Made by a program: the position numbers and the translations under genes. DNA of 64,000 nucleotides, from positions 19,006 to 83,005 of the forward strand of contig JAAWEA010000044.1 of assembly GCA_022794055.1 (NCBI GenBank), given 5' to 3'. Of this stretch, positions 1-64,000 are shown one piece after another (position 1 is the stretch's first letter; the number at the start of each line of letters is the position of its first letter). The notes beneath the pieces were generated by a model, which did no database searches, was not told where the DNA came from, and saw nothing but the letters and a program-made list of their open reading frames with translations. This DNA is from Clostridia bacterium (GTDB taxonomy: Bacteria; Bacillota; Clostridia; TANB77; CAG-508).

Positions 1-1635
1 GGAATAAATCTTGCTGAAGGATTAGTTGGTAGCATAGACAAATACTTATCACAAAATGTTGAAAGAATAAAATCCTTCATAGTTAATATGTTTAATATAT
101 CAAGTAAAGATTTACAACTAACAGGGAATTTATGGCAAGCATTAGGAGAAATATCAGATGTATTTAAAAGTGATACTGCAAAACAAATAGGAGCGGATAT
201 TATTGCTATGTTTACAAATCCTTTAATGAGCGTTATTGAACTATGTGGAAAATTTGTTCTTGATTTGAAAGGCATATTGTTTCAACCTATTATAGATAAT
301 GCAGAAAAAATAAAAAATACTATTAAAAATGTAATGAAACCAATACAAACATTTACTGGAACTTTAGCAGAAGCGATGACTTATGTTGGAGATAAATGGA
401 ACGAAGTTTATGATGGACATATACATCCTTTAATGGAAAGTTTAAAGGCAGGTTTAAGTGATACTTTTGGAAAATTTCTTGATGTTTATAATACTTATGT
501 CGTACCAATGTTACAAAGAATGGCTGATGGATTTAATGAATTATGGAATACTCATTTAAAACCATTTGTTGATAAGGTTGGAGAACTTATAGGAAGTATT
601 GCAGATGCAATTACGGCTCTTTGGAATAATATTTTAAAACCAGTTGTTGATTGGATAGTACAAAATATTATTCCAGTTTTAGTTCCTATTTTTGAAGGAA
701 TTTGGAATACAATAAGTGCTGTTTTTGGAGCTATAACAGATGTAATAGGTGGAATTATACAAACTTTTCAAGGTTTGATAGACTTTGTTGTAGGAATATT
801 TACTGGAGATTGGAACAAAGCTTGGCAAGGAATATGTGATTTCTTTACTGGAATTTGGAATGCAATTAAAGGAATTTTTTCTGCTATATGGAGTGTAATC
901 ACAGGAATTGTAACAACGGCAGTAAATATTATAAAAGGTATAATAACAACTGTATTTAATGTCATAAAAACCGTTATTACAACAATTTTTAATGCTATAA
1001 AAACAGTTGTAATGACAGTCTGGAATGCTATATCTACTGTAATATCAAATGTAGTAAATGGAATCAAAAATACAATATCGAATGTTTTTAATGGAATAAA
1101 AAATACTATTACTAATATTTTTAATGCTGTAAAAAACACTATTACTAATATTTGGAATGGAATATGGGGAACAATTAAAGGCGTAATAAATAATATTCTA
1201 GGTGGAATCGAAGGTTTTGTTAATGGAATTGTAAAGGGTATTAATATTGTTCTAGGTGGAATAAGTGATGTCGCAAATGCAGTTGGCTCTTTAATAGGAT
1301 TAGATCCTGTTAATTTAAGATTAAATCCAGTGTCATTACCACGCCTTGCACAAGGTGGTTATGTAAAAGCAAACACACCTCAATTAGCAGTTATTGGTGA
1401 TAATAAACATCAAGGAGAGGTTGTTGCACCTGAAGATAAAATGCTAGATATGATTTTGACAGCTTTAAAAATGTTTCAGGATCAAAATTCAACTCAAAAT
1501 AACAAATCTCAAGGACAAAATATTACACTTAACTTTAATGGAACAATGTCACAATTGATTAGAGTATTAAAACCTGAACTAGACAGAGAAAGTAAAAGAA
1601 AAGGTAATAAATTAATTATAGGAGGTACAACATAA
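1..1635 (+). CDS. phage tail tape-measure protein (5'-partial, continues upstream of window)
   Basis: Frame 1 is open from nt 1, so the gene starts upstream of the window. The protein carries long runs of degenerate ~11-aa repeats (GIWNAIKGIFSAIWSVITGIVTTAVNIIKGIITTVFNVIKTVITTIFNAIKT...) typical of tape-measure proteins. It is followed by tail genes and a lysis cassette. Confidence 0.75.
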   Translation, partial: GINLAEGLVGSIDKYLSQNVERIKSFIVNMFNISSKDLQLTGNLWQALGEISDVFKSDTAKQIGADIIAMFTNPLMSVIELCGKFVLDLKGILFQPIIDNAEKIKNTIKNVMKPIQTFTGTLAEAMTYVGDKWNEVYDGHIHPLMESLKAGLSDTFGKFLDVYNTYVVPMLQRMADGFNELWNTHLKPFVDKVGELIGSIADAITALWNNILKPVVDWIVQNIIPVLVPIFEGIWNTISAVFGAITDVIGGIIQTFQGLIDFVVGIFTGDWNKAWQGICDFFTGIWNAIKGIFSAIWSVITGIVTTAVNIIKGIITTVFNVIKTVITTIFNAIKTVVMTVWNAISTVISNVVNGIKNTISNVFNGIKNTITNIFNAVKNTITNIWNGIWGTIKGVINNILGGIEGFVNGIVKGINIVLGGISDVANAVGSLIGLDPVNLRLNPVSLPRLAQGGYVKANTPQLAVIGDNKHQGEVVAPEDKMLDMILTALKMFQDQNSTQNNKSQGQNITLNFNGTMSQLIRVLKPELDRESKRKGNKLIIGGTT

Positions 1636-2021
1636 TGGCGGAAAAATTTGACTTTATAATACTTGATGGACAACAATATAACATTGGTGTATATGCAAAC
1701 ATAAAAGAAAAAGCTGATTTTTTAGATAAATATGCAAATAGAACAGATGATGGAGATTTAAAAAGAGAATTAATTGGTGTATACTTCAATTTTACTGACA
1801 TTAAGTTTGAACCTCAAGTTGATAGTAATTATGATGAATTTGAAAGATTATGGAATAAACTAACAGAACCAGAGGAATTTCATAATGTCAAAATTGCTAA
1901 TTTTGAATTTATGGCTTATTTCAATAATGTTTCAAGAGAAATCTATGATTTTAAAAATGGAAAAGCATACAGAAAAGATATGACTGTAAACTTTACAGCT
2001 AAAAGACCAGCAAGGAGTTGA
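1635..2021 (+). CDS. phage tail component protein (distal tail/baseplate-like, unassigned)
   Basis: 128-aa ORF whose start overlaps the tape-measure stop (ATGA). Its position directly downstream of the tape-measure gene is the only basis for the call. Confidence 0.4.
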   Translation: MAEKFDFIILDGQQYNIGVYANIKEKADFLDKYANRTDDGDLKRELIGVYFNFTDIKFEPQVDSNYDEFERLWNKLTEPEEFHNVKIANFEFMAYFNNVSREIYDFKNGKAYRKDMTVNFTAKRPARS

Positions 2022-3826
2022 TGATTATGAAAACAAAAACACAGATAGAATTTGGATTTGTTGATGTTACAGCAAAGTCTGATAGTCAATTAAGTATTAC
2101 AGATAAACAAACTTTTGTTAATTTGGAAGATTTAAAACGAAACGATATTGAAGAAGTAAAATATGCAACTTTAGAAAGAAATCAATTTGTATTAGATGGA
2201 ACATTTGAATTAATGCCTGATGTATTAAATGATATGTGCTTATGGTCAAGCAGTATGAGTGATGAGTTAGGAATATTTGAAAAATCTCCTATATTAGTAA
2301 TTAACTTTAGTGAACCACATAGCAGTTTAGGTTTAACATTGTTATTTAGCAAAGCTGGAGATTATTGTAATCATTTAAATATAACATATTATGATAAAGA
2401 TAATCAATTAATAAATGATACAGATTTCTATCCTGATAATTATCAATATGTATGTAATAATGTTGTAGAAAACTATCAAAAAATAATTATTATTTTTTAT
2501 GGTACAAATAATCCATATAGATACTTGAAATTATATAAAATATTATATGGAGCAAATAAAGTTTTTGAAGGCGATAATTTAATAAGTGCTAATATACTTG
2601 AGGAAATTGATTTATTAGGTTCAGAGGTTAGTATAAACACTCTAGGTTTTAAAGTTTATTCTGTAGATGATGAATTTAATATTATAAATCCCACTGGTTT
2701 TTATAGTTTATTGCAAGAAAGACAAGCCTTTAAAGTAAAAGAAATATTTACAAAAGAAAATAAAATAATTGATATGGGGGCTTTTTATCTTGATTCTTGG
2801 AAAAATGAAAAAGATAAAATTATGCAATTTGAAGCTATTGATCTAATTGGAATCATTAATAAAACTAACTTTTATGGTGGGATGTATATAAAAGTTAAAT
2901 TTGAAGATTTAATAAAAGAAATTATGTTATCAGCAAATGTAGATGAAAATAACTTTGAAATTCAAGAAGATTTAAAAGATATTGAAATAACAGGTTATAT
3001 TCCAGTTTGTACACATAGAGAAGCTTTACAGCAAGCAGTATTTGCTATTGGAGCAATAGCAGATTGCAGTAGAAGTGATAAAATCAAAATATATACAGTT
3101 GTTTATAAAGAAGATAATAATACTATTAAACAAACTAATGTATTTCAAGGGACAAAAACTATTGAACAAAACGATATAGTAACAGGAGTTTCAATAACAG
3201 CTCATAACTACATCAAAGGTTCTGAAATAACAGAAGTTTACAAAGGAATATTAGAAGCGGGAGATAATATAGTTTTATTTAATGATCCTGTTTCTGATAT
3301 TTCTTGTACAGGTGGAACTATTAAAGAATATAATTGTAATTATGCAATTATACATTGTGTAGCTGATAATACAGAAATTATAGTAAATGGATATAAATAT
3401 GAAGATAATACAAGAATTGTGTTAGTAGAAGTTGAAGAGTTAACTTCTTCAGAAAAGTTAAATACTTTGAAAGTAGAAACTGCATATCTTATAAATAATG
3501 ATAATGCTCAAGCTATTGCTAAAAATGTATTAGATTATTACCAAAAAACATATACTACAAAATTTGATTTTATTCTAAACGAAGAAAAACTAACAGAAGA
3601 TAGTGCGATTGAAAGTAATAGTTTTAATAGGCAATTAGTAGGCCCTATTAAAAAATTAGATATAGATTTAACTGGTGGTTTTTTAGCAAGTGCTGAAATA
3701 AATGCAAGAGTAAGATTACTAACTGTTACAAGAGAAGCTAATTTATCATATAAATTAGCTTCAATTTTAGTAAGAACTACTTATGAACAATTGCCAGTTA
3801 TGGGAGGAGAGGAAAGCAATGGATAA
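2018..3826 (+). CDS. phage tail protein (tail-associated / minor structural protein, about 600 aa)
   Basis: 602-aa ORF translationally coupled to the previous gene (ATGA overlap). Its size and its position after the tape-measure gene are typical of a Tal-like or tail endopeptidase-like protein. Confidence 0.45.
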   Translation: MMIMKTKTQIEFGFVDVTAKSDSQLSITDKQTFVNLEDLKRNDIEEVKYATLERNQFVLDGTFELMPDVLNDMCLWSSSMSDELGIFEKSPILVINFSEPHSSLGLTLLFSKAGDYCNHLNITYYDKDNQLINDTDFYPDNYQYVCNNVVENYQKIIIIFYGTNNPYRYLKLYKILYGANKVFEGDNLISANILEEIDLLGSEVSINTLGFKVYSVDDEFNIINPTGFYSLLQERQAFKVKEIFTKENKIIDMGAFYLDSWKNEKDKIMQFEAIDLIGIINKTNFYGGMYIKVKFEDLIKEIMLSANVDENNFEIQEDLKDIEITGYIPVCTHREALQQAVFAIGAIADCSRSDKIKIYTVVYKEDNNTIKQTNVFQGTKTIEQNDIVTGVSITAHNYIKGSEITEVYKGILEAGDNIVLFNDPVSDISCTGGTIKEYNCNYAIIHCVADNTEIIVNGYKYEDNTRIVLVEVEELTSSEKLNTLKVETAYLINNDNAQAIAKNVLDYYQKTYTTKFDFILNEEKLTEDSAIESNSFNRQLVGPIKKLDIDLTGGFLASAEINARVRLLTVTREANLSYKLASILVRTTYEQLPVMGGEESNG

Positions 3827-4373
3827 TTTAATATATGATAGAACTTTAGACGATGTTGAAACAGCTTTAATTAATGCTGGTAGTAGAATCAACTTAAAAG
3901 GAAGTTACAATTATACTGATTTGAATAGAGTAGAAAATTGGTGCAAGTACATAGAAGAAATATTAAAAAAATATGGCTTTTCTCAAAATTTAGAAATTAA
4001 AACAAATTGGTTTTTAACTGACTATCCTACTAGAAAAGAAATTGACAGAATAAGAAGCAATATAGATACATTAAAAGAATTTTGCTATGCATTAAAAACA
4101 GAAACAATAAGTTATGATAATACTTTAAATTATGAACAAGCAAATATACTAGAAAGAATATTATATGATATAGATGAATACATAAGAAGTCAAAGTAGAA
4201 AATTAGATATACCATATAATTTTGGATTTACTTTAATTCGTAAAAAATTTATTGATTTAATAATAAATACAGATATAATTGATTATTCTTATAAGAAACA
4301 ATTAACAACAGAAAATAATATTTTTGTAATAACAGAAGATGAAAAAATTTTAAGAACAGAATGGGGGGATTAA
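3819..4373 (+). CDS. phage structural/hypothetical protein
   Basis: In-frame ATG at 3819 preceded by GGAGGAGAGG. Lies inside the prophage tail module. Confidence 0.4.
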   Translation: MDNLIYDRTLDDVETALINAGSRINLKGSYNYTDLNRVENWCKYIEEILKKYGFSQNLEIKTNWFLTDYPTRKEIDRIRSNIDTLKEFCYALKTETISYDNTLNYEQANILERILYDIDEYIRSQSRKLDIPYNFGFTLIRKKFIDLIINTDIIDYSYKKQLTTENNIFVITEDEKILRTEWGD

Positions 4374-4376
4374 TAT

Positions 4377-5363
4377 ATGGCTTATGGTGTAACTTACATA
4401 ACTACACAAGGAGCAATTTTAGCAGCTAAAACATTACAAGCAAAAACATTAACATTTTCAAAATTTCAAATAGGTGATGGAACTATTGAAAATTCTAGTA
4501 TGGAAAATATAAAAGCTTTAGATGATTTAGTAAATAAAGTTGTAGAATTTGATATAACAAAAATTTCAAGAGAAACAGATACACAAATAACTGTTAGAGG
4601 ACTATTTAAAAATACAGATGCTGAAGATTCATTTTATTTAAGAGAATTAGGTTTATATGCAATTGATCCTGACACAAATGAAGAAATATTATTCGCATAT
4701 ATAAATTATGGAGATGAAGCAGAGTATATAAATAACTCTATATCAGAGAAAAAAGAGAATTATTATAATATGATTATAGCAGTAGGTAATGCAGATAATG
4801 TAACAATATCGACAGATGAATCTACAGTATATGTAACAGAAAGAGATTTAGAAGAAATTAAACAAAAATTAGCAAATGCAGGAAATAAAAGTGAATATTT
4901 ATTAAAAAATGATATAAAAACTTTTTATATAAAATTAAAAGTTGGAAATCAAAATATTGAATATCCTGAAGGATTTAATAAAAATAATACTATTGTATTG
5001 AAGTGTATGAAAAAAAGTGGAGGTAATTGGATTACTTCAGAAATGGATAATGCAGGGGATATGCACAATGTTGCTAATATATGGTTGCAAGACAATAACA
5101 TTTTTATACAAGGAGAATTTGAAAAAGAATATAAGATAGTATTAATGAAATCAGTTGAATTTGATATAAGTGATTATGAATTAGGTGATATTAACAAGGA
5201 TGGTTCAATAACACAAGAAGATATAAATATAGTTAGCAATTATTTAACTGGATTAGGAACATTGACAGAAGAACAATTCAAATTAGCAGATATGAATGAA
5301 GATGGAATGGTTGATACTGCTGATTTACTTGCACTATCAAAGAAAGTAAATGGAATAACATAG
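4377..5363 (+). CDS. phage tail-collar fibre protein with C-terminal type-I dockerin module
   Basis: The N-terminus (YITTQGAILAAKTLQAKTLTFSKFQIGDGT) matches the phage tail-collar fibre N-domain pattern. The last ~60 aa contain two 22-aa dockerin-type Ca-binding segments, DINKDGSITQEDINIVSNYL and DMNEDGMVDTADLLALSKKV. Confidence 0.65.
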   Translation: MAYGVTYITTQGAILAAKTLQAKTLTFSKFQIGDGTIENSSMENIKALDDLVNKVVEFDITKISRETDTQITVRGLFKNTDAEDSFYLRELGLYAIDPDTNEEILFAYINYGDEAEYINNSISEKKENYYNMIIAVGNADNVTISTDESTVYVTERDLEEIKQKLANAGNKSEYLLKNDIKTFYIKLKVGNQNIEYPEGFNKNNTIVLKCMKKSGGNWITSEMDNAGDMHNVANIWLQDNNIFIQGEFEKEYKIVLMKSVEFDISDYELGDINKDGSITQEDINIVSNYLTGLGTLTEEQFKLADMNEDGMVDTADLLALSKKVNGIT

Positions 5364-5377
5364 AAGGAGGAATATAA

Positions 5378-5956
5378 ATGGCAGATACAATTAAATTAAG
5401 CGAAATGTCAGAAGCAGAAGAAATAAACGAAGATGATTTATTAATGATAGTTCAAAATGGAATTAACAAAAAGATAAAAGCAAAAAAAATGGGAAAAAGT
5501 TCAACAGTAATAGAAGATACTTTAGAAAGTGATAGTACAACAAATGCACTATCAGCTAATCAAGGTAAGTTGTTAAATGAGAAGATAAATAATCAAGAAG
5601 AAGTATTGAATAATATAAATATTTATTCAACAGATGAAATAAATACAGGGAAAAAATGGATAAATGGAAAACCGATGTATAGAAAGATAATTCAATTTAC
5701 ATTATCTAATAATAGTTCAGTAGATTTATCTAGTTTGAATTTTGAAGATGGAATCATTGAATGGGGTAGAATAATATTAACTTCTGGTGGTTTAAAATAT
5801 ATAGATATATTACCATATTCAAGTGGTAGTAGCACATATTGTTGGATGCAAATAGTTCATAATGGTTCAAAATGGCTATTTGCAACTCCTCATACAGCTG
5901 ATGCAAATGGAGCTACTGTTGAAGCTTGTTTATTATACACAAAAACAACAGATTAG
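5378..5956 (+). CDS. phage protein (putative tail fibre-associated / hypothetical)
   Basis: 192-aa ORF with GGAGGA RBS, between the fibre gene and the holin. Confidence 0.35.
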   Translation: MADTIKLSEMSEAEEINEDDLLMIVQNGINKKIKAKKMGKSSTVIEDTLESDSTTNALSANQGKLLNEKINNQEEVLNNINIYSTDEINTGKKWINGKPMYRKIIQFTLSNNSSVDLSSLNFEDGIIEWGRIILTSGGLKYIDILPYSSGSSTYCWMQIVHNGSKWLFATPHTADANGATVEACLLYTKTTD

Positions 5957-5973
5957 AAAGAGAGGGAAAAATT

Positions 5974-6324
5974 ATGGAAGAAATAATGCAAAATATACAT
6001 TTTACAAATATTTGGTGGGCGATAGCAGTTCCACTGATTTTAATGATATTAGATATATTAACAGGATTAGTAATAGCGTGGAGAAATGGAGACTTTAAAA
6101 GTTCAGTAATGAGAACAGGCTTGTCAAAGAAATTTGGCGAGCTTGTTTACGTTTTAATAGGAATATTAACAAAGTTTGCATTAGGAACTGAACTAATTCT
6201 ATATTTTACAGTAGGATATATATGTTTAATGGAAATATCAAGTTTAGCAGAAAACTGCGATAAATTAGGAGTTAAAATGCCAGATAAATTAAAAGAAAAA
6301 TTAAATAATGATAAGGAGGAATAA
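5974..6324 (+). CDS. phage holin
   Basis: ATG at 5974 after GAGAGGGA. Small protein (MEEIMQNIHFTNIWWAIAVPLILMILDILTGLVIAWRNGDF...) with two or three TM helices and a charged C-terminus, immediately upstream of the amidase gene. Confidence 0.7.
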   Translation: MEEIMQNIHFTNIWWAIAVPLILMILDILTGLVIAWRNGDFKSSVMRTGLSKKFGELVYVLIGILTKFALGTELILYFTVGYICLMEISSLAENCDKLGVKMPDKLKEKLNNDKEE

Positions 6325-6326
6325 TT

Positions 6327-7241
6327 ATGAAAATATTATTAATAAGTGGACATGGAGCAGGAGATGTAGGTGCTTGTGGAAATGGTTATAAAGAAGCAGA
6401 TTTGACAAGAGAAGTAGTAAATATATTAGCTCCAAAATTAAGACAATATGCACAAGTAGATATTTATAATCAAAGTAGAAATGCTTATACGGACGTTTGT
6501 AAAGGTAATACTGTTGTAAACTTTGCAAACTATAATTATGTATTTGAAGTACACTTTAATGCTGGAGGTGGAAAAGGAACAGAAATATATGTAACAAGAG
6601 AAGAAAAAGCAACAAATGTAGAACAAAAAGTAATGAACAAATTATCTAAATTTTTCACTGTTAGAGGAGTAAAAAGGCAAAACTTTGCTGTTATAAATTC
6701 TGTTAAGAAAAAAGGTATAAGTTCAGCTTTATTGGAAACATGTTTCATAGATAATGCAAATGATATTAATACATATCAAAACAATAAGGAAGCTATTTGT
6801 AGTGCAATTTGTGAAGGAATTATAGAAGGATTTGGATTAAAACAAAATACATCTAATACATTAGATCTACAATACAAAGCACATATTCAAGATATAGGTT
6901 GGACAGATTGGAAAAATGCAGGAGAAGTAGCTGGAACAACAGGACAAGACAAAAGAGTTGAAGCTATAATCTTACAAGGAAACAATGGATTAGATTTAAA
7001 ATATAGAGTACACATGGAAAATTTAGGCTGGAGTAATTGGATAAGTAATGGAGAAATTGCAGGTACTACTGGTCAAAGTAGAAGAATAGAAGCAATCGAA
7101 ATCCAATCAAATAAAATGTTAGAAGTACAAGAACATATACAGAATGTAGGCTGGATGCCTTCTTCAAAAGGAAATTCAATAAGAGTAGGAACAGAAGGTA
7201 AAGCGTTAAGATTAGAAGCTTTTAAAATTAGAGTTATATAA
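6327..7241 (+). CDS. N-acetylmuramoyl-L-alanine amidase endolysin (amidase_3 type) with three C-terminal cell-wall-binding repeats
   Basis: The N-terminus (MKILLISGHGAGDVGACGNGYKEADLTREV) is the MurNAc-LAA (CwlD-like) signature. The C-terminus has three ~36-aa repeats (HIQDIGWTDWKNAGEVAGTTGQDKRVEAI / HMENLGWSNWISNGEIAGTTGQSRRIEAI / HIQNVGWMPSSKGNSIRVGTEGKALRLEAF). Confidence 0.85.
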   Translation: MKILLISGHGAGDVGACGNGYKEADLTREVVNILAPKLRQYAQVDIYNQSRNAYTDVCKGNTVVNFANYNYVFEVHFNAGGGKGTEIYVTREEKATNVEQKVMNKLSKFFTVRGVKRQNFAVINSVKKKGISSALLETCFIDNANDINTYQNNKEAICSAICEGIIEGFGLKQNTSNTLDLQYKAHIQDIGWTDWKNAGEVAGTTGQDKRVEAIILQGNNGLDLKYRVHMENLGWSNWISNGEIAGTTGQSRRIEAIEIQSNKMLEVQEHIQNVGWMPSSKGNSIRVGTEGKALRLEAFKIRVI

Positions 7242-7245
7242 TGAT

Positions 7246-7284
7246 AGGGCTAGATTGATTAATTTTCAGTCTAGCTCTTTTTTG
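7246..7284 (+). terminator. rho-independent terminator after lysis cassette
   Basis: Hairpin GGCTAGA...TCTAGCT followed by TTTTTTG. Confidence 0.5.
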
Positions 7285-7378
7285 TATTCTTTATTAGATT
7301 ATAAAATTTATTGCATAAAAAAAATACTTAAAATGGATTGTAAGGGTTCGAATTTAAACCACATTTTAAAGTAAATAG

Positions 7379-7627
7379 TTATATTGTTTTATTAATATTT
7401 TTATTTATTTTTACTTTTTTTCTAATTATTTTTTTTCTTATAATAATATCTCCTGGTTCACATTCTAAAATTTTACACATTTTTTCTAATGTTTCAAATT
7501 TAATTCCAGTAGTAGAATTATCCATTAAATGAGATAATGACTGATATCCTCCTTCCATATTTTTAATAAACCAATATTTTGTCTTCTTTTTTTCCTTTAG
7601 TATTTCATTTACTCGTACATATATCAT
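7379..7627 (-). CDS. XRE-family helix-turn-helix transcriptional regulator
   Basis: 82 aa. Contains YQSLSHLMDNSTTGIKFETLEKMCKILECEPGDII, which is Cro/CI-type HTH architecture. Confidence 0.6.
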   Translation of the reverse strand: MIYVRVNEILKEKKKTKYWFIKNMEGGYQSLSHLMDNSTTGIKFETLEKMCKILECEPGDIIIRKKIIRKKVKINKNINKTI

Positions 7628-8298
7628 ATTTTCACCTCACTTTCATTATAGATATTGTAAAACAAAGTATAGTTTATTTTAACTACAATACATTTAAGTT
7701 AAATGTATAATACCTAATTTACAAAATAGGTATAAAAATGATATAATAACACTAGCAATAAAAACAAAAAGAGGTGCTATTGTATGAGCAAAAATATTAT
7801 TGATTCATTAGATAATATAAAGAAACTTATAGAAGAAGAAAACTATCAAGAAGCTATAAATTATATAGAGAAAACAAAAACAGAAATAAAAACAGGAAGA
7901 GATGTATCTAATTATATGGATAGTTTAATAAATGATTTAAAGTAGAAAAAAGTAGAAAAATGTCGAACCTTAAAATGTAATTGTGATAAGGAATATCTAT
8001 GTTAATACCTAACACACAGTATAGTTATTTTTATTTACATAATTTGGTATAATATATAAAGAGATATCTTAAATCTAAATTCATAAGGAGGTTCAATATG
8101 AAATTAAATATATTAGATAAAATGTTATTATATATATTAAAAAAATATTCATATAAAATATATAGGCGTGGGGTACAAGATGGATTTAATTGGAACAATA
8201 AAATAAATTCACAAGGCTGTAACAAGGCTGTACCAATATTAAAAATTAAAAGAAAAGATATAAAGTGAAAAATACTAAATATAAACGGAGAGTAATGA

Positions 8299-9040
8299 AT
8301 GAGAAATATAAAATTAACAATAGAATATGATGGAAAAGACTTTAATGGATGGCAAAAACAGCCCGATAAATTGAATATACAAGGGACAATAGAGCAAGCA
8401 ATTAATAAAGTTACAGGAGAGGAAGTAGAATTAAATGCTTCTGGGAGAACAGATGCTGGTGTACATGCGTTACGGTCAAGTTGCAAATTTTAAAACAAAT
8501 ATGAATATACCAATTGATAAAATATCTATTGCATTAAATTCAAATCTAAAAAAATCAATTAGAATTATAAAGGCAGAAGAAGTAGAGGAAAGATTTCATA
8601 GTAGGTTAAGTTGCAAAAGAAAAACATATAGATATATTATTAATAATTCAGAATATTCATCAGCAATTTATAGAACATTAGAAACACATATTCCTCAAAG
8701 ATTAGATGTTGAAAAAATGAAGATAGCAGCTAAGTTTTTTGAAGGAGAGCATGACTTCAAGGCATTTAAATCAAGTGGAACAAGCAGTAAAAGTAGTATA
8801 AGGACTATTTACAAGGCAGATGTTAGGGAAATTGCTAATAATAGAATCTATATAGAACTCACAGGAAATGGATTTTTATATAATATGGTAAGAATTATTA
8901 GTGGTACATTAGTAGAAGTTGGCATGAATAAAATACAACCAGAGGATATAAAAGATATTATTGAAAAAAAAGATAGAAGCTTAGCAGGAAAAACATTACC
9001 ACCTCATGGATTATATCTGGTAAGTGTAGAATACCAATAA
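8299..9040 (+). pseudogene. truA: tRNA pseudouridine(38-40) synthase TruA, disrupted by +1 frameshift (single C insertion near 8472)
   Basis: ORF 8299..8493 (MRNIKLTIEYDGKDFNGWQKQ...GRTDAGVHAL) and ORF 8435..9040 (...GQVANFKTNMNIPIDK...) are the N and C parts of TruA. Removing the C in TTA-C-GGT restores GRTDAGVHALGQVANF. Confidence 0.75.
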
Positions 9041-9131
9041 TTATGTTTCAGTCTTTATTGAATTAAGAAATGTAACAAAAAGCTATTATAGGCATAAAAT
9101 ATAGAAAAGAGGAAAAAAGGAGAAAAAAATT

Positions 9132-9701
9132 ATGAATACTTTATTACTAATATTTTTTGCCTTACCTTTAGCAGTAATAATAATATCAATTGCATTACAA
9201 AAAATATTAAAATGTCCTTTTTTAGTAGCTGCAATAATATTTGCAATATTTTTAGTGGTAACTTTTATAATTGGTAATTTGATATTTTTAGTTGCTACAA
9301 TTGCTTATGCAATACTTGCATTCATAACATCAATTATAACTAATATAATCTGTAAAATAATAAGAAAATTAGATGAAAGTGGATGTAAAAGGGAAAGAGA
9401 ATGTTGCTCAAATAGAAGAAATAATGATATTTCTACAGAATTATTATCAATAAATGGAAGTTGTTGTAATAATAATTGTAAGGATAATAACAATTTATTA
9501 ACTATAAGCAGTAATGGATGTAATGGTGTTGAGAATGAATTATTGACTATAAATACAAATTGTAATAGAAATAATCATGGTTCTTGTTCTTGTAGTTGTA
9601 ATACATCAAATGATTCTATAGCAGTTAGGGCAAATGTATTTCCAAATAATAATGCAAATGGAAGAAGCGGAAGTTTTTGTGGATGCTTTAGAAGAAGATA
9701 A
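9132..9701 (+). CDS. membrane protein with Cys/Asn-rich repetitive C-terminal tail (unknown function)
   Basis: About 3 N-terminal TM helices, then ELLSINGSCCNNNCKDNNNLLTISSNGCNGVENELLTINTNCNRNNHGSCSCSCN with an 'LLxI(N/S)' repeat periodicity. RBS AAAAGGAG is present. Confidence 0.45.
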   Translation: MNTLLLIFFALPLAVIIISIALQKILKCPFLVAAIIFAIFLVVTFIIGNLIFLVATIAYAILAFITSIITNIICKIIRKLDESGCKRERECCSNRRNNDISTELLSINGSCCNNNCKDNNNLLTISSNGCNGVENELLTINTNCNRNNHGSCSCSCNTSNDSIAVRANVFPNNNANGRSGSFCGCFRRR

Positions 9702-9925
9702 AACAATTTAAGTTGAGTTTGAAAATCTTTTATATTTGCAATAAGTAGAATTTTAATAGCTTATTTAAAAAGGAAAAGTCCTTTTTAAGTAGGCTGTTTG
9801 AATAAGAATGGGAGTATAGTTATAGTAGTATTGTTTAGGGACTTGCAAATTCATGGATTTTATGCTAAACTAAAAAACAAGGCACTAATTAACGATATTA
9901 AAGTGTTTTAAAAGGAAGAAAAAAT

Positions 9926-10786
9926 ATGTTAGAAATTGTACAAGATACTCTAATAGATGCTATAAAATTATTACCATTTTTATTTATTACATATTTAATT
10001 ATGGAATATATAGAGCATAAAATGGGGAAAAAGTCCAAAAAAGCAATAAAAAAGGCTGGAAAGTTAGGACCAGTTATAGGAAGTATTTTAGGAATATTTC
10101 CACAATGTGGTTTTTCAGTTTCTGCAACAAATCTTTATGCTGGACGAGTTATAACATTAGGAACACTAATTGCAGTATATTTATCAACTTCTGATGAAAT
10201 GTTACCAATTTTTATATCAGAGTCAATTTCAGCTATAGTTATTTTAAAGATTTTAGGAATAAAATTATTAATAGGTATTTTTATTGGTCTCCTAATAGAT
10301 GTAATTTTAAATATTATTAATAAAAATAAAGAAATACAAGAAAATCAAATAGAATTTATGTGTGAGGAAGAACATTGTCATTGCAATCAAAATGGAATTT
10401 TTAAATCAGCTTTGATACATACTTTAAGCATATTTTTATATATAATAATTATTACATTCATAATAAATATAGTAGTACATTTTGTAGGAGAAGACAGAAT
10501 AGCAAGTTTTGTATTGAATAGAAAAATATTAGGACCAATAATTGCAGGAGCTGTAGGATTAATTCCTAATTGTGCATCATCTGTTATTATTACAAATTTA
10601 TATTTAGGAAATGTTATATCATTAGGAAGTATGATGTCAGGACTATTAACAGGAGCAGGGGTTGGACTGGCAGTATTATTTAAGTCAAATAACAAGATAA
10701 AAGAAAATATGTTGATTATTATATTATTGTATGGAATTGGAGTTATTTCTGGAATATTAATGGAATTAATAGGTTTTGCAATATAA
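9926..10786 (+). CDS. two-repeat polytopic permease with conserved Cys motifs (ArsP_2/DUF2899-like putative exporter)
   Basis: Internal duplication: each half carries a '(F)PQCGFS' / 'PNCASS' motif. There are 8 to 10 TM segments. Confidence 0.5.
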   Translation: MLEIVQDTLIDAIKLLPFLFITYLIMEYIEHKMGKKSKKAIKKAGKLGPVIGSILGIFPQCGFSVSATNLYAGRVITLGTLIAVYLSTSDEMLPIFISESISAIVILKILGIKLLIGIFIGLLIDVILNIINKNKEIQENQIEFMCEEEHCHCNQNGIFKSALIHTLSIFLYIIIITFIINIVVHFVGEDRIASFVLNRKILGPIIAGAVGLIPNCASSVIITNLYLGNVISLGSMMSGLLTGAGVGLAVLFKSNNKIKENMLIIILLYGIGVISGILMELIGFAI

Positions 10787-10833
10787 AAAATGGTGATAGA
10801 TTTTAATAACTATCACCATTTATATTTTGTTAA

Positions 10834-10872
10834 AAAAGAGGGAATTTTTGTCCTGGACCCCAAATCCCTTTT
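10834..10872. repeat. solo/mini copy of the GGGTCCAGGAC palindromic repeat family
   Basis: AAAGAGGGAATTTTTGTCCTGGACCCCAAATCCCTTTT matches one arm of the larger elements. It lies between the convergent permease and ATPase genes. Confidence 0.6.
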
Positions 10873-10875
10873 GAT

Positions 10876-13197
10876 TTATTTTTTCTTTTTAAAGTTTACA
10901 ACTATTGCATCTTCATTATCAAATAAATAATTTGAATCTGTTATGTCGGTTTGAATTGGGTTAATTTCATCTTTTTCATCTTTAAAATCAATATTTTTTA
11001 AATTGAATTTTTTCTTTTGCTGCATATCATTATTGGATTTAGTTGATGTTATTACACCATCTGAATATTTTCCAAAATCATAAGATTTTATTTTTTGTGG
11101 TTCTTTATACTTTGATTCTAGATAGTTAAGTCTACCTAATCCAACCATAGGCTTACCATTTTCACCTCTTACTTTATATCCACAGTCTTTAGTAGAAAGT
11201 GTTTGCAATTTTCCAGGTTTAAAATAAGGAACAAATGCCCATTTAATACCATTATATTTAGGTTCCATTTCAAGAGTATCTGTTTTAATATTTTCAGTAT
11301 ATGTCCATTCCCTTTTTTGTCCAAATTCATTACTCCACCACTCTAGTTCATCTATACTACCATGACCTGTAAAGATTTTACTAGCACAATTTGATAGAAT
11401 TGTCTGTTTTAGTTTTTCTTTTTCTTTTGAATTTCCTAATTGCTCTAAGTTTTGAGCTGAAATTGTAGTACCTATTTTATATTTACGATACATAGTAAAT
11501 ATTGGTTCAGTAGCACTGCATATAAAATCTGGAAACTCATCAATATATAAAAAGTTTGGGACTCTAGATTTTTCAGTTCCAGGTCTTCTAAGAACTGCAT
11601 TTTGCATTGAAATTAAGAAGAATAATCCAAATGCTCTATGACTAGATTGTCCTAAATCACCACGTCTAGTACAAACAAATATAATATCTCCATTTTCAAG
11701 CATTTTATCAAAGTCTATATTTTGATGACGATTACATAAAATAGTTTTTACACCAGGTATTCTTAATAATTTATCTAATTGACTTATAATGATATCAATA
11801 TATCTTTCTGTATTTGCTCTTCCAGAACCAGTTTTATAAAAGTTTTTTCTAAAATAAGAAATTTGTGTAGAATATTTTTCTTTTAAATCTTCATCATGAG
11901 CTAGAATTTCACACATTTTTTCTACTAAATCAAAATTCGTAAACATTTTTAACATATCTTCTAAATTTGGTAAAAGTCCATCATTCATTTTTGGATACAT
12001 TTCTTTTAATAAAAGTGAAATGTTCTCAATTGCTTGCATTACAACAGATTCACGGTAAGACTCTTCTGTTTCATCATTAGAGATTGCAAACATTGTTTTT
12101 AGAATTGATGAAATGTTAATTGCAATTTTATTAGCATCATCATAAACAAAAGGATTTAAACCAATAGAACTTTTATCAGCTGGATCTATGATTTTATAGT
12201 CTAATCCAAAATTTTTACAAACAGATATCATGTCTGTTGAAATTTCTTTATCTGGAGACATAACTGTAATACCACAATTTTTATAAGTAATGTCAGAAGA
12301 GCTGTCTAAAATCATTTTTTTCATATATCCTTTGTAGACTTCTTCTTTACCAGTTGTTGGAATTAACATGTTTAAATTAAAATTTTTGTTTAAATAGTCA
12401 TTATCATAAGGGGCATTTAAACTTGCAATTCTAGTTTTTAAAGCAGTATATCCCATTTCTTTTGCAATCTCACGAAAGAAAAATTTTTTTTCTAAATCTC
12501 TCGCAATTAAAGGTTCAAAAACTAAAGATGTTTTTCCAGAACCAGATCCTCCACATACAAACATTGATTGGTATCTAGATGCTTCAGGTATAGTAATCAT
12601 TTTTGCAGTTTCAAAATCTTGACATAAGAATACTTCACAAGTATATGGACCATGACCAGATTTTTTATCAGATAAATCAATTCCACCATAATCCCAAATA
12701 GAACGAACTCTAAGATCATTGTCTTGAACATCATAATATAAGTAATCAAATACTTTAGGAAATAAAATTAGAGGAAATATAAGTGTTAATGAAGTAAGAG
12801 CAGGTCTAATTAAATTTGAGAAATCAGTTATTAGTTCTACATATCCTGGATTTGAAATTAGTAATAACCAAGCTCCCATATTAATCCACTGAGTAAACAT
12901 AGAGACAACTATAGAAGCTAATGCAATCATATACACATAGAAAAATGTTACTTTTTGTTTTTTATTTTTTGAAAATTCAGATGATGGAGAAAATGCAAAA
13001 GCAAATGCTGGACATGCTATTGCAAGTGTATATTGTATTGGTCCCCAATAAGAGTATGATACACCAGTAAATAACATTAATAACATCTCAACAATACGAT
13101 CAACTGCTAAATAAATAGTAATTAATGTTAAGATGTATGTAACAAATGTATTTCTACTAACTCCTAATTTTTTTAAAAATTTATCTATTATTTTCAT
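10876..13197 (-). CDS. membrane-anchored P-loop ATPase, TraG/TraD/VirD4-type (type IV coupling protein-like)
   Basis: About 4 N-terminal TM helices. Walker A is VCGGSGSGKTS. The motif ITVMSPDKE...IIDPADKSSIGLNPF matches the T4CP 'DPKGE...DP...NPL' pattern. Walker B-like is LYIDEFPDF. Confidence 0.6.
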   Translation of the reverse strand: MKIIDKFLKKLGVSRNTFVTYILTLITIYLAVDRIVEMLLMLFTGVSYSYWGPIQYTLAIACPAFAFAFSPSSEFSKNKKQKVTFFYVYMIALASIVVSMFTQWINMGAWLLLISNPGYVELITDFSNLIRPALTSLTLIFPLILFPKVFDYLYYDVQDNDLRVRSIWDYGGIDLSDKKSGHGPYTCEVFLCQDFETAKMITIPEASRYQSMFVCGGSGSGKTSLVFEPLIARDLEKKFFFREIAKEMGYTALKTRIASLNAPYDNDYLNKNFNLNMLIPTTGKEEVYKGYMKKMILDSSSDITYKNCGITVMSPDKEISTDMISVCKNFGLDYKIIDPADKSSIGLNPFVYDDANKIAINISSILKTMFAISNDETEESYRESVVMQAIENISLLLKEMYPKMNDGLLPNLEDMLKMFTNFDLVEKMCEILAHDEDLKEKYSTQISYFRKNFYKTGSGRANTERYIDIIISQLDKLLRIPGVKTILCNRHQNIDFDKMLENGDIIFVCTRRGDLGQSSHRAFGLFFLISMQNAVLRRPGTEKSRVPNFLYIDEFPDFICSATEPIFTMYRKYKIGTTISAQNLEQLGNSKEKEKLKQTILSNCASKIFTGHGSIDELEWWSNEFGQKREWTYTENIKTDTLEMEPKYNGIKWAFVPYFKPGKLQTLSTKDCGYKVRGENGKPMVGLGRLNYLESKYKEPQKIKSYDFGKYSDGVITSTKSNNDMQQKKKFNLKNIDFKDEKDEINPIQTDITDSNYLFDNEDAIVVNFKKKK

Positions 13198-13365
13198 TAT
13201 TTAATATCCCTTCTATTCAATATATTTTTATAAAAGTATACATATATATTATCTTACAAAATGGCGAAAAAAACAAGTATTTTTACAAAAAAAGTTACAT
13301 AAATAGGCATAAAAATAAAATTAGAGCATATAATATTTAAAATTATAAGAAATGGAAGTGTTTTC

Positions 13366-13647
13366 ATGGAAGAAGGATATCAAAAAGAGAGTTTAATTAA
13401 AAATATAACAGAGCTTGAAAAGGAAGAACAATTAGTAAAAAATATAATAAAAACAAGAGAAGAATTGAAAAATAATAATAAAAATTTTGACTCTGCTGAT
13501 TCAGAATTAGTAGATTATTATATTTATCAAATAAAGGCAAATCAAGCAAAATTGGATTATTTAATTAAGCTTGCAAAAGTAAAGGGAATTTCTATAGATA
13601 ATATAAATCAATTAAAATATTCAAATTATGAAGAAGAAATAAGCTAG
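13366..13647 (+). CDS. YaaL-like (DUF2508) small protein
   Basis: 93 aa with the ...ELVDYYIYQIKANQAKLDYLIKLAKVKGI motif. It is followed by bofA, as in the B. subtilis recR-yaaL-bofA arrangement. Confidence 0.45.
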   Translation: MEEGYQKESLIKNITELEKEEQLVKNIIKTREELKNNNKNFDSADSELVDYYIYQIKANQAKLDYLIKLAKVKGISIDNINQLKYSNYEEEIS

Positions 13648-13700
13648 AAGAATATTTGTCCAAAGTCATTCATAAAAATGTAAAAAGATGAAAATGAGGG

Positions 13701-13970
13701 ATGATGATGGATACTAATATAATTACTTATTTAGCTTGTATAAGTTTTTTGTTTTTGTTTGGAAAAATATTTATTCTTCCAATTAAAAAAGTGTTAAAGT
13801 TAGTTTTAAACTCTGTATTGGGAGGAATTACTATATTTTTAATAAACTTAGTAGGAGCAATATGGGGATTCCATATTGGACTAAATTTTTATACAAGTAT
13901 TTTAATTGGGCTGTTAGGATTACCTGGTGCAGTATGTTTGGTTATTATAAAGTTGTTAATGTTTTTTTAA
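13701..13970 (+). CDS. bofA: sigma-K processing regulator BofA
   Basis: 89-aa membrane protein. GGITIFLINLVGAIWGFHIGLNFYTSILIGLLGLPGAVCLVIIKLLMF matches the BofA pattern GG..L..VN..GG..G.H.P.N......GILGIPG. Confidence 0.6.
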   Translation: MMMDTNIITYLACISFLFLFGKIFILPIKKVLKLVLNSVLGGITIFLINLVGAIWGFHIGLNFYTSILIGLLGLPGAVCLVIIKLLMFF

Positions 13971-14119
13971 AAGAGAAAATGGAGAGAAAGAGGGAAAAAG
14001 GGTCCAGGACAAAAAATCCCTCTTTTCTATTTCATTATCTTAAATCTTAAAAAAAGATAAAAATTAAGAGGGATTTTTTGTCCTGGACCCTTTTTCCCTC
14101 TTTCTCTTCATTTTCTCTT
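13971..14119. repeat. palindromic intergenic repeat element, copy 1 (about 150 bp, near-perfect ~50-nt arms)
   Basis: Arms AAGAGAAAATGGAGAGAAAGAGGGAAAAAGGGTCCAGGACAAAAAATCCCTCTT / AAGAGGGATTTTTTGTCCTGGACCCTTTTTCCCTCTTTCTCTTCATTTTCTCTT around a loop TTCTATTTCATTATCTTAAATCTTAAAAAAAGATAAAAATT. Confidence 0.85.
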
Positions 14120-14181
14120 TTAAGATATTGCAATAAATTTTTTTTAGTAGTAAAATACTTAAAAAAGGAGAAAATTTAATT

Positions 14182-14910
14182 ATGAAATTAAAATTTATTG
14201 GAACAGGATCTATCTCTGACATACCTAATAGTGCTAGTGTACTAGTAAATGAACATATATTATTTGATATTCCAAATGGAAATTTAAAAGCAATGGTAAG
14301 ACAAAAAGTGAATATATTAAAAATAGATACTTTAATAATTTCACATACACATGCTGATCATTGCTTTGATATACCTTTTCTTTTATGGTACAAGAAAAAC
14401 TACAAAAAGGATAAAGAAGAATTATCAACAAGAATTATTACAGATAAAATTACACAAAATACAGTAGAAATTTTAATGAATTTATCACATTTTAATTCTG
14501 CAAGAAATGCTAAAAAGGAATACATAGATGTAGAAGAAGTAAATAGTATAGGAAGGATATGTGATGATGTACAAATATTAAATGTGCCAGTAAAACATAA
14601 ATCAATCAAATATGCTAATGGATATATTATAAAAGATGAAAAAATAAGCATTGGATTAACAGGAGATTCAGCCTTCTGTGAAGGTGTAAAAGAATTAGCA
14701 AGTAAAGTTGATTATTTAATTTCTGATATGACATTAGAAGTAGGAGATAATTCACATATGGGAATAGATAATATATTAGAATTGTTAAAAGATTATCCAA
14801 AATTGAAAATTATCCCTATACATATGCATGATGAAACGAGAGAAAAAGCACTAAATCTAAATATAGATAATTTGATTTTATTAAAGGATGGAGATATTTT
14901 AGAATTATAA
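14182..14910 (+). CDS. MBL-fold metallo-hydrolase
   Basis: HxHxDH motif (ISHTHADHCFD) and a later conserved His (IPIHMHDE). 242 aa. Confidence 0.65.
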   Translation: MKLKFIGTGSISDIPNSASVLVNEHILFDIPNGNLKAMVRQKVNILKIDTLIISHTHADHCFDIPFLLWYKKNYKKDKEELSTRIITDKITQNTVEILMNLSHFNSARNAKKEYIDVEEVNSIGRICDDVQILNVPVKHKSIKYANGYIIKDEKISIGLTGDSAFCEGVKELASKVDYLISDMTLEVGDNSHMGIDNILELLKDYPKLKIIPIHMHDETREKALNLNIDNLILLKDGDILEL

Positions 14911-14919
14911 TTAAAATTA

Positions 14920-14946
14920 GCAGATGAAGTTTATCATCTGCTTTAT
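14920..14946 (+). terminator. rho-independent terminator
   Basis: GCAGATGA-AGTT-TATCATCTGC hairpin followed by TTTAT. Confidence 0.45.
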
Positions 14947-15195
14947 AGTTTATTTTAGTTGTTTATAGTGTACCATATATGTTTTTATTACATTAGTATC
15001 ATTTCATTAAAGTAAAACTATATAGATTTGGAACATTTATAGAATCAATATATATTTTTATAATTATGATATTATGAGAAAAAATTGTTAATTATATTTA
15101 TGTTATAGGAAGTATTTATGGTATTTCAAAAGCAATAACAGGATTTCCATATAATTTGATTGAATCAGAAAGCATTTCAAATAAAGTTAAAATAA

Positions 15196-15336
15196 AAAGA
15201 AAAAAAGAGGGAAAAAGGGTCCAGGACAAAAAATCCCTCTTTTCTATTTCATTATCTTAAATCTTAAAAAAAGATAAAAATTAAGAGGGATTTTTTGTCC
15301 TGGACCCTTTTTCCCTCTTTTTTTCTTCATTTTCTA
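15196..15336. repeat. palindromic intergenic repeat element, copy 2 (loop identical to copy 1)
   Basis: Same arms as copy 1 and an identical central loop. It overlaps the glmS stop codon. Confidence 0.85.
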
Positions 15337-17175
15337 TTCTACTGTAACTGATTTTGCTAGATTTCTAGGTTTATCAACATCTAATCCTTTTTCCTTAGAA
15401 ATATAATAAGAAAGAAGTTGAAGAGGTATTATTGATAAAATAGGAGAAACAAAAGAACTTGTTTTAGGTAGATTAATTACTAAATCAAACATAGTTTTAT
15501 CAATGTTTTGATTTGTAATGACTAAAGTTTTTGCTCCTCGTGTAATAACTTCTTGTATATTACTAATGGTTTTCTTTACTAAATTTTCATCAGTTAAAAT
15601 GCTAATTACAGTAATTCCATTTTCAATTAAAGCAATAGGACCATGTTTTAATTCACCTGCTGCATAACTTTCAGAATGAATGTAAGAAATTTCTTTCATT
15701 TTTAAAGAACCTTCTCTAGCAACGGTTTCATCAATGCCTCTGCCTAAGAAAAACATATCTTTTTCAAGATAGATTTGCTTTGCGAAATCTTTTATTATAT
15801 CTGTACATTTTAAAGCCTCTTCTACCTTTTTTGGGAGTTCCAAAATATTTTGTTTTAAATTTATAATTAAATTTTCATCACATACTTCTAAAATTTCAGC
15901 AAAGTAAATCGCTAATATATTTAATAAAACTACTTGAGATGTATATGCTTTAGTAGATGCTACTGCGATTTCTGGGCCTGCATGAGTATATATTGAATAG
16001 TCAGCTTCTCTAGTTATTGAACTTCCTATAACATTAGAAATTGCAAGCGTTTTAGCACCACTTTCTTTAGATAATTTTAGAGCTGCTATTGTGTCTGCCG
16101 TTTCACCAGATTGTGATATGAAAATGCACAAAGTTTTTTCATCTATAATAGGACTTCTATATCTAAATTCTGAAGCAATATCTACTTCAACTGGAATTTT
16201 GCAAAGTTTTTCAATAGCATTTTTGCAACTTAGACCTGCGTGCATAGCTGTTCCACAAGCTACAATATAAATTTTATTTATACTAGATAAATAGTCTTTA
16301 GTAAATGATAGTTCGTCAAATTGGCATTTTGAATTCAAGCTAATTCTAGCACCAATAGTTTCACGTATAGCTGTTGGTTGCTCATTTATTTCTTTTAACA
16401 TAAAATCGTCAAATCCATCTTTTTCAGCAGATGACATGTTCCACTCTATTGTTTGAGTATCTTTTGTAATTTCTTCTAAATCTTGATTATAAAACTTAGC
16501 AGAATTTCTTGTTAATACAACAAATTCTAAATCATCTAATAAATAGAAGTCTTTTGTATAAGATAAAATGGCTGGAATGTCTGAAGCTAAATATTTTTCA
16601 TCTTCACAGGTTCCTATTACTAAAGGACTGTCTTTTCTTACAACAATCATATTGTTAGGGTATAGTTTTGAAATTGCTTCAATTGCAAAACTTCCTTTTA
16701 AATCAGCACAAGTATTTTTTACTGCTCTTAAAAATTTTAAATCATCATTTTGACTATCTTTTGAATAATAATAATGAATTAAATTTGGTATAACTTCTGT
16801 ATCTGTTTCTGAATAGAAGGTATAGCCTTTTTCAGTTAAAAATGTTCTTAATTCATTGTAATTTTCTATAATTCCATTATGAACTATACTAAATGTTTTT
16901 GAGTTGTCTTGATGTGGGTGGGAGTTTTCTTTACATGGTTTTCCATGAGTAGCCCATCTTGTATGAGCAATACCAATAGTTCCCTCTAAATTATCAATTC
17001 CTTCTAAGTTGCTTAAGTTTTTAACTCTTCCTTTATCCTTCATAATAGATAAATCGTTTTTTTCAATTGTTGAAATACCTGCAGAGTCATATCCTCTGTA
17101 TTCCAATCTACTTAAGCCTGCAATTAAAATAGGGCAAGCTTTCTTATTTCCTATGTAACCTACAATTCCACACAT
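15334..17175 (-). CDS. glmS: glutamine--fructose-6-phosphate aminotransferase
   Basis: N-terminus MCGIVGYIG is the class-II glutamine amidotransferase nucleophile. Two SIS domains. The 613 aa end in ...KSVTVE. RBS GGAGGA is present. Confidence 0.95.
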   Translation of the reverse strand: MCGIVGYIGNKKACPILIAGLSRLEYRGYDSAGISTIEKNDLSIMKDKGRVKNLSNLEGIDNLEGTIGIAHTRWATHGKPCKENSHPHQDNSKTFSIVHNGIIENYNELRTFLTEKGYTFYSETDTEVIPNLIHYYYSKDSQNDDLKFLRAVKNTCADLKGSFAIEAISKLYPNNMIVVRKDSPLVIGTCEDEKYLASDIPAILSYTKDFYLLDDLEFVVLTRNSAKFYNQDLEEITKDTQTIEWNMSSAEKDGFDDFMLKEINEQPTAIRETIGARISLNSKCQFDELSFTKDYLSSINKIYIVACGTAMHAGLSCKNAIEKLCKIPVEVDIASEFRYRSPIIDEKTLCIFISQSGETADTIAALKLSKESGAKTLAISNVIGSSITREADYSIYTHAGPEIAVASTKAYTSQVVLLNILAIYFAEILEVCDENLIINLKQNILELPKKVEEALKCTDIIKDFAKQIYLEKDMFFLGRGIDETVAREGSLKMKEISYIHSESYAAGELKHGPIALIENGITVISILTDENLVKKTISNIQEVITRGAKTLVITNQNIDKTMFDLVINLPKTSSFVSPILSIIPLQLLSYYISKEKGLDVDKPRNLAKSVTVE

Positions 17176-17219
17176 AGTAATCCTCCTTATAAATTAAAAA
17201 TATTGGAATTGAAGTATGC

Positions 17220-17366
17220 AATACTTAATTTTATTGATTTCTGTTTTAGTATTTTTACTAATTTTTGTATCAATAATTTGACCTTAAGTAAAAGCCACTA
17301 GAGCATCCGCCGAATATTTCGATAACCCTAGACCTCGTCAACCTAAATGGTTCTGGCGCTTAGAAA
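17220..17366 (-). ncRNA. glmS ribozyme: glmS ribozyme (GlcN6P-responsive self-cleaving riboswitch) in glmS 5' leader
   Basis: The minus strand reads ...A|GCGCCAGAACCAUUUAGGUUGACGAGGUCUAGGGUUAUCGAAAUAUUCGGCGGAUGCUCUAGUGGC... The AGCGCCAGAAC cleavage-site/P1 core, GACGAGG and UUAUCGAA...UUCGGCGGAUGC are canonical glmS ribozyme elements. A P4-like stem UUAUUGAU/AUCAAUAA lies downstream. Confidence 0.85.
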
Positions 17367-17632
17367 TTAACTCCTTTCTTATAAATTTTTTGCATATTTC
17401 AATTTGTATATTATATTACTATAAATGATAAAAATGTGCAAGTACAATAACTGATATTACAAGAAAAATTTCGATTTTTTTCTATACAAGTACAAAAGGG
17501 GAATGATTGAAATTTTTAGACATTTTAGATAACTTACATGCCCTGTTTTTGTTCGCCTGTCAATTTTATGTAAGTAAAATTATATAGAATTATCTATGTT
17601 ATAGGAAAATCTTTTATTTTTTTTATAACACG

Positions 17633-17664
17633 AAAAAAAGGGCTTAAACTTCAAGCCCTTTTGA
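17633..17664 (-). terminator. bidirectional rho-independent terminator
   Basis: AAAAAAAGGGCTTAAACTTCAAGCCCTTTTG, a GC stem flanked by an A-run and a T-run. Confidence 0.5.
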
Positions 17665-17672
17665 ATGCAGGT

Positions 17673-18047
17673 TTAAGAGAAAATGTCATATTGTATTAGC
17701 CTTTGACGTACAAGACTAAGGTTATTTTGCAGAATTCCGCATACAGACATCTCGTAGCTGTATTTGTTAAGGTAATGGTTGACTATCACCATTTGCAGAA
17801 ATCTTATCATTCTTGAAAACATATTTGATGTTTCATATAAGAATACTTCTACAGAAACATTACACCAACTCTGAAACAAATTTGTAGTATCTTCAAGATA
17901 AGCATTAATAAGTTTTGCTAACATATCTAAATCAGCAAGATACTCTTTGTGATTTTTTTTTAGGTCTTCTGCATTATCTGGTGATAGTAGTACAATATAC
18001 ATATTTACTAACTTGCACATTCTCCGTAATTCCCTATTCATTGTCAT
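17673..18047 (-). CDS. hypothetical protein (locally higher GC than surroundings)
   Basis: 124-aa ORF with a GGAGGG RBS and its own terminator. No recognisable motifs. Confidence 0.35.
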   Translation of the reverse strand: MTMNRELRRMCKLVNMYIVLLSPDNAEDLKKNHKEYLADLDMLAKLINAYLEDTTNLFQSWCNVSVEVFLYETSNMFSRMIRFLQMVIVNHYLNKYSYEMSVCGILQNNLSLVRQRLIQYDIFS

Positions 18048-18174
18048 CCCTCCATTTTGTATTTGGAAAATTTAATGCTAATTTTTGCTATTATATCATA
18101 GTTTTACATAAATGTCTATTGCCTATATATTGATTTTAAAGATAAATATATTATATAATACTAAAGGGGATATA

Positions 18175-18687
18175 ATGAAAGAATTAAATGTACTAATAAA
18201 TAATGCAAGACTAGAAAAAAGATTAGACGAAATGGCAAAAGAAATTGAAAAAGATTATAAAGGGAAAGAAATTGTTTTTATAGGAATTTTAAAAGGTTCT
18301 GTTCCATTTATGTGGGAATTAGCAAAAAGAATAAAAAACAATATAATTTTTGAATTCATTGAAGTATCAAGTTATATAAACAACGAAAGTTCAGGAAAAG
18401 TAATATTACATAAAGATATAAAAAGCAGCATAGAGGGGAAAGATGTTATTATAGTAGAAGATATTGTTGATACAGGAAAGACATTAGATTTTTTACTAAA
18501 ACATTTAGAAGAGAAAAATGCGAAAAGTGTAAAAATAGCAACATTATTAAGTAAACCATCAAGAAGAGTAATAGAACTAAATGTAGATTATATAGGCTTC
18601 AAAATTGATGATAAATATGTTGTAGGATTTGGATTAGATGATAACCAGAACTTAAGGAACTTGCCTTATATTGGATATTATGAATAG
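18175..18687 (+). CDS. hpt: hypoxanthine-guanine phosphoribosyltransferase
   Basis: MKELNVLI...VFIGILKGSVPFMWELAKRI...VIIVEDIVDTGKTL is a PRTase type I PRPP-binding motif. RBS AAAGGGGA is present. Confidence 0.9.
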   Translation: MKELNVLINNARLEKRLDEMAKEIEKDYKGKEIVFIGILKGSVPFMWELAKRIKNNIIFEFIEVSSYINNESSGKVILHKDIKSSIEGKDVIIVEDIVDTGKTLDFLLKHLEEKNAKSVKIATLLSKPSRRVIELNVDYIGFKIDDKYVVGFGLDDNQNLRNLPYIGYYE

Positions 18688-18695
18688 AGGGAAAA

Positions 18696-20477
18696 ATGTT
18701 TAATATTGAAGAGGAACTAAAAAAATTACCAGGAGAGCCTGGTGTATATATAATGAAAGACAAAAATGACACTATAATTTATGTTGGAAAAGCAGTGTCA
18801 TTAAAAAATAGAGTGAGGTCTTATTTTAGAAAAACAAATAAGACTGAAAGAATTAAGAAAATGGTAAGTTTGATTGACCATTTTGAGTATATTGTTGTTG
18901 ATAATGAAGCAGAAGCATTGATTTTAGAGTGTAACTTAATTAAGAAAAATCGTCCTAAATTTAATGTTTTATTAAAAGATGATAAAACATATCCTTATAT
19001 AAAAATTGATGTAAAATCAGAATATCCAAATGTAATAATAACAAGAAAATTGATTAATGATGGTGCAAGATATTTCGGTCCTTATGCTAATCCTGGTGCA
19101 GCAAAGGAAATGTTAAATTTTATAAAGCAAAGATATAAAATACGTCAATGTAGAAATTTTAAGTCTACAACAAGACCTTGTTTAAATTATCATATTAAAA
19201 GGTGTTTAGCACCTTGTGTGGGATATGTAACACCAGAAAATTATAGGAAGCAAATAGATGAAATTATTGATTTACTAGAAGGAAAGACAGATAAAATTAT
19301 TAAAGAATTAGACAAGCAAATGGAAGAGGCATCAAAAAAATTGGAATTTGAAAAAGCAGCAGAATTGCGTGATAGAAAAGTAGCAATTGAAAGAGCTTCT
19401 TCTAAGCAAAAAGTTTCTAATATTTCAGAAAATAATATTGATGTAATTGGTTTATATAAATCAAAGATTGATGTATGTGTAGAGATTTTCTTTGTTAGAG
19501 GAAGCAAAATGATAGGAAGAGAGCATTACTTTTTTCCAGAGTTAAAAGATATGGATAGCATGGAGATATTAACAGGTTTTATCAAACAGTATTATTTAGA
19601 AAATCCTAATATTCCAAATAGAATAATGCTAAGGGAAGAATTAGCTGATAAACAAGTAATTGAACAATGGTTATCCACAGAATTAGGAAAAAAAGTGGAA
19701 TTAAAGAGTCCTAAAAAAGGTGAAAAGTTGAAATTTGTGGAAATGGCAGAGAATAATGCTAAAATAACACTACAAAATAAAGAAAAAGATAAATCAGAAA
19801 TAATGATGGAATTAAAACAAGTATTAAAATTAGATAAGCTTCCAAGAAAAATTGAAACATTTGATATTTCAAACATTTCAGGTGAATTTATGGTTGCAGG
19901 AATGTGTGTAATGATAGATGGGGTTATTAAGAAAAATCTTTCAAGAAGGTTTAAAATAAAAACGGTTTTTTCTCAAGATGATCCTAAATGTATGGAAGAA
20001 GTTGTAACTAGAAGATTAGCACATTCTATTGAAAAAGAGGATAGTGGATTTGGAAAGTTACCAGATGTATTTTTTGCTGATGGTGGAATTACACAGATTA
20101 GAGCAATTAAGCAAGCCGTTGAAAAATATAATTTAGATATACCAGTGTTTGGTATGGTTAAAAATGATAAACATCAAACAAGAGCCTTGATGGATGAAAA
20201 TAGAAATGAACTTCCAATTTCAGAAAATTTGATGAATTTAATTACTAGATTTCAAGATACTGTACATGATACAGCAATTACTTACCATAGGAAATTAAGA
20301 GAAAAGTCAGTTACAAAATCAGAGCTTGATGATATAAAAGGAATAGGTGAGGCAAAGAAGAAATCATTATTAAAGCATTTTGGTAGTGTTGAGAAAATAA
20401 AACATGCTTCCAAAGAAGATTTGATGGAAGTTAAGGGAATTACAGAAAAAATTGTAGAACAGATTAAAAAAGAGTAG
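18696..20477 (+). CDS. uvrC: excinuclease ABC subunit C
   Basis: N-terminal GIY-YIG domain (LPGEPGVYIMKDKNDTIIYVGKAVSLKNRVRSYF), UvrBC motif, and C-terminal RNaseH-like plus HhH (IKGIGEAKKKSLLKHFGSVEKI). 593 aa. Confidence 0.95.
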   Translation: MFNIEEELKKLPGEPGVYIMKDKNDTIIYVGKAVSLKNRVRSYFRKTNKTERIKKMVSLIDHFEYIVVDNEAEALILECNLIKKNRPKFNVLLKDDKTYPYIKIDVKSEYPNVIITRKLINDGARYFGPYANPGAAKEMLNFIKQRYKIRQCRNFKSTTRPCLNYHIKRCLAPCVGYVTPENYRKQIDEIIDLLEGKTDKIIKELDKQMEEASKKLEFEKAAELRDRKVAIERASSKQKVSNISENNIDVIGLYKSKIDVCVEIFFVRGSKMIGREHYFFPELKDMDSMEILTGFIKQYYLENPNIPNRIMLREELADKQVIEQWLSTELGKKVELKSPKKGEKLKFVEMAENNAKITLQNKEKDKSEIMMELKQVLKLDKLPRKIETFDISNISGEFMVAGMCVMIDGVIKKNLSRRFKIKTVFSQDDPKCMEEVVTRRLAHSIEKEDSGFGKLPDVFFADGGITQIRAIKQAVEKYNLDIPVFGMVKNDKHQTRALMDENRNELPISENLMNLITRFQDTVHDTAITYHRKLREKSVTKSELDDIKGIGEAKKKSLLKHFGSVEKIKHASKEDLMEVKGITEKIVEQIKKE

Positions 20478-20486
20478 GAAATTGAA

Positions 20487-20645
20487 AGAATGGAAGAGGG
20501 AAAAAGGGTCCAGGACAAAAAATCCCTCTTTTTTGTGTTATATTATTTTAAACAAAAAAAAAGAGGGATTTTTTGTGTTATATTATTTTAAACAAAAAAA
20601 AGAGGGATTTTTTGTCCTGGACCCTTTTTCCCTCTTCCCTTCTTT
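20487..20645. repeat. palindromic intergenic repeat element, copy 3 (variant loop with internal ~39-bp tandem duplication)
   Basis: Arms GAAGAGGGAAAAAGGGTCCAGGACAAAAAATCCCTCTT / AAGAGGGATTTTTTGTCCTGGACCCTTTTTCCCTCTTC. The loop contains GTGTTATATTATTTTAAACAAAAAAAAGAGGGATTTTTT twice. Confidence 0.85.
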
Positions 20646-20647
20646 TT

Positions 20648-22204
20648 TTATTTTGAAATTAGATAATAATTATTACCTACAACTTCTGAATTATTCTCAA
20701 TTTTATAAATAGTTTCAATATTTTTAAAATCAGATTTATCTTTTAATTCATTTAAAATAGTTTCATTATCCATATAAGATTTAATTGATAAAACAAAAGA
20801 ATCTTCACTTTTTAAACTTTCATCATTAATAACAAAATCAAGTTCATTGTTCTTATAATTAATAATCAATGTTTTATTATAAATCATCATTTCTGGAATA
20901 CTTTGCATGTGATTAAAGAAATTATCATAAACATAAACAAAAGATTTTTCACTATTATTATTTGCAATATCTAAAATTTCTTGATAGTTCTCATATAAAA
21001 ATTTCGGTTTAGAAGATATAAAACCAATAGAAACTATAACAATAGCTATAATAGTACAAATAATATCTTTATATTTAATTTTAATTAGATCATCTAACAT
21101 AAAGAACAGTGTAAGTACAACAAATGGTATAACTGCCATAATGTATCTTAACTCTTGGAAAGATGTCATTTTTACAGAAATTAAAAAGTAAAAAACACTT
21201 GGTATTATTAGTAGACTTGGTATAAATTTATCTTTACTTTTTATAAAATAATATGTAGTACTTATTGCGAATAAAGTGAATATCAATCCAATTAGTAAAG
21301 CAGAGTTTTGGTTAATATTAAAAGCATAAGCTAAATGTTTTACATAAGTCCAAGTATGCTCTAAATAGCCAGCATTTCCTAAATTTGATAATCCTCTATC
21401 TGAAAATAGCAAATGTTTAACACAAGGGACAAATAACACAACACCAATTATTGCATATAAAGCATGATAACCTAAATATTTTGGTATTTTATCTTGTTTG
21501 TTATTTCTAATCATTTCTGCTATCATAATTGCAAAAATAAAGAAGGCATATATTGCAAAAAAGTATTGAGTTAAGAAACCAAGTACAGTTGTTATGCCAA
21601 GTTGTATTTTTAACTTTTTATCAAATTCAAAGTCATTTTTATATATTTTTAAACTTAAATAAAAATATAACATTATAAAAGTAGTTAGTAACATGTACAT
21701 TCTTTGGAAAATAACCATTGAAATTGTTCCCATACATAATCCATAAAGAATTAAACTAGGAATAATTAAATTTTCTTTTCCTAATAGAGCTAATATTTTC
21801 TTTAATATAATACAACTAAAGATAAATGCAATTATATTTACAATAAATACAGTATAAATATTAAATTGACCACCAAATAAAATACTAGAAAAATGAACAC
21901 AAGTATAAAAAATAGGTGGATGATTATCATAAGCTTGATTCATGTATAAAGCTTTGAAATTTAAAAAGTTATTAGGTGTTAGTGTCATAAAGTTTTTTAC
22001 ATATTCTTTTGTTCTCCATACAGGCTTATCATTTTCATGAGCTGTCATTAAACCATTATAAGGATTAACAGAAGAACATAAAGTATAGCCCTCGTCTTCA
22101 TGAAGTCCTATTTTTTTGGTTTGATAAAAAAGTGTAATTCCACACATAATTAAAATTATAATTTCAATTAATATTTTTCTTATTATTTCCTTATCTTTTA
22201 ACAT
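20648..22204 (-). CDS. polytopic membrane protein, GT-C-type glycosyltransferase-like (family 39/ArnT-like)
   Basis: 518 aa with about 10 TM helices in the N-terminal two-thirds. A DEGY motif lies in the first extracytoplasmic loop (HEDEGYTL). The C-terminal domain is soluble. Confidence 0.4.
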   Translation of the reverse strand: MLKDKEIIRKILIEIIILIMCGITLFYQTKKIGLHEDEGYTLCSSVNPYNGLMTAHENDKPVWRTKEYVKNFMTLTPNNFLNFKALYMNQAYDNHPPIFYTCVHFSSILFGGQFNIYTVFIVNIIAFIFSCIILKKILALLGKENLIIPSLILYGLCMGTISMVIFQRMYMLLTTFIMLYFYLSLKIYKNDFEFDKKLKIQLGITTVLGFLTQYFFAIYAFFIFAIMIAEMIRNNKQDKIPKYLGYHALYAIIGVVLFVPCVKHLLFSDRGLSNLGNAGYLEHTWTYVKHLAYAFNINQNSALLIGLIFTLFAISTTYYFIKSKDKFIPSLLIIPSVFYFLISVKMTSFQELRYIMAVIPFVVLTLFFMLDDLIKIKYKDIICTIIAIVIVSIGFISSKPKFLYENYQEILDIANNNSEKSFVYVYDNFFNHMQSIPEMMIYNKTLIINYKNNELDFVINDESLKSEDSFVLSIKSYMDNETILNELKDKSDFKNIETIYKIENNSEVVGNNYYLISK

Positions 22205-22336
22205 TTAAATTTTCCCCTTTCTTATGTTTAAACGATATTGCAATTTAAAAAAAATTATATCATTAAAAATTTATTTTAACAATAGGAATATTTTAAAAAG
22301 TTGTGCATATATATAATACAAATGGAGGAATTTAAA

Positions 22337-22534
22337 ATGGAAGATGTTTTTAAAATAAGGTATAATGACAAATTGGACAAGTTAGAAATAGCACCAAAGA
22401 GTAAGAGAGAAAAAGTAATAAAATTTACAACTAATCATAAGCTTATGACAGCTGTTTTTACAAGTTTTGTGATTTTTTCAGGAATAAATATTTATTTGAT
22501 TTGTACATTTTTTAAGATTTTAGGAAATGTTTAA
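22337..22534 (+). CDS. small membrane protein (hypothetical)
   Basis: ATG at 22337 after AATGGAGGAA. 66 aa with one C-terminal TM segment. Confidence 0.3.
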   Translation: MEDVFKIRYNDKLDKLEIAPKSKREKVIKFTTNHKLMTAVFTSFVIFSGINIYLICTFFKILGNV

Positions 22535-22696
22535 AAAATTCAAAACTTAAAAATAGCTAATATATACAAAATAAATAAAGTATGCTAAAATATAACTATT
22601 CAAAAAAGGATAGTTATATTTTTTATGGAAAAGAAAAATTATTAAAAACATTAGAAGAAACTATTAAAAAGATATCTATAAAGGAGAAATTGATAA

Positions 22697-23560
22697 ATGA
22701 AATTAGCAAGTGAGTGGGAAAATTATAAGTTGTTAGATATGGCGAATGGACAAAAATTAGAAAGATGGGGAGATGTTGTACTTTCTAGGCCTGATCCACA
22801 AATTATATGGAAAGAAAAAAGTTTTCCTAAAAAATGGAAAGAAATTAATGCGACATATCATAGAAGTAATTCAGGTGGAGGCTCATGGGAATTTAATAAA
22901 AAAATGCCAAAGCAATGGAAAATTAAATATAAAAGTTTAACATTTAATATTAAACCAATGGGATTTAAGCATACAGGACTATTTCCAGAGCAAGCGATAA
23001 ATTGGGATTGGATGATAAATAAAATAAGATTAGAAAGAAGAGAAATAAAAGTATTAAATTTATTTGCATATACAGGTGGAGCAACAGTTGCTTGTAGCTA
23101 TGCAGGTGCAGCAGTATGCCATGTAGATAGTTCAAAAGGAATGACTACATGGGCAAAAGAAAATTTAGAAGCATCGGGATTGAAAGATAGACCTGTTAGA
23201 TTTATTGTTGATGATGTTGTAAAGTTTGTAAATAGGGAGATTAGAAGAGGAAATAAATATGATGCTATTATAATGGATCCGCCATCTTATGGAAGAGGAG
23301 CAAATGGAGAAGTATGGCAATTTGAAAATAATATATATGATTTAGTAGAACTATGCACAAATGTATTATCAGATAATCCATTATTTTTCTTAATTAATTC
23401 ATATACTACAGGAATATCTAGTAAGGTTTTGGAAAACATTTTAGATCTAACAGTAAATAGAAAGAAAAAAGGTAAATTGGAATCAGGAGAAATAGGAATT
23501 CCAATGGAAAATTCCAAATTAGTGTTGCCTGCTGGAATTTATGGAAGATGGGAGAAATAG
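22697..23560 (+). CDS. class I SAM-dependent methyltransferase (RlmI/YccW-like RNA methyltransferase family)
   Basis: AYTGGATVACSYAGA is the motif I Gly-rich loop. IMDPPSYGR is a DPPxF/Y-type motif IV. Confidence 0.55.
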   Translation: MKLASEWENYKLLDMANGQKLERWGDVVLSRPDPQIIWKEKSFPKKWKEINATYHRSNSGGGSWEFNKKMPKQWKIKYKSLTFNIKPMGFKHTGLFPEQAINWDWMINKIRLERREIKVLNLFAYTGGATVACSYAGAAVCHVDSSKGMTTWAKENLEASGLKDRPVRFIVDDVVKFVNREIRRGNKYDAIIMDPPSYGRGANGEVWQFENNIYDLVELCTNVLSDNPLFFLINSYTTGISSKVLENILDLTVNRKKKGKLESGEIGIPMENSKLVLPAGIYGRWEK

Positions 23561-24280
23561 ATATTTATACTATTTTAAAAGGAGAAAAAATGAAAAATTT
23601 GAAAGTAATATATGAAGATAATCATATTATTGTAGTAGAGAAATTACCTAATATTCCGTCTCAAGCTGATAAGACAGAAGACATAGATATGATAACTATA
23701 GTAAAAGAATATATTAAAGAAAAATATAATAAACCTAGAAATGTATATTTAGGATTGGTGCATAGGCTAGATAGACCTGTTGGAGGTGTTATGATATTTG
23801 CTAAAACTTCTAAGGCAGCAGGAAGATTAAGTGATCAGGTAAGAAATAAAGTTTTTAAGAAAAAATATTTAGCAGTAGTTGATGGAAAAGTAAATCCAAA
23901 TAAGCGGAGATTTAGAAGATTATTTATATAAAGATGAAAGAAATAATATGAGTAAAGTAGTTAGTAAAGACAAGAAGAATGCAAAGTTAGCAAAGTTAGA
24001 TTATGAATTAATAACTTATAATGAAGTAAAAAAATTAAGTTTAATAAAAGTAAATTTACATACAGGGAGACATCATCAAATTAGAGTGCAATTATCACAT
24101 TTTGGGCATAGCATTTTTGGAGATCAAAAATATGGACTTAGAGGAAAAGGTAAGCAAATAGCATTATGGGCTTATGAATTAACTATAGAACATCCAATTA
24201 CTAAAGAAGAAATAACATTTAAAGATTTACCACAAAGTTTAGGAACATGGTGCATTTTAAAAAATATTAGTAATTTATAG
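23548..24280 (+). pseudogene. RluA-family pseudouridine synthase disrupted by +1 frameshift (single C insertion near 23905)
   Basis: ORF1 carries HRLDRPVGGVMIFAKT, the RluA catalytic Asp motif. ORF2 carries LHTGRHHQIRVQLSH. Deleting C in AAG-C-GGA gives a continuous ...DGKVNPNKGDLEDYLYKDERNNMSKVV... reading frame. Confidence 0.7.
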
Positions 24281-24498
24281 AAGATAGTAAAAACTATCTT
24301 CTTTATTTTTTTGTAGATATAAAAATAGTATTCATTATTTTAGTTTAGCGAGAAATTTACAAAAACACCAAAATATTTTATGAAACAGAAAATATTAAAA
24401 GATGCAAAAGAAAAGCGAGGTTTAATAAAATAAATAAAAACATTCCTCTATAAGGTGATAAACTACGTTTAACAAAAGAGGAAACGTGGTGAGAAAAA

Positions 24499-25110
24499 AT
24501 GATAGATAAAATCACTCAATCTCTAACCAATAAAATAAGAAAAAAAATGCCAGATGTAGATGATGAAAGAGCAGAAATAATAAATTATGGGCTTCAAGTT
24601 CTTTTAGGTGAAGTTCCTAAAATATTTATAATGTTATTAATATCATATATATTAGGAGTGTTTAAATTAACTTTAATTACATTTTTAATATTGATTCCAT
24701 ATAGAGGAGCTTCTGGAGGATTTCATCTAAAGACACATATAGGATGTATAATATCAACATGTGCATTTTATTGTGGGGTTGCATTTTTATCAAAAAGCAT
24801 TATTTTAGGTAATATTGAAAAATATTTATTAGTAGTTGCAGTAGGAATATTTGCAATGATTATGATAAAACTATATGCACCTGCTGATACAGAAGAAGCA
24901 CCAATTGTAAGTAAAAGATTAAGAAAGAAAAAACAAATTGCATCTTATATTTTTCTTATAATAGGTTTAGTGATAGCTATTTTTATAAAAAATAATATAA
25001 TTTCTAATATGATTATATTTGGATATTTTATACAAACATGTATGATTACAAGAATTGCTTATAAAATTACAAATAATAAATATGGATATGAATTATATGA
25101 AAATGCTTAA
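24499..25110 (+). CDS. agrB: accessory gene regulator B (AgrD-processing membrane endopeptidase)
   Basis: 203-aa polytopic protein with the AgrB hallmarks R-x-x-GG-x-H...C (PYRGASGGFHLKTHIGCIISTC). Confidence 0.75.
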   Translation: MIDKITQSLTNKIRKKMPDVDDERAEIINYGLQVLLGEVPKIFIMLLISYILGVFKLTLITFLILIPYRGASGGFHLKTHIGCIISTCAFYCGVAFLSKSIILGNIEKYLLVVAVGIFAMIMIKLYAPADTEEAPIVSKRLRKKKQIASYIFLIIGLVIAIFIKNNIISNMIIFGYFIQTCMITRIAYKITNNKYGYELYENA

Positions 25111-25187
25111 AATTATTTAGTTAATATTAAAAATACAAGCCGGCAGTATTTTTATATTATATATAAAAAACAAAGGAGGAAATCTTT

Positions 25188-25307
25188 ATGTTAAAATTTT
25201 TAGCTAAAGTTGCAGAAAAATATGCTAAATCTACAAATACAGCTTGTGGAATTATGTGGATAATGCATCAACCAAAAATGCCAGCAAGCTTAGTAAAAAA
25301 AGATTAA
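25188..25307 (+). CDS. agrD: autoinducing-peptide precursor AgrD (39 aa, absent from supplied ORF track)
   Basis: RBS AAAGGAGGA sits 7 nt before the ATG. The peptide is MLKFLAKVAEKYAKSTNTACGIMWIMHQPKMPASLVKKD: an amphipathic leader, a Cys-containing core and an HQP-charged tail as in clostridial AgrD (..SACLWFTHQPEEPKSL). It lies directly downstream of agrB. Confidence 0.65.
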   Translation: MLKFLAKVAEKYAKSTNTACGIMWIMHQPKMPASLVKKD

Positions 25308-25473
25308 TTTTCAATATGTTTTTAAATTTAAGTATAGTGTTTAATTATACTGTACTTAAAATAATATACTTTAATGTTATTATAAACAATCCAACCAAAA
25401 AAGAACAGTTTAAACTGTTCTTTTTTGGTTGGATAAAATAAAGAAGGAATTTTTATTCTAAAATCCTTTTTAT

Positions 25474-26823
25474 TTAATAGTAAATTTCTAATTGTTGAGA
25501 GAAATATTCATCATCTTTTGTTGTAGTTAAATTGACATTATTGTTCTTTTTTAATATTTGTGTAATTTCCCATAGTCCAAGTCCAGTATGATTTTCTTTT
25601 TCACTATAACCTTTATTAAATATTGTGTTTATATCAATATCTTTATTTTTATAAGTATTTTCTATTAAAACTATATTTCTATTATTTTTAGTATCATTTC
25701 TAAAAACAATATTTAATACTTTTTTATCACATTCTGATGTGGCTTCAATACTATTATCTAACAATATTCCTAGTATTCTTGTGAATTCATATATTTTCAT
25801 ATTTATATCATTTAAATCAAGTAAAAATGTTAAGTTTACTTTTATTCCTTTTTCTTCAGCTTGATTATATTTTGTTGTAAGTAAATTATATATACCTGGA
25901 TTGTTAACAATATCTGGATTTAGAATATATAAATTATTTACTTTTTCACAGTCTTCTTGTAATTGTGAATAATATTTTTCTAGACCTTTCATATCATTTG
26001 TTTTTATATAGCCACCAATTGTTGTTACAATATTATCAAAGTCATGTTTAAAACCTCTAACATTATCATGTAGAATATGTAATGTTTTGTTATATTCTTC
26101 TGAACTCTCTAATTTCTGTTTAGTTGTAGCCAATGACATAATTTTTGCTAAACTAAAGAAACTTAAACCAAAATAAATAATTAAACTGATAAAATTAAAA
26201 AAAGTAAATTGGATAGGTAGTATATCAGTATAATTATATGTTAATATAACTTGCATTACTATATTAAAAAATCCAAATATAAAATTTAAAGTAACAATAG
26301 ATTTATTAGTTTTATCAAAATTTTCTATTATGTTTATAGCAATTTTTCTATATTTTAATATAAAAGCAAAAATATATACTATTAAATACATTAAAATCGA
26401 AAAAGGTATTCTAAAAATTGGAATTGTAGTAGCCTGTTCAGTAGAAATGTCAAAAATATTTAGATAGGGTGTAAAAATTAAACCACCAACTAAACTAAAA
26501 ATAATGCCAGGATAGACAGCAGCAATTAATGTCTTTAATATATTCATTTTAAAGATAAAATGTACAAGTACAAATGCTGAAATATAATTAAAAATAACAT
26601 TATATGGTGATTTTATAAGAAACATTGCTAGTAATGCTATACTTGCAGTTGTAATTATATAAGTATATTTTTGTCTTTTGGAACAATCAACTTTAAAGGC
26701 ATTTCTTATAAGTAAGAACATTAATGGTGCTTCTATAAAAATATTTAGGAATATATAACATATATTTATTAAAAGTTGATTTGGAGTAGTAATAGCATTC
26801 CAAAAACTATTAAAAATGTCCAT
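25474..26823 (-). CDS. AgrC-like sensor histidine kinase (GHKL/HATPase_c_5 with polytopic sensor domain)
   Basis: Six or seven N-terminal TM helices. The C-terminus (GYSEKENHTGLGLWEITQILKK) is the AgrC/LytS-type ATPase G-box. Its start overlaps the upstream LytTR regulator gene. Confidence 0.7.
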   Translation of the reverse strand: MDIFNSFWNAITTPNQLLINICYIFLNIFIEAPLMFLLIRNAFKVDCSKRQKYTYIITTASIALLAMFLIKSPYNVIFNYISAFVLVHFIFKMNILKTLIAAVYPGIIFSLVGGLIFTPYLNIFDISTEQATTIPIFRIPFSILMYLIVYIFAFILKYRKIAINIIENFDKTNKSIVTLNFIFGFFNIVMQVILTYNYTDILPIQFTFFNFISLIIYFGLSFFSLAKIMSLATTKQKLESSEEYNKTLHILHDNVRGFKHDFDNIVTTIGGYIKTNDMKGLEKYYSQLQEDCEKVNNLYILNPDIVNNPGIYNLLTTKYNQAEEKGIKVNLTFLLDLNDINMKIYEFTRILGILLDNSIEATSECDKKVLNIVFRNDTKNNRNIVLIENTYKNKDIDINTIFNKGYSEKENHTGLGLWEITQILKKNNNVNLTTTKDDEYFSQQLEIYY

Positions 26824-27520
26824 ATTTTTTAACCTCCTCGATTAAAGTCTTTTTATATTTAGGACCAATATCACAAGTGGAGCCATTATCAAAATATATT
26901 AAATCTTCTACAGGATCTAAATTAATAAGATTATTAACATTTACTATAAATGATTTATGAGACCTAATAAAATTAGAAGGTAAAGAATCTTGAATTTTGA
27001 CAAATGAACTATAAGTTTCATAATCTCTATTTTTAGTATGAAATATTAATTTCATAGCATCACGTTTAATATATAAAATTTCATCTTCAGCAATAATGGT
27101 TTTCTTATTATCAATCTTTATATATTTTTTAGGACACCCATTAACATCATCAAATAATCGAATAATAGTTTCTTCTAATCTTTCATAAGTAATAGGTTTA
27201 GCTAAATAATCAAATGTTTTAAATCTATAAGCCATCATTGCATATTCTAAATGAGCAGTTGTAAATATAAAATAAGTGTCTTTATATTTTTTTCTTACAA
27301 GAGATGCTATTTCTAAACCAGATTTATCAGATTTTAAATTAATATCTAAAATTAATACATCAGTTTTATTATCATCTACATAATCTAATAGTTCATCAAC
27401 ATTATCTGTTTTAAAACCAATTTGTGCATCATAGTTATGTTTAATAAAAATACTTTCTAGTATTTTAGAAAATTTATCTAAAATATTCAGGTTATCATCA
27501 CATATTACAAAGTTTAACAT
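26810..27520 (-). CDS. LytTR-family response regulator (AgrA/VirR-like)
   Basis: Receiver domain (VICDDN...DVLILDINL...) plus a C-terminal LytTR DNA-binding domain (IRSHKSFIVNVNNLINLD). Confidence 0.85.
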   Translation of the reverse strand: MLNFVICDDNLNILDKFSKILESIFIKHNYDAQIGFKTDNVDELLDYVDDNKTDVLILDINLKSDKSGLEIASLVRKKYKDTYFIFTTAHLEYAMMAYRFKTFDYLAKPITYERLEETIIRLFDDVNGCPKKYIKIDNKKTIIAEDEILYIKRDAMKLIFHTKNRDYETYSSFVKIQDSLPSNFIRSHKSFIVNVNNLINLDPVEDLIYFDNGSTCDIGPKYKKTLIEEVKKYGHF

Positions 27521-27843
27521 TTGTATCCTCCTAAAATTTAAAAAATTAACTTAAAAATTTAATAAAATAAAGGAATCGACAAAATGATATAAATTTCCTT
27601 TATTTTCCAATTTATATTACAATATAATCTAAAATTTTTTCATTGTCAATAGAAACTTTAGAAAATTATCCAAACGGAAATATAATTGATATTAATAGTG
27701 TTTGCTAATAAAACTGTTAGTATTATTTCTTGAATAGTAAATGGAAAATATTGGAAAAATATAAATAAGACAAAATAGTAATAATTAAAAAAACAAAAAC
27801 ATAAAATTTATAAAAGAAAAATACTAGCTTAGGAGGCAAAAAA

Positions 27844-28650
27844 ATGAAAAGAAGTTTGATATTAAAAATTTTTGTATTATTATTGTTAATTTTTTCAGTA
27901 ACATTAATAGTGAATAAAGGAGAAAAAGAAGAGTCAATACTAACAAATTCACAAACATTAAATAATAAAAAAATAGGATGGGGTATAAAAAGAAATGATA
28001 ACCATGAACAACCAGACTTAGGAAAATCAAATTTAGAAATTTTAGAAAAGAACAATGGAATAGCTATGGGAAATAAAAATGCTAAATTTGTTTATCTAAC
28101 ATTTGATGAAGGGTATGAAGCAGGATATACACCTAAAATTTTACAAACATTAAAGGAAAATAATGTAACAGCAACATTTTTTATTACAGCTCATTACTTA
28201 AATACACAAGAAGAGCTAGTAAAACAAATGATAGATGAAGGACATATTGTAGGAAATCATACTTGTAATCATCCTTCAATGCCAGATATAACAGATGAAA
28301 AGATAAATTCAGAAGTTATGGACTTACATAAAGCTATATATGAAAAATTTCAATATGAAATGAAATATATTAGACCACCAAAGGGAGAATATAGTGAAAG
28401 AACTATAAATATAACAAATTCATTAGGATATAAAACAGTTATGTGGTCTTTTGCGTATGAGGACTGGAATGAAGATAAACAGCCAGAAGAAGCAGTTGCA
28501 AAGCAAAAGATATTAGATAATGTTCATAATGGAGAAATAATTTTGTTACATGGAAATTCAAAAACAAATACAAATATTTTAGGAGATATAATTAAAGAAA
28601 TAAAAGCAATGGGATATGAATTTAGATCTTTAGATGAATTTAAAAGTTAA
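27844..28650 (+). CDS. polysaccharide deacetylase (NodB domain; PdaA-like sporulation cortex deacetylase)
   Basis: Signal/TM N-terminus and NodB motifs: LTFDEGY (TFDDG-like), HTCNHPS, LLHG. Confidence 0.75.
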   Translation: MKRSLILKIFVLLLLIFSVTLIVNKGEKEESILTNSQTLNNKKIGWGIKRNDNHEQPDLGKSNLEILEKNNGIAMGNKNAKFVYLTFDEGYEAGYTPKILQTLKENNVTATFFITAHYLNTQEELVKQMIDEGHIVGNHTCNHPSMPDITDEKINSEVMDLHKAIYEKFQYEMKYIRPPKGEYSERTINITNSLGYKTVMWSFAYEDWNEDKQPEEAVAKQKILDNVHNGEIILLHGNSKTNTNILGDIIKEIKAMGYEFRSLDEFKS

Positions 28651-28748
28651 TATAAGTTTGATCGGTTAATTTGGTATAGCTTTTTAACCGAAAAATAAAT
28701 ATTTGGTCAAAAAGGTAAGTCTTCAATGACCTATTTTAAGGAGAAATA

Positions 28749-29033
28749 ATGAAAAAAAAGAAAAATACATTATCAAAAATCGATAGACTTTTAGAAATGC
28801 CACAAGAGGTATATTCAGATACTCCTAAATTGACAATTACAGGGTTTAATGAAATGGTGATAGAAAATTTTAAAGGAATATTAGAATATGAAGACTATTA
28901 TATTAGAATAAATACTTCTTTGGGCTTGGTAAATATAAATGGATATGAATTAAAATTAGAAAATATGACAAATGATGATATAAGAGTAACTGGAAAGATA
29001 GAGAGTATTGATATTGAAAGAAAGTTTGATTGA
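28749..29033 (+). CDS. yqfC: sporulation protein YqfC (YabP/YqfC family)
   Basis: 94 aa, ...LTITGFNEMVIENFKGILEYEDYYIRINTSLGLVNINGYELKLENM... Synteny with yqfD. Confidence 0.7.
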   Translation: MKKKKNTLSKIDRLLEMPQEVYSDTPKLTITGFNEMVIENFKGILEYEDYYIRINTSLGLVNINGYELKLENMTNDDIRVTGKIESIDIERKFD

Positions 29034-29092
29034 AAATAATTAATTTTTTACATTGCCAAAATTCTAATTTGATGAAAGGAGTGAAATTAAAT

Positions 29093-30277
29093 ATGATAAT
29101 TAAGATTCTTTTAAATTATATAATTGGATATATAAGAATATCGATAGAAGGATATTATATAGAAAGATTTATCAATATAAGTAGAAACAATAAAATAACA
29201 ATATGGAATTTAAGAAGAGATAAGAATGTAAAACTAGAATTAAATGTTGGAATAAAAGATTTAAAAAAGGTTGCAAAAATTGCTAAACAAACACAATGTA
29301 AACTTAAAATTATAAAGAAAAGAGGAATACCTTTTATTTTTAATAAATACAAAAAAAGGAAGATTTTCTTAGCATTTTTAATTTTACTTATGCTGTTACT
29401 CGGAATTTCATCAAACTTTATATGGAATATAGAAATTATAGAAGAAAATGAAGAGATAGTTCAAGAGTTAGAAAAAGATATTCAAGAAGCAGGATTGACT
29501 ATTGGAAAGTTGAAATCAAAAGTAAATACAAAAGAAATTATAAATAAGGTAAGGTTACAAAGAGAAGATATAGCGTGGATGGGAATTGAACTTAAAGGAA
29601 CAAATGTAATAGTAAAAGTAGTAAAATCTACTTCAAAACCAGAAATTATAGATGAAGAAGATTACTGTAGTATTGTTTCAGATAAACAAGGGATTATAAC
29701 AAAAATTAACGCACAAAATGGAACAATAGTAGCAAAAGTAGGAGACACAGTAAATGTTGGAACAACATTAATAAATGGATGGATGGAAGGAAAATACACA
29801 GGAATTAGATATGTACATGCAAAAGGTGAAATTCAAGCAAAAGTATGGTATTCTGAAAGTATGACTATTCCTTATGAAGCTACGGAAAGAAGTGAAACAG
29901 GAAAGATTGAAAATAAATATAAGATAAAATTTAACAATTTTGAAATAAATTTTTCAAAAAGACTTTCAAAATTTGAAATTTATGATACAATATATTCAGA
30001 AAATAAATTTAAAATATTTCAAGACTTTTATTTACCTATTTCCCTAGTAAAAACAACTAATAAGGAAATTATAGAAGAAACAAAAAAATATACACCAGAA
30101 GAAGCGATGAATATAGGGATACAAAAATTACAGGAAAAATTGGATGACCAAATAGAAGATAAAGAAAAAATAGTAAATAAAATTATCAATAAAGAGGAAA
30201 AAGAAGAAGGAATAGAAATTAATGTGATTTATGAAGTACTTGAAAACATTGGCACAAATGAGAAGATTGTATTTTAA
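29093..30277 (+). CDS. yqfD: stage IV sporulation protein YqfD
   Basis: ATG at 29093 after AAAGGAGTG. About 395 aa with a central TM segment. Its position is that of yqfD in the yqfC-yqfD-ybeY cluster. Confidence 0.65.
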   Translation: MIIKILLNYIIGYIRISIEGYYIERFINISRNNKITIWNLRRDKNVKLELNVGIKDLKKVAKIAKQTQCKLKIIKKRGIPFIFNKYKKRKIFLAFLILLMLLLGISSNFIWNIEIIEENEEIVQELEKDIQEAGLTIGKLKSKVNTKEIINKVRLQREDIAWMGIELKGTNVIVKVVKSTSKPEIIDEEDYCSIVSDKQGIITKINAQNGTIVAKVGDTVNVGTTLINGWMEGKYTGIRYVHAKGEIQAKVWYSESMTIPYEATERSETGKIENKYKIKFNNFEINFSKRLSKFEIYDTIYSENKFKIFQDFYLPISLVKTTNKEIIEETKKYTPEEAMNIGIQKLQEKLDDQIEDKEKIVNKIINKEEKEEGIEINVIYEVLENIGTNEKIVF

Positions 30278-30302
30278 TTATTTATAAAGAACAAATGAAA
30301 GG

Positions 30303-31532
30303 ATGAATTTAATGGAAGAAAAAAGTTTAAGAATAACAGGAGCAAATACAAATTTTTTTAATAAAATAACAAAGACAATAACAAAAATATTGATTCCTAC
30401 AAAAATAGGAATCAATGGAATGAAAATTACAATAAAAAGAAATAGCCTATTAAAAGCTTATGAAAATTATCAAAATGATACAGAAAATTATAATAGTGAA
30501 GAACTAGAAAAAAAATATGATGAAGCATATACAGTTTATTTAGAAACGTTAGATAAATATGTTATGGACTCTATATATAACAAAGTAAAAAACAATACTG
30601 CATCTGAATTTGAAAGAGATGCTTTATCAAGATATTATGAAGTAACAAGCTTAAAAGAAAAAGAATATATGGACTATAAATATAGAAAGCAAAAATATCT
30701 AATAGAATTAGACAAAGAAAATATAGAAAATATAGCAAAAGAAAAAGTACAAGAAAGATATAACAAGTTTTATATAGACAAAATGGACTCACTATATAAA
30801 TCAATATTAAAGAATTATTCAATTAAGTTAGCTGATACAACAAATATATATGATTCAACAAAAGAATGGGTATATGTTAAAATTTTCTATACATTAGAAG
30901 AATATATACAAAATATATTATCATTAAAAATAAGAATAGGAAATAATGAAGAATTTAAAGAAATTCTAAATGATTACAATAAATTTGAAACATTCACTGT
31001 TGGAAAATTAGATACAAGGGATAATATAGAAAAAAATATGATTTTATTAGGAATTAGTAGAAAATTATTTACACATAGTATACCTTTAATTGTTGCAGAG
31101 CAATGTTATGAAAAACTATTAAAAGATGCTAGAACTTTAGTACAAGATACTAAAATGGCTACAAAAAGAGAAAAAGCTTATAGTATGCTAATGAATCTAA
31201 TAGAAGATTACCATGTAAGACTATTATCAACTAAAGTATATTGGGAAAGCATGAATGAAAGAGATTATTATAAAAAAATTTGGGACAAGTATAAAGAAAT
31301 TTCAAAATTAAAAGAAGTAAATTTTGAAGAATACATTAAACAAAAGGAAATTTTATTTATAAGAAATGATATTAGAAAAATAAAAAATGATAAAATGGAT
31401 TATTCTAAAATAATTACTTATTATAGAAGAAAGCTAATAGACTATGGAGTAATACGTGAATTAAAAGATAATTATAAATCGTTAGGAAAATATAGAGGAA
31501 ATATAAAAAAAGAAGATAAGGTGGTAGCATAA
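30303..31532 (+). CDS. hypothetical Lys/Glu-rich protein (occupies the slot usually held by phoH)
   Basis: 409-aa ORF with no P-loop and no recognisable motif. Confidence 0.35.
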   Translation: MNLMEEKSLRITGANTNFFNKITKTITKILIPTKIGINGMKITIKRNSLLKAYENYQNDTENYNSEELEKKYDEAYTVYLETLDKYVMDSIYNKVKNNTASEFERDALSRYYEVTSLKEKEYMDYKYRKQKYLIELDKENIENIAKEKVQERYNKFYIDKMDSLYKSILKNYSIKLADTTNIYDSTKEWVYVKIFYTLEEYIQNILSLKIRIGNNEEFKEILNDYNKFETFTVGKLDTRDNIEKNMILLGISRKLFTHSIPLIVAEQCYEKLLKDARTLVQDTKMATKREKAYSMLMNLIEDYHVRLLSTKVYWESMNERDYYKKIWDKYKEISKLKEVNFEEYIKQKEILFIRNDIRKIKNDKMDYSKIITYYRRKLIDYGVIRELKDNYKSLGKYRGNIKKEDKVVA

Positions 31533-32005
31533 TGTATGAGATTACATATCTAAATATAGAAGAAAACAAGAAGTTTGAAGATACCATCGAAAAAGTAGTT
31601 AAAAAATGTTTTGAAGAAGAAGGCTTAACTAATTCAAATCTCATTATGACTATTACATTAACAACACCAGAAGAAATAAGAAGAATTAATTTTAAATATA
31701 GAAATATAGATAAAGAAACAGATGTATTATCTTTTCCAATGTTTGAAAAGGAAGAATTAAATAAAAAGATAAAAAATAAAGATTTTACTTATGAAGATGT
31801 ATTAGGGGATATAATTATTTCAATAGAAAGAGTAAAAAAACAGGCAGAAGAATATCAACATAGCTTTGAGAGAGAATTAAGTTATATGGTAGTACATGGC
31901 TTTTATCACCTAATGGGATATGATCATATAAAAGAAGAAGACAAAAAGTTAATGAGACCTAAGGAAGAAAAAATTTTAGATGATTTAAAAATTACTAGAG
32001 ATTAG
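31532..32005 (+). CDS. ybeY: rRNA maturation RNase YbeY
   Basis: HGFYHLMGYDH is the zinc-binding H3xH5xH motif. 157 aa. Confidence 0.9.
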   Translation: MYEITYLNIEENKKFEDTIEKVVKKCFEEEGLTNSNLIMTITLTTPEEIRRINFKYRNIDKETDVLSFPMFEKEELNKKIKNKDFTYEDVLGDIIISIERVKKQAEEYQHSFERELSYMVVHGFYHLMGYDHIKEEDKKLMRPKEEKILDDLKITRD

Positions 32006-32108
32006 GGAAAGTTGGTTGAAAAATAATTGACATTTGTAACAGTAGCAATTTTAATTTAATTATTTTAAACCATATATGAGTATGTGCTAAATAGGAAAGA
32101 GGTTAAAA

Positions 32109-33167
32109 ATGAAGGGAAAACAAACCAGAATTTTAATTATAATTCTAATTATTATTATATTAGTAGCAGGTGTGGTTATGGCATATAAAATAATAAAAGA
32201 TAAGAATAGCAAAACTCAAGAAGTTTCAGAAAATCAAAATGAAGAAATATCAACAGCAGTGCAAGAGGAAAAAACTATACAAATATTTAAAGGCGAAGAT
32301 AGACCAATTGCAGTTATGATAGATAATCATAGTGGAGCATGGCCACAAGCAGCTTTAAATGATACTTATGTAGTATATGAAATAGTAGTTGAAGGTGGAG
32401 AAACTAGACTAATGGCTTTATTTAAAGGCGCTAATGTAGATAAGATAGGACCTATTAGAAGCTCAAGACACTATTTCCTAGATTATGCAATGGAAAATGA
32501 TGCTATATATACACATTTTGGTTGGAGTCCACAAGCACAAAAAGACATAAGAGAATTCAAGATAAATAATATAAATGGGATAACAGAAAGTGAAGAGACA
32601 TTTTGGAGAGTAAAAGATAAGAGTTCTCCACATAATGCAGTATCAAGTACAGAAGAATTACTAAAAGTTGCAAAAGAAAGAGGATATAAAACAACGTCAA
32701 CTAAAAAAAGTGTATTAAATTATGTTGTAGATGATGTTAATTTAGAAGCTGGGCAAGAAGCACAAAAAGTTACAATACCATTTTCAACACTTCAAAAAGT
32801 CAGCTATGAATATGATAAAGAAAATCAAGTATATAAGAGATATGCAAGAAATAAAGCTCAAACAGATTGGGATACAGGAGAACCAATTACAACAAAGAAT
32901 ATAATTATAACATTTTGTAATAATTATACTTTAAAAGATGCAGAAAATAAAGGGAGACAAGGGTTAACTAATATTGGAACATTTAATGGATATTATATAA
33001 CAAATGGAAAAGCAATAAAAATTAAATGTATAAAACAGGCAAGAAATTTACAAACAAAATATGTTGACTTAGAAGGAAATGAAATAAATGTAAATGATGG
33101 AAATACTTGGATTAGTATATGTCCAATAAATGCTAAGGTGCAGATAGAAGGAATCGAAGAACAATAA
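32109..33167 (+). CDS. DUF3048-domain protein (YerB-like, N-terminal membrane anchor)
   Basis: N-terminal TM segment, then ...DRPIAVMIDNHSGAWPQAALNDTYVVYEIVVEGGETRLMALF..., the DUF3048 conserved core. Confidence 0.55.
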   Translation: MKGKQTRILIIILIIIILVAGVVMAYKIIKDKNSKTQEVSENQNEEISTAVQEEKTIQIFKGEDRPIAVMIDNHSGAWPQAALNDTYVVYEIVVEGGETRLMALFKGANVDKIGPIRSSRHYFLDYAMENDAIYTHFGWSPQAQKDIREFKINNINGITESEETFWRVKDKSSPHNAVSSTEELLKVAKERGYKTTSTKKSVLNYVVDDVNLEAGQEAQKVTIPFSTLQKVSYEYDKENQVYKRYARNKAQTDWDTGEPITTKNIIITFCNNYTLKDAENKGRQGLTNIGTFNGYYITNGKAIKIKCIKQARNLQTKYVDLEGNEINVNDGNTWISICPINAKVQIEGIEEQ

Positions 33168-33245
33168 AATATGTAATTTACTGAGACTTTAAGCTTTAAT
33201 TGTTACAGTCTTAGTATGCCTATTTTATATTTAGGAGGAAAATAG

Positions 33246-33581
33246 ATGAATGTATATGATACAGCAAATAAATTAGCACAAGAAATAAAAGCTTCAGAAG
33301 AATATGTTAATTATAAAATGGCAAAAGAAACATTAAGTTTAAAACCTGAATTGAAAAAGAAAATACAAGAGTTTGAACAAGCAAGATATGAAGCGCAATT
33401 AATAGCTATGCAAACAGGTAAAAGCGATGAAGAAAAAACAAAGAAGATGCAACAACTTTATATTGAGCTAATAGAAAATGATGAAGCAAAAAAATTTTTT
33501 GAAACAGAAACAAAATTTAATATTGTTTTAGCAGATGTAAATAAGATAATTGGTGATGCAGTAAAAGATGTTTTACAATAA
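33246..33581 (+). CDS. YlbF/YmcA/YheA-family (UPF0342) regulatory protein
   Basis: 111-aa helical protein: ...YDTANKLAQEIKASEEYVNYKMAKETL...KKIQEFEQ... Confidence 0.5.
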   Translation: MNVYDTANKLAQEIKASEEYVNYKMAKETLSLKPELKKKIQEFEQARYEAQLIAMQTGKSDEEKTKKMQQLYIELIENDEAKKFFETETKFNIVLADVNKIIGDAVKDVLQ

Positions 33582-33611
33582 AAAAAGAAAACTCTTTACA
33601 TAGGAGAAAGT

Positions 33612-34301
33612 ATGGAATTTATAGCTTTAATATTTTTTTTGATAATAATATGTTTAATTACAAGATGTGTTTTTGATGTTAATTTAAAAAAATTAAAACA
33701 ATTAGCAGAAAATAAAGAATTAGATGAAATAGTAGAAAAATATCCTAAAAACATAGAGATTTGCAAAGAATATCTTAAAAAGTTAAAAAATGAAGATGTA
33801 AAAATTGAAGAAGATAAAAATTCAAATAGTACACTATATTTAGTAATGAGTAATAAAATATTTATTGCGAATTTAAAAAATAATTACACAAGAATACAGA
33901 CAATAGCACATGAATGCCTACATTCAATACAAAGTAAAAAAATGTTATGGTTTAATTTTATATTTTCTAATGTATATATTTTATATTTTTTAGTTATTTG
34001 TATTTTTGCGATTTTTAAGATGTTACCATTTAAAATGCTATTTTTATCCATATTTTTGATTTTAGGAATGGTATATTATGCAGTTAGAATTTATCTTGAA
34101 AATGATGCAATGATAAAAGCAAGATTTTTAGCTAAAGAATATATGAATGAAAAAAATATTTCTTCACAAGAGGAAATAGATAAAGTCATACAAAAATATG
34201 ATGAGGTAAATGATGTTGGAATAAAGGCAACTAATTATCAGATTTTTCAAAATATAGTAATGAAAACAATAATTTTGCTGATTGTATTTATAATTAGATA
34301 A
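33612..34301 (+). CDS. membrane protein with HExxH motif (putative zinc metallopeptidase-like)
   Basis: IAHECLHSIQ plus 3 or 4 TM segments. Confidence 0.35.
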   Translation: MEFIALIFFLIIICLITRCVFDVNLKKLKQLAENKELDEIVEKYPKNIEICKEYLKKLKNEDVKIEEDKNSNSTLYLVMSNKIFIANLKNNYTRIQTIAHECLHSIQSKKMLWFNFIFSNVYILYFLVICIFAIFKMLPFKMLFLSIFLILGMVYYAVRIYLENDAMIKARFLAKEYMNEKNISSQEEIDKVIQKYDEVNDVGIKATNYQIFQNIVMKTIILLIVFIIR

Positions 34302-34373
34302 AAAACGAAACAAGCCTATTGCAATCATAAAATAAATATGGTAAAATAGGCAAGTAAAGTAGGAGGAATAAAA

Positions 34374-34622
34374 ATGGAAATAGTAAGAACAATTATAACA
34401 ATTATATATTTTTTAATAGCTTTTGCAGTTATCATAATAGCTTTAACAACTTCTAAAGATGATGCTGCTTTATCTTCAACAATAACAGGATCTTCAACTA
34501 ATAATTTTTATGAGAAAAATAAAGGCAAAACAAGAGAAGGAAAACAAAAAAGATTGATGATAACATTATCTATTATTTTTGCCATATTAACAGTAGCTTT
34601 AGGAATTTTATATTTAGCATAA
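34374..34622 (+). CDS. secG: preprotein translocase subunit SecG
   Basis: 82 aa: TM helix, then SKDDAALSSTITGSSTNNFYEKNKGKTREGKQKRLMITLSIIFAILTVALGILYL, then a second TM helix. This is the SecG pattern (GKSAGLSGAISGG...LFGK.K.RG.D..L.R.T). rnr lies downstream as in B. subtilis. Confidence 0.6.
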   Translation: MEIVRTIITIIYFLIAFAVIIIALTTSKDDAALSSTITGSSTNNFYEKNKGKTREGKQKRLMITLSIIFAILTVALGILYLA

Positions 34623-34626
34623 TAAA

Positions 34627-34653
34627 AAAGAAAGTAGAACTACTTTCTTTTTT
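34627..34653. terminator. bidirectional rho-independent terminator
   Basis: AAAAAAGAAAGTAGAACTACTTTCTTTTTTAT. Confidence 0.5.
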
Positions 34654-34690
34654 ATATTATAGATTTTATTTATCAACTAATTATGAGTTT

Positions 34691-35791
34691 TTAATTATTT
34701 ATAACTTTTTTTGTTGCTTCAATTTTTATATTAGTATATTTAACTACGTCTTTTATTACTAATTTTTGAATTGCTGATATTAGTAATTCAATTGTAGTAT
34801 AATCAATTTCATTATCTATCACAGGAACAGCTAATAATTGATTATTTATGACATTTTCGTTAAAGCTCGATGCTCCCCAGCTAAATGTTTTAAATGATTT
34901 TGCCATACTTGTAATAAAATATAATGCTCTTTTTTTATTAAAATTATCATTTTTACTACATAAAACTTTTATTTTATCACCTGTAAAATAAGAGTTTTCT
35001 TGATAGAACATTGTTGCAGTATCTTGTCCAAATGAAATTGTATTACCAGGATTTAAAAATTGTTCATCTTGGTTAATATATCCCTTTATACCATTATTTA
35101 ATGCTGTTCTAACAACATATGGATGTCCTATATTTTCAGTTATATTTACTTTATTAGCATCAAATCTTTTTTTGGAAGAATTGACATAAAATAAATCATT
35201 GATTTTAAATTCATCTAAATACATAGTTTCAAAATTATTTAAAATATTATTTTCTTCTTCTGTTAATTCATAGTTTTTTAAACCAGTAACATTCAAATAT
35301 TTTTCTAGTTCAGTGACACGCTGAATTTCTAACTCGGCGACATGTTGAGTTTCTAACTTGGCAACAAAGTTCTCTATAAATTCAAAATCAATTTTTCCTT
35401 TTTTCATTGGAATTTTAACTTCATAATTTTTTATATCTTCTAATTTATATCCTCCCTGTTGTCCATCATATAATGACACAAATTTTTTAATTAAAGTTAC
35501 AAAATAATAAGCAATTTGTTTATTCCATTTTTCTATTGTGGACTTTGGTGTTAGTTTATTTATATTTTGTGAGCAATAATATTCTTCTTCCTGATATTTA
35601 ACATACTTATAATTACCAATTACTGTTGCTGTAATTGTATTGGGTTCATTTGGTGGAAAGTTTCTTCTATCAATTTTTCCTTGTATTCCATTATTTGAAA
35701 AAGTTCGCCCAACAAAATTAATTCCATTTTTCACAAATGTTATTGCATTACTATCTAGTGATTTCGTTCCAACAATTTCAAATAAATCCAT
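34691..35791 (-). CDS. restriction-modification specificity (S/HsdS-like, BcgIB-like) subunit
   Basis: 366 aa with two target-recognition-like halves separated by a conserved coiled-coil spacer (LEIQRVTELEKYLNVTGLKNYELTEEEN). It lies immediately downstream of the nuclease-methyltransferase gene. Confidence 0.65.
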   Translation of the reverse strand: MDLFEIVGTKSLDSNAITFVKNGINFVGRTFSNNGIQGKIDRRNFPPNEPNTITATVIGNYKYVKYQEEEYYCSQNINKLTPKSTIEKWNKQIAYYFVTLIKKFVSLYDGQQGGYKLEDIKNYEVKIPMKKGKIDFEFIENFVAKLETQHVAELEIQRVTELEKYLNVTGLKNYELTEEENNILNNFETMYLDEFKINDLFYVNSSKKRFDANKVNITENIGHPYVVRTALNNGIKGYINQDEQFLNPGNTISFGQDTATMFYQENSYFTGDKIKVLCSKNDNFNKKRALYFITSMAKSFKTFSWGASSFNENVINNQLLAVPVIDNEIDYTTIELLISAIQKLVIKDVVKYTNIKIEATKKVINN

Positions 35792-35844
35792 CAGTCTATA
35801 TTCGCCCCACTCAACATTATTTAACTTTTCGTTAAGTGAGGCAT

Positions 35845-37893
35845 CTATTTTCCCAAGCGATTATCCTCATTACTCGAATTTTTTAATACATTAGTTACTT
35901 CCCAATCTAAATATTCACGTACAGTTTTTTTAAAATCTTCTAATGTAGGTTTTGTATCAACTGGGGCAGTCTGATTCCAATCTGCTCCATTTTCTGGATC
36001 AATAGTACCTTCATAATATTCTTGTTCAGTCAAATAATTTAATTTTGATTTTCCAAATCTTACTAAATCAACTACTTCTTCATATCTTTCTTTAGCATTA
36101 TTTGTATCTTTCAAGTTGTTACTTGCTTTCTTTCTATTTGTACGTGTATATCCATCATTTGAAAAATCTATAAATTTAACAGGATCATCCTTTTGATGTG
36201 CTTCTCCAACTCTAAAAACATATATACTTGTCTGAACACTTGATTTTCCAACAAATAAGTCTATTGGCATTTTTATACTTGCTAAAAGAGAACTATGTTT
36301 TAATATTTTTTTATTGTATTCTGTTGCTTTTCCAGAACCTGCTGAATTTTGAATAATTATTGCAGCATAACCTTTATCCATCATTGATAAAGCTTTTTCA
36401 ACAAATATCATTCCATTTCCTTGTGCAGAATATGGGGGATTTAATACAAATGCTGTTGCTGGAAACTTTTCATTAGTATTGCCAAAACCATAGTTTCCAT
36501 TAAAGTCGATTAAGGAGTCTTTATTGATAATGTTAGAACTACCATCTCCCATTAAAATCATATTTAATATAGCTAACATATACACACTTGGTAAAATTTC
36601 AATCCCTAAAATTTGAGTTGCTTTTATTTTTGCTACTTTAAGTGATAATTCATCTGGAGACTTTATTTTATCTTTTGCATCTATTAACATTTCATTCATT
36701 GCTGCTACTAGTAAGCCTGCTGAACCAGTTGCAAAATCCCATACAAAAGAATCTTTATCTACTCTTGCAAGTTTTACAAGTAATGTTGCTATATAAGATG
36801 GAGTTAAAACAACATCATTTAATTTATCTTGAGTAAATCCAAGCCAATTATACATTTCATTAAATAATTTTCCTGTAAAATCTGTTGTTAAGCCAATTTT
36901 ATAATATATTCCCAAATCATCTATAATTTTAGAGAATACTCTTTTTAATTGACTTTCTCCATTTGTTACTTTGTTAATATTATCTGTTGTTAATGTATTT
37001 TTTAATGTTCTTATAATAAGTTCTTTTTTATCAATTGGTAATTGTTTTTTATTTAAAAAACTTTCTATCTTTCTTATAACAATATCACCATCTCTATAAC
37101 CTTCTTCTGTTGATGAGATTAAATCAGATTTTTCAAGAGGTTGTACTTCTCCTGGTATACCAATTGTAGCAATAATTGAAGCTGCTACTAGATAAACTCT
37201 GTCATTTTCTCCAAGTCCTTTTTCGTTTTGATAAATGTCATTATTAAGTTTTACTAAACTAGCATCAATTTCTTTTTCTCTTTTTTCCTTTAATTGTTCA
37301 AGTTCTTCTTGTGTTAAGTGCAAATTTCTAACTTTTTGTATAAATTCATCAAAGTTACTTTCTTTCAAGAAAGATAAATCTGTGTAGTCATCTACTTTTT
37401 GACCAATTCCCAAGTTGTCTTTTGAAACATAATATACTCCTATTTCAGGTATTACATTGTTATTATCATCTTTGTATCCAGTTACTCCAATAGATATAAT
37501 ATCAGTATAACTTGTATAATGAAGTAAAGCATTAGCATAGTGTACAGCACCATTTACAGCATAAGAATTAATATTTTTTAATATTGGCTCATTTTTATCT
37601 GTTCTATTATCAACTTGTCCATTACTATTTAGTTTTACTAATTTATCTTTATATCCTTTATATTCAATCAATATTGGATATTGTTTTAAAGTTGTTTTAT
37701 CTTGTAATAACAGTTTTACATCTGGACGATTTCCACCTTTTCCACCACTTTTTGAATAATATTCATTAAGGGCTGTATCTATTTCACTATTTAATGTTTC
37801 TTGTTCTAATTTATAATCTAACTTATATGACTTTAACCAACCATTTACTAAATCTGCGACCATTGGTTCTATTGATTGTACATGCTTTACCAT
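35845..37893 (-). CDS. Type IIB (BcgI-like) restriction-modification enzyme A subunit: N-terminal PD-(D/E)xK nuclease fused to gamma-class N6-adenine DNA methyltransferase
   Basis: Methyltransferase motif I is VWDFATGSAGLL and motif IV is VLNPPYS. The N-terminal region has a candidate PD...ExK (GGNRPDVKLLLQD...YPILIEYKGY). 682 aa. No HsdR is nearby. Confidence 0.7.
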   Translation of the reverse strand: MVKHVQSIEPMVADLVNGWLKSYKLDYKLEQETLNSEIDTALNEYYSKSGGKGGNRPDVKLLLQDKTTLKQYPILIEYKGYKDKLVKLNSNGQVDNRTDKNEPILKNINSYAVNGAVHYANALLHYTSYTDIISIGVTGYKDDNNNVIPEIGVYYVSKDNLGIGQKVDDYTDLSFLKESNFDEFIQKVRNLHLTQEELEQLKEKREKEIDASLVKLNNDIYQNEKGLGENDRVYLVAASIIATIGIPGEVQPLEKSDLISSTEEGYRDGDIVIRKIESFLNKKQLPIDKKELIIRTLKNTLTTDNINKVTNGESQLKRVFSKIIDDLGIYYKIGLTTDFTGKLFNEMYNWLGFTQDKLNDVVLTPSYIATLLVKLARVDKDSFVWDFATGSAGLLVAAMNEMLIDAKDKIKSPDELSLKVAKIKATQILGIEILPSVYMLAILNMILMGDGSSNIINKDSLIDFNGNYGFGNTNEKFPATAFVLNPPYSAQGNGMIFVEKALSMMDKGYAAIIIQNSAGSGKATEYNKKILKHSSLLASIKMPIDLFVGKSSVQTSIYVFRVGEAHQKDDPVKFIDFSNDGYTRTNRKKASNNLKDTNNAKERYEEVVDLVRFGKSKLNYLTEQEYYEGTIDPENGADWNQTAPVDTKPTLEDFKKTVREYLDWEVTNVLKNSSNEDNRLGK

Positions 37894-38093
37894 TTTTTAC
37901 CTCCATTATTTTATTTCTTTTCTTACATTATTATGATAATAACATAAATACTAATAATTTTCAATTTAAATAATATTTAAGTTCGGTTTGTATTTGCAAT
38001 TTTATGTAAAATTAGGTATACTTATATTTTGAAACATTGAAAAACCTTTTTTGTGGGCATAAGCCTAAAAAACTAATTAGGAGGAAGAAAGGT

Positions 38094-38366
38094 ATGAAAA
38101 GACGGATTTTACAGGCAATAACGACAATGAGTTTGTTGGTAGTTTTGGCAGTAGGTGCAAAAGCAGGTGAGATTAAAACACTTGAAAAAAGTAGAATTAA
38201 CTATACACTCTTCATGGGAAACTTGAAGCTGTATGATGAAGATGCAAAACATGTAATTTGGCGTATGAAATATGTAAAAGATATTGGAGAAACGCCACAA
38301 GGAGAGTTATTGATTCTCAAGGAAGATGGTAAATGCTATAAATTTTTAGGAAAATTCTATAATTAA
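38094..38366 (+). CDS. small secreted protein (signal peptide; hypothetical)
   Basis: ATG at 38094 after AGGAGGAAGAAAGG. Signal-peptide-like N-terminus MKRRILQAITTMSLLVVLAVGAKAGE. Confidence 0.35.
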   Translation: MKRRILQAITTMSLLVVLAVGAKAGEIKTLEKSRINYTLFMGNLKLYDEDAKHVIWRMKYVKDIGETPQGELLILKEDGKCYKFLGKFYN

Positions 38367-38382
38367 CAAGTAAACAACAGCT

Positions 38383-38412
38383 AAAAGTGCTCCCAGTGGG
38401 AGCGCTTTTGTT
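38383..38412 (+). terminator. rho-independent terminator (GC-rich)
   Basis: AAAGTGCTCCCAGTGGGAGCGCTTTTGTT. Confidence 0.5.
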
Positions 38413-38530
38413 ATGTTATAGGAAATATCAAAGATTTTTAATTATTCTCCTTTTGTTTTAGCATAAATAAAAATAATATTGTAGAATATAACTTTAAGTG
38501 GTATAATAAGAAAAACGAAAGGAAGAAAAA

Positions 38531-40651
38531 ATGTTAAACAAAGAAGACATCATATTAGAATTTATGAAAGACGAAGATTACACTCCAATGAAAGCAAAAG
38601 AAATAGCAATCATATTAGGAGTACCAAAAAAGGAATATAGCAAATTCACAGAAGCAATAAAAAAACTAGAAGAAAACTATAAAATAGCAAAAAATAAGAA
38701 AAATAGATATAGAATAATTGAAGAAAAATATATAGAAGGAATATACCGTAAAAACCAAAAGGGATTCGGCTTTGTAAAAGTAGAAGGTAGAGAAGGAGAA
38801 ATATATATATCAAAAGATAATTCATTAAGAGCATTAAATGGTGATAGAGTAATAGTAGAAATTTTAGAAGAAGAGAATAAATTAAAAAATGCAGAAGGAA
38901 AAATAAAAAAAATAATAAAACATGAAAAAGATACAGTAGTTGGAACTTTTCAAAATAGGCAAAACTTTGGATTTGTAGTGCCAGATGATAAAGCATTAGG
39001 AACTGATATTTTTATATCAAAATCAAACTTTGGAAAGGCAAGAGATGGGCATAAGGTATTAGTCAAAATAACAAAATATCCTGAAAAGGGAAAAAATGCA
39101 GAAGGAAAGATTATAGAGGTATTAGGCAGTCCAAATCAAGCTGGAGTAGATATGTTATCACTAATAAAGGAATATAATTTGCCATCAACTTTTCCAGAGC
39201 CTGTTGTAGAAGAAGCAAAAAAATATGGAAATAAAATTGACCCAAAGGATATAAAAAATAGAATAGATTGTAGAAGGCATACTATTTTTACAATCGATGG
39301 TGAGGACGCAAAAGACCTAGATGATGCAGTAAGAGTTATTAAATTAGACAATGGCAATTATAGATTAGATGTTCATATAGCAGATGTTAGTTATTATGTA
39401 AGAGAAGGCAGTTTGTTAGATAAAGAAGCACAAATAAGAGGAACAAGTATATATATGCTAAGTAGAGTAATTCCAATGCTTCCAAGAGAACTTTCAAACG
39501 GAATATGTAGTTTAAACCAAGGAGAAGAAAGATTTACACTTTCTTGCTCTATGGAAATTACGCCACAAGGAAAAACAATTTCAGTAGAAGTATATAAAGG
39601 AATTATAAATGTAGCTGAAAGAATGAATTATCATGATGTACAAAAAATATTAGATAAATCAGATGAGCAAGTATTAAAAAAATATGAAAAGTATATTAAG
39701 GATTTTGAATTGATGGCAGAACTTGCAAATATTTTAAAAACTAGAAGACTAGAACAAGGATATTTGAATTTAGACATACCAGAAAGTAAAATTGAGTTAG
39801 ATAAAGAGGGAAGGGCAATTGGTGTAGGAAAATATGAAACAAGTTTTAGCAATGAAATTATAGAACAATTTATGCTAAGTGCCAATGAAGCAATTGCAGA
39901 AAAGTTCTTTTGGCTAGAAGCACCATTTATCTATAGAGTACATGAAGATCCAGATTTAGATAAAGTAAAAGATTTAAATAAATTTTTATTTGATTTTGGT
40001 TTAAAAATAAAAATAGTAAACGAAAAAATTTATCCAACTGAAGTATCAAAAATATTAGAAGAAATTAAAGGAAAAGAAGAAGAAAGAGTAATATCTACTT
40101 TAATATTAAGAACATTGAAATTAGCTAGATATGAAGCACAAAATAAAGGACATTTTGGAATTGCAAGTAAATACTACTGTCATTTTACTTCACCAATTAG
40201 AAGATACCCTGATTTATTTATTCATAGAGTTATATCAAAATATTTAGAAGATAATTATGTAGTAGATGAAGAATGGGTAACAGATTTTAGGGAAAAGGCG
40301 GAGCAAAGGGCAAGCTCATCATCTGAAAGGGAAAAAGTTGCAACAAAGGTTGAAAGAGATAGTGAAGATTTGAAAAAGGCTGAATATATGCAAAACAAAA
40401 TTGGAGAAGAGTATGAAGGTATTGTTTCTTCTGTTACTCAATTTGGAATATTTGTTGAATTAGAAAATACAGTAGAAGGCTTAATAAGATTTGAAAATTT
40501 GGGTGATGAATATTTTATTTATGATGAAGAAAGAAAGAGATTGATTGGTGAAAGAACTAATATTACCTATAAAATTGGAGATAAGGTTAAAATCAGAGTG
40601 ATTTCTGCTAATAAGATATTAAGACAAATTGATTTTGAGATTATAGATTAG
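38531..40651 (+). CDS. rnr: ribonuclease R
   Basis: 706 aa. N-terminal HTH/cold-shock domains, RNB catalytic domain (DCRRHTIFTIDGEDAKDLDDAV) and C-terminal S1 domain (GIVSSVTQFGIFVEL). Confidence 0.95.
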   Translation: MLNKEDIILEFMKDEDYTPMKAKEIAIILGVPKKEYSKFTEAIKKLEENYKIAKNKKNRYRIIEEKYIEGIYRKNQKGFGFVKVEGREGEIYISKDNSLRALNGDRVIVEILEEENKLKNAEGKIKKIIKHEKDTVVGTFQNRQNFGFVVPDDKALGTDIFISKSNFGKARDGHKVLVKITKYPEKGKNAEGKIIEVLGSPNQAGVDMLSLIKEYNLPSTFPEPVVEEAKKYGNKIDPKDIKNRIDCRRHTIFTIDGEDAKDLDDAVRVIKLDNGNYRLDVHIADVSYYVREGSLLDKEAQIRGTSIYMLSRVIPMLPRELSNGICSLNQGEERFTLSCSMEITPQGKTISVEVYKGIINVAERMNYHDVQKILDKSDEQVLKKYEKYIKDFELMAELANILKTRRLEQGYLNLDIPESKIELDKEGRAIGVGKYETSFSNEIIEQFMLSANEAIAEKFFWLEAPFIYRVHEDPDLDKVKDLNKFLFDFGLKIKIVNEKIYPTEVSKILEEIKGKEEERVISTLILRTLKLARYEAQNKGHFGIASKYYCHFTSPIRRYPDLFIHRVISKYLEDNYVVDEEWVTDFREKAEQRASSSSEREKVATKVERDSEDLKKAEYMQNKIGEEYEGIVSSVTQFGIFVELENTVEGLIRFENLGDEYFIYDEERKRLIGERTNITYKIGDKVKIRVISANKILRQIDFEIID

Positions 40652-40807
40652 TCATATAAATTATTTTATGTATAATAACTTTAAATATAAATAAGCAGAG
40701 GCTACATAAAATTTGACTTTGAACTGAAAATTTGTTATAATTATAGATATGTAAAATTTGAAATCTCATATTAAAAACAAAATAAAAGAGCAAAAGGAGG
40801 TATAAAT

Positions 40808-41020
40808 ATGAGAGAAGATGAATATTTGGTAATTTTGGCTATTCGGTGTTTCGGAATTATTTTTGCTATATTAGGAATTCCCAGTACAATTTATTGTTTT
40901 CAAAATTATGAAGCAGTTACAATAACTAACTGGATAGCTTCCATAATTTTATCAATTGGGGGAGTGGCATGTATAGTATTTAGTGTTGTGCGCTTGCTTG
41001 GAGATAATGAAGAAGAGTAG
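40808..41020 (+). CDS. small two-TM membrane protein (hypothetical)
   Basis: 70-aa ORF with RBS AAAGGAGG. Confidence 0.3.
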   Translation: MREDEYLVILAIRCFGIIFAILGIPSTIYCFQNYEAVTITNWIASIILSIGGVACIVFSVVRLLGDNEEE

Positions 41021-41025
41021 TTAGG

Positions 41026-41085
41026 TCGAATAAGGTTTCTCAAACTGAGAAACCTTATTCGATTTTTGACCCATTAGGTCAAAAA
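41026..41085. terminator. tandem perfect hairpins (bidirectional terminator)
   Basis: A 17-bp perfect stem TCGAATAAGGTTTCTCA-AAC-TGAGAAACCTTATTCGA followed by TTTTTGACC-CATTA-GGTCAAAAA. Confidence 0.5.
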
Positions 41086-41315
41086 TGGATGTGTCCTTTG
41101 GCAACTTTGGCACAATTTACCTAAAAAACATAATAATATTAGCTAAAATAGTAGTAAAAATTGAGAATAGTATAACAGCTATACCACCTGTTTTATTTTT
41201 TTCAGTATTTATTTCATAAACACCATAAAAAATAGTCTTAATTAAAATAAAAATAGTAATAATTATAAAAGCAAAATGAAAAAATAATTTCACTACACAT
41301 CACCTCTTCTAAAAA

Positions 41316-42536
41316 TTAAGTTTGATTTAATAAAAATCCAGAATCTATAATAGTTTCTATATCAATATCAAAAGTAGAATTTTTATAATTATTTTGCCAA
41401 TCATAATTTTCAAATTCACTAGTAGTAGTAAATTCAGAAAGTGCATAAGAACCAAATTGATTTATATCACTTTTGAAAACATTAGAAGTTTTATATAAAT
41501 AATTAGAAAATTGACTTTCTAAATAAGTATTACAGGAATTTGAAATCTTATCTAAAATTTTATTGTCAAGATATTGTGCATCTCGGGTCATTGAATATAT
41601 TTTTCCAGAAAATCTTAGTTTTATCTTAACATAAGGTGCACCATTAACAATAGATACATCAATTTTATGAGTAGTATTTGGAGTTAAGTATATATCTATT
41701 TTATTATCTACAATTTCAGGATTTGGAATAGAAATAAGAAAGGTGTCAATTTTCTTTTCTATATTTAAAAAACAAGCTGTTTCAATAGCATTTAGTTCAC
41801 CCACTAATTTATCATTATCAAATACTGCAAGACCAATATTTTGAGTTTTTCTAGTACCAGTAATTGGAGTCTCATTTGATTTTATAGTAGAATCATTTAC
41901 TGTTTCTGAATTACTAGAATTATCAGAATTATTAATTCCACCTAGAATAGCATAAGGGTCAGAATAATTAGATGAGATATTATTAAAGAAATCACCTATT
42001 GTTGCATTACAGGTATATCCTGTATACTCACTAGTATTAGGGAAGATTTGGTAATATTTAGTTACTAGACTTTCCAAAGTAGGAGTGGAATTTTCAATAT
42101 AATATTTACTGTTACATTTACTAACAACAATATTTGAAGAAGGTCTAACTTGAGTTTCGTTTATTAAAGAATATATTTCATCTGCTATTCCATCTTTTGC
42201 TATTTCTTCAGAGAAAACAATTAACTTACAATGTGAAAGATTAACTTTTCTATCTAAATAAGCATTCATCATATTTATACCATTTGTTATAGAAGAACAT
42301 TGAACTGTATTAAACACAGGCTTTGTAGATAAAGTACCTTCACTGCTTGGATCAACTGCTGAAAATTCAAATGTTACTTCTAATTCATTAGTGTCAGATT
42401 TGTCAATTCCAAGTGCTATAACAAAAGCTAGGTTATCTATGTTAAGAGAATTGTAGGAAGCAGAAAAACTAGTAACAAATACAATAACTAATATAATAAT
42501 AAATAGTTTTGTTAATAAATTACTAATTGTTATCAC
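41316..42536 (-). CDS. spore germination protein, GerAC/GerKC-family
   Basis: 406 aa. ...ALGIDKSDTNELEVTFEF... is the Ger(x)C pattern. Third gene of an A-B-C operon. Confidence 0.7.
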   Translation of the reverse strand: MITISNLLTKLFIIILVIVFVTSFSASYNSLNIDNLAFVIALGIDKSDTNELEVTFEFSAVDPSSEGTLSTKPVFNTVQCSSITNGINMMNAYLDRKVNLSHCKLIVFSEEIAKDGIADEIYSLINETQVRPSSNIVVSKCNSKYYIENSTPTLESLVTKYYQIFPNTSEYTGYTCNATIGDFFNNISSNYSDPYAILGGINNSDNSSNSETVNDSTIKSNETPITGTRKTQNIGLAVFDNDKLVGELNAIETACFLNIEKKIDTFLISIPNPEIVDNKIDIYLTPNTTHKIDVSIVNGAPYVKIKLRFSGKIYSMTRDAQYLDNKILDKISNSCNTYLESQFSNYLYKTSNVFKSDINQFGSYALSEFTTTSEFENYDWQNNYKNSTFDIDIETIIDSGFLLNQT

Positions 42537-43620
42537 CTACCTTTCTTTTCTTCAAATTTGCCAATAATAAGACCATCATACCTAAAATAAAACCAATAGC
42601 AATTCTAAGGTATCTATAAACACCTGTTTCAAAGAAGATAGAACTAGCATAATTTTTAGGCAATAAGCTAATTGCAAAAATTAAAATTGCAAAGATATTA
42701 AGAACTGGTTTCATACTTGATAAATTAAGCATTTTTGCAAATATATGTGTAGAAAATTTACAAGTTATACTTAAATAACAGCAAAAAGATATTATCCAAA
42801 TTAGTAGAAATATAGATTCAAATCTTTGGAAGAATGCACCAAATTCTATATATCTAGCAGCAGAGAAAAGTGGCATTATTTCATCTGCAGTTATAAAAAA
42901 TGAGAACATAAAAAGTAATGTAGCAACACAGATAGCTATAAATATTCCAGTTGTAATAACAGATATTACAGCAATTTTCTTTAATTTTTCAGGTTGTTTT
43001 AACATTGGTGGTAAAAAATATAAATAGCAAATTCCACCAAATGCCCCTATATTTTTTAGACCTAAAACAAATGTATTATACCAGCCATCTCCTAATATAG
43101 GGTACATTCTTCTAAAAGAAAAATTATGAAGGTTTCCAAAAAATAGTAATATTATACTAATTATTACTATGGGAAATATAATAGCTGAAGTATTTATAGT
43201 TGAATTAAAGCTTAATCTATTTACTAATACCAAAGAGATTATAAACATAGCAATAATAACAATATAACTGGTTAAAGGATAATAAATAACTACTAAACCT
43301 TCGCAAAAATTTCTTAACATTATACTAGAACTAGAAATAAAGTAAAATATAAAAAGACCACCAACAATGTTTTTAAAAAAATTCCCACCTAAATATTCAG
43401 AAATATCCAAAAGATCTAATCCAGGAAATTTTTTAATTAACTTACAAAATAGTAGAATAATAAATAAAACTATTGCTGTAGTATATATAATATTTAATAA
43501 TGTAGAGGATTTTGTTTCATTTATTAATGTTCTAGGTATAGAGCTAGTAATATATGATACAACTATTGAAAGTGTAAGCATAATAGCACTTATTGTATTG
43601 ATTTTTCTATTTTTTTCCAA
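42523..43620 (-). CDS. spore germination protein, GerAB-family (APC-type permease)
   Basis: 365 aa with about 10 TM helices, between the A and C genes. Confidence 0.8.
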   Translation of the reverse strand: MEKNRKINTISAIMLTLSIVVSYITSSIPRTLINETKSSTLLNIIYTTAIVLFIILLFCKLIKKFPGLDLLDISEYLGGNFFKNIVGGLFIFYFISSSSIMLRNFCEGLVVIYYPLTSYIVIIAMFIISLVLVNRLSFNSTINTSAIIFPIVIISIILLFFGNLHNFSFRRMYPILGDGWYNTFVLGLKNIGAFGGICYLYFLPPMLKQPEKLKKIAVISVITTGIFIAICVATLLFMFSFFITADEIMPLFSAARYIEFGAFFQRFESIFLLIWIISFCCYLSITCKFSTHIFAKMLNLSSMKPVLNIFAILIFAISLLPKNYASSIFFETGVYRYLRIAIGFILGMMVLLLANLKKRKVGDNN

Positions 43621-43634
43621 AATGATTCACCTCT

Positions 43635-45341
43635 TTATTTTAATTTCCATTTCATAGAGTACTTTTCTTGTTTTTTATTATTTTTTGTAGCAAGATATGG
43701 AGCTCTAATTTCATTCTGCCATATAGGAGGCAGTATAATTCCAGAAGTTTTTAAGTTTTCCATATTAGAATATGGAAGAGAATAAGAAACACCAAAAGAA
43801 TCCATATCACAAATAAGTGAAAGATAAACAAAAAGTCCAATACCAATTCCTAAAAATCCAGACATATATCCTAGTAAAATAAATAAGAATCTAAAAACTC
43901 TTAAATGGAAACTGAAAGAATAATCTGGAATTGCAAAAGAACTTAAAGCTGTTATTGCAACTATAATTACTAATATTGGGCTTACAACTCCAGCACTTAC
44001 AGCAGCTTGACCAACAACTAAACCTCCTACAATACCTATTGTAGTTCCTATTGCAGAAGGAACTCTAAGACTAGCTTCTCTTATAATCTCAAATGATATT
44101 TCCATTATTAATATTTCGAATATAATGGGAAAAGGTACACCTTCTCTGGCAGACAGGATGGAGTATAGTAATTCAGTAGGAAGAATTTCTATATGAAAAC
44201 TTGTAACAGAAACATATAGACCAGGCAAAAGAAGTGCAAAGAAACTCGCAAGAATTCTTAAACTTCTTAGAAAGTTGGAAAATATTGTTTTCAAATTTCT
44301 ATCTTCTGGAGATGTCAAAAAGTCAATTAAAATAGCTGGTAAAATTAAGGCATTTGGAGAGCCATTAACTAAAATAACAATTCTACCATCTAGTAAATGA
44401 TATGCAGCATTATCTGGTCTTTCAGTAGATAAAACTTTTGGTAATCCTAAGGAATTATTATCACTGATAAGTTGTTCTAACTGACCAGAAGAAAGTAAAG
44501 TTTCAATATCTAGATTATTTATCCTGTACTTAGTTTCAGCTACTAGGTCATTGTTAGCAATATTTTTCATATAACATACAGCACATTTAGTCTTAGTTAA
44601 TTTTCCAACATCTATATTCTCAATAACTAAATTTTCATTATTTGTAAAACGTCTTAATAAAGATGTATTTGTACGAATATTTTCAGCAAATGCTTCGTGT
44701 GGACCTTTTATTACTATTTCATTTTCGGGTTTTTCAACTCCTCTTTGCTTAAAACCTTTAATATCAATATCGAATGCTATATCAAGAGTATCAACAAAAA
44801 GTGCACAGTTTCCAGAATTGACACCTGAAAATAAATCTTCAAAAGAATTTGACTGTTTTATGTTATTTTGAGGGATTAGACAACTTTCTAAATAATCAGC
44901 TAAGTTAAATTTTTTGACTTTTCTTACAGTAATGTTATTGCTTATAGCTTCTGAAATTACTCTGTTTTGTTCGCCATCATAAAGATTATTTTTATTACGC
45001 ATCATCAAGGGTTGTAAAACAAAGTCATTTAATAATTGTGAATCTACCATACCATCTATATATAATAGAAATGCTTTATATTGCTTTCCTTTTACATTTA
45101 AAATAAATTCACGAGTAATAATATCACTATTTATAAGTAAGTTATATTTTGATTTAATATAGTCTAAATTAACACTTAAACTTGTATATAGAGTTTGTGA
45201 TTTTTGATTTGTTTCAGTATTTTCAGCTTTTGAGCTTACATCAGCATTTGTTTGGTTTGTATTATTGTCTGGAAGTGAAAAGTCATAAGTGGGTTGTGGT
45301 GTATAAGTAAAAATATTTTTTAAAAAATTTTTAATTTCCAT
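43635..45341 (-). CDS. spore germination protein, GerAA/GerKA-family
   Basis: 568 aa. Soluble N-terminal domain (...YKAFLLYIDGMVDSQLLNDFVLQPL...) plus a C-terminal membrane domain typical of GerAA. Confidence 0.85.
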   Translation of the reverse strand: MEIKNFLKNIFTYTPQPTYDFSLPDNNTNQTNADVSSKAENTETNQKSQTLYTSLSVNLDYIKSKYNLLINSDIITREFILNVKGKQYKAFLLYIDGMVDSQLLNDFVLQPLMMRNKNNLYDGEQNRVISEAISNNITVRKVKKFNLADYLESCLIPQNNIKQSNSFEDLFSGVNSGNCALFVDTLDIAFDIDIKGFKQRGVEKPENEIVIKGPHEAFAENIRTNTSLLRRFTNNENLVIENIDVGKLTKTKCAVCYMKNIANNDLVAETKYRINNLDIETLLSSGQLEQLISDNNSLGLPKVLSTERPDNAAYHLLDGRIVILVNGSPNALILPAILIDFLTSPEDRNLKTIFSNFLRSLRILASFFALLLPGLYVSVTSFHIEILPTELLYSILSAREGVPFPIIFEILIMEISFEIIREASLRVPSAIGTTIGIVGGLVVGQAAVSAGVVSPILVIIVAITALSSFAIPDYSFSFHLRVFRFLFILLGYMSGFLGIGIGLFVYLSLICDMDSFGVSYSLPYSNMENLKTSGIILPPIWQNEIRAPYLATKNNKKQEKYSMKWKLK

Positions 45342-45469
45342 ATTATCTCCATAATTGGTCTAATTAGGATGTTCCTTTTTGACCAAGATTTATTTTTATT
45401 ATTATTGGCAAAAAATATTAAAAATATACTAGTTTTTAACAATCAAAAATGATATAATAAACTTAGATT

Positions 45470-46612
45470 TTGATGTATTTTAGAAAGGATAGAGAAAGTT
45501 TGAAATCAAAAATAATATCATTTATAATTACTCTTTTTATAGTAGTTGTAATAAATATAATTGTGTTTTTAGCAATAAATTTTTATAATGAAATAACGAA
45601 AACTGATATATTAGGTGATGTGCAGAATTTTGTTTCAGACATTACTATTTTAGAAGCGAGTACAACAGATAATTTTGAAATATTAGAAAATGTGGAGATA
45701 AAAGATATACAAAACCAAGAAATAGCACAAGATAAAAAAGTTAATATAAAAAAATATTATTATAATCAGTTAGATACATATTCAAAAAGTATATATATGG
45801 CATTAGAGAAAAATAAGGAAAATATGAAAACAGGTACATTTCAAATAAATATAGATACAGACTTTTCGCCATTGCTTTCGCAAAGTAATGGTGAGGATTT
45901 ATTAGGAGATTATTATCAATCAGCAATAGTTGCTTATAGATATGATAATCCAGATGTGTTTTATATTGAATTTGAAAAATTATACTTAAATATAGAAACT
46001 ACTACTAGGGGAAAGAAAAAAACTTATAAAGTATTTTTGAATTGTGGAAATGAAAATAATTATTTAACAAAAGAGTTTCAATCTAAAGAAGAGATAAATA
46101 TTGCTTTAAATGAAATTGATAAAGTTAAGTTATATTTTGTTCAAAATAAAAAAGAAAGTATATTTGAAAATATAAAATTAGTGCATGATTATTTGGTGGA
46201 AAGTATTGAATATGATGAGTCTTTGTCAATGGATAATATTTATAATTTGTATGGAGCTATTGTTAATAAAAAATGTGTTTGTGAGGGATATTCTAAAGCG
46301 TTTAAATTTTTGATGGATGGTATTGATATTCCAGCTGTTATTATAATAGGAACTGCGACAAATTCTAAAGATGATACAGAGGGACATGCTTGGAATTATG
46401 TGCAAATAAATGATATTTGGTATGGTGTTGACTGTACTTGGGATGATCCAATTTTAATTGGACCAGGGATTATTAGCAATTCTCATAAATATAAATATTT
46501 TTTGAAGGGTGAAATAAATCTTAATAAAACACATAATCCAGTTGGACAGTTTACAGAGAATGGTAAAGTATTTGAACTTCCTAAATTGAGTGAAGATGAT
46601 TTTAAGAATTAA
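45470..46612 (+). CDS. transglutaminase-like (papain-fold cysteine protease superfamily) domain protein, membrane-anchored
   Basis: N-terminal TM segment. KKCVCEGYSKAF...EGHAWNYVQI...WYGVDCTWDD gives the Cys-His-Asp transglutaminase-core triad. Confidence 0.65.
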   Translation: MMYFRKDRESLKSKIISFIITLFIVVVINIIVFLAINFYNEITKTDILGDVQNFVSDITILEASTTDNFEILENVEIKDIQNQEIAQDKKVNIKKYYYNQLDTYSKSIYMALEKNKENMKTGTFQINIDTDFSPLLSQSNGEDLLGDYYQSAIVAYRYDNPDVFYIEFEKLYLNIETTTRGKKKTYKVFLNCGNENNYLTKEFQSKEEINIALNEIDKVKLYFVQNKKESIFENIKLVHDYLVESIEYDESLSMDNIYNLYGAIVNKKCVCEGYSKAFKFLMDGIDIPAVIIIGTATNSKDDTEGHAWNYVQINDIWYGVDCTWDDPILIGPGIISNSHKYKYFLKGEINLNKTHNPVGQFTENGKVFELPKLSEDDFKN

Positions 46613-46712
46613 AAGTTTGCATAAAGTTTAAAAATATGTTATAATTGTATCAGATTTATTTATATAAATTTGGCGCAACTGTATGAAGTCTTTTAAATGA
46701 CAGGAGGAAATT

Positions 46713-46889
46713 ATGATTGATACAAAAATATTTTATTTAATTGATGCAGAAGGGTACCAGAGCCGGGAAATAGCAGATACTAAAGTGAAATTATGCTATA
46801 GCATGATGCCAGGGATTAAAATTCAGTATGATGAAGAAGCAGGACAGCATTACATTGTACAGAAAAGAAAGAGGAGAAGGACAAAATAA
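46713..46889 (+). CDS. small basic protein (58 aa, hypothetical; absent from ORF track)
   Basis: RBS CAGGAGGAAATT precedes the ATG. Followed by a GC-rich terminator. Confidence 0.25.
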   Translation: MIDTKIFYLIDAEGYQSREIADTKVKLCYSMMPGIKIQYDEEAGQHYIVQKRKRRRTK

Positions 46890-46913
46890 ATGCTAACTGC
46901 ATGTGCCAAAAAA

Positions 46914-46950
46914 TGGGGGGCGGGTTGTTATGACCGCCCCTTTAATATTT
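46914..46950 (+). terminator. rho-independent terminator (GC-rich)
   Basis: GGGGGGCGG-GTTGTTATGA-CCGCCCC followed by TTTAATATTT. Confidence 0.45.
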
Positions 46951-47035
46951 GTGAAGAAAATAGATAGCGAGAAAAAATCTTGCTATTTTTCTATTTTTAT
47001 AGTAGAATACTAACTAAAATAAAGGAGAAGAGGAA

Positions 47036-47911
47036 ATGTCATTAAAAGATAAATTACCAAATTTACAAATACCAATAGGAACCAACAAAATAAAAGTATA
47101 TGCATTTGTAGGACCATCTGGAACAGGAAAAAGTTACAGAGCACAAATGGTAGCAAGTGAAAGAAATATAAACTTTATAATAGATGATGGATTATTGATA
47201 AAAGATAATCAAGTAATAGCAGGAGAATCAGCAAAAAAAGCACCTACCAAAATAGAGACTGTTAAACACGCACTATTTTATAAAGATGAAGAAAAGCAAG
47301 AAATTATAAAAGCATTTAAAAAATATAAACCAGAAAGCATATTAATTTTAGGAACATCAGATGGAATGGTAGAAAAAATAGCAACAAATTTAGGATTACC
47401 TAAAATATCAGAAACTACATATATAACAGATGTAGCAACACAAGAAGAAATGCAAACAGCAAGGAGAATACGTGTTACAGAGGGAAAACATGTAATACCT
47501 GTACCAACATTTGAAATAAAAAAGGACTTTTCAGGATATTTATTAGACCCATTACAAATATTTAAAACAAAAGGAAGAGGAAATAAACCATATATATCAG
47601 AAAAATCAATAATTAGACCAACATTTAGTTACATGGGAAATTTTATTATTTCAGATACTGTATTTCGTCAAATAATAGAATATTTAGCAAATAAAGCAGA
47701 TGGAATTCATAAAGTACAAAAAATTAGAGTAGACAACTTTGGAGAAGGTGTGAAAATATATATGGAAGTAACAATTGTATATGGATTTAAATTAATAGAA
47801 GGAATAAATGAATTTAAACAAAAAGCTAAAAAAGAAATAGAAAAATTAACGGCAATGAATGTAGAAGATTTTGAAGTTGTTGCTAAAAATGTTTATGTGC
47901 CAGAGAAGTAG
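47036..47911 (+). CDS. P-loop NTPase-like N-domain fused to Asp23/Gls24-family (alkaline-shock protein-like) C-domain
   Basis: Walker A VGPSGTGKS near the N-terminus. The C-terminal ~110 aa (...ISDTVFRQIIEYLANKADGIHKV...VTIVYGFKLIEGINEFKQKAKKEIEKLTAMNVEDFEV) match the Asp23 family pattern. Confidence 0.5.
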   Translation: MSLKDKLPNLQIPIGTNKIKVYAFVGPSGTGKSYRAQMVASERNINFIIDDGLLIKDNQVIAGESAKKAPTKIETVKHALFYKDEEKQEIIKAFKKYKPESILILGTSDGMVEKIATNLGLPKISETTYITDVATQEEMQTARRIRVTEGKHVIPVPTFEIKKDFSGYLLDPLQIFKTKGRGNKPYISEKSIIRPTFSYMGNFIISDTVFRQIIEYLANKADGIHKVQKIRVDNFGEGVKIYMEVTIVYGFKLIEGINEFKQKAKKEIEKLTAMNVEDFEVVAKNVYVPEK

Positions 47912-47939
47912 TTTGTTTTATAAAAGGAAGTGTGTTTAT

Positions 47940-48536
47940 ATGAAAAATATTTTAAAAGCAGTGTTAAGAAGCATTGTAAAAGGTGTAATATATGGATACT
48001 GCAAAGTAGTATATGGATTTAAAGTTATTGGAAAAGAAAATATTCCAAAGGAAGGACAAATTATTATTTGTGGGAATCACAGAAGTTATTTGGATCCACC
48101 ACTAATTGAAGTTACTTGTGGAAGATATACGAGATTTTTAGCTAAAGAAGAATTAACAAAAAATAAATTTCTAGCTTTACTAGGAATTGTATTTGATGCT
48201 ATTTTAGTAAAAAGAGATTCTAAAGATGTAACTGCTATAAAAGAATCTTTAAAAACTTTAAAAAATGGAAATTGTTTAGTACTGTTTCCAGAGGGAACTA
48301 GAAATGGATTAGCAAAAGGAGAAGAGGTTAAAGATGGTGCAGCATTTTTTGCTATAAGAAGCGGAGCAAAAGTTATACCTTGTGGGATAAAAGGTGGAGA
48401 AAAAGGAAATAAAAAAGTTACTATTACTTATGGTGAACCTTTAGATTTTAGTGAATATAAAAATAGTAAAGATAAAGAAATTGTAGATAAAGTTACAGAG
48501 GAAATTATGAGTAAAATTGTAGAACTTACGAAATAA
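47940..48536 (+). CDS. plsC: 1-acyl-sn-glycerol-3-phosphate acyltransferase
   Basis: HxxxxD motif (CGNHRSYLDP) and LFPEGTR motif. ATG at 47940 after AAAGGAAG. Confidence 0.8.
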   Translation: MKNILKAVLRSIVKGVIYGYCKVVYGFKVIGKENIPKEGQIIICGNHRSYLDPPLIEVTCGRYTRFLAKEELTKNKFLALLGIVFDAILVKRDSKDVTAIKESLKTLKNGNCLVLFPEGTRNGLAKGEEVKDGAAFFAIRSGAKVIPCGIKGGEKGNKKVTITYGEPLDFSEYKNSKDKEIVDKVTEEIMSKIVELTK

Positions 48537-48551
48537 CCAAAAGTTATAATA

Positions 48552-48590
48552 AAGAGGGGAGCCATTTTGAAATAGGCTCCCCTCTCTTTT
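48552..48590. terminator. bidirectional rho-independent terminator
   Basis: AGAGGGGAGCC-ATTTTGAAATA-GGCTCCCCTCT followed by CTTTTG. Confidence 0.5.
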
Positions 48591-48609
48591 GCAAAAAAGT
48601 TACTTAATG

Positions 48610-48822
48610 TTATCCAATCTCGCCATCAAGATATCCCAAACTATAGCCTATTTTCATTGAAACAAATACTATAAAGAATACTATAATAAAAAGGATTAAA
48701 AAGCTTATGGGAGGTATGTCAATAGAATATTCTTGACATATCAAATATACCACAAGAGTAGCGAAAACAGAAATTACAGTGTCGATGAATAAGATAACGA
48801 GTAAAATATTTTTTTTGCGCAT
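48610..48822 (-). CDS. small two-TM membrane protein (hypothetical)
   Basis: 70-aa ORF. Support is weak. Confidence 0.25.
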   Translation of the reverse strand: MRKKNILLVILFIDTVISVFATLVVYLICQEYSIDIPPISFLILFIIVFFIVFVSMKIGYSLGYLDGEIG

Positions 48823-48935
48823 AAAAAAATCCTCCTTAATAAATAAGATTGCTAAATCTTCCTAATGTAAAACTCAAAGATTTTATTAAATAATAGTCTA
48901 ATAAATTATACCAAATTTACATAAAAAATACAAGT

Positions 48936-48964
48936 TTGACAAAAACGTCATTTCGTAGTATAAT
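48936..48964 (+). promoter_or_regulatory. consensus sigma-A promoter upstream of typA
   Basis: TTGACA, a 17-nt spacer, then TATAAT, all exact. Leaves a ~120-nt leader. Confidence 0.45.
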
Positions 48965-49084
48965 TTTAAAGTTAAGTTGGATTTAGGAAACGAAGTTGAC
49001 ATAGAGCTAATTTATGAAACTTAAGCGTAGTGAAGCTGTAAGCAACTATAACTAAAATAGATAAAATAAAAAGGGGAAATAAAA

Positions 49085-50899
49085 ATGAATAACCAAAAAA
49101 TAAGAAACATAGCAATAATAGCACACGTTGATCACGGAAAAACAACATTAGTAGACGCATTACTAAGACAAAGCCATGTATTTAGAGAAAATGAGCAAGT
49201 GCAAGAAAGAGTAATGGACTCAAATGACCAAGAAAAAGAAAGAGGAATAACAATACTTTCAAAAAACACATCAGTAATGCACAATGATATAAAAATAAAT
49301 ATAGTAGACACACCAGGACACGCTGATTTTGGAGGAGAAGTAGAAAGAGTATTAAAAACAGTTGATGGAGTTTTATTACTAGTTGACGCATTTGAAGGAG
49401 CAATGCCACAAACAAGAGAAGTTCTAAAAAAATCACTAGCACTAGGATTAAAACCAATTGTAGTTATAAATAAAATAGACAGACCAGGAGCAACACCTGA
49501 GAAAGTAGTAGATCAAGTAATAGAATTATTTATTGAATTAAATGCAACAGATGAGCAACTAGAATTTCCAGTTGTATATGCTTCAGCCAAAAATGGAATA
49601 GCAAAAATGGACTTAGCAGAAGAAACAACAGATTTATCTTGCCTTTTTGAAACAATTGTAAACACAATAGAAGCACCAAAATGTGATGTAGAAGGTACAG
49701 CACAAATGTTAGTATCAAATATTGATTATGATGATTATGTAGGAAGAATTGCTGTAGGAAGAATTGAAAGAGGAACTTTAAAAGTTGGAATGCCTGTAAG
49801 CATTTGTGGAAAAGAAGATAAAATAACACAAGGAAGAATTGCCAAATTATATACACATGTTGGACTAAAAAAAGTTGAAGTAGAAGAAGCAGGAGCAGGA
49901 GATATAATAGAATTTGCAGGAATTTCAGAGATTAACATTGGAGATACAGTATGTGATTTTGAACATCCAGAAAAAATCCCATTTGTAGATATTGACGAAC
50001 CAACTGTAACTATGACATTTAGTGTAAACAATGGACCATTTGCAGGAAAAGAAGGACAATTTGTAACATCAAGACATATTAGAGATAGACTATTTAAAGA
50101 ACTTGAAAGAAATGTTTCATTAAGAGTAAAAGAAGGAGCAACACCAGATTCATTTGAGGTATCAGGAAGAGGAGAACTTCATTTATCAGTACTAATTGAA
50201 ACAATGAGAAGAGAAGGATTTGAATTATTAGTATCACGTCCTAAAGTTATATTTAAAGAAATTGATGGAGTAAAATGTGAACCAATAGAATTACTAGTAG
50301 TAAATGTGCCAGACGATTGTGTAGGAAATGTAATTGAAAAACTAGGTAGAAGAAAAGCAGAAATGGTTAATATGGAACCAGCAGAGGCAGGACATACAAA
50401 AATAGAATTTAGAATTCCAGCTAGAGGAATAATTGGATATAGAACAGAATTTTTAACAGATACAAAAGGTGAAGGAACAATGAACCATATATTTGACAGC
50501 TATGAACCATATAAAGGTGATATTCAGGCAAGAGTTAGAGGAACAATTGTAGCTTTTGAACCTGGAAAATCTGTAACTTATGGATTATACAATGCACAAG
50601 ATAAAGGTGAATTATTTATTGGTGCTGGTGTAGAAGTATATGAAGGAATGATAGTTGGACTAAATTCAAGAGGAGAAGATTTAGCAATAAATGTTTGTAA
50701 AGAAAAACACTTGACAAATACTAGAGCATCTGGTTCAGATGAGGCTTTAAGATTAGTTCCTCCTATTCAAATGTCATTAGAGAAAGCTATTGAATTTATT
50801 CAAGATGATGAATTAGTTGAAATTACACCTCAAAATATCAGATTAAGAAAGAAAATATTAGATTCAAAGGAAAGAGAAAGAGCAAATAGAAATAAATAA
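49085..50899 (+). CDS. typA: translational GTPase TypA/BipA
   Basis: IRNIAIIAHVDHGKTTLVDALL is the G1 motif, DTPGHADF is G3 and NKID is G4. 604 aa. Confidence 0.95.
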   Translation: MNNQKIRNIAIIAHVDHGKTTLVDALLRQSHVFRENEQVQERVMDSNDQEKERGITILSKNTSVMHNDIKINIVDTPGHADFGGEVERVLKTVDGVLLLVDAFEGAMPQTREVLKKSLALGLKPIVVINKIDRPGATPEKVVDQVIELFIELNATDEQLEFPVVYASAKNGIAKMDLAEETTDLSCLFETIVNTIEAPKCDVEGTAQMLVSNIDYDDYVGRIAVGRIERGTLKVGMPVSICGKEDKITQGRIAKLYTHVGLKKVEVEEAGAGDIIEFAGISEINIGDTVCDFEHPEKIPFVDIDEPTVTMTFSVNNGPFAGKEGQFVTSRHIRDRLFKELERNVSLRVKEGATPDSFEVSGRGELHLSVLIETMRREGFELLVSRPKVIFKEIDGVKCEPIELLVVNVPDDCVGNVIEKLGRRKAEMVNMEPAEAGHTKIEFRIPARGIIGYRTEFLTDTKGEGTMNHIFDSYEPYKGDIQARVRGTIVAFEPGKSVTYGLYNAQDKGELFIGAGVEVYEGMIVGLNSRGEDLAINVCKEKHLTNTRASGSDEALRLVPPIQMSLEKAIEFIQDDELVEITPQNIRLRKKILDSKERERANRNK

Positions 50900-50961
50900 T
50901 TGACATAAAATATAAAAAGGTGTATAATACAAATATAAAAATAAAAGAAGGAGGCATATAT

Positions 50962-51183
50962 ATGGTAAATACTAAAGCTTCCAAATTGCGGGAATGCAAG
51001 TTAAATCCGCAAGAATCATGTGAGGCATGTAAGCATTGTGGAGTTTGTCCATATCCATATTGTCAAAGCATTGACTGTAATGACTGTTGGCAAAAGAAAT
51101 TTTGTCCAATGTGTCAAGGTGATTGTGATGTGTGTCAAAAAGTATTAACTTGTAGGATATATTTTCCAGATGCCAAAGTATAA
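50962..51183 (+). CDS. small Cys-rich protein (14 Cys in 73 aa; unknown function)
   Basis: ATG at 50962 after AAGAAGGAGG. Contains CEACKHCGVCPYPYCQSIDCNDCWQKKFCPMCQGDCDVCQKVLTC, with multiple CxxC pairs. Confidence 0.45.
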   Translation: MVNTKASKLRECKLNPQESCEACKHCGVCPYPYCQSIDCNDCWQKKFCPMCQGDCDVCQKVLTCRIYFPDAKV

Positions 51184-51185
51184 TG

Positions 51186-51230
51186 GGAGGGGGTCTTATT
51201 CGAAAGGATAAGACCTTATTCCTATTTTAT
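51186..51230 (+). terminator. putative terminator
   Basis: GGTCTTAT-TCGAAAGG-ATAAGACC followed by a T-rich stretch. Confidence 0.4.
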
Positions 51231-51646
51231 AGGAATCCAAATATAATACATTCTACAGAAAAATTGCTTTGCAATTTTTTACAGACCAATAAATACAGGG
51301 CATGAAAATAATCTAAAAGATTAAAGTATTTTAATCATTTTTCTTTTGTTCTAGTTGATAAAAAATAAAAAATATTGTATAATAAGAAAAATAATGAACT
51401 TAGTGAAAAAGATAGATTATATGCACAAATAGCAACCTTAGAAAGAAGAGGACGAAACTAGTTTACAATAAATATCTCAAGAGATATATAAAGAAGTTTA
51501 TGAAAAAGAAAAAGAAATATCACAAGATATATTAGGTAAAAATAATAAAAGTGAAATTACTTTATAGTATTTAGCAAAAATTGAAAGAACAGAATGTAAC
51601 TTACAAAAGGAAGAATCTGAACAAGATAGGAGAGAGGTGAAATATA

Positions 51647-51961
51647 ATGTTTAAAGAAAATCCATCAAGAAATGCTTCAATATGCAGAAAATATATAGAT
51701 AAAGCAGTAAGGGGAGCTAACATAGAAACTATTGCTAACTCTTTGAGGAAACGAATAGAAGTTAATCCAGATACTGAGCATAGAATGGATATTCAAAGAT
51801 ATATACATAAATTAGTTTCTGAAGGAAATGAATTTGCAGTAATTTGGGATGAATTAAGCGCCAGATTTCCAAATTCGAAATATAAAGGATATTTTCCACG
51901 TTGGATAATGGATAAAATAGAGAAAAGTAAAAGACAAGATAATAAAGAAAGAGAAATCTAG
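51647..51961 (+). CDS. hypothetical protein
   Basis: 104-aa ORF with RBS GAGAGAGGTG. Its stop abuts the next gene's start. Confidence 0.35.
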   Translation: MFKENPSRNASICRKYIDKAVRGANIETIANSLRKRIEVNPDTEHRMDIQRYIHKLVSEGNEFAVIWDELSARFPNSKYKGYFPRWIMDKIEKSKRQDNKEREI

Positions 51962-51962
51962 T

Positions 51963-52550
51963 ATGAATAAAGAAGAATTAGATAAAATAAAAAATCAAGC
52001 TCTTTTAGAAAATATACCAATTATAATGGATGACACATTAGAAGTAATAGAAAAAAGGCTAAAAGAAAATCTACCACAAAGAATATTAGAAATAGGTACA
52101 GCAGTAGGATATTCTGCTATATGCTTTTCGGAATTTCTAAAAGAAAATGGAAGAATTGACACAATAGAAAGAGATGAAGAAAGAGTTAAACAAGCAATAG
52201 AAAATATTAAAAAAGCAGGAGTAGAAGAAAAAATCAAAATTTATCAAGGTGATGCAGTAGAAATATTGCCTACTTTAAATGAAAAATATGATATGGTATT
52301 TATTGATGCAGCAAAAGGAAAATATCCATTTTTCTTAAAAGAAGCATTAAGAATGTTAAATAAAGATGGAATTATTTTTGCTGATAATATTCTTTACAAA
52401 GGATATGTATTGAGTGATTATAATAAGCATAAACAACGTACAGCAGTAAGAAATTTAAGAGAATATATTAAGCAAGTTTCTGAAAATCCTAATTTAGATA
52501 CAGAAATTTTAGAAGTTGGAGATGGATTAGCAATTAGCAAGATAAAATAA
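51963..52550 (+). CDS. class I SAM-dependent O-methyltransferase (family 3; YrrM/TrmR-like)
   Basis: ILEIGTAVGYSA is the motif I Gly-loop. Acidic residues, FIDAAK, and FADNILYKG, typical of the caffeoyl-CoA-OMT-like family. 195 aa. Confidence 0.7.
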   Translation: MNKEELDKIKNQALLENIPIIMDDTLEVIEKRLKENLPQRILEIGTAVGYSAICFSEFLKENGRIDTIERDEERVKQAIENIKKAGVEEKIKIYQGDAVEILPTLNEKYDMVFIDAAKGKYPFFLKEALRMLNKDGIIFADNILYKGYVLSDYNKHKQRTAVRNLREYIKQVSENPNLDTEILEVGDGLAISKIK

Positions 52551-52561
52551 AAGGAAAAACC

Positions 52562-52606
52562 CCTATCTTGAAATAAAATCAAGATAGGGGAAATTTTGTA
52601 GATACT
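52562..52606. terminator. bidirectional rho-independent terminator
   Basis: CCCCTATCTTGA-AATAAAA-TCAAGATAGGGG flanked by an A-run and a T-run. Confidence 0.5.
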
Positions 52607-52607
52607 T

Positions 52608-53444
52608 TTAACACTCATCAATATGTTTAGCTTTTTTAAGCCCAATTTTGTCAAATATTGAACCATCATGAAAAACCTTGAAGCTTGGTATATGAACTTT
52701 TTCACATTCAAACCAAATATGTTTGTTAATAGCCTTGTACTTATTATCTTTGTAGCTATTGTGTGCTGCTTCCCCTATTTCTGCTTCTTCGTGCATTATA
52801 AGTGTTCTTATTTGCACTTCAAAGGTGTCATTGCCTTCTACAGTTTTGTAAGCGATGTGTATGGATTCATATTTGTCTCTTGGAACTTCAATGTAGTTTT
52901 TGATAAGTGGATCAGACCCTACCTGTTTTGCAGGAGTACATACTGTACATCGAAGTCTTTTTTTAAAGTATTCCATACATATATCTTTTACATCATAGCA
53001 ATATGAAACTGCGGAACCAAGTGAGTCAATTATGACTCGAAAGGCAATTAAATCAGAAAGATCTATACTTTTACCTTCAAAGTAATATAGAACTACCTTT
53101 TTCACAGTACTTTCAAAACTTTTCCTTCGGCATTCAATTGTAATTGAAACTCCTTTTGGAAGTCTTTGTGAAAAAATAGAGAGTAAAGTGGCAATTTGTG
53201 AACGGAGTTTCTTGATAAATCTGCGATTTTGTACGACTTTCTTATAGCGAATAAATTCGCTAACAAGATCTTGGCACATTTCATCATGTTGGCTTGATAA
53301 CAAAGAAATGAATGTGTTAATAACTTCTAAGAAATCGTTGTTCGAATATATTGCTTTCCGATAAAGATTTCCTATAAGTTCTAAGCTTTTTTCCTGCTGA
53401 GGTGTTAATTCAATAGTTTCTTCTTGTTTTTTCTGAGTAGCCAT
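52608..53444 (-). CDS. RelA/SpoT-domain (p)ppGpp synthetase, small alarmone synthetase with N-terminal extension
   Basis: CRRKSFESTVKK is the R-x-K-x-x-S synthetase motif. Also DLIAFRVII and EVQIRTLIMHEEAEIGEAAHNSYK, the canonical EIQIRT..MH.WAE..H..YK. 278 aa. Confidence 0.6.
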   Translation of the reverse strand: MATQKKQEETIELTPQQEKSLELIGNLYRKAIYSNNDFLEVINTFISLLSSQHDEMCQDLVSEFIRYKKVVQNRRFIKKLRSQIATLLSIFSQRLPKGVSITIECRRKSFESTVKKVVLYYFEGKSIDLSDLIAFRVIIDSLGSAVSYCYDVKDICMEYFKKRLRCTVCTPAKQVGSDPLIKNYIEVPRDKYESIHIAYKTVEGNDTFEVQIRTLIMHEEAEIGEAAHNSYKDNKYKAINKHIWFECEKVHIPSFKVFHDGSIFDKIGLKKAKHIDEC

Positions 53445-53596
53445 TTTGATATTCCTCCTAATTTTTTATGCTAACTACATATTGATATTATAACACAAAT
53501 TTACATAAAAAGAAAGTTTTGACTATAAATATTGACTTTAGAGGGGGGCATGTATATAATAATTAAGAGAAAAAGAGAGAAGAGAGTGAAAATAAA

Positions 53597-54829
53597 ATGA
53601 AAAAAATAGAATTATTAGCACCAGCAGGTTCATTTGAAAAAGCAAAAATAGCATTTAAATATGGGGCTGACGCAGTGTATTGTGGAACATCATCATTATC
53701 ATTAAGAACAAGAGCTGATATGGATAATAATGACTTAATAAAAACAATAGAATATGCACATAGCATTGGAAAAAAAGTTCATGTTACAATAAATATTTTT
53801 GCATTTGATGAAAAATATGAAGAAATAATAGAATTAGCAGAAATGTTAAATAAAGTAAAGCCAGATGCAATTATTGCTGCAGATGTAGGAGTAATTGAAA
53901 CTTTAAAACAATATGCACCAGATGTCCCAATTCATGTAAGTACACAAGCAAACATAATAAGCTTAAGAGATGCTAACTTTTGGCATAAAAATGGTGCTCA
54001 AAGAGTTATTATGGCAAGAGAGATGAATAAGGAACAATTAAAATATATTATGGAAAATAAACCTAAAGAGTTGGAAGTAGAAATGTTTGGACATGGTTCA
54101 ATTTGTTTTGCATTTTCTGGAAGATGCTTTTTAAGTGATTTTATGTGTGGAAGAAGTGCAAATTTAGGAGATTGTGCTCAAAGTTGTAGATGGTCATATA
54201 ATTTATATGCAGAAGAAAAAAATAATCCAGGTGAACTTTTGCCAATAGAAGAAAGTGAGTATGGAACAAGTATATTTTCATCAAAAGATCTATGTTTGCT
54301 AAAAGAAATCCCAGAAATTATTGATATGGGTATTGATAGCCTAAAAATAGAAGGTAGGCTAAAAACAGAATATTATATTGCAAGTGTTATAAATGTGTAT
54401 AGAAATGCAATAGATGATTATATTAAAGCACCTGAAAGTTATGATTATACAAAGTACTTAAAAGAAATTGAAAAATCAAAGACTAGAGAATTTACAACAT
54501 TTTATTTTAATGATAGAAATAATAAAGATATACAAGATTTAAGTGGAAGGCAATATAATGATAAATATGAATTTGGTGGAATAATATTAGATTATAAAAA
54601 AGAAAAATCTGTAATAGAAATAAAAAATAAATTGAGTGTTGGAGATATAATGGAACTTATAATGCCTAATAGGCTAGAACCAGAAGTGTTTCAAATTACA
54701 AAATTGTGGGATTATGAAACACAGGAGCAAATTGATAGTATTAGCCCAGGAGTAAAAGGGCAAAAAGTTTTTATGAAATTACCAATTGAATGTGAGAAAG
54801 ATTGGATTTTAAGAAGAAAGAAAATTTAA
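53597..54829 (+). CDS. peptidase U32 family protein (RlhA/YhbU-like)
   Basis: N-terminus MKKIELLAPAGSFEKAKIAFKYGADAVYCG, the conserved E...C...HGS, and a Cys-rich CFAFSGRCFLSDFMCGRSANLGDCAQSC Fe-S-like cluster typical of U32. Confidence 0.8.
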   Translation: MKKIELLAPAGSFEKAKIAFKYGADAVYCGTSSLSLRTRADMDNNDLIKTIEYAHSIGKKVHVTINIFAFDEKYEEIIELAEMLNKVKPDAIIAADVGVIETLKQYAPDVPIHVSTQANIISLRDANFWHKNGAQRVIMAREMNKEQLKYIMENKPKELEVEMFGHGSICFAFSGRCFLSDFMCGRSANLGDCAQSCRWSYNLYAEEKNNPGELLPIEESEYGTSIFSSKDLCLLKEIPEIIDMGIDSLKIEGRLKTEYYIASVINVYRNAIDDYIKAPESYDYTKYLKEIEKSKTREFTTFYFNDRNNKDIQDLSGRQYNDKYEFGGIILDYKKEKSVIEIKNKLSVGDIMELIMPNRLEPEVFQITKLWDYETQEQIDSISPGVKGQKVFMKLPIECEKDWILRRKKI

Positions 54830-54872
54830 TTAAAAAGACCTCAAAAATGAATATTCACTTTTGGAGGTCTTT

Positions 54873-55421
54873 TTAATTTTGAGAATCTTCTAATAAGATA
54901 TCAAGTATTTTTGGATACAATTTGGAAGCATTTTTATTCCAGTTGTCTACAATTTTTTTTGCTCTTTCTCGAGATCCAGCAAAAGTTCTAACTTCAAATA
55001 TTGTATCATTTTTTTCGACAATTTTACATTTAATTGTATAATCATTTTCATTTTTAGGAGTAAACTCAGTTATAATAGAAGTTTCATCTACAATTGAAGA
55101 AAATTCTTCTTTAAATACATTGTCAGCTTTTAATTTTATTATTCCTGGCAAAACATCAATAGTAAGAGAAAGCGCATTTTTCCCTTCACTTGTTATTCTT
55201 AGTATAGATTCTTCTTCGTCGTCTTTAGTAAATATACCCACTAATTTGGAATCTAATAAATCTGTTAAAACTTCCTTAAAGTAAAAATAATTAACATTAT
55301 TTATAGAAGAAATAATTTTATACAAGCCATCTTCTAATAGACCATCTGTAACTCTATTTAAAGTGTATAAAATTAATACTTTATTTTCAGCCAAAGTAGC
55401 AGTATTATCGTGATTAGACAT
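54873..55421 (-). CDS. hypothetical protein (DUF4364-like)
   Basis: 182-aa ORF with RBS. No diagnostic motif. Confidence 0.3.
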   Translation of the reverse strand: MSNHDNTATLAENKVLILYTLNRVTDGLLEDGLYKIISSINNVNYFYFKEVLTDLLDSKLVGIFTKDDEEESILRITSEGKNALSLTIDVLPGIIKLKADNVFKEEFSSIVDETSIITEFTPKNENDYTIKCKIVEKNDTIFEVRTFAGSRERAKKIVDNWNKNASKLYPKILDILLEDSQN

Positions 55422-55598
55422 TTTATAACACTCCTTACTTCGTAATTTTTTGTATTATATCATAAAAAATGGAAAAAGTAAAATATTTTATGATAATACT
55501 TAAAAATTTCAATCATTGTTATAAAAATATTTTAAATAATGTTTATAATATGTATAAAAAGTTATATAATAATAAATAAGACAAAAGGAGGTAGTAAA

Positions 55599-56555
55599 AT
55601 GAAAAAGGGAAAAGTGGTTCTAGTGGGAACAGGCTTTGTAGGAATGAGTATGGCATATTCTATATTGAATAAGGGTGGTGTAAATGAACTTATATTAATA
55701 GATATAGATAAGGATAAAACAATAGGGGAACAAATGGATTTGTCAGATGGATTACCTTTTGCTCCACAAAAGATTGTAATAAAAGCAGGAGATTATAGTG
55801 ATTGTAATGATGCACAAATAGTTGTAATAACAGCAGGAGTTCCTCAAAAACCAGGAGAGACAAGATTAGAATTAGCAGAAACAAATACAAGAATTATTAA
55901 AAATATAACTAAAAGTATAATGGAAAGTGGATTTAATGGTGTAATAGTTGTTGCTAGTAATCCAGTAGATTTGATGACTTATGTTGTATCGGAAGTATCA
56001 GGACTTCCAAAAAATCAAGTAATTGGAACAGGAACAGTTTTAGATACTGCAAGATTGCGCTATATTATTTCAGAATATTTAAAAGTATCGAGTAAAAATG
56101 TTCATACTTATGTTATGGGAGAACATGGTGATTCTTCTTTTGTACCTTGGGAGCAGGCTTATGTAGGATGTAAAAAAATTAAAGACATTATGAAAGAAAA
56201 AAATTATTCAATAAACAAGTTAGAAGAAATACATCAAGAGGTTGTTAATGAAGCTTATAAAATTATAGAGAAAAAGAAAGCAACATATTATGGAATAGGA
56301 ATGGCTCTAAGTAGAATTTTAAAAGCTATATTAGATAATGATAATTCAATTATAACAGTTTCTACTTATTTAAAAGATGGAGAATATGGACAGGATGATA
56401 TTTATATAGGAGTACCTGCAATTGTAAATAGTAATGGAGTAAGAGAAGTATTAAAAATTGAATTAAGTGAAGAAGAACAAACGAAATTAAATGATAGTTG
56501 TAAGATTATTAAGGACATGAGAAAAGAATATATTGATAAGATTATAGAAGAATAA
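55599..56555 (+). CDS. ldh: L-lactate dehydrogenase
   Basis: GKVVLVGTGFVGMSMAY is the Rossmann GxGxxG. ITAGVPQKPGETRLEL has the substrate Arg. MGEHGDSSF has the catalytic His. ATG at 55599 after AAAGGAGG. Confidence 0.9.
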   Translation: MKKGKVVLVGTGFVGMSMAYSILNKGGVNELILIDIDKDKTIGEQMDLSDGLPFAPQKIVIKAGDYSDCNDAQIVVITAGVPQKPGETRLELAETNTRIIKNITKSIMESGFNGVIVVASNPVDLMTYVVSEVSGLPKNQVIGTGTVLDTARLRYIISEYLKVSSKNVHTYVMGEHGDSSFVPWEQAYVGCKKIKDIMKEKNYSINKLEEIHQEVVNEAYKIIEKKKATYYGIGMALSRILKAILDNDNSIITVSTYLKDGEYGQDDIYIGVPAIVNSNGVREVLKIELSEEEQTKLNDSCKIIKDMRKEYIDKIIEE

Positions 56556-56556
56556 T

Positions 56557-56716
56557 GGAAAGAGAAAAAGGGAAAAAGGAAAAGGGAAAAAGGGTCCAGG
56601 ACAAAAAATCCCTCTTAAAAAATAACTATATTGCCAAACAATATAGTTATTTTTTAAGAGGGATTTTTTGTCCTGGACCCTTTTTCCCTTTTCCTTTTTC
56701 CCTTTTTCTCTTTTCT
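56557..56716. repeat. palindromic intergenic repeat element, copy 4 (longer arms, nested palindromic loop)
   Basis: Arms GGAAAGAGAAAAAGGGAAAAAGGAAAAGGGAAAAAGGGTCCAGGACAAAAAATCCCTCTT and its complement. The loop AAAAAATAACTATATTG..CAATATAGTTATTTTTT is itself a palindrome. Confidence 0.85.
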
Positions 56717-59142
56717 TATTTATTTTCGCTAATCTTAGCGTATTTTTTTAATTTTTCATAAACTAAATAGTTAACTGTTCCAGCAGGAAAATGTCCTGCC
56801 TTATCTTTTTTACCAGCAGGAACGCCAGTTAGAACTTCAATTCCTTCTTCAATAGTAGAAATTGCATAAACGTGAAATAAATTATTTTTAACAGCAGTAA
56901 CAATTTCATCAGATAATTGTAAATTATCTACATTTTGAACAGGAATCATAACACCATGCTTACCATTTAAACCACGCATTTTACAAATTTGAAAATATCC
57001 TTCAATTTTTTCGTTTACACCACCAATTGGTTGAATTTGTCCTTTTTGATTAACAGAACCAGTAACAGCAATTGATTGATTAATAGGAATTTCAGATAAA
57101 CTAGATAATAAACCATATAGTTCTGTACTTGAAGCACTATCACCATCTACACCATTATATAGTTGCTCAAAACATATACTAGCTGTTAGAGATAGAGGGA
57201 TGTCTTGAGCGAACATTTCTCCTAAATATCCAGTCAAAATTAAAACACCTTTTGAATGAGAAGAACCAGAAAGTTCAACTTCTCTTTCAATATTAACAAT
57301 ACCAGTTTTTCCAGTATAAGTATTAACCGTTATTTTTGCAGGTTTTCCAAATGAATAATCTCCAATAGTCATAACTGTCAATCCATTCAAAGTCCCTACA
57401 TCGAATCCTTCTGTATCAATCAATATAGAATTATCTTTAATCATTTCCATGTATTTTGAATCGAATTTTTTAATTCTTTCAATTCTTTCAGATAATGCCT
57501 TATCAATAAATTCTCCAGTTACTACTTTTGACTTTGAAATTTTAGCCCAAGTTGCAGCTTCTCCAGTTATTTGGATTAAATTATCAAAACGAGTTGATAA
57601 TTTTTTATGGCTTCCAGCTAATTTTGAAGAATATTCAATTAGCTTTGCCATAGCACTTTTATCTAAGTGAGGCAATTCTTCAGCTTCACAGAAACCATGA
57701 ATAATTGAAGCTAGTTTATTTGCATTTTCTTTATTAAATGGTGCATCATCTTCAAATTCTACTTTGATTTTAAATAATTTTTTAAAATCAGAATCTATTG
57801 CTAATAAAGTTTGATAAATACTACTATTACCAATTAAAATTACTTTCAAATCAAGAGGAATTGGCTCTGGTTTTAAAGAAACCATAACCATAGAAGAACG
57901 TTGATCTGCTGTATTTTCAATACTAAGTTCTTTTACTCTTAATGCTTTTTTTAAAGCTTCATAGCACATATTATTTTGTAATAAATCTTTTGCTTGAAAT
58001 ATTATATATCCACCATTAGCTCGTTGCAAAAGACCAGGCTTTAGCATAGTATGATCAGTTTTTAATGAGCCATAATAATTTTCATATTCCAAGGAACCAA
58101 ATATATTATGATAAGAATAATTTGAATCCATAATTACAGGTGCACCTTCACAATTAGAATTATCTACAAATAAATTAACACGATAATTTAAAGAAGGATC
58201 TTGCTTTCTAGTTGCTGGATTTGTTTGTTGTTGCTTTTCTTTTTCTTTATCTTCTTCTAAAAAGTAAGAAACATTTTTTAATACATCTTGTTTAACATCA
58301 TTTAAAAATTTTGTGATTTTTTTATTTCTTTTAAAATGAGATTTTAAGTAATTAATGTGTACATTTATAGTAAGTAGGGCAATATTAGATTGCCATTCTG
58401 AGATTTTTTTGTCTGACTGTTTTTCAACTATTTTAATTTGTTCAATGGCTTTCATAACTTCTTCTTGAACAATAACAGACTTTGTTTCATATTCTTGTTT
58501 TATTACATCTTCTAATTTATCAAATTCTTCTTCATCAATGGCTTTTCCATTTACTACAGGCATCATATAAATTCCATTTTGAGAAGATTTAACTTGAAAA
58601 TTATGTTTAGAAGCATTTTCATTTAATTTATCTAAAATATTTGCACGTTTTTCTTCAAATTCTTGTTTAATTAAAGCTTTTTCTTTTTCAAAATCATCTG
58701 CATTAAATGTTTTTTTAATGTCTTTTTTTACTTCTAAAATGAAACCATCCATTGCAGCTTTAAAGATTTTTCCTTGACCTGCTTGAAGCGGAATTGCAAC
58801 TGGTTCATTTGGATTGTCAAAATTATATACATAGCACCAGTCAGAAGGAGTTTTTTTCTTTTTTGATATGGTATTTAAATAGTTTTTAGTGTACATAGTT
58901 TTTCCAACGCCACTAGGACCTTCTAAATAAAGGTTATAGCCTTTTACATCTACTTGTAGACCAAATTCCAGAGCTTTAATACCTCTTTCTTGACCAATTC
59001 CTGTTGTTATATCATTTACTTCTTGTGTTGTGTCGAAATTAAAGATTTTAGAGTCGCAAGACATTTTTAAATCTTTAAAACTTAATTCATTCTTATTTTT
59101 CATTAGTTTTCCTCCAAATTTTTTTGTGTTTAGTATTTCCAA
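56716..59142 (-). CDS. Lon-like ATP-dependent protease (AAA ATPase N-domain plus S16 Lon proteolytic C-domain; COG1067-type)
   Basis: Walker A GPSGVGKT near the N-terminus. The C-terminal domain has ...GVDGDSASSTELYGLLSSLSEIPI... (catalytic Ser) and a downstream Lys region (...NEKIEGYFQ...). 808 aa. Confidence 0.7.
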   Translation of the reverse strand: MEILNTKKFGGKLMKNKNELSFKDLKMSCDSKIFNFDTTQEVNDITTGIGQERGIKALEFGLQVDVKGYNLYLEGPSGVGKTMYTKNYLNTISKKKKTPSDWCYVYNFDNPNEPVAIPLQAGQGKIFKAAMDGFILEVKKDIKKTFNADDFEKEKALIKQEFEEKRANILDKLNENASKHNFQVKSSQNGIYMMPVVNGKAIDEEEFDKLEDVIKQEYETKSVIVQEEVMKAIEQIKIVEKQSDKKISEWQSNIALLTINVHINYLKSHFKRNKKITKFLNDVKQDVLKNVSYFLEEDKEKEKQQQTNPATRKQDPSLNYRVNLFVDNSNCEGAPVIMDSNYSYHNIFGSLEYENYYGSLKTDHTMLKPGLLQRANGGYIIFQAKDLLQNNMCYEALKKALRVKELSIENTADQRSSMVMVSLKPEPIPLDLKVILIGNSSIYQTLLAIDSDFKKLFKIKVEFEDDAPFNKENANKLASIIHGFCEAEELPHLDKSAMAKLIEYSSKLAGSHKKLSTRFDNLIQITGEAATWAKISKSKVVTGEFIDKALSERIERIKKFDSKYMEMIKDNSILIDTEGFDVGTLNGLTVMTIGDYSFGKPAKITVNTYTGKTGIVNIEREVELSGSSHSKGVLILTGYLGEMFAQDIPLSLTASICFEQLYNGVDGDSASSTELYGLLSSLSEIPINQSIAVTGSVNQKGQIQPIGGVNEKIEGYFQICKMRGLNGKHGVMIPVQNVDNLQLSDEIVTAVKNNLFHVYAISTIEEGIEVLTGVPAGKKDKAGHFPAGTVNYLVYEKLKKYAKISENK

Positions 59143-59366
59143 ATTTTTTATATTTATTATATAATGATATTTTATATTAGTTATTTAAATTTGTAAAGAT
59201 TTGTAAGATAAAATTTTATAGTGATGTATTTTATTTATTTTTAGTAGTTAATCAGATAAAATTTTTACTATAAAAATTGTACTAAGCGTTCAAATTTTTA
59301 AATAATATTGTAAATAAAGTTAGAAAAATATATAATAAAATAAAAAAATGAAAGGATTATTAGTAT

Positions 59367-59936
59367 ATGAATAAAACAAAAAGGAAAATATTTGAAATTT
59401 CTATGAAATTATTTGCGGAAAAGGGATATGATGCAACAAGTATTGAAGATATTACGGCAACTGTAGGAGTGGCAAAAGGAACTTTGTATTATCACTTTTC
59501 TAGTAAAGAAGAAATTTTTAATTTTTTAATAGAAGAAGGAATTAAATTACTACAAAATAGTGTTGATATAAAAACAGCAAAATTGGAAAATTATATTGAT
59601 AAGTTAAAAGCAATTGTATTAATACAAATTAAAATTGTGGTAAAATACCAAGACTTTATTACTATTTTGTTAAGTCAATTTTATGGAAAAGAAGCTAGAA
59701 ATAAAATGTGCCAAAAATATGTATATAGATATATTCACACAATAGAAGAAATTGTGGAAGAAGGGATGAAACAATCACAAATAAAATCTGGAGATTCTAA
59801 AGCAATAGCTTCAGAAATTTATGCCTTAATTGCATCGACATTAGTATATAAAATGAAAAATGAAGAGATTGATGTAAGAAAATTATATAGAGAATTTGAG
59901 AGTACAATTATTGAAGGATTAAGAGTGAAATCGTAA
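59367..59936 (+). CDS. TetR/AcrR-family transcriptional regulator
   Basis: N-terminal HTH RKIFEISMKLFAEKGYDATSIEDITATVGVAKGTLYYHFSSKEEIF. Confidence 0.8.
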   Translation: MNKTKRKIFEISMKLFAEKGYDATSIEDITATVGVAKGTLYYHFSSKEEIFNFLIEEGIKLLQNSVDIKTAKLENYIDKLKAIVLIQIKIVVKYQDFITILLSQFYGKEARNKMCQKYVYRYIHTIEEIVEEGMKQSQIKSGDSKAIASEIYALIASTLVYKMKNEEIDVRKLYREFESTIIEGLRVKS

Positions 59937-60091
59937 GGAAAAATGTCCTTTGTAATATTATTGTAATATTTCTGTAATAAAAACGTAAAGATAAAAAAAT
60001 GTAATTCTATTGTAGTTTTTTGTTTGTTATTGTATAATAATAAAAGAAAGAGTAAAAACAATAAAGCGTAAGATGAAGGAGGTTGTTTACA

Positions 60092-60949
60092 ATGTCTAAA
60101 TCTGGCATAGTAAACGTGAGAATGGTAATCACGGAAGAAAAAATCTTATTAAATATAGAAAAAGTGCAAAAAATGATAAATCCTAACAGTAAGAAACAAA
60201 TTGTTAAATTAGAGGAAGATACTTTTTTTAAGGATTTAATAGAATCAATAAAAACATATTTAATTGAATATCCTAAAAAGAAGAATTTCCCTAGCGATGT
60301 GTACAAAGCAGCTTATGGATTAGTTGAATTTGCAACAAACCAATTCGAAGAGAACACAAAGAAAATAGAAGATTTAATCAGACAAAGAGAAGAAAATATA
60401 GTTTTGGCTGGTCTATTAAAAGATACAATTGAAGCAATAGAAAATAAAGATGAAGATTGGAAAGCTAAAGTAAGAGAAGTGCAAGGAAAATTGCCAGAAG
60501 ATGCTATTGACACTTTAAGTATATTAATAAAATGCAAAAATAAAGATTCACAAACTTATATGGATTCAATAAAAATATTAAATGCAAAAGTTAATAATTT
60601 GGAATCTAATTTACATATAGAAATAGATATGGAAAGAATTGAAGATAGATCAAAAGCATTGAGTTATATTGGAATTGAAGTTGCAGATGCGTTAAAAACA
60701 ATACCAGCACCAGTTGAAAATACTGTAAAAGTAGAAAAAGTAGAAGAAATAAAAGAAGTTAAAGAACAAAAAGCAATAGAACAACAAACACAACAACAAT
60801 ATATTGAGGAAACAACATTTGAAGCAAAACCATCATTATGGCAAAGAGTTAAAAACTGTAAACTTATTAGAGCAATTCGTTATGTAACAAAAATTAGAAT
60901 TGTTGTTAAATATCCAGATGCTTTACCAGAAGGAAGAGGAGAAAATTAA
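60092..60949 (+). CDS. hypothetical protein (coiled-coil rich)
   Basis: ATG at 60092 after GAAGGAGG. 285 aa with no recognisable motif. Confidence 0.35.
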   Translation: MSKSGIVNVRMVITEEKILLNIEKVQKMINPNSKKQIVKLEEDTFFKDLIESIKTYLIEYPKKKNFPSDVYKAAYGLVEFATNQFEENTKKIEDLIRQREENIVLAGLLKDTIEAIENKDEDWKAKVREVQGKLPEDAIDTLSILIKCKNKDSQTYMDSIKILNAKVNNLESNLHIEIDMERIEDRSKALSYIGIEVADALKTIPAPVENTVKVEKVEEIKEVKEQKAIEQQTQQQYIEETTFEAKPSLWQRVKNCKLIRAIRYVTKIRIVVKYPDALPEGRGEN

Positions 60950-61097
60950 TAATGTTTCTGAATAGAATTTCTATATTTAAGATAGCTATTTATTAAAAAA
61001 TTAACAAATAGCTATCTTAAGCTTTTGTTAAAATATTAAATTTTGGAATAAATGTAATAATTGAAAAGTTTATTTAATTATTTAAATTAAATATTTG

Positions 61098-61165
61098 TTG
61101 ACATTTTGTAAAAAAAATTGTAATAATATATTGACATTGTATAAAAAATAGTTTATACTGTATCT
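61098..61165 (+). promoter_or_regulatory. tandem sigma-A-like promoters upstream of tRNA
   Basis: TTGACAT...16-17 nt...TAATAAT is followed immediately by TTGACAT...17 nt...TATACTG. Confidence 0.4.
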
Positions 61166-61186
61166 TGCATTAAGAAAAATACTTAT

Positions 61187-61263
61187 GCTCCCTTAGCTCA
61201 GTTGGTCAGAGCAACCGGCTCATAACCGGTGGGTCCAAGGTTCGAATCCTTGAGGGAGCACCA
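61187..61263 (+). tRNA. tRNA-Ile2 (anticodon CAU, lysidine type), elongator, with encoded CCA
   Basis: Cloverleaf: acceptor GCTCCCT/AGGGAGC, D-arm GCTCAGTTGGTCAGAGC, anticodon arm ACCGG-CTCATAA-CCGGT (CAT), T-arm CAAGG-TTCGAAT-CCTTG, then A-CCA. G1-C72 paired, so not initiator. Closely matches the B. subtilis tRNA-Ile(LAU) sequence pattern. Confidence 0.85.
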
Positions 61264-61275
61264 AAAAAAATTGCA

Positions 61276-61318
61276 ATATTCCTTGAAATCGTTAGCGATT
61301 AAAGGAATATTTTTTTAT
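61276..61318 (+). terminator. rho-independent terminator after tRNA
   Basis: AATATTCCTT...AAGGAATATT stem followed by TTTTTTT. Confidence 0.45.
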
Positions 61319-61344
61319 TATACTATAAATTTAAGGAGTAAAAA

Positions 61345-62472
61345 ATGAGAATAATTTTGTGGTTTCTTATTGGATTTATATGTTTGGCTCTTCCATTAAT
61401 ATTAACAGTTTTTAATATAATAAACTTATTTAAAAAGAAAAAAATAAAGGAAAATGTAATAGATATTATAACATTTATATTAGGCATTATTCTTACAATA
61501 ACATTATATAAGTTTATAGGGTTTAAAGATTATAATAAACCAATAATATTGGATGGATTAGCTGTAACTGCACATGCACCAATTTCATCATGGAGTATGC
61601 CAACAGTTGTATCAATTTTAATAGTAGGCATAGTTTCATATTTTTTAATAAGAATTAAAAAACTAGATTTATCACCATTAATTATCGTTAGTTGTATGTC
61701 AGGAATTTTAATATGTTCAATATATATAGTGGTATTTATAATTCAGATTTTTAACATTAGTATGATAGAAAATTTATTTTATGGAATTCCATTTTTGGCA
61801 CTATTTCCTATAAACTATATTTTGTGTAGCATTAGAGCAGAAATTGAAATAGTAAATTACTATAGACAAAAAAATGTAAGACCAAAAGAATATGAAAATA
61901 AATTCTTAAATAAATGCAATAAAATTTTATATGATACAAATAAATGGCATATACTATCAATAATTTTAGCATTACCACTACTTATAATATTGATTTGTAT
62001 TTTAACTTTATTTGGTCAAAGACCAGATGAAGCTATAAAGGCATTTTTAGAAACAAGTGATTGGACTTTATCAAGAGAAATTTCACCACCACCAATTACT
62101 TATGATGGTCATTATTTGTGTACAGTTTCGTTAAAAGGACATGAAAGATTAGTAAAGCCGATAAGAATGGGAATAAGGCATGGAGAAAAAATTGTTGTGA
62201 ATAGACAATTATGTGTAGCAAATGCTTTTGAAAATTTAATTGAAGAAAAAGCACCAAAATTTCATAAATTTGTAAGGTATATTTATGATAAATATGGATT
62301 TCCATTATCTAAACATATACATACATCTTGGCAAGCAGATATTACATATATTTTAATGAAACCTTTGGAATGGTTATTTTTGTTAGTGCTATATATATTT
62401 GATAAAAAACCAGAAAATAGAATTACAACTCAATATATAGGAAAAAAAGATATAATGGAGGAAATAAAATGA
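61345..62472 (+). CDS. polytopic membrane protein with C-terminal soluble domain (hypothetical)
   Basis: 375 aa with about 6 TM segments. The stop overlaps the next gene's start (ATGA). Confidence 0.35.
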   Translation: MRIILWFLIGFICLALPLILTVFNIINLFKKKKIKENVIDIITFILGIILTITLYKFIGFKDYNKPIILDGLAVTAHAPISSWSMPTVVSILIVGIVSYFLIRIKKLDLSPLIIVSCMSGILICSIYIVVFIIQIFNISMIENLFYGIPFLALFPINYILCSIRAEIEIVNYYRQKNVRPKEYENKFLNKCNKILYDTNKWHILSIILALPLLIILICILTLFGQRPDEAIKAFLETSDWTLSREISPPPITYDGHYLCTVSLKGHERLVKPIRMGIRHGEKIVVNRQLCVANAFENLIEEKAPKFHKFVRYIYDKYGFPLSKHIHTSWQADITYILMKPLEWLFLLVLYIFDKKPENRITTQYIGKKDIMEEIK

Positions 62473-62924
62473 TAAATGTTTTATTTGTATGTTATGGAAA
62501 TATATGCAGATCTCCAATGGGAGAATTTATATTAAAAGATTTGGTAAAAAAGAATAAAATTGAAGATAAATTTAAAATTGAATCAGCTGGGACAAGTGAT
62601 GAGGAGGAAGGTAATTCTATTTATTATTTAGCAAAACAAAAGTTACAAGAACATAATATTTCTTGTAATGGTAAAATTGCAAAAAGACTTAATAAAAAAG
62701 ATTATGAAAAATATGATTATATTTTAGCAATGGAACAATCAAATATTATAGATATAAATAGAATATTTTGTAAAGATTTAAAAGGAAAAGTGTATAGGCT
62801 TTTAGATTTTACAAAAAATCCTAGAGATATAGAAGACCCTTGGTATTCAAGAAATTTTGATAAAACATATAATGAGATTTTAGAAGGATGTACAGCATTT
62901 ATAGAATATATAAGCAAATTATAA
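62469..62924 (+). CDS. low-molecular-weight protein-tyrosine phosphatase
   Basis: VLFVCYGNICRSPMGE is the C-x5-R P-loop. DPWY near the C-terminus contains the catalytic Asp. Confidence 0.85.
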   Translation: MINVLFVCYGNICRSPMGEFILKDLVKKNKIEDKFKIESAGTSDEEEGNSIYYLAKQKLQEHNISCNGKIAKRLNKKDYEKYDYILAMEQSNIIDINRIFCKDLKGKVYRLLDFTKNPRDIEDPWYSRNFDKTYNEILEGCTAFIEYISKL

Positions 62925-63047
62925 CAATAATAAATTAACTAGCTTGATAATATTTCCAATAGTGTAAAAAAGTAAAAAGAATTGAGATATAAAATGTATA
63001 TTATTTTAAAAATAATATAGAATAAAGTAAAAAGGAGGTTTCAGAGT

Positions 63048-64000
63048 ATGGAACAGAAAATTAAAGCGATACAATATGGTGTAGGAAAGATGAGTATATA
63101 TACAATGAGATATATGCTAGAAAAGGGAATTGAAATAGTAGGAGCAGTTGATGTTAATCCAGATTTAATAGGAAAAGATATTGGAGAAATACTAGGGAAA
63201 GAAAAACTAGGTGTAGTAGTAACATCAGTAGAAAATGCAAAGGAAATGATGCAAGTAACTAAACCAAATATATGTGTTATAACTACAAGAAGTTTAATAT
63301 CAGAATTAGAAGAACCTTATATGTTATGTGCAGAACTTGGAATAAATGCAATATCAACTTGCGAAGAAGCATTTTATCCTCAAAATTCAAATCCAACATT
63401 AACAAATAAAATTGATGAATTAGCAAAAAAGAATAATTGTACAATAACAGGAACAGGATATCAAGATATTTATTGGGGACAATTAATAACATCAATTGCA
63501 GGTTCTACACAGAAAATAACAAAAATAAAAGGAAGTTCAAGCTATAATGTAGAAGAATATGGAATAGCATTAGCAGAAGCACATGGAGCAGGTTTAACAC
63601 TTTCGGAATTTGAAGAAAAAATTGCATCTGCAGATAATATTTCAGCAGAAGAAAGAAATAAAATAATAGAACAGGGAGATTTTATACCATCTTATATGTG
63701 GAACGTAAATGGATGGCTATGTTCAAAACTAGGGTTGACAGTTATTAGTCAAACTCAAAAATGTGTGCCTCAAATTTATAAGGAAGATATTTATTCATCA
63801 ACATTAGGAATGACAGTAAAAGCAGGAGATGCAACTGGAATGAGCGCAGTTGTAACAACTGAGACAAAAGAAGGAATTACAATTGAATCAGAATGTATTG
63901 GAAAAGTATATGCACCAGATGAGTTTGATAAAAATATTTGGACTGTTGAAGGAGAACCTACAACAACTATAACAGTAGAAAAACCTTCAACTGTAGAACT
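63048..64000 (+). CDS. DapB-like NAD(P)-dependent dehydrogenase (2,4-diaminopentanoate dehydrogenase-like), 3'-partial at window end
   Basis: ATG at 63048 after AAAGGAGG. IKAIQYGVGKMSIYTMRYMLEKGIEIVGAVD is a Rossmann fold N-terminus of DapB-like amine dehydrogenases. The ORF is open to nt 64000 and is absent from the ORF track because it has no stop. Confidence 0.5.
   Translation, partial: MEQKIKAIQYGVGKMSIYTMRYMLEKGIEIVGAVDVNPDLIGKDIGEILGKEKLGVVVTSVENAKEMMQVTKPNICVITTRSLISELEEPYMLCAELGINAISTCEEAFYPQNSNPTLTNKIDELAKKNNCTITGTGYQDIYWGQLITSIAGSTQKITKIKGSSSYNVEEYGIALAEAHGAGLTLSEFEEKIASADNISAEERNKIIEQGDFIPSYMWNVNGWLCSKLGLTVISQTQKCVPQIYKEDIYSSTLGMTVKAGDATGMSAVVTTETKEGITIESECIGKVYAPDEFDKNIWTVEGEPTTTITVEKPSTVE

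Follow-up and report, generated by a model that had tools for sequence, protein, structure and literature searches.

Two kinds of described system bear on the locus considered here. On the phage side, the receptor-binding proteins of the lactococcal phages p2 and TP901-1 join a conserved N-terminal attachment part to an exchangeable C-terminal head, and the heads bind saccharides; Ig-like and BACON virion domains, the subject of the 'bacteriophage adherence to mucus' model, are weak glycan binders found mostly on capsids. We know of no dockerin, or other bacterial docking module, described at the receptor-binding tips of siphophages that infect Gram-positive bacteria. On the bacterial side, the ScaE type of R. 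flavefaciens is a sortase-anchored anchoring scaffoldin with a single cohesin. Dockerin-like modules also occur, in large numbers, in organisms for which no cohesin is known. Type I dockerins, such as that of C. thermocellum Xyn10B (1OHZ, 2CCL), are built of two 22-residue repeats, each a calcium loop of the form D-x-N-x-D-G…D followed by an F-helix. The C. perfringens NagH/NagJ pair (2OZN) and the R. bromii amylosome are cohesin-dockerin systems of gut clostridia outside the cellulosome, and serve in the assembly of bacterial enzymes or toxins.

The dockerin described here is carried instead by a phage. It forms the C-terminus of a prophage tail fibre encoded at 4377..5363 on the + strand (ATG start, 328 aa plus stop) of the window, the 64,000-nucleotide stretch of DNA that was analysed. 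With the Xyn10B type it shares the Pfam family, the two repeats, and the loop and helix of each; it differs in belonging to a tail fibre that has no signal peptide, catalytic or CBM module, in a host not known to be cellulolytic. The fibre resembles the p2 and TP901-1 proteins in having a constant attachment part and a distal part that is swapped among relatives (DUF6273, a bare head, or a head plus dockerin). Like the Ig-like and BACON domains, the dockerin is an optional modular add-on; it differs from them as a high-specificity protein-protein docking module at the fibre tip.

The module (residues 269-325, 5181..5351, + strand) is very probably a true dockerin. Dockerin_1 (PF00404) aligns with it over profile positions 1-57 of 57, at E 4.8e-13 and 49.5 bits, where the gathering cut-off is 22.9, a match that lies far beyond chance; a phmmer search of PDB sequences returned dockerins only (8x39, 3ul4_B, 4fl4_A, 2ccl_B/1ohz_B and 6kg9). 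Each segment has about 22 residues, a 12-residue EF-hand-like loop (D or N at positions 1, 3, 5 and 12, G at position 6) and then a helix. Segment 1 is DINKDGSITQEDINIVSNYL (residues 271-290, nt 5187-5246), and its loop, DINKDGSITQED (5187..5222, + strand), has ligand positions D271, N273, D275, T279 and D282. Segment 2 is DMNEDGMVDTADLLALSKKV (residues 305-324, nt 5289-5348), with loop DMNEDGMVDTAD (5289..5324, + strand) and ligand positions D305, N307, D309, D313 and D316; this loop begins 34 residues after the start of the first.

A first-pass annotation, made from the sequence alone, had proposed a dockerin at the C-terminus of this reading frame and quoted both calcium-binding segments; both are present as it gave them, and the linker between them, which it put at about 12 aa, measures 14 aa (TGLGTLTEEQFKLA). 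The profile search that it suggested gave the match above, and the structure prediction agrees with it: the C-terminal module, modelled from an alignment of 116 sequences, adopts a three-helix dockerin fold that fits the type I dockerins of C. thermocellum with a deviation of 0.7-0.9 Å (31-32% identity to the Xyn10B type), and its nearest structural neighbours are all cohesin-binding dockerins. A full-length AF2 model of the fibre was too poor (pLDDT 45.6) and was set aside in favour of this one. A generic EF-hand, the alternative foreseen in the annotation, was rejected: the EF-hand families of Pfam score under their cut-offs and cover one loop only. The label 'type I' had also been attached to the module; the nearest neighbours in structure and sequence are indeed type I, yet the type is set by the partner cohesin and by phylogeny, and so it cannot be strictly assigned.

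By its domain content the protein is a member of the PF12571 tail-fibre group, not a cellulosomal component. Its parts are, in order, the N-terminal domain (Phage_tail_fib, PF12571; residues 6-154, 4392..4838, + strand, E 2.6e-9), a short helical neck, a β-sandwich 'head' domain with the motifs YPEGFNKNN and YKIVLMK (residues ~175-262, 4899..5162, + strand), a linker of 8-10 residues, and the dockerin. The head had escaped notice in the first reading of the sequence. The N-terminal ~170 aa match 'tail fiber protein' families of PHROGs (phrog_7037, E 2.4e-38). The PF12571 match, together with a gene order that places the fibre between the tape measure and baseplate genes and the lysis genes, identifies it as a tail-collar fibre, as had been supposed. 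Where a cellulosomal or amylosomal subunit would begin with a signal peptide there is the fibre domain (MAYGVTYITTQGAILAAK); the Pfam scan detected no X-module and no CAZyme or CBM match in the protein. Lacking signal peptide, catalytic module and CBM, it cannot be counted among the enzyme subunits of cellulosomes. For the C-terminal end of the protein a chaperone of the Peptidase_S74 type, which cleaves itself off, was also considered; its signature is absent from the Pfam scan, and the domain is a dockerin.

The surroundings are those of an integrated prophage. It runs past the left edge of the window: positions 1-6136 correspond, at 100% identity, to 5625-11760 of contig L001. Contigs from other samples supply the upstream phage genes, which encode the tail terminator, small tail proteins, chaperones and a tape measure protein of 994 aa (full length in L001-L003), of which the window encodes the C-terminal ~515 aa (88..1635, + strand). 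No sheath gene occurs among the phage genes on these contigs, and for that reason we infer a non-contractile tail. Directly after the tape measure comes a 128-aa tail-tip protein without a Pfam match (1635..2021, + strand), then a baseplate or tail-tip protein of ~600 aa (602; 2018..3826, + strand; phrog_13879, E 1.7e-91), named so from its position only, and a tail-module protein of 184-196 aa (3783..4373, + strand; phrog_18725) that is 84% identical in the related phage L009. The dockerin fibre is followed by a second tail fibre of 192 aa with Phage_fiber_rpt (5378..5956, + strand), a holin (Phage_holin_4_1; 5974..6324, + strand), an endolysin with Amidase_3 and three ChW repeats (6327..7241, + strand) and, within the right arm, a Cro/C1-type HTH protein (7382..7627, - strand).

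The right junction with host DNA falls at 8260..8280: prophage-free strains align with the window only from 8271 onward, and position 8346 is where contigs L002 and L006 break off. The prophage-free strains have cdaA and truA as direct neighbours, with cdaA upstream; integration, between these two genes, is thus genuine. Host genes in the window include those for GerA, YqfD, UvrC, RNase R, BipA, LonC and GlmS; GC content is ~26%, and BipA clusters at 90% identity with 'Clostridium sp. CAG:470 / 28_17'. The host is an uncultured, spore-forming gut Clostridia bacterium of ~26% GC. Across the tail and lysis region, 8 sequencing runs have yielded contigs that match the window at 100% identity.

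The two adjoining fibres differ in their rates of change. Between the window and L009 the dockerin fibre is 83% identical; the second fibre is 87% identical over its first 31 residues and 39% in its distal part, and the L009 gene carries an extra 148-aa Collar/Gp10_C insertion. The second fibre is likely to be the fast-evolving determinant of host range.

Among the best 120 relatives of the dockerin fibre listed in a collection of 5.8 billion proteins, N-domain and dockerin are combined only in P0001, the identical protein (NCBI 'MAG Clostridia bacterium' HFJ59_04100), and in P0002, which is 81% identical; the rest, more than 100 gut-phage fibres, are 66-78% identical over the N-terminal ~170 aa and have another C-terminus, DUF6273 (PF19789). 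A further relative, P0004 (274 aa), is the same fibre without dockerin and stops right after the head. The PF12571 scaffold is therefore found with three different ends, namely DUF6273, a bare head, and a head plus dockerin. Searches with the C-terminal half alone find standalone proteins of ~180 aa that consist of head and dockerin.

The head domain belongs to a sizeable family, one that neither Pfam nor PHROGs contains. It showed no significant match, in sequence or by Foldseek, to the heads of known siphophage receptor-binding proteins. A head-only profile found 114 proteins in a word-indexed collection, and an exhaustive search of 1.84 billion representatives found 741 clusters at E≤1e-3 (260 at E≤1e-10). 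The window's head fits the family pattern (profile A3), with YPxGFN…YKIVLMK lying at, or close to, the C-terminal end of a protein from a phage tail module. Among 116 aligned members, 80 end 1-3 residues past YKIVLMK, and 36 continue, after a short linker, into a dockerin of ~70-75 aa. Within the top 150 representatives of the exhaustive search, dockerin loops were seen in 22 of 123 new members, or ~23% when the members found earlier are included; across counts the share is about 23-31%. Members of greater length, up to 654 aa, have the head at their very C-terminus, in one of them behind tail-fibre repeats. The head, whose family has not been described before, is normally the part with which phage tail proteins end at the C-terminus. 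A dockerin attached beyond it is probably exposed at the tip of the fibre.

The combination of head and dockerin recurs in at least five gene architectures, always within phage tail cassettes in the contexts examined. One is the fusion to the PF12571 N-domain seen in the window and L009. In another, from an unrelated HK97-type siphovirus (L010-L013), a gene for ~180-220 aa is flanked on one side by the Dit/baseplate genes and on the other by a large variable fibre; in a third, the gene adjoins Gp10_C-type or lectin-like fibres (L014, L015). Viral contigs of IMG/VR contribute proteins of 191 and 361 aa, with a dockerin in 8 of 12 head-bearing contigs; further examples are prophages of Clostridia and Clostridiaceae MAGs (L019-L022). 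The GC content of these loci is 25-31%. Annotated collections hold very little of this. BFVD has one member, UniProt A0A8S5M688, named automatically 'Dockerin type 1 [Myoviridae sp. ctCL221]'. It is a standalone protein of 211 aa without the PF12571 N-domain, and belongs to the same family (206 columns aligned with the head-plus-dockerin model, E 2.4e-12); it has automatic annotation only, and we found no publication on it. In 50,697 records of annotated phage genomes, tblastn gave six dockerin matches. One of the six comes from a Ruminococcus phage, in a protein that is built differently. MT835815 and MT836339 were rejected as phage precedents: these are bacterial scaffolds mislabelled as phage, in which signal-peptide proteins lie beside gyrB and the gene for the CCA-adding enzyme. 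The first-pass description of the architecture as unusual thus holds for PHROGs, from which it is absent, and for annotated phages, from which it is nearly so; for metagenomes it has to be qualified, since the dockerin recurs there in 23-31% of the head family.

In the searchable literature we found no phage tail protein described as bearing a natural dockerin. Closest to it come a mention of dockerin domains in a contig from a putative ANME virus (PMC13452462) and a comment on structural similarity for the tailspike of an E. coli phage (PMC5967307). What is new here is a bacterial docking plug at the tip of a receptor-binding fibre, found across phage lineages and mounted on an undescribed head domain.

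How the module has been conserved was followed in 57 non-identical, head-linked phage dockerins. In both segments the calcium loops keep D at position 1 (100%), N or D at position 3 (at least 98%), D or N at position 5 (100%), G at position 6 (>91%) and D at position 12 (100%); the ligand positions are kept, as the first-pass reading would have them. Loop spacing is 34 residues in 53 of 56. Positions 10, 11, 17 and 18, by contrast with these invariant ones, differ between phage-dockerin lineages; in characterised dockerins these are the positions of cohesin contact and specificity. The dockerin is under purifying selection: between the window gene and L009, the dockerin has a dN/dS of 0.22 (dS 0.40), while the N-domain has 0.29 and the head 0.43. 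The putative recognition residues of the phage dockerin are Q-E in segment 1 and T-A in segment 2, whereas enzyme dockerins encoded beside cohesin anchors have A-T in both segments; as these differ, the partner cohesin is not predictable from them.

A partner was sought in several places. A local cohesin HMM, a narrow one whose positive controls scored E ~1e-80, found no match in six-frame translation of the 64-kb window, of a further 20 kb of host DNA from both sides of the prophage, and of 10 kb of upstream phage DNA; the host DNA so covered (~84 kb) is a small part of the host genome. Pfam Cohesin gave no match in the neighbours of the fibre or the largest host ORFs, nor in tail proteins from six further phages that carry dockerins. 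A cohesin profile aligned by hhalign with four tail proteins of this phage (the 128-aa, 602-aa and 196-aa proteins and the second fibre) gave a probability below 1% for each, and a narrow-pattern scan of IMG/VR found no relatives of the cohesin anchors described next.

These anchors come from other gut Clostridia MAGs. A scan of MAG contigs with dockerin-derived patterns (A1), over species representatives that do not include the window's genome, returned mostly ordinary bacterial dockerins. Some MAGs of 28-31% GC encode signal-peptide proteins of ~1,560-1,590 aa with NPCBM, F5/8-type-C and dockerin domains, and the gene directly after each of these giants encodes a single-cohesin protein of 254-289 aa, itself with a signal peptide. 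After its cohesin (PF00963, E ~1e-8, over the cut-off) come a stalk rich in N, G and S, the motif LPxAG or IPQTG, a hydrophobic membrane helix and a basic tail; in one case (L061) a sortase gene follows. The design (signal peptide, cohesin, stalk, LPxAG/IPQTG, helix) is that of the ScaE type, in candidate receptors that come from MAGs other than the host. Some other low-GC gut Clostridia MAGs thus do encode sortase-anchored single-cohesin proteins, with cohesin-dockerin pairs at the surface, and this makes a host cohesin plausible. No orthologues shared between the cohesin-anchor MAGs and the window's host were found, and none of the 80 loci returned showed an enzyme/cohesin operon in a MAG with a head-plus-dockerin prophage. 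Dockerin proteins with BspA-LRR and CAP domains, or with CHAP and ricin domains, also occur in low-GC gut Clostridia MAGs.

One way to understand a dockerin in this position is as a calcium-dependent adsorption module that binds a cohesin on the surface of the host cell. This is the reading we prefer, tentatively, at a likelihood somewhat short of even; the first-pass annotation had likewise proposed an adhesin for cohesin-bearing surface proteins of the host. The PF12571 N-domain would attach the fibre to the baseplate; the fibre, by its family membership, would sit on the virion as a trimer, with dockerins projecting from the distal end. Each could then bind, in the presence of calcium, a cohesin displayed on the host cell wall, for which the sortase-anchored single-cohesin proteins of other low-GC gut Clostridia may serve, by analogy, as a model. 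With such a cohesin the phage would have a high-affinity protein receptor to adsorb to, while a second contact might be supplied by the fast-diversifying second fibre, the head domain, or both. The phage would in effect mimic the plug by which its host anchors its own enzymes. Put more broadly, and a shade more tentatively still, phages of low-GC gut Clostridia may have captured dockerins repeatedly for their fibre tips, with wall-anchored cohesins as calcium-dependent receptors. A receptor role is suggested by the tip position, the recurrence in tail cassettes, the constraint on calcium ligands, the candidate wall cohesins and the two-fibre arrangement. Against it stand the lack of a cohesin in the DNA searched, the lack of a link between the cohesin-anchor MAGs and the host, the lack of the enzyme/cohesin operon among the 80 loci in MAGs with head-plus-dockerin prophages, the difference in recognition residues, the many dockerin-like modules in organisms for which no cohesin is known, and the poor full-length model.

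The arrangement of two fibres can also be read otherwise. The dockerin might tether the phage to cohesin scaffolds other than an entry receptor, such as free or occupied enzyme complexes on food particles, mucin or other cells, while infection proceeds through a different fibre; the phage would then wait where its hosts feed, much as Ig-like capsid domains keep phages in mucus. The rapidly diversifying fibre next door would suit such a division of labour, the presence of the dockerin in only 23-31% of the head family implies that it is dispensable for basic fibre function, and low-GC gut Clostridia do make non-cellulosomal dockerin enzymes with lectin or CBM-like modules. Placement at the fibre tip and strong purifying selection, however, fit a receptor role at least equally well, and we regard tethering of this kind as unlikely. 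About as unlikely, in our judgement, is a dockerin fold that does not bind cohesin at all and acts as a calcium-dependent stabiliser or folding aid for the tip, or binds some other ligand such as a glycan or a surface protein. No cohesin was found in the host and phage sequence searched, the invariant residues are calcium ligands that a purely structural role would also preserve, and dockerin-like modules are, as is well established, widespread in organisms without identified cohesins. But heads without dockerin are the majority, so that the tip evidently folds without one; there is no Peptidase_S74-type chaperone signature; the positions that do vary coincide with the cohesin-contact positions 10, 11, 17 and 18; and the close structural neighbours are all cohesin-binding dockerins.

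A quite improbable reading would make the fibre a modular adaptor, its dockerin recruiting a cohesin-tagged partner (an enzyme or an alternative receptor-binding protein) that is encoded by the phage or hijacked from the host. The first-pass annotation had proposed such recruitment, and standalone head-plus-dockerin genes do lie among small and large tail genes of unknown function; yet the tail-module neighbours in six phage contexts lack Pfam Cohesin, the hhalign probabilities for tail proteins and the narrow-pattern IMG/VR scan point the same way, and the genes downstream of the dockerin gene vary from phage to phage. That the module is a decaying or chimeric relic, or an artefact of MAG assembly, without function in the virion, might be suspected from the metagenome-assembled source and the poor full-length model. 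The identical fibre protein is present on 12 contigs, however, and the 8 of these that were listed derive each from a different sequencing run, so that at least 8 independent runs give the same sequence; the reading frame is intact, the dN/dS of the dockerin is low, and unrelated phages have the same architecture. The independent assemblies and the selection signal already refute this reading in effect.

Hardly any receptor is known for phages of uncultured gut Clostridia, and a dockerin at the fibre tip points to a concrete class of them, the cohesin-bearing wall proteins. Phage adsorption and cohesin-dockerin assembly, two fields hitherto unconnected, are thereby linked. A separate outcome is a sizeable new family of fibre-tip heads, those 741 clusters, absent from Pfam and PHROGs alike. 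If adsorption to cohesin is borne out, it would offer a modular, orthogonal plug-and-socket of nanomolar affinity for phage retargeting and the engineering of host range. It would also add a new class of phage-receptor pair, one that works by mimicry of a host assembly system, and account in part for the many dockerins and cohesins outside cellulosomes whose presence in gut metagenomes has been a puzzle. Phage and enzymes would then compete for the same cohesin sockets; phages would exert selection on cohesin-dockerin specificity, and an arms race at the specificity residues would be predicted.

The second fibre gene (5378-5956 in the window), which follows the dockerin fibre gene, was compared with its counterpart at 3064-4053 in L009, the related phage whose dockerin fibre is 83% identical. 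The first 31 residues are retained (87% identity); beyond them the L009 version carries a 148-aa Collar/Gp10_C insertion, and the distal part is only 39% identical between the two phages. On these alignments, the second fibre is a clear case of modular exchange adjoining a conserved gene.

The standalone head genes, with or without a dockerin, share a feature at their 5' end: an ATG lies ~65 nt within the 3' end of the preceding gene, in a different frame and preceded by a GGAGG-type ribosome-binding site (position 9935 in L010, 3816 in L014, 9908 in L019 and 9851 in L020, all phage or prophage loci with head plus dockerin, and 7866 in loci L103, L107 and L109); the upstream gene codes for 207-267 aa. 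Translation from this ATG gives the head protein a ~20-aa hydrophobic N-terminus with a conserved 'GSK' at its end. Two accounts would fit this arrangement: the N-terminus may be a genuine hydrophobic anchor or attachment helix, or the overlap may be a conserved frameshift site, joining both proteins into a longer fibre.

Past the endolysin, the right arm of the prophage (7382-8270) holds a minus-strand gene for an HTH_26 regulator and, ahead of the host junction at ~8271, two small ORFs of 53 and 56 aa; they may serve as cargo or in regulation. Beside the prophage, an apparent +1 frameshift around 8468-8472, within the conserved motif DAGVHA-L-GQVANF, divides truA (8299-9040) into two ORFs, of 64 aa and ~195-201 aa. 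All independent assemblies, whether the prophage is present or absent, show this division (64 aa + 195 aa), which rules out an isolated assembly error as its cause.

Further into the host sequence, a 773-aa TraG/VirD4-like type IV coupling protein is encoded at 10876-13197 (minus strand), surrounded by housekeeping and sporulation genes; no other conjugation genes are in view around it, and the gene is kept at the same location in other strains. At and around 25474-27520 (minus strand), a GHKL (HATPase_c_5) histidine kinase adjoins a 236-aa ORF. An AgrB-family match also turns up somewhere in the window's ORF set, and the combination points to a putative agr-type quorum-sensing locus.

Dockerins also occur in records annotated as phage. 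Ruminococcus phage NatCom_28274 (PV036439.1), a 'Heliusvirales' phage with a cultured host, encodes a 362-aa hypothetical protein (538-1626 of L016) with a full Dockerin_1 match (E 7e-12) and a weak match to the starch-binding module CBM26. It is built differently from the head-plus-dockerin fibres, and may be a phage-encoded component of amylosome type. Two INPHARED 'Bacteriophage sp.' records, L017 (MT835815.1) and L018 (MT836339.1), seem to be pieces of bacterial chromosome. On them lie gyrB and genes for an aminopeptidase, a two-component system, a CCA-adding enzyme and dockerin proteins with a signal peptide; no phage genes occur close by.

Among low-GC (28-31%) gut Clostridia MAGs, a dockerin-enzyme/cohesin operon is conserved (L028, 5492-11099; L061, 5528-12259; L073, 5477-11156; L080, 5474-11210). 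Its first gene encodes a ~1,570-aa protein that includes a signal peptide, NPCBM, F5/8-type-C and a dockerin; the second, a protein with a single cohesin and a motif for sortase anchoring (LPxAG or IPQTG). In L061 a sortase gene comes next. The operon resembles a minimal, non-cellulosomal system that would fix an enzyme on the cell surface.

Follow-up and report, generated by a model that had tools for sequence, protein, structure and literature searches.

A VirD4/TrwB-type coupling protein gene with the marks of vertical inheritance in uncultured gut Clostridia

The gene, its product and its neighbourhood

The window, that is the whole 64,000-nucleotide stretch of DNA that was analysed, comes from a Clostridia bacterium (contig JAAWEA010000044.1, assembly GCA_022794055.1). 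The ORF list and translation place a gene resembling those of the coupling proteins (T4CPs) of type IV secretion systems (T4SSs) on the minus strand at 10876-13197, with an ATG start, a stop codon at 10876-10878 and a product of 773 aa. A sequence-only reading had called this product a TraG/VirD4-like ATPase with about four N-terminal transmembrane (TM) helices, and every motif that it quoted, as well as the helices, was recovered using the sequence, hydropathy and an AlphaFold model (mean pLDDT 82.6). The N-terminal membrane domain (aa 15-157; 12727-13155, minus strand) was delimited using Kyte-Doolittle windows and the model; its roughly four helices span aa 15-44, 53-69, 79-114 and 127-157 at a pLDDT of about 80-90, and the domain is kept across the orthologues. 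Walker A reads GGSGSGKTS (aa 216-224; 12526-12552, minus strand) and hardly varies between the window protein and its 59 orthologues, with G216, G221, K222 and T223 invariant or near-invariant in an alignment with distant relatives. It is followed by SPDKE (aa 314-318), by IDPADKSSIGLNPF (aa 337-350) and, within the nucleotide-binding domain, by an all-alpha domain at about aa 355-500 (11698-12135, minus strand), for which the AlphaFold secondary structure consists of helices throughout. Walker B, LYIDEFP (aa 549-555; 11533-11553, minus strand; YIDEFPDF, aa 551-558) and then RKYKIGTTISAQNLEQL, belongs to the part of the protein matched by Pfam TraG-D_C (aa 550-637). The string (L)YIDEF hardly varies among the window protein, the 59 orthologues and distant relatives, and the R-K-x-x-x-G...Q..EQL segment downstream is conserved together with both Walker motifs in orthologues and distant relatives. 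The protein also has an extra beta-rich segment (aa 627-690) and a tail predicted to be disordered (aa 715-773; 10879-11055, minus strand; pLDDT <50), which ends in the motif DPIQTD..DS.Y.FDNEDAIVVNFKKKK. Window clade and sister clades alike conserve this motif, which plasmid T4CPs lack.

Upstream of the gene, a sigma-A-type promoter block (13239-13277, minus strand) consists of a -35 element TTGTTT, a 17-nt spacer with TRTAG and a -10 element GATAAT, followed by ATATATGTA; it occurs once in the window. The ribosome-binding site GAAGGG (13208-13213, minus strand) stands 10 nt before the ATG, and AAGGGG or GAAGGG is found at orthologous loci. Directly past the stop codon is a terminator-like hairpin (10837-10873, minus strand), a single unit of a dispersed palindromic repeat; the sequence-only reading had noted a mini copy of the repeat here.

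The gene converges with that of an ArsP_2 or "arsenic efflux" family permease on the plus strand (9926-10786; Pfam ArsP_2; NCBIfam NF037962, 311.6 bits), which has its own terminator at 10788-10821. Its other neighbours are yaaL/DUF2508 (13366-13647) and bofA (13701-13970), and Pfam agreed with the earlier naming of a permease and yaaL-bofA as the flanking genes. Together with bofA, a gerA/gerB/gerC operon at 41316-45341 marks the organism as a spore-former. No relaxase, VirB4 or other T4SS gene was detected using Pfam and NCBIfam in the ORFs at 1-22 kb and the large ORFs up to 59 kb, and tblastn of the window with plasmid VirB4-like, TraC-like, Replic_Relax and S1 proteins returned nothing relevant, the sole match being the S1 domain of RNase R; the earlier remark that no conjugation genes lie near is upheld over this range. 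Recombinase genes and att features were absent next to the gene. The only mobile DNA nearby, overlooked by the sequence-only reading, is a prophage, whose tail and lysis genes (tail fibre, holin, ChW-amidase) stop at 7241, just 3.6 kb beyond the 3' end of the T4CP-like gene. It is considered unrelated to that gene because other species hold the core genes cdaA-pdp-rnhB-htrA at the position of the prophage.

Similarity to VirD4/TrwB-family coupling proteins

Membership of the T4CP class was tested using Pfam PF02534, PF12696 and PF10412 at their curated gathering scores. The 773-aa protein passed the cut-offs of TraG-D_C (39.4 bits vs 22) and T4SS-DNA_transf (27.7 vs 20.1) and stayed below that of TrwB_AAD_bind (17.8 bits vs 20.5), and FtsK_SpoIIIE and DUF87 gave no Pfam match in it at E up to 1. 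A phmmer search of the PDB with the protein returned no match. Using Foldseek, the model matched T4CP structures first, namely Cagbeta (8dol, 1.6e-11), TrwB (1e9s, 2e-11) and DotL (6sz9, 2e-7), with alignments to TrwB and Cagbeta covering about 510-560 columns; structures of DndH, HerA and VirB4 ranked lower (3e-7 to 7e-6). Neither Pfam nor Foldseek gave HerA or FtsK as the best match, the outcome against which the earlier coupling-protein identification had been staked, and both methods agree with that identification. The best NCBIfam match was NF045973 (conju_CD1115), a VirD4-like conjugal transfer protein of the CD1115 family, aligned over aa 308-628; because its 51.7 bits fall far below the equivalog cut-off of 250, the protein is placed outside this equivalog.

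On its sequence and predicted structure, the product is a true VirD4/TrwB-family T4CP, a P-loop ATPase that is anchored in the membrane and carries an all-alpha insert; its coupling of substrates (relaxase-DNA or effector) to a T4SS is a putative activity. The protein has in common with TrwB (R388), VirD4, Cagbeta and DotL the Pfam families TraG-D_C and T4SS-DNA_transf, the fold of the nucleotide-binding domain with its all-alpha insert (target-normalised TM-scores of 0.57-0.70), the N-terminal membrane anchor, Walker A and B, and a disordered C-terminal tail with a conserved end peptide. It differs from them in its identity of only 12-15% (Foldseek) and in the added beta-rich segment, and it has about four TM helices, whereas TrwB has two. 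Unlike the genes of canonical T4CPs, the window gene is chromosomal, is vertically inherited and has no link to a relaxase or T4SS in its genome.

The closest relatives on mobile elements are T4CPs of Clostridium plasmids, C. beijerinckii p1 (WP_264647377.1) and C. botulinum pFWSKR40E1 (WP_172688299.1), with 28-30% identity over 84-87% of the query. The T4CPs of large Clostridium plasmids are longer (923-1001 aa vs 773), lack both the tail motif and the conserved promoter block, and are set amid plasmid and recombinase genes. Replic_Relax and S1 homologues are found near the T4CP gene of the C. beijerinckii plasmid; TraC-like and VirB4-like (DUF87) genes are present on pFWSKR40E1. The family to which the window protein belongs numbers roughly 4000 members.

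Orthologues, promoter and partner genes

Full-length, single-copy orthologues with 50-82% identity were found at the loci of 59 species, and the synteny across all 59 answers the earlier suggestion to look for conserved contexts outside ICEs. The bofA-yaaL genes adjoin the orthologue in 44/59 loci (divergent from it in 43-44), and ArsP_2 does so in 50-51 of 59, in two orientations and with a median gap of 85 nt. On a larger scale, the order htrA-rnhB-pdp ... T4CP ... murJ-HU is common to the window clade and the sister lineages. In the latter, yaaL-bofA lies about 9 kb from the orthologue within the same ancestral region, so its adjacency in the window is inherited regional synteny reshuffled by local rearrangement; the adjacency reported by the sequence-only reading stands, and the weight that it gave to yaaL-bofA was misleading. 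Values of dN/dS for the T4CP-like gene were 0.07-0.18, a range that matches ArsP2 and glmS, and pairwise identities of the orthologues correlated with those of core neighbours (Pearson 0.80-0.94). Within 10 kb, Replic_Relax, the S1-Replic_Relax pair, VirB4 and other channel components were absent in 58/59 orthologous loci. By these sequence comparisons the gene is a vertically inherited, single-copy chromosomal gene under purifying selection and not mobile-element cargo, the conserved synteny in 59 species, the distances that follow those of core genes and the low dN/dS being at odds with an ICE or IME. Two loci in one MAG (L041 and L044) were considered as paralogues and rejected as such; their flanks are colinear at 78-87% nucleotide identity, which indicates a mixed bin.

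The promoter block lies just upstream of the orthologue in 58/59 genome loci and is also found in distant chromosomal lineages; the plasmids lack it. Over 35 columns, conservation peaks at 0.90 for this block vs 0.60-0.80 upstream of neighbouring genes. The block is retained where protein identity falls to 36-52%, and its conservation exceeds that of the protein. It is also a candidate site for binding by Replic_Relax.

In the sister lineages, the T4CP orthologue is set tail-to-tail against two genes, one of the Replic_Relax family and one with an S1 domain. Pfam PF13814 (Replic_Relax) is the MOBC relaxase family (PMC5357655, Table 1; PMC12857230), and the sister-lineage genes scored 27-31 bits in this family vs a cut-off of 25.3. 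Replic_Relax genes convergent with the orthologue, with or without S1, were found at L065-L068, L070-L077 and 31 metagenome loci. The trio of T4CP, Replic_Relax and S1 is accompanied by a VirB4-like gene on Clostridium plasmids and at one chromosomal locus; among chromosomal sister-lineage loci, linkage to VirB4 is seen in L065 only, and linkage to the relaxase family is seen in sister lineages. At L065, TraC-like and VirB4-like genes lie 8 kb from a T4CP relative that is 38% identical to the window protein. Replic_Relax is 77-91% identical over the lineages in which the T4CP is about 50% identical. This far better conservation implies that Replic_Relax may act independently of the T4CP, and the adjacency of the two could be a historical leftover. 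One locus (L135) is colinear with the window at 38.8-48.5 kb and holds the S1-Replic_Relax pair, with no T4CP within 10 kb; a relaxed search for Replic_Relax or S1 remnants at the window junction 48537-49084 and elsewhere returned none. The tail motif is equally conserved in clades with and without adjacent Replic_Relax. A candidate link between L107 and L018, which would have put Replic_Relax and the T4CP-like gene in one window-clade genome, dissolved at the ORF level, where identity is 57-66% and synteny ends, and the flanks of the Replic_Relax locus L163 have nothing in common with the T4CP loci.

The sister-lineage arrangement resembles the relaxase and coupling-protein modules of IMEs (Coluzzi et al. 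2017, PMC5357655) in that a coupling protein is paired with a non-canonical relaxase, here MOBC/PF13814. It differs from them in that an integrase and defined boundaries are lacking, in that its two or three genes are wedged directly between core genes, and in its vertical inheritance over deep divergence; in the window clade the relaxase gene is not adjacent at all.

Origin, possible role and alternatives

The explanation preferred here, with a probability of about 0.6 for origin and mechanism jointly, is that a conjugative T4CP was captured and has become a vertically inherited host gene that works by the coupling mechanism proposed below. An origin in a Clostridium-type plasmid conjugative module of T4CP, Replic_Relax (MOBC) and S1 is supported by the gene content of plasmids and sister lineages. 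The module would have been captured by the common ancestor of a large, low-GC, spore-forming, uncultured clade of gut Clostridia, after which the T4CP gene would have been passed down vertically under purifying selection with its own conserved sigma-A-type promoter. In the window clade, a local rearrangement would then have parted the gene from Replic_Relax and S1, so that its neighbours are now ArsP_2 and yaaL-bofA. The protein would form a ring-shaped ATPase at the membrane and recruit a protein or nucleoprotein substrate via the all-alpha domain and the conserved peptide of the C-terminal tail. This substrate would most probably be DNA that Replic_Relax and S1 have processed, a very highly conserved pair whose genes may lie elsewhere in the genome, and ATP hydrolysis would hand the substrate to the membrane or move it across. 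A partner probably still persists, given that the tail motif is equally conserved with and without adjacent Replic_Relax and that L135 holds the S1-Replic_Relax pair. Against the proposed mechanism, neither Replic_Relax, the S1-Replic_Relax pair, VirB4 nor another channel component turned up in the window or, in 58/59 orthologous loci, within 10 kb of the gene, and T4CPs are not known to translocate anything alone; the far better conservation of Replic_Relax also speaks against it. Since the T4CP has been kept intact without nearby mating machinery, it probably serves the host now, and its job would be a host function and not mobile-element transfer. A domesticated translocase and a part of an undescribed system had both been offered as options earlier, and both are supported.

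A wider proposal, put forward tentatively, is that the DNA-processing half of conjugation (the T4CP, a MOBC nuclease conserved at 77-91% and an S1-fold protein) was domesticated throughout an order-level clade of gut Clostridia as a housekeeping, T4SS-independent system for handling DNA or nucleoprotein, whose parts would still cooperate even where their genes have drifted apart, as in the window. If so, its role could be export of chromosomal or extracellular DNA, chromosome maintenance or spore-related DNA handling, and cooperation of the trio without a secretion channel would point to an undescribed T4CP activity.

The protein could also be an ordinary active T4CP that serves an unlinked chromosomal T4SS or ICE, in chromosomal conjugation or through in-trans use of a co-resident mating pore. 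T4CPs normally need a VirB4/MPF channel, and the relative at L065 has TraC-like and VirB4-like genes at hand; extensive in-trans use of T4SSs is documented (PMC3158045). We regard this as unlikely, given that no T4SS gene was found within 10 kb at the 59 species loci, in the profiled window ORFs or around the approximately 45 Replic_Relax loci with enough flank to judge. The vertical inheritance, the core-gene-like constraint and the fixed promoter are unlike those of mobile-element cargo, and the genomes of the clade are small (OV788638.1, 1.55 Mb).

Two explanations that draw on the neighbouring genes are improbable. The first holds that the T4CP and the ArsP_2 permease form a two-gene membrane transport unit, in which the ATPase energises or gates the permease. 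ArsP_2 is the most constant neighbour, and the pair persists in both orientations and in two unrelated flanking contexts. The partnership was downgraded because the two genes, convergent in the window, have separate terminators, because the conserved T4CP promoter lies between them even in the co-directional arrangement, and because sister lineages keep the T4CP without adjacent ArsP_2; at L067 the ArsP_2 gene is 10 kb from the T4CP gene, which points to regional synteny. We know of no T4CP that energises a permease. The second, of similarly low standing, ties a sporulation-specific translocase to yaaL-bofA, for instance for DNA or protein passing between mother cell and forespore. In its favour, the organism forms spores, the gene is mostly divergent from yaaL-bofA, and SpoIIIE is an example of an FtsK-superfamily pump with a role in sporulation. 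This link was in turn downgraded because the T4CP promoter has a sigma-A-type -35/-16/-10 layout, compared with the CATACA-type sporulation -10 in the block upstream of bofA, and because yaaL-bofA, which is not adjacent in group-2 species and sister lineages, owes its position to regional synteny.

A functionless relic of a decayed ICE or IME, one of the origins first proposed, would fit an isolated conjugation-type gene that lacks partners and has plasmid T4CPs as its nearest mobile relatives. It is rejected on the selection and synteny data, the ORF being full length and single copy in 59 species with all catalytic motifs conserved, low dN/dS, a syntenic locus, a deeply conserved promoter and no integrase or att features. 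Equally far-fetched is a component of anti-phage or anti-plasmid defence, for which a PADLOC match to mad8 (E 2.7e-5, 21.8 bits) and the nearby prophage could be cited: the match is weak and limited to the generic ATPase core, PADLOC-DB 2.0 gave nothing for ArsP_2 or DUF2651, no defence gene adjoins, the gene is core and syntenic and sits in no variable island, and the prophage is missing from orthologous loci.

Returning to the captured and domesticated T4CP, no description of this family was found in the literature on orphan or domesticated T4CPs in Firmicutes or Clostridia. T4CPs are taken to indicate conjugative or mobilizable elements, and tools such as CONJscan and MOB-typing count them accordingly. 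Here a VirD4-type T4CP behaves like a core gene in dozens of uncultured gut species, its chromosomal position, promoter and tail peptide having been kept over long evolutionary times, and mobilome surveys of gut metagenomes would wrongly score such genes as remnants of mobile elements. The locus may offer a tractable case for the exaptation of conjugation parts (T4CP, MOBC relaxase-like protein and S1) to a host function. Exaptation of T4SSs is suggested in general terms (PMC3158045); that of a coupling protein and relaxase pair alone is rarely documented.

The dispersed repeat of which one unit abuts the 3' end of the T4CP-like gene has the core TTGTCCTGGACCC, which occurs at 11 sites in the window vs 0.11 expected by chance. 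Full copies of about 150 nt were located at 13970-14120, 15188-15336, 20485-20645 and 56559-56713.

A type IV coupling protein among core genes

The gene at 10876-13197 (minus strand) encodes a 773-aa membrane ATPase carrying GGSGSGKTS (aa 216-224), SPDKE (aa 314-318), IDPADKSSIGLNPF (aa 337-350) and YIDEFPDF (aa 551-558), with about four N-terminal membrane helices (aa 15-44, 53-69, 79-114, and 127-157) on which hydropathy and the AlphaFold model agree. Translation, hydropathy and the model confirmed the ORF, motifs and helices described in the sequence-only reading. The protein passed the Pfam cut-offs for TraG-D_C (39.4 bits, cut-off 22) and T4SS-DNA_transf (27.7 bits, cut-off 20.1) and was slightly under the cut-off for TrwB_AAD_bind; no FtsK, HerA, or DUF87 model matched in the Pfam search, and a PDB sequence search gave no match. 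The AlphaFold model was built from an alignment of 23 sequences and had a mean pLDDT of 82.6. Structurally the model came closest to the type IV coupling proteins (T4CPs) Cagbeta, TrwB and DotL, at E-values of 1.6e-11 to 2e-7 and target-normalised TM-scores of 0.57-0.70, with DndH, HerA, and VirB4 structures ranking behind. In the model, a membrane domain is followed by a RecA-like core, into which an all-helical stretch (about 355-500) is inserted that is equivalent to the all-alpha domain in T4CPs; a beta-rich segment (627-690) and a disordered tail (715-773) come next. The profile matches and structural ranking therefore speak against HerA/FtsK as the best match; the protein is a VirD4/TrwB-type coupling protein, in line with the earlier TraG/VirD4-like assignment. 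It lies outside the CD1115 VirD4-like subfamily (NCBIfam equivalog, 51.7 vs a cut-off of 250), and it has the sequence profile and fold of the T4CP family but lacks linkage to a relaxase and to a VirB4/MPF channel.

The gene is flanked by an ArsP_2 permease (9926-10786, plus strand) and by yaaL/DUF2508 (13366-13647) and bofA (13701-13970), the neighbours named in that reading. Beyond bofA are an MBL hydrolase, then glmS, a phosphoribosyltransferase, and uvrC, while the opposite flank holds DUF2651 and truA, then an HTH gene and a prophage end; the remainder of the window contains core genes (RNase R, the gerA/B/C operon, typA, LonC, and an N6-methylase). The protein's orphan status in the window was upheld, as tblastn with plasmid VirB4-like, TraC-like, Replic_Relax, and S1 queries found no conjugation genes in the whole 64 kb.

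Relatives and the ancestral module

HMMER, run exhaustively against 1.84 billion representative proteins, returned 3977 relatives, the full-length ones (membrane domain included) grading to about 29% identity. The closest mobile relatives were T4CPs of large Clostridium plasmids (28-30% identity), with TraC-like and VirB4-like (DUF87) genes close to the T4CP gene on a C. botulinum plasmid, and an S1-domain gene and a hypothetical gene upstream of it on a C. beijerinckii plasmid. In chromosomal relatives at 36-52% identity (L065-L068, L070-L077, and 31 metagenome loci), the T4CP gene is tail-to-tail with a gene for a ~311-aa protein, RR, usually with an S1-domain gene ahead of RR. RR passes Pfam Replic_Relax (27-31 bits, cut-off 25.3), and the two genes on the C. 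beijerinckii plasmid encode homologues of the sister-lineage RR and S1 proteins. Replic_Relax (PF13814) is the MOBC relaxase family, related to PD-(D/E)XK nucleases (PMC5357655 Table 1; PMC3424549; PMC12857230). Locus L065 (38% relative) has TraC-like and VirB4-like genes 8 kb from the T4CP gene, the latter product being 35% identical to the plasmid DUF87 protein across 554 aa, and looks like a full conjugative module. From these three context groups, the ancestral unit is a plasmid-type module of T4CP, MOBC relaxase and S1 protein. The chromosomal family resembles IME-type relaxase and coupling-protein modules in gene content only, without integrases, boundaries, or mobility.

In L070-L077 and many metagenome loci, the order is htrA-x-rnhB-pdp-...-rpsB-tsf-X-rluB-rluB'-(S1)-RR, then the T4CP gene on the opposite strand, then murJ-HU, and no integrase was found at these T4CP/RR loci; in L074 and L075, yaaL-bofA lies 9 kb upstream in the same locus. 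The htrA-x-rnhB-pdp side, and in some species murJ-HU, is common to the clade of the window, so the T4CP gene lies in an orthologous chromosomal region. Judged from gene order, it came to stand beside yaaL-bofA and ArsP_2 by a local rearrangement that removed the rpsB...RR segment.

RR is 77-91% identical across lineages in which the T4CP is about 50% identical (HU ~90%, tsf ~80%, rluB ~69%, murJ ~46%), and is thus among the most constrained proteins in these genomes. A relaxase-family protein would not be expected to be this conserved, which suggests that RR has a housekeeping role. RR genes were seen at L053, L065-L068, and L070-L164, usually after rluB-rluB' and the S1-domain gene, and not in the window.

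Fixation and an independent promoter in the window clade

A scan of one genome per species gave 59 loci with full-length orthologues (50-82% identity), all from MAGs of uncultured gut Clostridia, among which is one complete 1.55-Mb chromosome. The context is conserved and non-ICE, with bofA-yaaL adjoining the gene in 44 and ArsP_2 in 50 of the 59 loci. ArsP_2 is either convergent, as in the window, or, in about ten species, co-directional and immediately upstream; the other neighbours are then different core genes (dnaJ, trpS, obg, NUDIX, P-type ATPase). When all neighbourhood ORFs were clustered without bias, no further partner proved to be conserved. A role in defence is unlikely. The dN/dS of the T4CP was 0.07-0.18 (seven species pairs), with ArsP2, glmS, yaaL, and bofA in the same range, and its pairwise identities follow those of ArsP2, glmS, uvrC, truA, bofA, and yaaL (Pearson 0.80-0.94). 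The gene is functional and vertically inherited. The relic of a decayed ICE that the sequence-only reading had considered is unlikely given full length in every one of these species, strong synteny and this dN/dS; a fixed, functional, domesticated coupling protein is favoured at a probability of about 0.85.

Apparent paralogy in one MAG (assembly CAKPLT01, loci L041 and L044, T4CP proteins 73% identical) was rejected, as the flanks are colinear at 78-87% nucleotide identity; the bin is a mix of two related species.

The block CTTGTTTTTTTCGCCATTTTGTAAGATAATATATATGTA (13239-13277, minus strand), which occurs once in the window, fits a sigma-A-type promoter by its sequence, with -35 TTGTTT, a 17-nt spacer with a TRTAG -16 element, and -10 GATAAT. 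In 58 of the 59 species loci it stands a short way upstream of the orthologue, and relatives with only 36-52% protein identity (including L065-L068 and L070-L073) have it ahead of the gene as well; it is absent upstream of the plasmid T4CP genes. Its best 35-column conservation was 0.90 (57 loci) vs 0.60-0.80 upstream of neighbouring genes, and the block is conserved more than the protein it drives. The 9 nt past the -10, ATATATGTA, are nearly invariant and may be, beyond the promoter alone, a binding site for a regulator or for RR. In the co-directional arrangement the block sits between ArsP_2 and the T4CP gene, which is thus its own transcription unit; a role coupled to ArsP_2, despite the frequent adjacency, is unlikely.

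The block upstream of bofA (window ~13650-13700 and orthologous loci; consensus ATATTTGTCCATATTTAATCATACAAATGTATAAA, conservation 0.80) carries a CATACA-type -10, unlike the sigma-A-type T4CP promoter. From Bacillus and Clostridium promoters we take such a -10 to be typical of sporulation (mother-cell) promoters. A sporulation role for the T4CP, which its place beside bofA might bring to mind, is unlikely.

A ~400-nt intergenic stretch of L135 (17967-18365), an RR locus without T4CP, is 78-79% identical to L010, L016, and L017 (~9384-9786), three window-clade loci where it is extra sequence separating yaaL from the T4CP gene; it could be a mobile repeat or small RNA gene.

Proposed role and other features of the window

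Thirteen RR loci that reach 6 kb or more to either side have rluB-S1-RR without T4CP. One of these, L135, is colinear over ~9.4 kb with window 38.8-48.5 kb (RNase R 84% identical in protein, last two genes 79-80%) and runs straight on into S1-RR, where the window instead has a 550-bp spacer and typA; no RR/S1 remnant was found at this junction or elsewhere in the window. One exact RR protein occurs on 841 contigs, the RR class being extremely prevalent. The disordered T4CP tail ends in DPIQTD..DS.Y.FDNEDAIVVNFKKKK, a motif conserved to the same degree in clades with adjacent RR as in the window clade, and absent from plasmid T4CPs. Synteny with L135, RR prevalence and tail conservation together suggest that window-clade genomes retain S1-RR, unlinked to the T4CP gene, whose product may still dock a conserved partner.

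Family, fold, intact ATPase motifs, membrane anchor, and purifying selection are established for the protein, as are its independent conserved sigma-A-type promoter and ancestral tie to MOBC-family and S1-fold proteins. By analogy with TrwB, VirD4, TraD, and DotL, it would form a hexameric ring at the membrane; as in known T4CPs, it would recruit substrate via the all-alpha domain and C-terminal tail and use ATP to hand over or translocate either a protein or a DNA strand bound by a relaxase. The domesticated T4CP would act, in a host function, on a nucleoprotein substrate made ready by the RR/S1 pair. This RR-coupled DNA handling is put forward tentatively. The main rival, that the T4CP works for a T4SS whose genes lie in another part of the genome, is considered improbable.

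No paper on this family or on a comparable core-genome T4CP in Clostridia was found in an incomplete coverage of the literature, which is absence of evidence only. The locus is a clear and well-supported example of conjugation components that abundant uncultured gut bacteria have domesticated over the long term; nothing about its mechanism is strange as yet, and it yields testable predictions.

Window 1-7627, which the sequence-only reading had not mentioned, is a prophage end with tail and lysis genes: a tape-measure-like protein, a tail-fibre repeat protein, a tail fibre with a dockerin domain (4377-5363), a holin (5926-6324), an Amidase_3 + ChW endolysin (6327-7241), and a Cro/C1 HTH gene (7379-7627). 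In 27-32 related species, the clustering of neighbourhood ORFs placed cdaA-pdp-rnhB-x-htrA at this position. The truA ORF (8435-9040) has 201 aa vs an orthologue median of 246 aa, and a 151-aa ORF without a family match (8031-8486, opposite strand) overlaps its 5' end; the truA N-terminus may be cut short beside the prophage junction. Neighbouring short ORFs at 23548-23931 (127 aa) and 23948-24280 (110 aa) match separate parts of an RluB-type pseudouridine synthase (~34% identity) and may be a split or frameshifted gene. A 682-aa protein (35845-37893, minus strand) combines a weak VRR-NUC nuclease-domain match with an N6 DNA methylase domain and could be a restriction-modification or defence enzyme formed by fusion.

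The 89-nt intergenic region 3' of the T4CP gene holds two hairpins, one per convergent gene. The hairpin by the T4CP stop codon (10837-10873) is the mini palindromic repeat noted earlier, a single unit of a dispersed element. Full ~150-nt intergenic palindromes lie at 13970-14120, 15188-15336, 20485-20645, and 56559-56713, between convergent or tandem genes; they are near-perfect (arms 55-75 nt, 82-100% complementary), with the hairpin unit AGAGGGA-T(n)-GTCCTGGACCC-T(n)-TCCCTCT. The family is REP- or MITE-like, and its members probably double as bidirectional terminators.

Follow-up and report, generated by a model that had tools for sequence, protein, structure and literature searches.

Long hairpin-forming repeats just past gene ends in a low-GC gut Clostridia bacterium

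REP, BIME and REPIN sequences (REP-BIME in E. coli, REPINs in Pseudomonas, mobilised by RAYT Y1 transposases) form species-specific families in which singlets are regarded as decayed copies, and roles in termination and in mRNA 3'-end protection have been proposed for them. Typically they are present in many copies throughout a genome and flank the gene of their cognate Y1 transposase. Almost all characterised systems of such repeats and Y1 transposases come from Proteobacteria. Hairpin-forming MITEs found by stop codons include EFAR in Enterococcus, Correia/NEMIS in Neisseria, ERIC in enterobacteria and RUP/BOX in pneumococci. Neisseria and Haemophilus carry DNA uptake sequences, short species-specific motifs whose inverted pairs form terminators downstream of genes, and integron attC sites, with R''/L''...L'/R' core sites (RYYYAAC / GTTRRRY), lie at the 3' end of mobile cassettes near an integrase.

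REP elements lie downstream of genes, between convergent or unidirectional ORFs, their inverted dimers fold into larger structures, and by definition one foot of the hairpin carries a conserved tetranucleotide, GTAG or CGTC (PMC3733652). The hairpin MITEs are non-coding palindromes of 100-170 nt near ORF ends, with stable transcript hairpins that affect mRNA stability or termination (in part PMC3733652). The terminal inverted repeats flanking RAYT-like 'TIRYT' genes have the consensus GGGG[AT][CG]A[CG] (PMC3733652, PMC6006769). The REP surveys consulted do not cover the low-GC Clostridia host lineage.

The 64-kb stretch of DNA analysed here (the window) comes from an uncultured low-GC gut Clostridia bacterium that has its own family of long hairpin-forming repeats just past gene ends. 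The family is restricted to the lineage of the window, and its core had no match in any public collection searched. Like the selfish REP and REPIN sequences of other bacteria, the elements consist of a short imperfect-palindrome unit, frequently doubled in inverted orientation to give a larger hairpin, and are extragenic, mostly downstream of genes. Unlike those sequences, the window units have no GTAG or CGTC foot tag, and a purine-rich tail makes their arms much longer. The conserved motif stands at the apex, as GGGACG in the clade and as GGGTCCAGGAC in the window. No RAYT gene is known for the window family or was found in the 64-kb window and ~1 Mb of relatives' loci. A structurally analogous system in abundant uncultured gut Clostridia, working by other rules (an apical motif, no GTAG/CGTC tag), would widen the known range of such repeats and would point to a putative recognition protein.

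Anatomy and siting of the repeats in the window

The core GGGTCCAGGACAAAAAATCCCTC matched nine times in the 64-kb window at up to three mismatches (eight exact matches and one with a single mismatch), against a chance expectation of 0.00 in 100 shuffles. The one-mismatch match lies at 10838-10860 on the minus strand, and the others form +/- arm pairs exactly at the four full copies claimed in an earlier note on this DNA, confirming that the dispersed family is real. The nine matches resolve into four near-perfect palindromes of 131-177 nt (copies A to D) and one diverged single unit, the mini, so that five loci are visible within 64 kb, 4/5 being inverted doublets and 1/5 a singlet.

Alignment of the eight arms delimited a 36-nt block, AGAGGGAAAAAGGGTCCAGGACAAAAAATCCCTCTT, at 13989-14024 (+) in the left arm of A, which recurs at 14066-14101 (-) in the right arm of A, at 15206-15241 (+) and 15283-15318 (-) in B, at 20495-20530 (+) and 20600-20635 (-) in C, and at 56581-56616 (+) and 56656-56691 (-) in D. 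The block is almost invariant across the eight arms, with one G>A change in both arms of D. As had been proposed, each arm is itself a small hairpin, with the stem AGAGGGA/TCCCTCT, A-rich spacers and a mini-palindrome, GTCCAGGAC; neither GTCCAGGAC nor GTCCTGGAC occurs in the window outside the units. Written as AGAGGGA-AAAA-GGGTCCAGGAC-AAAAAA-TCCCTCT, the unit is 35 nt long with a 7-bp stem, an imperfect palindrome within the 20-40 nt of REP sequences. The basic unit therefore spans ~29-36 nt, with a (AGA)GGGA/TCCC(TCT) stem, a GC-rich apical GTCC-A-GGAC and the purine-rich tail on its outer side. GTAG/CTAC and CGTC/GACG are absent from the 36-nt block and its tail.

The full copies were near-perfect inverted repeats both in an inverted-repeat search and in a palindrome scan, with arms of 45-75 nt rather than the 40-55 nt first claimed. 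Copy A (13967-14123; arms 13967-14024 and 14066-14123, centre 14025-14065) is an inverted doublet with 57/58 arm positions paired around a loop of 41 nt; it overlaps the bofA stop codon (13968-70) and has the promoter/RBS of a metallo-beta-lactamase-type (MBL) gene downstream. Copy B, also an inverted doublet, covers 15188-15336 in its looser extent and 15197-15327 in its perfect part (45/45 paired, loop 41 nt), and the glmS stop codon (15334-6, minus strand) meets its right end. The inverted doublet of copy C (20485-20645; 53/55 paired, 55 nt at 96%, loop 51 nt) takes up the whole interval from the uvrC stop (20475-7) to that of a facing 518-aa gene without assigned function (20648-50, minus strand). 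Copy D (56548-56724) is the longest palindrome, with a perfect part at 56559-56713, 75-bp arms and a 5-nt loop (75/75 paired; looser inverted repeat 86 nt, 94%), and occupies the interval from the ldh stop (56553-5) to that of a Lon-like protease gene (56716-8, minus strand). Predicted RNA folds reached -104 kcal/mol for A (z -17.9), -93 for C (z -11.7) and -130.9 for D (z -21.3). The anatomy, positions and stability of the elements are in this respect well defined.

The mini (10836-10872, minus strand), listed earlier as a copy at 10834-10872, proved to be no small palindrome pair but one diverged single unit, equivalent to one arm, whose reverse complement is GGGATTTGGGGTCCAGGACAAAAATTCCC plus a stem extension and which folds with an 8-bp stem. 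It lies on the 3' side of an ordinary terminator hairpin (10789-10821), flanked by an ArsP-like permease gene (+) and a TraG/VirD4-like gene (-), and its sequence stands between the GGGATT-type units of relatives and the expanded window family.

The arms are near-identical, whereas A/B, C and D each have a centre unrelated to the others. Alignment showed A and B to be identical over the central ~113 nt including the loop (direct-repeat match 127 nt, 97%), an identity which suggests recent copying within the window. The loop variants noticed earlier were recovered: A equals B, D has a nested perfect palindrome (56617-56655) with its own A-tract, stem and T-tract, and C carries a tandem duplication (20529-20615, + strand; TRF: 2.2 copies, 97% matches) comprising the loop and the innermost part of an arm, with a period of 40 nt and not the 39 given before. 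Outer arms match their own partners at 20/24 positions in A and 22/24 in D, as against a mean of 3.8 and a maximum of 8 with other copies (permutation P = 0.02); those of B and C match their own partners weakly.

All five loci lie just past stop codons, four between convergent genes and one between tandem genes, and elements occupy 4/9 of the convergent gaps in the window. The siting directly 3' of genes, abutting or overlapping stop codons, was as first described, and Pfam upheld the gene labels (BofA, GlmS, UvrC, Ldh, ArsP-like permease / TraG-like ATPase). The elements lack coding capacity and generate spurious ORF calls only, those of the 'EKGSRTKNPSF' type being, as suspected, translated arms.

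At C and D the element is the sole structure between two converging stop codons, and compact convergent gaps without an element (52551-52607 and 54830-54872) hold one ordinary A-tract/GC-stem/T-tract bidirectional terminator each. On both strands the elements present A5, a GC-rich helix (GGGTCCAGGAC/GTCCTGGACCC) and T5, followed by CCCTCTTT, an anatomy in keeping with the proposal that they are bidirectional terminators, and from which it appears that they probably double as two-way transcription stop signals. Their U5 tract is interrupted by CCC. A terminator consensus scan left them uncalled because their loops exceed its 8-nt limit. They share with ordinary bidirectional terminators the A-tract/GC-rich stem/T-tract symmetry and the position between convergent genes, but ordinary stems measure ~10-15 bp, whereas those of the window measure 45-75 bp, have a near-invariant 36-nt block common to unrelated sites and enclose conserved unpaired spacers. 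If two-way termination holds true, they would be compact, portable terminators for low-GC anaerobes.

Related hairpin units in the clade

CAG:389-like MAGs carry a superfamily of ~27-31-nt hairpin units, apparently undescribed so far, which occur as singlets or inverted doublets with complementary, lineage-specific outer stems and a conserved GGGACG apex. A search for any perfect 6-bp stem around GGGNC gave 171 matches in relatives, against 16.9 in shuffled sequence, and the complementary stems fell into 12 or more distinct types. Of the 93 GGGACG occurrences in ~1 Mb of relatives' sequence, 50 (54%) were enclosed by such stems, compared with 3-8% for control motifs. Units of the form GGGA..TCCC numbered 40 against 8.2 expected, 32 of them in the intergenic 18% of the sequence, and every asymmetric doublet had the G-rich form on its 5' arm.

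The window unit fits this form, being a 29-nt GGGA...TCCC hairpin with a stem extendable to 7 bp, extragenic and G-rich-first in its doublets. A unit of one relative (L046), AGAGGGATTAAGGGGACGGGTCTTCAAATCCCTCT, has an outer stem identical to that of the window unit, and an nhmmer search of 1 Mb with the eight window arms returned units in L056 (E = 0.0035) and L046 (E = 0.23), a weak similarity. GGGACG is absent from the 64-kb window, compared with 93 occurrences in ~1 Mb of relatives, and the window apex is GGGTCCAGGAC, which suggests an apex-switched derivative. By architecture and this weak sequence similarity, the window family appears to derive from the clade-wide superfamily, with its apex replaced. 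The REP/MITE-type classification of the earlier note, sound as to REP/REPIN architecture and lacking the target-site duplication of a MITE, had not included this place as a lineage-specific branch. The TIRYT consensus accommodates the apexes of some relatives, such as GGGGACAG in L013, a lead only; it excludes the window core and the most frequent apex, GGGGACG, and no TIRYT-like gene was seen.

Superfamily units turn over at orthologous sites in relatives. The junction between a methyltransferase stop and a pseudouridine-synthase start is empty in ~10 lineages, and in others is occupied by a doublet or by one unit, which may belong to either of two families and face either way. Units in relatives also lie inside operons and in some divergent gaps, and termination is therefore not their general reason for existing. 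Downstream of glmS and uvrC, relatives have plain bidirectional terminators or different hairpin elements of their own, a comparison by which the window elements appear not to have been inherited at these two sites.

Only tentatively, and with the odds against it, we propose a wider scheme: that a mobile, previously undescribed superfamily of ~30-nt hairpin units in the uncultured low-GC gut Clostridia around 'Clostridium sp. CAG:389/CAG:575' would have its specificity in the apical GGGACG and not in a foot tag; that singlets and inverted doublets would spread into stop-codon gaps by means of a clade-specific trans-acting protein (a nuclease/transposase or an RNA-binding factor); and that the window lineage may have undergone a joint switch of apex and protein specificity, from GGGACG to GGGTCCAGGAC, after which long doublets would have expanded anew.

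Origin and spread of the window family

The reading we favour, with a probability of roughly 0.6, is that the elements belong to a dispersed repeat of REP/REPIN type that is non-coding, forms hairpins and is specific to this lineage, and that they occupy terminator slots. Units or doublets would be copied to new extragenic sites by a trans-acting activity, encoded outside the window, that recognises hairpin and apex, and insertions would survive mainly in short gaps past stop codons, where a hairpin may be harmless or useful. The transcript would form a very stable hairpin, with a GC-rich helix and then U5 on either strand, which could act as an intrinsic terminator in both directions, keep 3'-exonucleases out, or do both, replacing the simple terminator of relatives. 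Hairpin-templated correction or arm-to-arm recombination might keep the arms of one copy alike, and the same process could flip the centre. Mobility of the window family, termination and arm homogenisation are what we infer.

A cognate transposase had been suggested as a check: a Pfam scan of 50 window ORFs found no transposase or recombinase of any kind in the 64 kb, and tblastn with an approximate IS200-like query sequence gave no match in the window or in ~1 Mb of relatives' loci. Integron attC sites were considered and rejected: the arms contain no GTTRRRY-type cores, the neighbours are housekeeping genes (glmS, uvrC, ldh) and the window has no integrase.

A classical MITE, that is, an IS deletion derivative whose terminal inverted repeats and centre are moved together, in a cut-and-paste or copy-paste manner, by a DDE transposase from elsewhere in the genome, is an unlikely origin. 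The elements do have long terminal inverted repeats (arms 45-75 nt), a size of 131-177 nt and no coding capacity, resembling EFAR, Correia, ERIC and RUP as non-coding palindromic repeats close to ORF ends, and A and B are identical including the centre, as if a whole element had been copied. However, those MITEs have defined ends, a conserved interior and usually target duplications (TA for Correia), whereas the window elements have variable centres beside near-identical arms, with the hairpin unit as the repeated module, and singlets exist (the mini, and many in relatives). No direct target-site duplication flanks any window copy; A lies between inverted hexamers (AAAAGA / TCTTTT) that continue the palindrome, and copies B, C and D have unrelated flanks. 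At the methyltransferase/pseudouridine-synthase junction of relatives, every insert has a duplicate of an RBS-like segment on either side, as a MITE would predict, but at a second site in L046 it stands on one side only, and the duplication may therefore be selected rather than mechanistic. Nor does the window contain an IS with these ends.

Quite unlikely, too, is a non-mobile origin, in which native bidirectional terminators evolved in concert, homogenised by inter-site recombination or gene conversion and needing no mobilising enzyme of their own. It would account for elements standing exactly where relatives have plain terminators, several of a GGGATT...AATCCC type resembling the unit stem, for the A5/GC-helix/T5 signature shared with ordinary terminators of the window, and for centres that differ between near-identical arms, as if only arms had been converted. 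The repeats mark recombination-prone spots, as at the lineage-specific Apyc1-like MBL gene bracketed by A and B, an insertion that points to recombination at the repeats. Against this, termination would not call for an almost invariant 36 nt, unpaired A-rich spacers included, in eight arms over 43 kb, conversion can act only on sites that already share homology, and units in relatives sit in both orientations at a junction of translationally coupled genes, an unexpected place for a terminator.

We consider it very unlikely that the repeats are DNA-level recognition sites, whether for a nucleoid, segregation or regulatory protein or as uptake-signal-like tags set as inverted pairs in terminators, as with the DUS of Neisseria. 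The apex GTCC-A-GGAC, which alone forms no stable RNA hairpin, is fully conserved and found nowhere else in the window, relatives keep the GGGACG apex despite changing stems, and species-specific 'dialects' exist. Yet typical binding or uptake motifs are far shorter than the conserved block, long perfect arms would be superfluous for a binding site, the flanking genes are functionally unrelated and no candidate binding protein was identified. Uptake sequences, moreover, are 9-12 nt long with no larger conserved hairpin unit, and the window family shows no sign of sequence-specific uptake.

An assembly artefact or chance similarity is a negligible explanation even for palindromes, which are hard to assemble, given nine core matches against none expected, and given that contigs built by two assemblers, from at least 10 independent samples, reproduce arms A, B and C in their outer ~30-45 nt together with the flanks seen in the window. 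Copies A, B and C stand at the same sites in independent metagenome assemblies of the same organism, and the mini is identical in seven. All contigs recovered through exact flanking proteins, a look-up that finds near-identical strains only, carry the elements, and among these no sample had an empty site. Short-read contigs end inside the elements because of their palindromy, and such breaks therefore do not count copies; they probably add to MAG fragmentation in the clade and to the absence of these repeats from databases.

Copies and anatomy of the repeat

The 23-nt core of the repeat, GGGTCCAGGACAAAAAATCCCTC, gave nine matches in the window at up to three mismatches, eight of them exact, where 100 dinucleotide-preserving shuffles gave no match by chance. 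Core matches on opposite strands are paired at all four full copies claimed in the earlier note, while a lone one-mismatch match lies at 10838–10860. The extents of the copies were determined by repeat finding and by a separate palindrome scan. Copy A (13967–14123) has 57 of 58 arm positions paired around a loop of 41 nt, copy B (15197–15327, or 15188–15336 at looser limits) 45 of 45 around a loop of the same length, copy C (20485–20645) 53 of 55 around 51 nt, and copy D (56559–56713, or more loosely 56548–56724) 75 of 75 around 5 nt. RNA folding gave one single hairpin for copy A (−104 kcal/mol, z-score −18 against shuffles), for copy C (−93 kcal/mol, z-score −12) and for copy D (−131 kcal/mol, z-score −21). 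With the window at 22–30% G+C, no other non-coding stretch in it comes near the repeats in G+C content or in degree of structure.

Alignment of the eight arms revealed a common 36-nt block, AGAGGGAAAAAGGGTCCAGGACAAAAAATCCCTCTT, identical in six arms and with one change in copy D, the same in both its arms. The block is a hairpin unit, with a 7-bp stem AGAGGGA/TCCCTCT, flanking A-rich spacers and an apical mini-palindrome GTCC-A-GGAC, as had been claimed for each arm. The 9-mer GTCCAGGAC/GTCCTGGAC is confined to the repeat elements and absent from the rest of the 64 kb. Beyond the block, every arm runs on into a purine-rich tail whose sequence varies from copy to copy. Tails match those of their partner arms near-perfectly in copies A and D (alignment scores of 20 and 22 of 24) and weakly in copies B and C (7 and 2), with between-copy scores averaging 3.8 and reaching 8 at most (permutation test of arm-partner pairing, P = 0.02).

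The centres of A/B, of C and of D are mutually unrelated, and copies A and B share ∼113 identical nucleotides, centre included. The centre of copy C contains a 40-nt tandem duplication (20529–20615, 2.2 copies, 97% matches in TRF), the internal duplication that the earlier note had seen in one loop. A captured native terminator was considered as a possible origin of the centre of copy D, which has the symmetry of a terminator but an AT-only stem unlike the native ones here. As a perfect palindrome of 155 bp around a 5-nt loop, copy D would be expected to be unstable in cells with active SbcCD. The fifth element, the mini (10836–10872), is one diverged unit which folds with an 8-bp stem and adjoins an ordinary terminator hairpin at 10789–10821.

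By exact-protein look-ups the organism was traced, through short contigs, to at least 10 independent samples; SRR22341187 and SRR27010028 are among the samples in which it is present. On these short contigs the outer portions of the arms of copies A, B and C have unchanged flanks, and seven of the independent assemblies contain an identical copy of the mini. The elements are thus real, and in the population that was sampled they are fixed at their sites. The short-read contigs end exactly one 31-mer beyond the final base by which an arm can be told from its partner. Likewise, the Logan contig L094 stops inside a perfect 46-nt loopless palindrome (25389–25434, ATCCAACCAAAAAAGAACAGTTT|AAACTGTTCTTTTTTGGTTGGAT) that separates agrB from a GHKL histidine-kinase gene and is single-copy and unrelated to the repeat family. 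Palindromes alone therefore break de Bruijn assemblies, and the copies' own palindromy explains the contig breaks, so that contig ends were rejected as proof of a multi-copy repeat.

Gene context and the A/B pair

Neighbouring genes were identified through Pfam, which agreed with the gene labels of the earlier note and upheld the position directly 3′ of genes for all five elements. Copy A follows bofA, ahead of the promoter of an MBL-fold gene; copy B abuts the glmS stop codon; copy C fills the stop-to-stop gap between uvrC and a gene for 518 aa whose function is unknown; copy D fills that between ldh and a Lon-like protease gene; and the mini is flanked by an ArsP-like permease gene on one side and a TraG/VirD4-like one on the other. 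An element is present in four of the nine convergent gaps of the window, and the compact convergent gaps free of elements (52551–52607 and 54830–54872) each contain one ordinary terminator of A-tract, GC-stem and T-tract. The elements display this same signature on both strands, namely A5, then GGGTCCAGGAC ... GTCCTGGACCC, then T5, and we infer a role of the family in bidirectional termination and/or 3′-end protection.

At gathering thresholds, the glmS ribozyme and one tRNA were the sole Rfam detections in the window, and the E-value mode returned only generic long-hairpin microRNA-precursor models, all below their own thresholds. No other Rfam family overlaps the elements, and the tRNA-Met (61187–61263) is remote from them. 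The glmS ribozyme (RF00234, 77.6 bits) lies at 17221–17371 on the reverse strand, upstream of glmS, as expected for the group. A Pfam scan of 50 window ORFs found no transposase or recombinase. The S and M subunits of type I restriction-modification are encoded at 34691–37893 on the reverse strand; the M subunit shows a weak VRR-NUC match at its N terminus, and none of the scanned ORFs was identified as an R subunit gene.

The genes bofA and glmS are convergent neighbours in 28 relatives, 46–234 nt apart in 21 of them. In the window an insert at 14124–15187, comprising the MBL-fold gene (14182–14910) and 245 nt of non-coding DNA, lies between the two, with copies A and B on either side in direct register. 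The product of the MBL-fold gene is listed as Apyc1-like (Anti-Pycsar) in the Logan gene table, and a tblastn search at E ≤ 1e-3 found no counterpart in the loci of the relatives. The bracket formed by A and B is compatible with two routes: a circle integrating by recombination at an element already resident, or the element being duplicated along with the insertion. Inserts of 0.4–2 kb with differing small genes occupy the same gap in seven of the 28 relatives (L005, L008, L012, L014, L015, L022 and L027), indicating that the gap is a hot spot for insertions generally across the clade. None of these seven inserts is flanked by hairpin units; repeat-bracketed gene cassettes were therefore rejected as a general rule and the A/B bracket is taken as a single observation.

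The last 100 nt of a contig from a slightly different strain (L101; ENA ERZ14650994 NODE_4201), compared with window positions 13940–14040, show the copy A centre reversed: after the left arm, recognisable by its arm-specific G, comes the reverse-complement centre. The sequence of this one short-read contig suggests that the centre may flip-flop by arm-to-arm recombination, unless the reversal is an artefact of the assembly path.

Related hairpin units in the clade and their turnover

The host is an uncultured low-GC gut Clostridia bacterium, whose GlmS has a top match of 88% identity among species representatives and whose closest relatives are 'uncultured Clostridium/Clostridia' MAGs and Clostridium sp. 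CAG:389 and CAG:575. Systematic tests covered 57 loci of such relatives (∼1 Mb). Downstream of glmS and uvrC, the relatives have a plain bidirectional terminator or long palindromes of their own, built from different hairpin units. An unbiased scan of the 57 loci for a perfect 6-bp stem around GGGNC within 26–32 nt gave 171 matches, a few conserved coding stretches included, versus 16.9 in shuffles. The intergenic matches form at least 12 lineage-specific families (TTGTCA/TGACAA, GAGACA/TGTCTC, GTGCCA/TGGCAC, TTTTCA/TGAAAA, GGGATT/AATCCC, GTCCCA/TGGGAC and others), in which the outer stems vary yet remain complementary and the interior RRGGGACG..YCC..TTTT is retained. With the motif alone as starting point, GGGACG was enclosed by such a stem in 50 of 93 cases (54%), versus 3–8% for ten control GC-rich 5-mers. 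This hairpin-enclosure test is the sole specific one; GGGAC was rejected as a specially enriched intergenic word since its 3.1-fold enrichment is similar to that of other GC-rich 5-mers, plain 5-mer enrichment being unspecific.

The units of the relatives occur as singlets or inverted doublets. Asymmetric doublets, on whichever strand they are read, always have the G-rich form as their 5′ arm. Their density per nucleotide is 3–4 times higher in convergent than in tandem or divergent gaps, and units are also present outside convergent gaps. GGGA...TCCC units of 27–29 nt numbered 40 against 8.2 expected. The unit AGAGGGATTAAGGGGACGGGTCTTCAAATCCCTCT from the relative L046 has an outer stem identical to that of the window family, and nhmmer with the eight arms as query matched a unit of L056 (E = 0.0035) and the L046 unit (E = 0.23). 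Moreover, the mini (GGGATTTGGGGTCCAGGACAAAAATTCCC) takes an intermediate position in sequence, with units of relatives such as GGGATTAGGGGCCTGGTCTTCAATCCC on one side and the expanded window family on the other. GGGACG is absent from both strands of the 64-kb window and occurs ∼6 times per 64 kb in relatives, half of these in hairpin units, which argues that the window lineage has exchanged the apex. By its architecture the window family can be assigned to this superfamily, as a derivative of an apparently undescribed, clade-wide group with a conserved apex.

Turnover was followed at the junction between the stop of a SAM methyltransferase gene (23558–23560 in the window) and the start of a pseudouridine synthase gene (true ATG at ∼23590). 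The two genes are translationally coupled, and their junction is a clade-wide insertion hot spot. It is 'empty' in ∼10 lineages, with TAA directly joined to ATG and the RBS within the upstream gene. One GAGACA-type unit is present in L046 and L011, a decayed one in L006, and one of opposite orientation in L012 and L005; L017 has a GGGATT-type unit, and L003, L004, L056 and L020 have inverted doublets. L059 and the window have a short filler and a second RBS with no unit, and the 29-nt filler of the window (23561–23589) is possibly a footprint. The varied states indicate that units were gained, lost or replaced at one site, a clear case of turnover within the superfamily, and mobility of the window family itself we infer.

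Every filled junction has a TTTCTCC(C) RBS segment on both sides, which could be a target duplication of ∼9 nt or, equally well, the outcome of selection to keep the RBS functional. A second site in L046 has the RBS-like segment on just one side, and the doubling may thus be selected rather than mechanistic. Movement of doublets with a conserved spacer was not supported, as the spacers of GAGACA doublets align poorly between sites. The RluA-type pseudouridine synthase of the window is itself split in two ORFs (23548–23931, 127 aa; 23948–24280, 110 aa), identically so in the independent contig L094, and the split is hence not a sequencing error of the window. The upstream TruA-like gene (8435–9040; region 8031–9040) is apparently split in other assemblies too, into 64 aa and 195 aa in L101.

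Distribution and relation to known repeat systems

The exact core was absent from JGI metagenomes, from IMG/VR and from a collection of 185,579 species with one genome each. Seven metagenome matches to a shorter 19-nt pattern were attributed to chance, coming from organisms of 0.48–0.68 GC and from plain terminators or coding DNA. A spurious ORF reading through copy C likewise had no match among 5.8 billion proteins.

The closest known kind is the REP/BIME/REPIN elements (PMC3733652), with which the family has in common a short hairpin unit, inverted doublets that form larger hairpins, sites downstream of genes and between ORFs in convergent or unidirectional arrangement, and division into species-specific families. 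Unlike REPs and REPINs, the window family has no foot tag GTAG or CGTC; as, in addition, no RAYT gene was found in the window, membership is not established. The REP surveys consulted do not mention REPs of Firmicutes or Clostridia, and literature searches on REP/RAYT there gave no relevant result. Ordinary terminators have symmetry and location in common with the elements, which differ from them in 45–75-bp stems and the common 36-nt block. The absence of a target duplication at every window copy speaks against MITE membership. The TIRYT-associated motif GGGG[AT][CG]A[CG] fits a few apexes of relatives, not the common apex or the window core, and integron attC sites, CRISPR repeats and uptake sequences were rejected, their defining features being absent. 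The elements constitute a genuine lineage-restricted, REP/REPIN-like family of hairpin repeats occupying terminator slots.

Copy A had no BLAST match among annotated phages or plasmids, and a scan of IMG/VR for a relative's unit also returned nothing. The window contains the tail/lysis end of a prophage (88–7241), which encodes, among other proteins, a holin and a ChW-repeat amidase. A 515-aa prophage protein has 33-nt (11-aa) periodic repeats at 878–1168, and a tail-fibre protein (4377–5363) carries a type I dockerin domain, unusual in such a position.

Follow-up and report, generated by a model that had tools for sequence, protein, structure and literature searches.

A chromosomal agr-type locus of uncultured gut Clostridia with a predicted seven-residue autoinducing peptide ring

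An agr-type locus of an uncultured gut bacterium raises the questions of how large a ring its autoinducing peptide (AIP) would have, what final form that peptide would take, and whether it would be sensed by the adjacent kinase. The locus lies in a 64-kb stretch of DNA (the window) from a lineage of gut Clostridia with a low GC content (~26%), which is known only from metagenome-assembled genomes (MAGs) obtained from humans, rabbits, mice and ruminants. For comparison, we used 80 species-level gut MAGs carrying the same agrB (54-82% identity). We consider it fairly probable that the locus is a chromosomal agr module of two convergent operons, whose seven-residue thiolactone AIP would be sensed by the adjacent AgrC-like kinase. 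The locus is a real and ordinary agr-type peptide quorum-sensing system that looks functional (Table 1).

Table 1. Positions of the features of the agr-type locus in the 64-kb window
Feature	Position	Strand	Basis or remark
agrB, membrane peptidase/cyclase (203 aa)	24499..25110	+	PF04647; GenBank MCI8641056.1 'accessory gene regulator B family protein'
Shine-Dalgarno sequence AAGGAGG of agrD	25173..25179	+	read from the sequence; 8 nt ahead of the ATG at 25188
agrD, 39-aa AIP precursor	25188..25307 (stop included)	+	TIGR04223; MLKFLAKVAEKYAKSTNTACGIMWIMHQPKMPASLVKKD
AgrD leader, Met1-Ala19 (amphipathic helix, and TNTA ahead of the cysteine)	25188..25244	+	hydrophobic moment, entropy
Predicted AIP macrocycle, Cys20-Met26 (CGIMWIM)	25245..25265	+	conserved nucleophile; proline-distance rule; ring inferred
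AgrD follower (AgrB recognition tail, removed in processing)	25266..25304	+	HQPKMPASLVKKD
Probable shared terminator (20-bp perfect palindromic hairpin between the convergent operons)	25389..25434	none	terminator scan
AgrC-like sensor histidine kinase (449 aa; polytopic N-terminal sensor)	25474..26823	-	HATPase_c_5, E 9.6e-14
AgrA-like response regulator (REC + LytTR; 236 aa)	26810..27520	-	Response_reg PF00072, E 2.6e-14; LytTR PF04397, E 3.4e-16
Sigma-70-type promoter of the regulator-kinase operon, TTGACA-17 nt-TATATT	27621..27649	-	11/12 consensus match

The first-pass annotation had described an agrB gene followed, after a 77-nt gap, by a 39-aa open reading frame (ORF) with a strong ribosome-binding site, and all of these were found (gap, 25111-25187). 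The assignment of AgrB was borne out by a score of 141.9 bits against Pfam PF04647 (cut-off, 23; E = 1.8e-41) and by a near-invariant catalytic-type His76/Cys83 pair among 80 orthologues, which we take to be the equivalent of H77/C84 in Staphylococcus aureus. The 39-aa ORF scored 28.6 bits against the NCBIfam AgrD model TIGR04223, above the curated cut-off of 19, in agreement with its proposed identity as AgrD. The ORF had also been called untracked, which is true of the ORF track used in the first pass but not otherwise: GenBank lists the exact peptide under MCI8641057.1 ('cyclic lactone autoinducer peptide'), and the ORF was also called by gene callers in the ENA and Logan assemblies. As for its conservation in relatives with the same agrB, on which the earlier reading had been staked, the ORF lies downstream of agrB in 79 of the 80 related genomes, and the 80th locus is cut by a contig end.

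The genes on the minus strand were likewise as described, namely a LytTR response regulator and an AgrC-like kinase with overlapping frames (14 nt between the regulator stop and the kinase start, 26810-26823), converging on agrB-agrD. The regulator has both the REC and the LytTR domains, and its residues D9, D59 and K108 are invariant among 71 orthologues; its score against the AgrA equivalog (63.3) is far below the cut-off of 400. The kinase has a GHKL-type HATPase_c_5 domain and about six to seven hydrophobic segments in residues 21-229, and its H260, N357 and G414/G416 are invariant among orthologues. Its PDB matches were two S. aureus AgrC chains only (best, 6e52 at 9.3e-24, over the cytoplasmic module), which supports the AgrC-like assignment. 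Since its best NCBIfam match, to staphylococcal AgrC, reached 125.7 bits and the equivalog cut-off is 500, we regard the kinase as AgrC-like and not as an AgrC orthologue.

The two operons, agrB-agrD on the plus strand and regulator-kinase on the minus strand, are retained in this order and orientation in almost every locus of sufficient length, and their chromosomal neighbourhood is common to the 80 species-level genomes. The agr genes diverge faster than their surroundings, with median identities of 61% for AgrB and 53% for the kinase versus 78-83% for the flanking housekeeping genes. Between the operons, the hairpin (20 pairs, of which seven are G-C) lies 82 nt past the agrD stop and 40 nt past the kinase stop, and it is accompanied by a minus-strand T-run. 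Neither RNAIII nor any other Rfam RNA was found near the locus; the Rfam matches in the window were a glmS ribozyme and one tRNA.

The AgrD peptide has the expected three parts, an amphipathic leader, a cysteine-containing core and a charged HQP tail, and each of them was borne out. The hydrophobic moment of the leader is 0.586, a value reached by 0.5% of shuffled sequences. Across 76 species, the entropy was at most 0.35 bits at positions 16-20 and at most 0.1 bits at A19, C20, H27, Q28, P29, K30, M31 and P32 (H27, Q28, P29, M31 and P32 in the follower being invariant), and it rose to 2.4-3.0 bits at exactly positions 21-26. In the clade, TNTA-Cys and HQPKMP are both invariant and enclose exactly six hypervariable residues. 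The nucleophile is cysteine in 75 species and serine in one, and the 76 scored cores are all distinct. A sister allele has the core CGIMWIL, and neighbouring species have, for example, CGGWWVL and CFVWSVL. In the proposed system, specificity would reside solely in the six residues that follow the cysteine in the ring, which are different in every species examined. The pN value was 0.52 in the core versus 0.095 in the flanks, and the pN/pS ratios were 0.77 and 0.20, respectively, the latter indicating purifying selection on the flanks. Positive selection on the core was considered but cannot be claimed because the synonymous sites are saturated (pS = 0.68), and the evolution of the core can be graded only as 'relaxed or diversifying'. 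We also considered a second cysteine or serine in the core as the nucleophile (position 24 is cysteine in 8/76 and serine in 7/76), and rejected it because most members, that in the window among them, lack such a residue, which would moreover make a three-residue ring. No second AgrD-like motif was found in any frame of the window. The TIGR04223 score, the single occurrence of the motif in the window, the amphipathic leader, the conservation in 79/80 genomes and the purifying selection on the flanks indicate that the agrD ORF did not arise by chance.

The spacing of seven residues from Cys20 to His27, which had been pointed out in the first pass, was confirmed and is fixed in 76/76 scored orthologues, so that neither the window nor any of these orthologues has the staphylococcal five-residue spacing between the nucleophile and the cleavage site. 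In six characterised precursors (S. aureus AgrD-I and AgrD-II, Clostridium perfringens and Listeria monocytogenes with five-residue rings, Clostridium acetobutylicum with six and Enterococcus faecalis FsrD with nine), the distance between the nucleophile and the invariant proline exceeds the ring size by 5. These precursor sequences were retrieved from databases, using an alignment with C. perfringens AgrD as its first sequence, and the ring structures were taken from the literature (PMC12312760, PMC8251862); only sequences returned by the databases were counted as evidence. Clostridioides difficile AgrD1 and Lactiplantibacillus plantarum LamD were left out of the set for want of an exact database match. 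In the window, the distance from the nucleophile to the proline is 12, and a seven-residue macrocycle, [CGIMWIM], is therefore a well-supported prediction ([M+H]+ computed as 835.3663), the rule being extrapolated from six systems whose rings are all of other sizes. No structure of AgrB or of an AgrB-AgrD complex was found against which the fit of a seven-residue loop could be gauged. The start of the ring at Cys20 agrees with the earlier proposal, and the clade-wide spacing together with the rule adds weight to the suspected atypical ring. A few family members (P0042, P0060, P0073 and P0168) have C+5 in place of C+6 with the HQP tail unchanged, indicating that length changes happen within the variable segment. 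The AIP ring sizes described so far are 5, 6 and 9 (PMC12312760). In a full-text literature search, we found no publication describing a seven-residue AIP ring, and no relevant match to the follower motifs HQPKMP, HQPKVP and HQPEEP.

These features suggest the following pathway. AgrD would dock on the membrane via its leader, whose amphipathicity was computed, and AgrB, through His76/Cys83, would cut between Met26 and His27, just ahead of the HQPKMP follower. By the positional rule, the Cys20 thiol would then capture the Met26 carbonyl to give the seven-residue thiolactone. The leader would next be cut at the junction of TNTA and the cysteine, leaving no exocyclic tail, and an S-to-N acyl shift may convert the product to a homodetic cyclic heptapeptide, both as in other clostridia. 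The junction is most likely the leader-cleavage site, though this is the least certain step of the pathway. Finally, the adjacent AgrC-like kinase would bind the peptide with its polytopic sensor and phosphorylate the LytTR regulator.

Two other products can be weighed against this prediction. If AgrB instead measured from the cysteine and cut after Trp24, the product would be a canonical five-residue ring, [CGIMW], with Ile25 and Met26 in the discarded follower. Among the characterised AIPs, no ring size is nearly as common as five residues, and the S. aureus receptor does not tolerate a change in ring size (PMC12312760); nevertheless, we find this product improbable. Positions 25-26 match positions 21-24 in variability (2.4 bits), with conservation starting sharply at His27, and they are unlikely to belong to the follower because a follower recognised by AgrB is expected to be conserved. 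They are also occupied by hydrophobic residues only, like the last two ring residues of CDFIM and CSSLF in S. aureus. Moreover, the ring ends exactly six residues ahead of the invariant proline in 6/6 precursors, whatever the ring size, and C. acetobutylicum, with one residue more in the interval, gives a six-residue ring confirmed by mass spectrometry (MS) (PMC8251862). Somewhat less improbable, but still unlikely in our judgement, is a seven-residue thiolactone that keeps an exocyclic tail (A-, TA- or NTA-[CGIMWIM]) and stays a thioester as in staphylococci. Such tails are present in staphylococcal, listerial and C. difficile AIPs (PMC12312760), and the conservation of TNTA (residues 16-19) throughout the clade is compatible with a functional tail; indeed, this invariance could equally reflect a conserved exocyclic tail. 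An invariant junction beside a hypervariable core also suits a conserved protease site, however, and gives indirect evidence of a tail-less product. Against a tail also stands the fact that all native clostridial AIPs detected by MS are lactams without an N-terminal extension, the lactam being recognised by labelling with N-benzylmaleimide and by resistance to hydrolysis in NaOH (PMC8251862).

Whether the adjacent kinase and regulator belong to the same circuit as agrB-agrD was judged from their co-variation with the peptide and from their promoters. The distance between AgrD cores correlated with that between sensors when the kinase module was controlled for (r = 0.22, p <= 0.0005), and the reverse control gave no correlation (r = 0.04, p = 0.13), although partial Mantel tests such as these are known to err on the liberal side for phylogenetically related sequences. 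The sensor of the kinase thus co-varies with the peptide core, from which we infer peptide binding. On the other hand, the four genes might be adjacent but not form one circuit, the kinase and regulator sensing another cue, or the peptide serving chiefly to interfere with other species and not as an autoinducer, and orphan agrBD loci do occur in clostridia (PMC12312760). Paired LytTR boxes, the consensus for which is staphylococcal and may not fit this regulator, were found upstream of neither agrB nor the regulator gene. The pattern [TA][AC][CA]GTTN[AG][TG] repeated at 11-14 nt had one match in the window (42220-42248; 0.22 expected by chance), which falls within a germination gene and is close to the chance level. 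Upstream of agrB, an imperfect direct repeat of 21 nt has a 47-nt spacing, the usual arrangement being ~21 nt, and the alignment of 80 upstream regions showed AT-rich conserved blocks and no clear operator. The sigma-70-type promoter of the regulator and kinase is near-consensus; TATTGACA occurs in 57 of 70 orthologous upstream regions, with the -35 and -10 blocks conserved in the alignment, and the promoter looks constitutive. Because of this promoter and the missing paired boxes, an autoinduction loop is unsupported. A separate circuit nevertheless appears very improbable to us, given the retained four-gene arrangement and the divergence of the sensor, which follows the peptide core beyond what it shares with the kinase module. 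In addition, the sensor, with an entropy of ~2.0 bits versus ~1.0 in the kinase module and therefore twice as variable, evolves faster than the rest of the locus, as it does in the staphylococcal agr specificity groups (PMC12312760).

There is perhaps an even chance that the entire lineage of gut Clostridia signals with tail-less cyclic heptapeptides, with a private six-residue code in each species and a co-diverging sensor. If so, about 80 or more natural triplets of ligand, receptor and processing enzyme would exist on one fixed scaffold, which would provide a ready-made data set for learning how the specificity of AgrC-type receptors and AgrB is encoded, and from which quorum-sensing modulators with expanded rings could be drawn. 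So far, the chemistry of no more than a few dozen AIPs, produced by a handful of species, has been established (PMC12180512, a study that covers 29,921 AgrDs), and the clade-wide seven-residue spacing would close the gap between the described ring sizes of 6 and 9. The proline-distance rule offers a simple, testable prediction of mature AIPs from sequence, of use to the synthetic-bioinformatic approach by which gut AIPs have already been studied, AlphaFold-Multimer models included (PMC11953309), and the at least 76 distinct cores, each with its matched receptor, form a natural specificity panel. The advance is incremental in that the locus is a standard agr system already recognised by annotation pipelines. 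With six- and nine-residue rings and separate agrBD and agrCA operons already known, the latter in clostridia (PMC12312760), it is also less unusual than first thought.

Among the characterised systems, that of C. acetobutylicum, also of the class Clostridia, is similar in having agrBD and the two-component genes in separate operons, a follower of the same type (YEPKMP, against HQPKMP here) and a ring larger than five ([CVLVTL], six residues against the predicted seven). Like the product proposed here, its AIP has no tail and rearranges to a lactam (PMC8251862). It differs in its longer leader (54-aa precursor, against 39 aa) and in that MS and complementation have verified its product, ours being a prediction; in the present locus, moreover, the regulator gene comes before the kinase gene, and both operons run towards a common hairpin. 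C. perfringens AgrD shares the three-part precursor, the Ala-Cys junction and the HQP start of the follower, but its AIP, [CLWFT], has a five-residue ring, and its leader is hydrophobic and signal-like rather than a short amphipathic helix; it has no adjacent kinase-regulator pair and its signal is sensed by the unlinked VirS/VirR (PMC7492741). S. aureus agrBDCA has the same four protein families and the same His/Cys catalytic pair in AgrB, and the cytoplasmic module of its AgrC is the closest solved structure to our kinase. As here, its hypervariability is concentrated in AgrD, in the sensor of AgrC and in a portion of AgrB (PMC12312760). However, it has a single operon with a divergent RNAIII and a five-residue ring with a variable tail of 2-4 residues, in contrast to the two convergent operons, the lack of a detected RNAIII, the predicted seven-residue ring and the invariant residues before the cysteine in the present locus. 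In E. faecalis fsr, an AgrB-family protein closes a ring well above five residues, consistent with the same proline-distance rule, but the product (GBAP, QN[SPNIFGQWM]) is a nine-residue lactone formed via serine that retains a two-residue tail, unlike the peptide predicted here. FsrD is translated inside the fsrB reading frame, and its 53-aa sequence clusters with the 242-aa FsrB.

The gene arrangement proposed in the first-pass annotation, in which agrB is followed after a 77-nt gap with a strong ribosome-binding site by an ORF of 39 aa, and overlapping regulator and kinase genes converge on this ORF, was recovered in full from the ORF list and the raw sequence. The proposed protein identities were also borne out. 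AgrB matched Pfam PF04647 (141.9 bits; no AgrB structure was found in PDB), the regulator has REC and LytTR domains, and the 39-aa ORF, which is without a Pfam match, passed NCBIfam TIGR04223 ('AgrD family cyclic lactone autoinducer peptide') with 28.6 bits (cut-off 19); PF05931, Pfam's own model for AgrD, matched only staphylococcal peptides in this analysis. The kinase has an HATPase_c_5 GHKL domain and about 6-7 hydrophobic segments in its N-terminal 230 residues; its top NCBIfam match was staphylococcal AgrC, under the equivalog cut-off, and in PDB it matched S. aureus AgrC only, with two chains (6e52, E 9.3e-24; 4bxi). The description of agrD as untracked holds for the ORF track used at that time but not for the databases: all four proteins are present unchanged in GenBank, with consecutive accessions (MCI8641056-59) from a 'Clostridia bacterium' MAG, where the peptide is named 'cyclic lactone autoinducer peptide'; the ORF is also called in ENA and Logan assemblies. 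This is a standard agr-type locus that pipelines already annotate, not a new kind of system, and split agrBD and two-component operons are already known in clostridia.

Features of the agr locus and their positions
Feature	Position	Strand	Remarks
agrB	24499-25110	+	203 aa; ORF list and raw sequence
Shine-Dalgarno AAGGAGG	25173-25179	+	closes the 77-nt agrB-agrD spacer; 8 nt 5' of ATG
agrD, 39-aa ORF MLKFLAKVAEKYAKSTNTACGIMWIMHQPKMPASLVKKD	25188-25307	+	ORF list and raw sequence
Perfect palindromic hairpin, 20 bp	25389-25434		between the convergent units; 82 nt from agrD stop, 40 nt from kinase stop
Kinase, 449 aa	25474-26823	-	
Response regulator, 236 aa	26810-27520	-	stop overlaps kinase start by 14 nt
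Near-consensus sigma-70 promoter, TTGACA-17 nt-TATATT	27649-27621	-	serves the regulator-kinase unit

Scanning with AgrB, with one genome per species, gave 80 related loci (AgrB identity 54-82%), all from gut MAGs of human (Hadza, Nepal, others), rabbit, mouse, sheep, goat and buffalo. Conservation in relatives, on which the annotation had made its proposal depend, was found in 80 of 80 loci: agrD lies 3' of agrB in every one (79 complete, one interrupted by the contig end), with a gap of about 55-180 nt, mostly 65-95 nt. The order methyltransferase, RluA, agrB and agrD, converging kinase and regulator, polysaccharide deacetylase, yqfC was constant wherever the contig was long enough, so the agr locus is vertically inherited. 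The agr genes are more diverged (median identity: AgrB 61%, kinase 53%, regulator 62%) than the neighbouring methyltransferase (83%) and RluA (78%); near-invariant residues are H76 and C83 in AgrB, H260, N357 and G414/G416 in the kinase, and D9, D59 and K108 in the regulator. GC content falls to its minimum for the window in region 24001-28000 (21.9%; other parts 25-30%), consistent with faster divergence of the agr genes than of the flanking genes.

Column statistics of AgrD from 76 species showed two conserved blocks, positions 16-20 (TNTAC; entropy <= 0.35 bits) and 27-32 (HQPKMP; <= 0.1 bits), enclosing exactly six variable positions, 21-26 (2.4-3.0 bits). The six-residue spacing after the nucleophile (Cys in 75, Ser in one) was present in 76/76, and all 76 cores were distinct. 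Positions 25 (mainly V, I, W, F, L) and 26 (mainly L, F, M, G, W) are variable yet hydrophobic, resembling the final two residues in the rings of S. aureus AIPs CDFIM and CSSLF. At the nucleotide level, the agrD flanks (pN 0.095, pS 0.47, ratio 0.20) are under purifying selection, so the gene is real, and the core (pN 0.52, pS 0.68, ratio 0.77, with synonymous sites saturated) shows relaxed or diversifying change. A complete HMMER search across 1.84 billion representatives yielded 53 matches at E <= 0.001, nearly all with the same layout, and a profile search of a 5.8-billion collection gave 2,324 AgrD-like matches, of which 119 were retrieved and 89 of these have the seven-residue spacing and HQP tail. 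Several members already carry the name 'cyclic lactone autoinducer peptide' in NCBI or JGI annotation.

The suspicion of an atypical ring or tail was strengthened by the spacing shared by all 76 species and by a ring-size rule. According to a 2025 primer (PMC12312760), most macrocycles have 5 residues; that of C. acetobutylicum (CVLVTL) has 6, and E. faecalis GBAP, 'the largest described', has 9. We set six precursor sequences, retrieved or verified in the protein database, against their published rings; in 6/6 the last ring residue lies exactly six positions ahead of the AgrD-wide invariant proline (P32 here; alignment A1 has no invariant column other than C20 and P32). Subtracting 5 from the nucleophile-to-proline distance thus gives the ring size (distance 10, ring 5 in four cases; 11, ring 6; 14, ring 9), and the distance of 12 in the window predicts a seven-residue ring, CGIMWIM, with cleavage between Met26 and His27. 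The sharp variability boundary at His27 agrees with this cleavage, and four rare family members (P0042, P0060, P0073, P0168), whose variable segment is five rather than six residues long and whose tail is the same, agree with the predicted ring. Our literature search, of incomplete coverage, turned up no account of an AIP with a seven-residue ring. The distinctive trait, a clade-wide spacing predicting a heptapeptide macrocycle whose six-residue code differs per species, is a well-grounded prediction from sequence. The leader may be cut at the invariant TNTA/C junction to give a tail-less lactam; this junction and clostridial precedent favour such a product over a tailed one, six-residue tail-less products having been detected in R. 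cellulolyticum (CWFWSY) and C. acetobutylicum (Molloy et al., PMC8251862).

Ser replaces Cys in a minority (locus L046 and family members P0041, P0045, P0054, P0070) with the seven-residue spacing unchanged; their products would be expected to be lactones, not thiolactones, the S-to-N shift not being possible. In contigs L081-L086, of the same species with 100% identical AgrB, the core is CGIMWIL instead of CGIMWIM (position 26; 25263-25265), a within-species Leu/Met polymorphism in the residue through which the thioester would be closed.

Entropy in the sensor half of the kinase (residues 1-230) is about 2.0 bits, compared with about 1.0 in the kinase module and 0.48 in the adjacent methyltransferase. 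Peptide-core distances correlated with sensor distances after removal of the kinase-module signal (partial Mantel r 0.22, p <= 0.0005) but not with kinase-module distances after removal of the sensor signal (r 0.04, p 0.13), and AgrB patterns like the sensor (r 0.21 controlling for the regulator). This co-variation, the same pattern as in staphylococcal agr specificity groups, supports a putative cognate trio of peptide, receptor and processing enzyme, although Mantel-type tests are liberal for related sequences.

The -35 and -10 blocks of the regulator-kinase promoter are kept across orthologous loci. A pattern search found no LytTR-type paired boxes at either agr promoter, so the sequence gives autoinduction no support, and an Rfam search found neither an RNAIII-like RNA nor a member of any other Rfam family there. 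Upstream of agrB is an imperfect 21-nt direct repeat (24410-24430, GAAAAGCGAGGTTTAATAAAA; 24457-24477, GATAAACTACGTTTAACAAAA; spacing 47 nt), both copies containing GTTTAA; the second resembles a LytTR half-site (TACGTTTAA), yet lies only about 22 nt 5' of the agrB start codon. The sole paired-box match in the window (42220-42248, minus strand; AAAGTTAAT, 11 nt, TAAGTTAAT) is within a gerAC-like gene and probably fortuitous (chance expectation about 0.2 matches).

Assigned by eye from translations, yqfC/yqfD-like ORFs lie directly 3' of the locus (28749-30277, plus strand) and a GerA-type germinant-receptor operon (gerAC/AB/AA-like) farther along (41316-45341, minus strand); with these flanking sporulation and germination genes, the uncultured host is probably a spore former. 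In other clostridia, agr controls sporulation (PMC8251862); with this precedent and the yqfC/yqfD and polysaccharide deacetylase neighbours, a sporulation regulon would be a reasonable guess, nothing more. Just 5' of agrB, an RluA-family pseudouridine synthase gene (23548-24280, plus strand) is broken into ORFs of 127 and 110 aa by one extra A at about 23898 (CCAAAT; CCAAT in other contigs). The gene is intact in sister contig L081 (2050-2781; 243 aa), and the frameshift is repeated in L086; it reflects either loss of the gene at strain level or an assembly error that recurs. Elsewhere in the window, 17221-17371 on the minus strand is a glmS ribozyme/riboswitch (Rfam RF00234, 77.6 bits).
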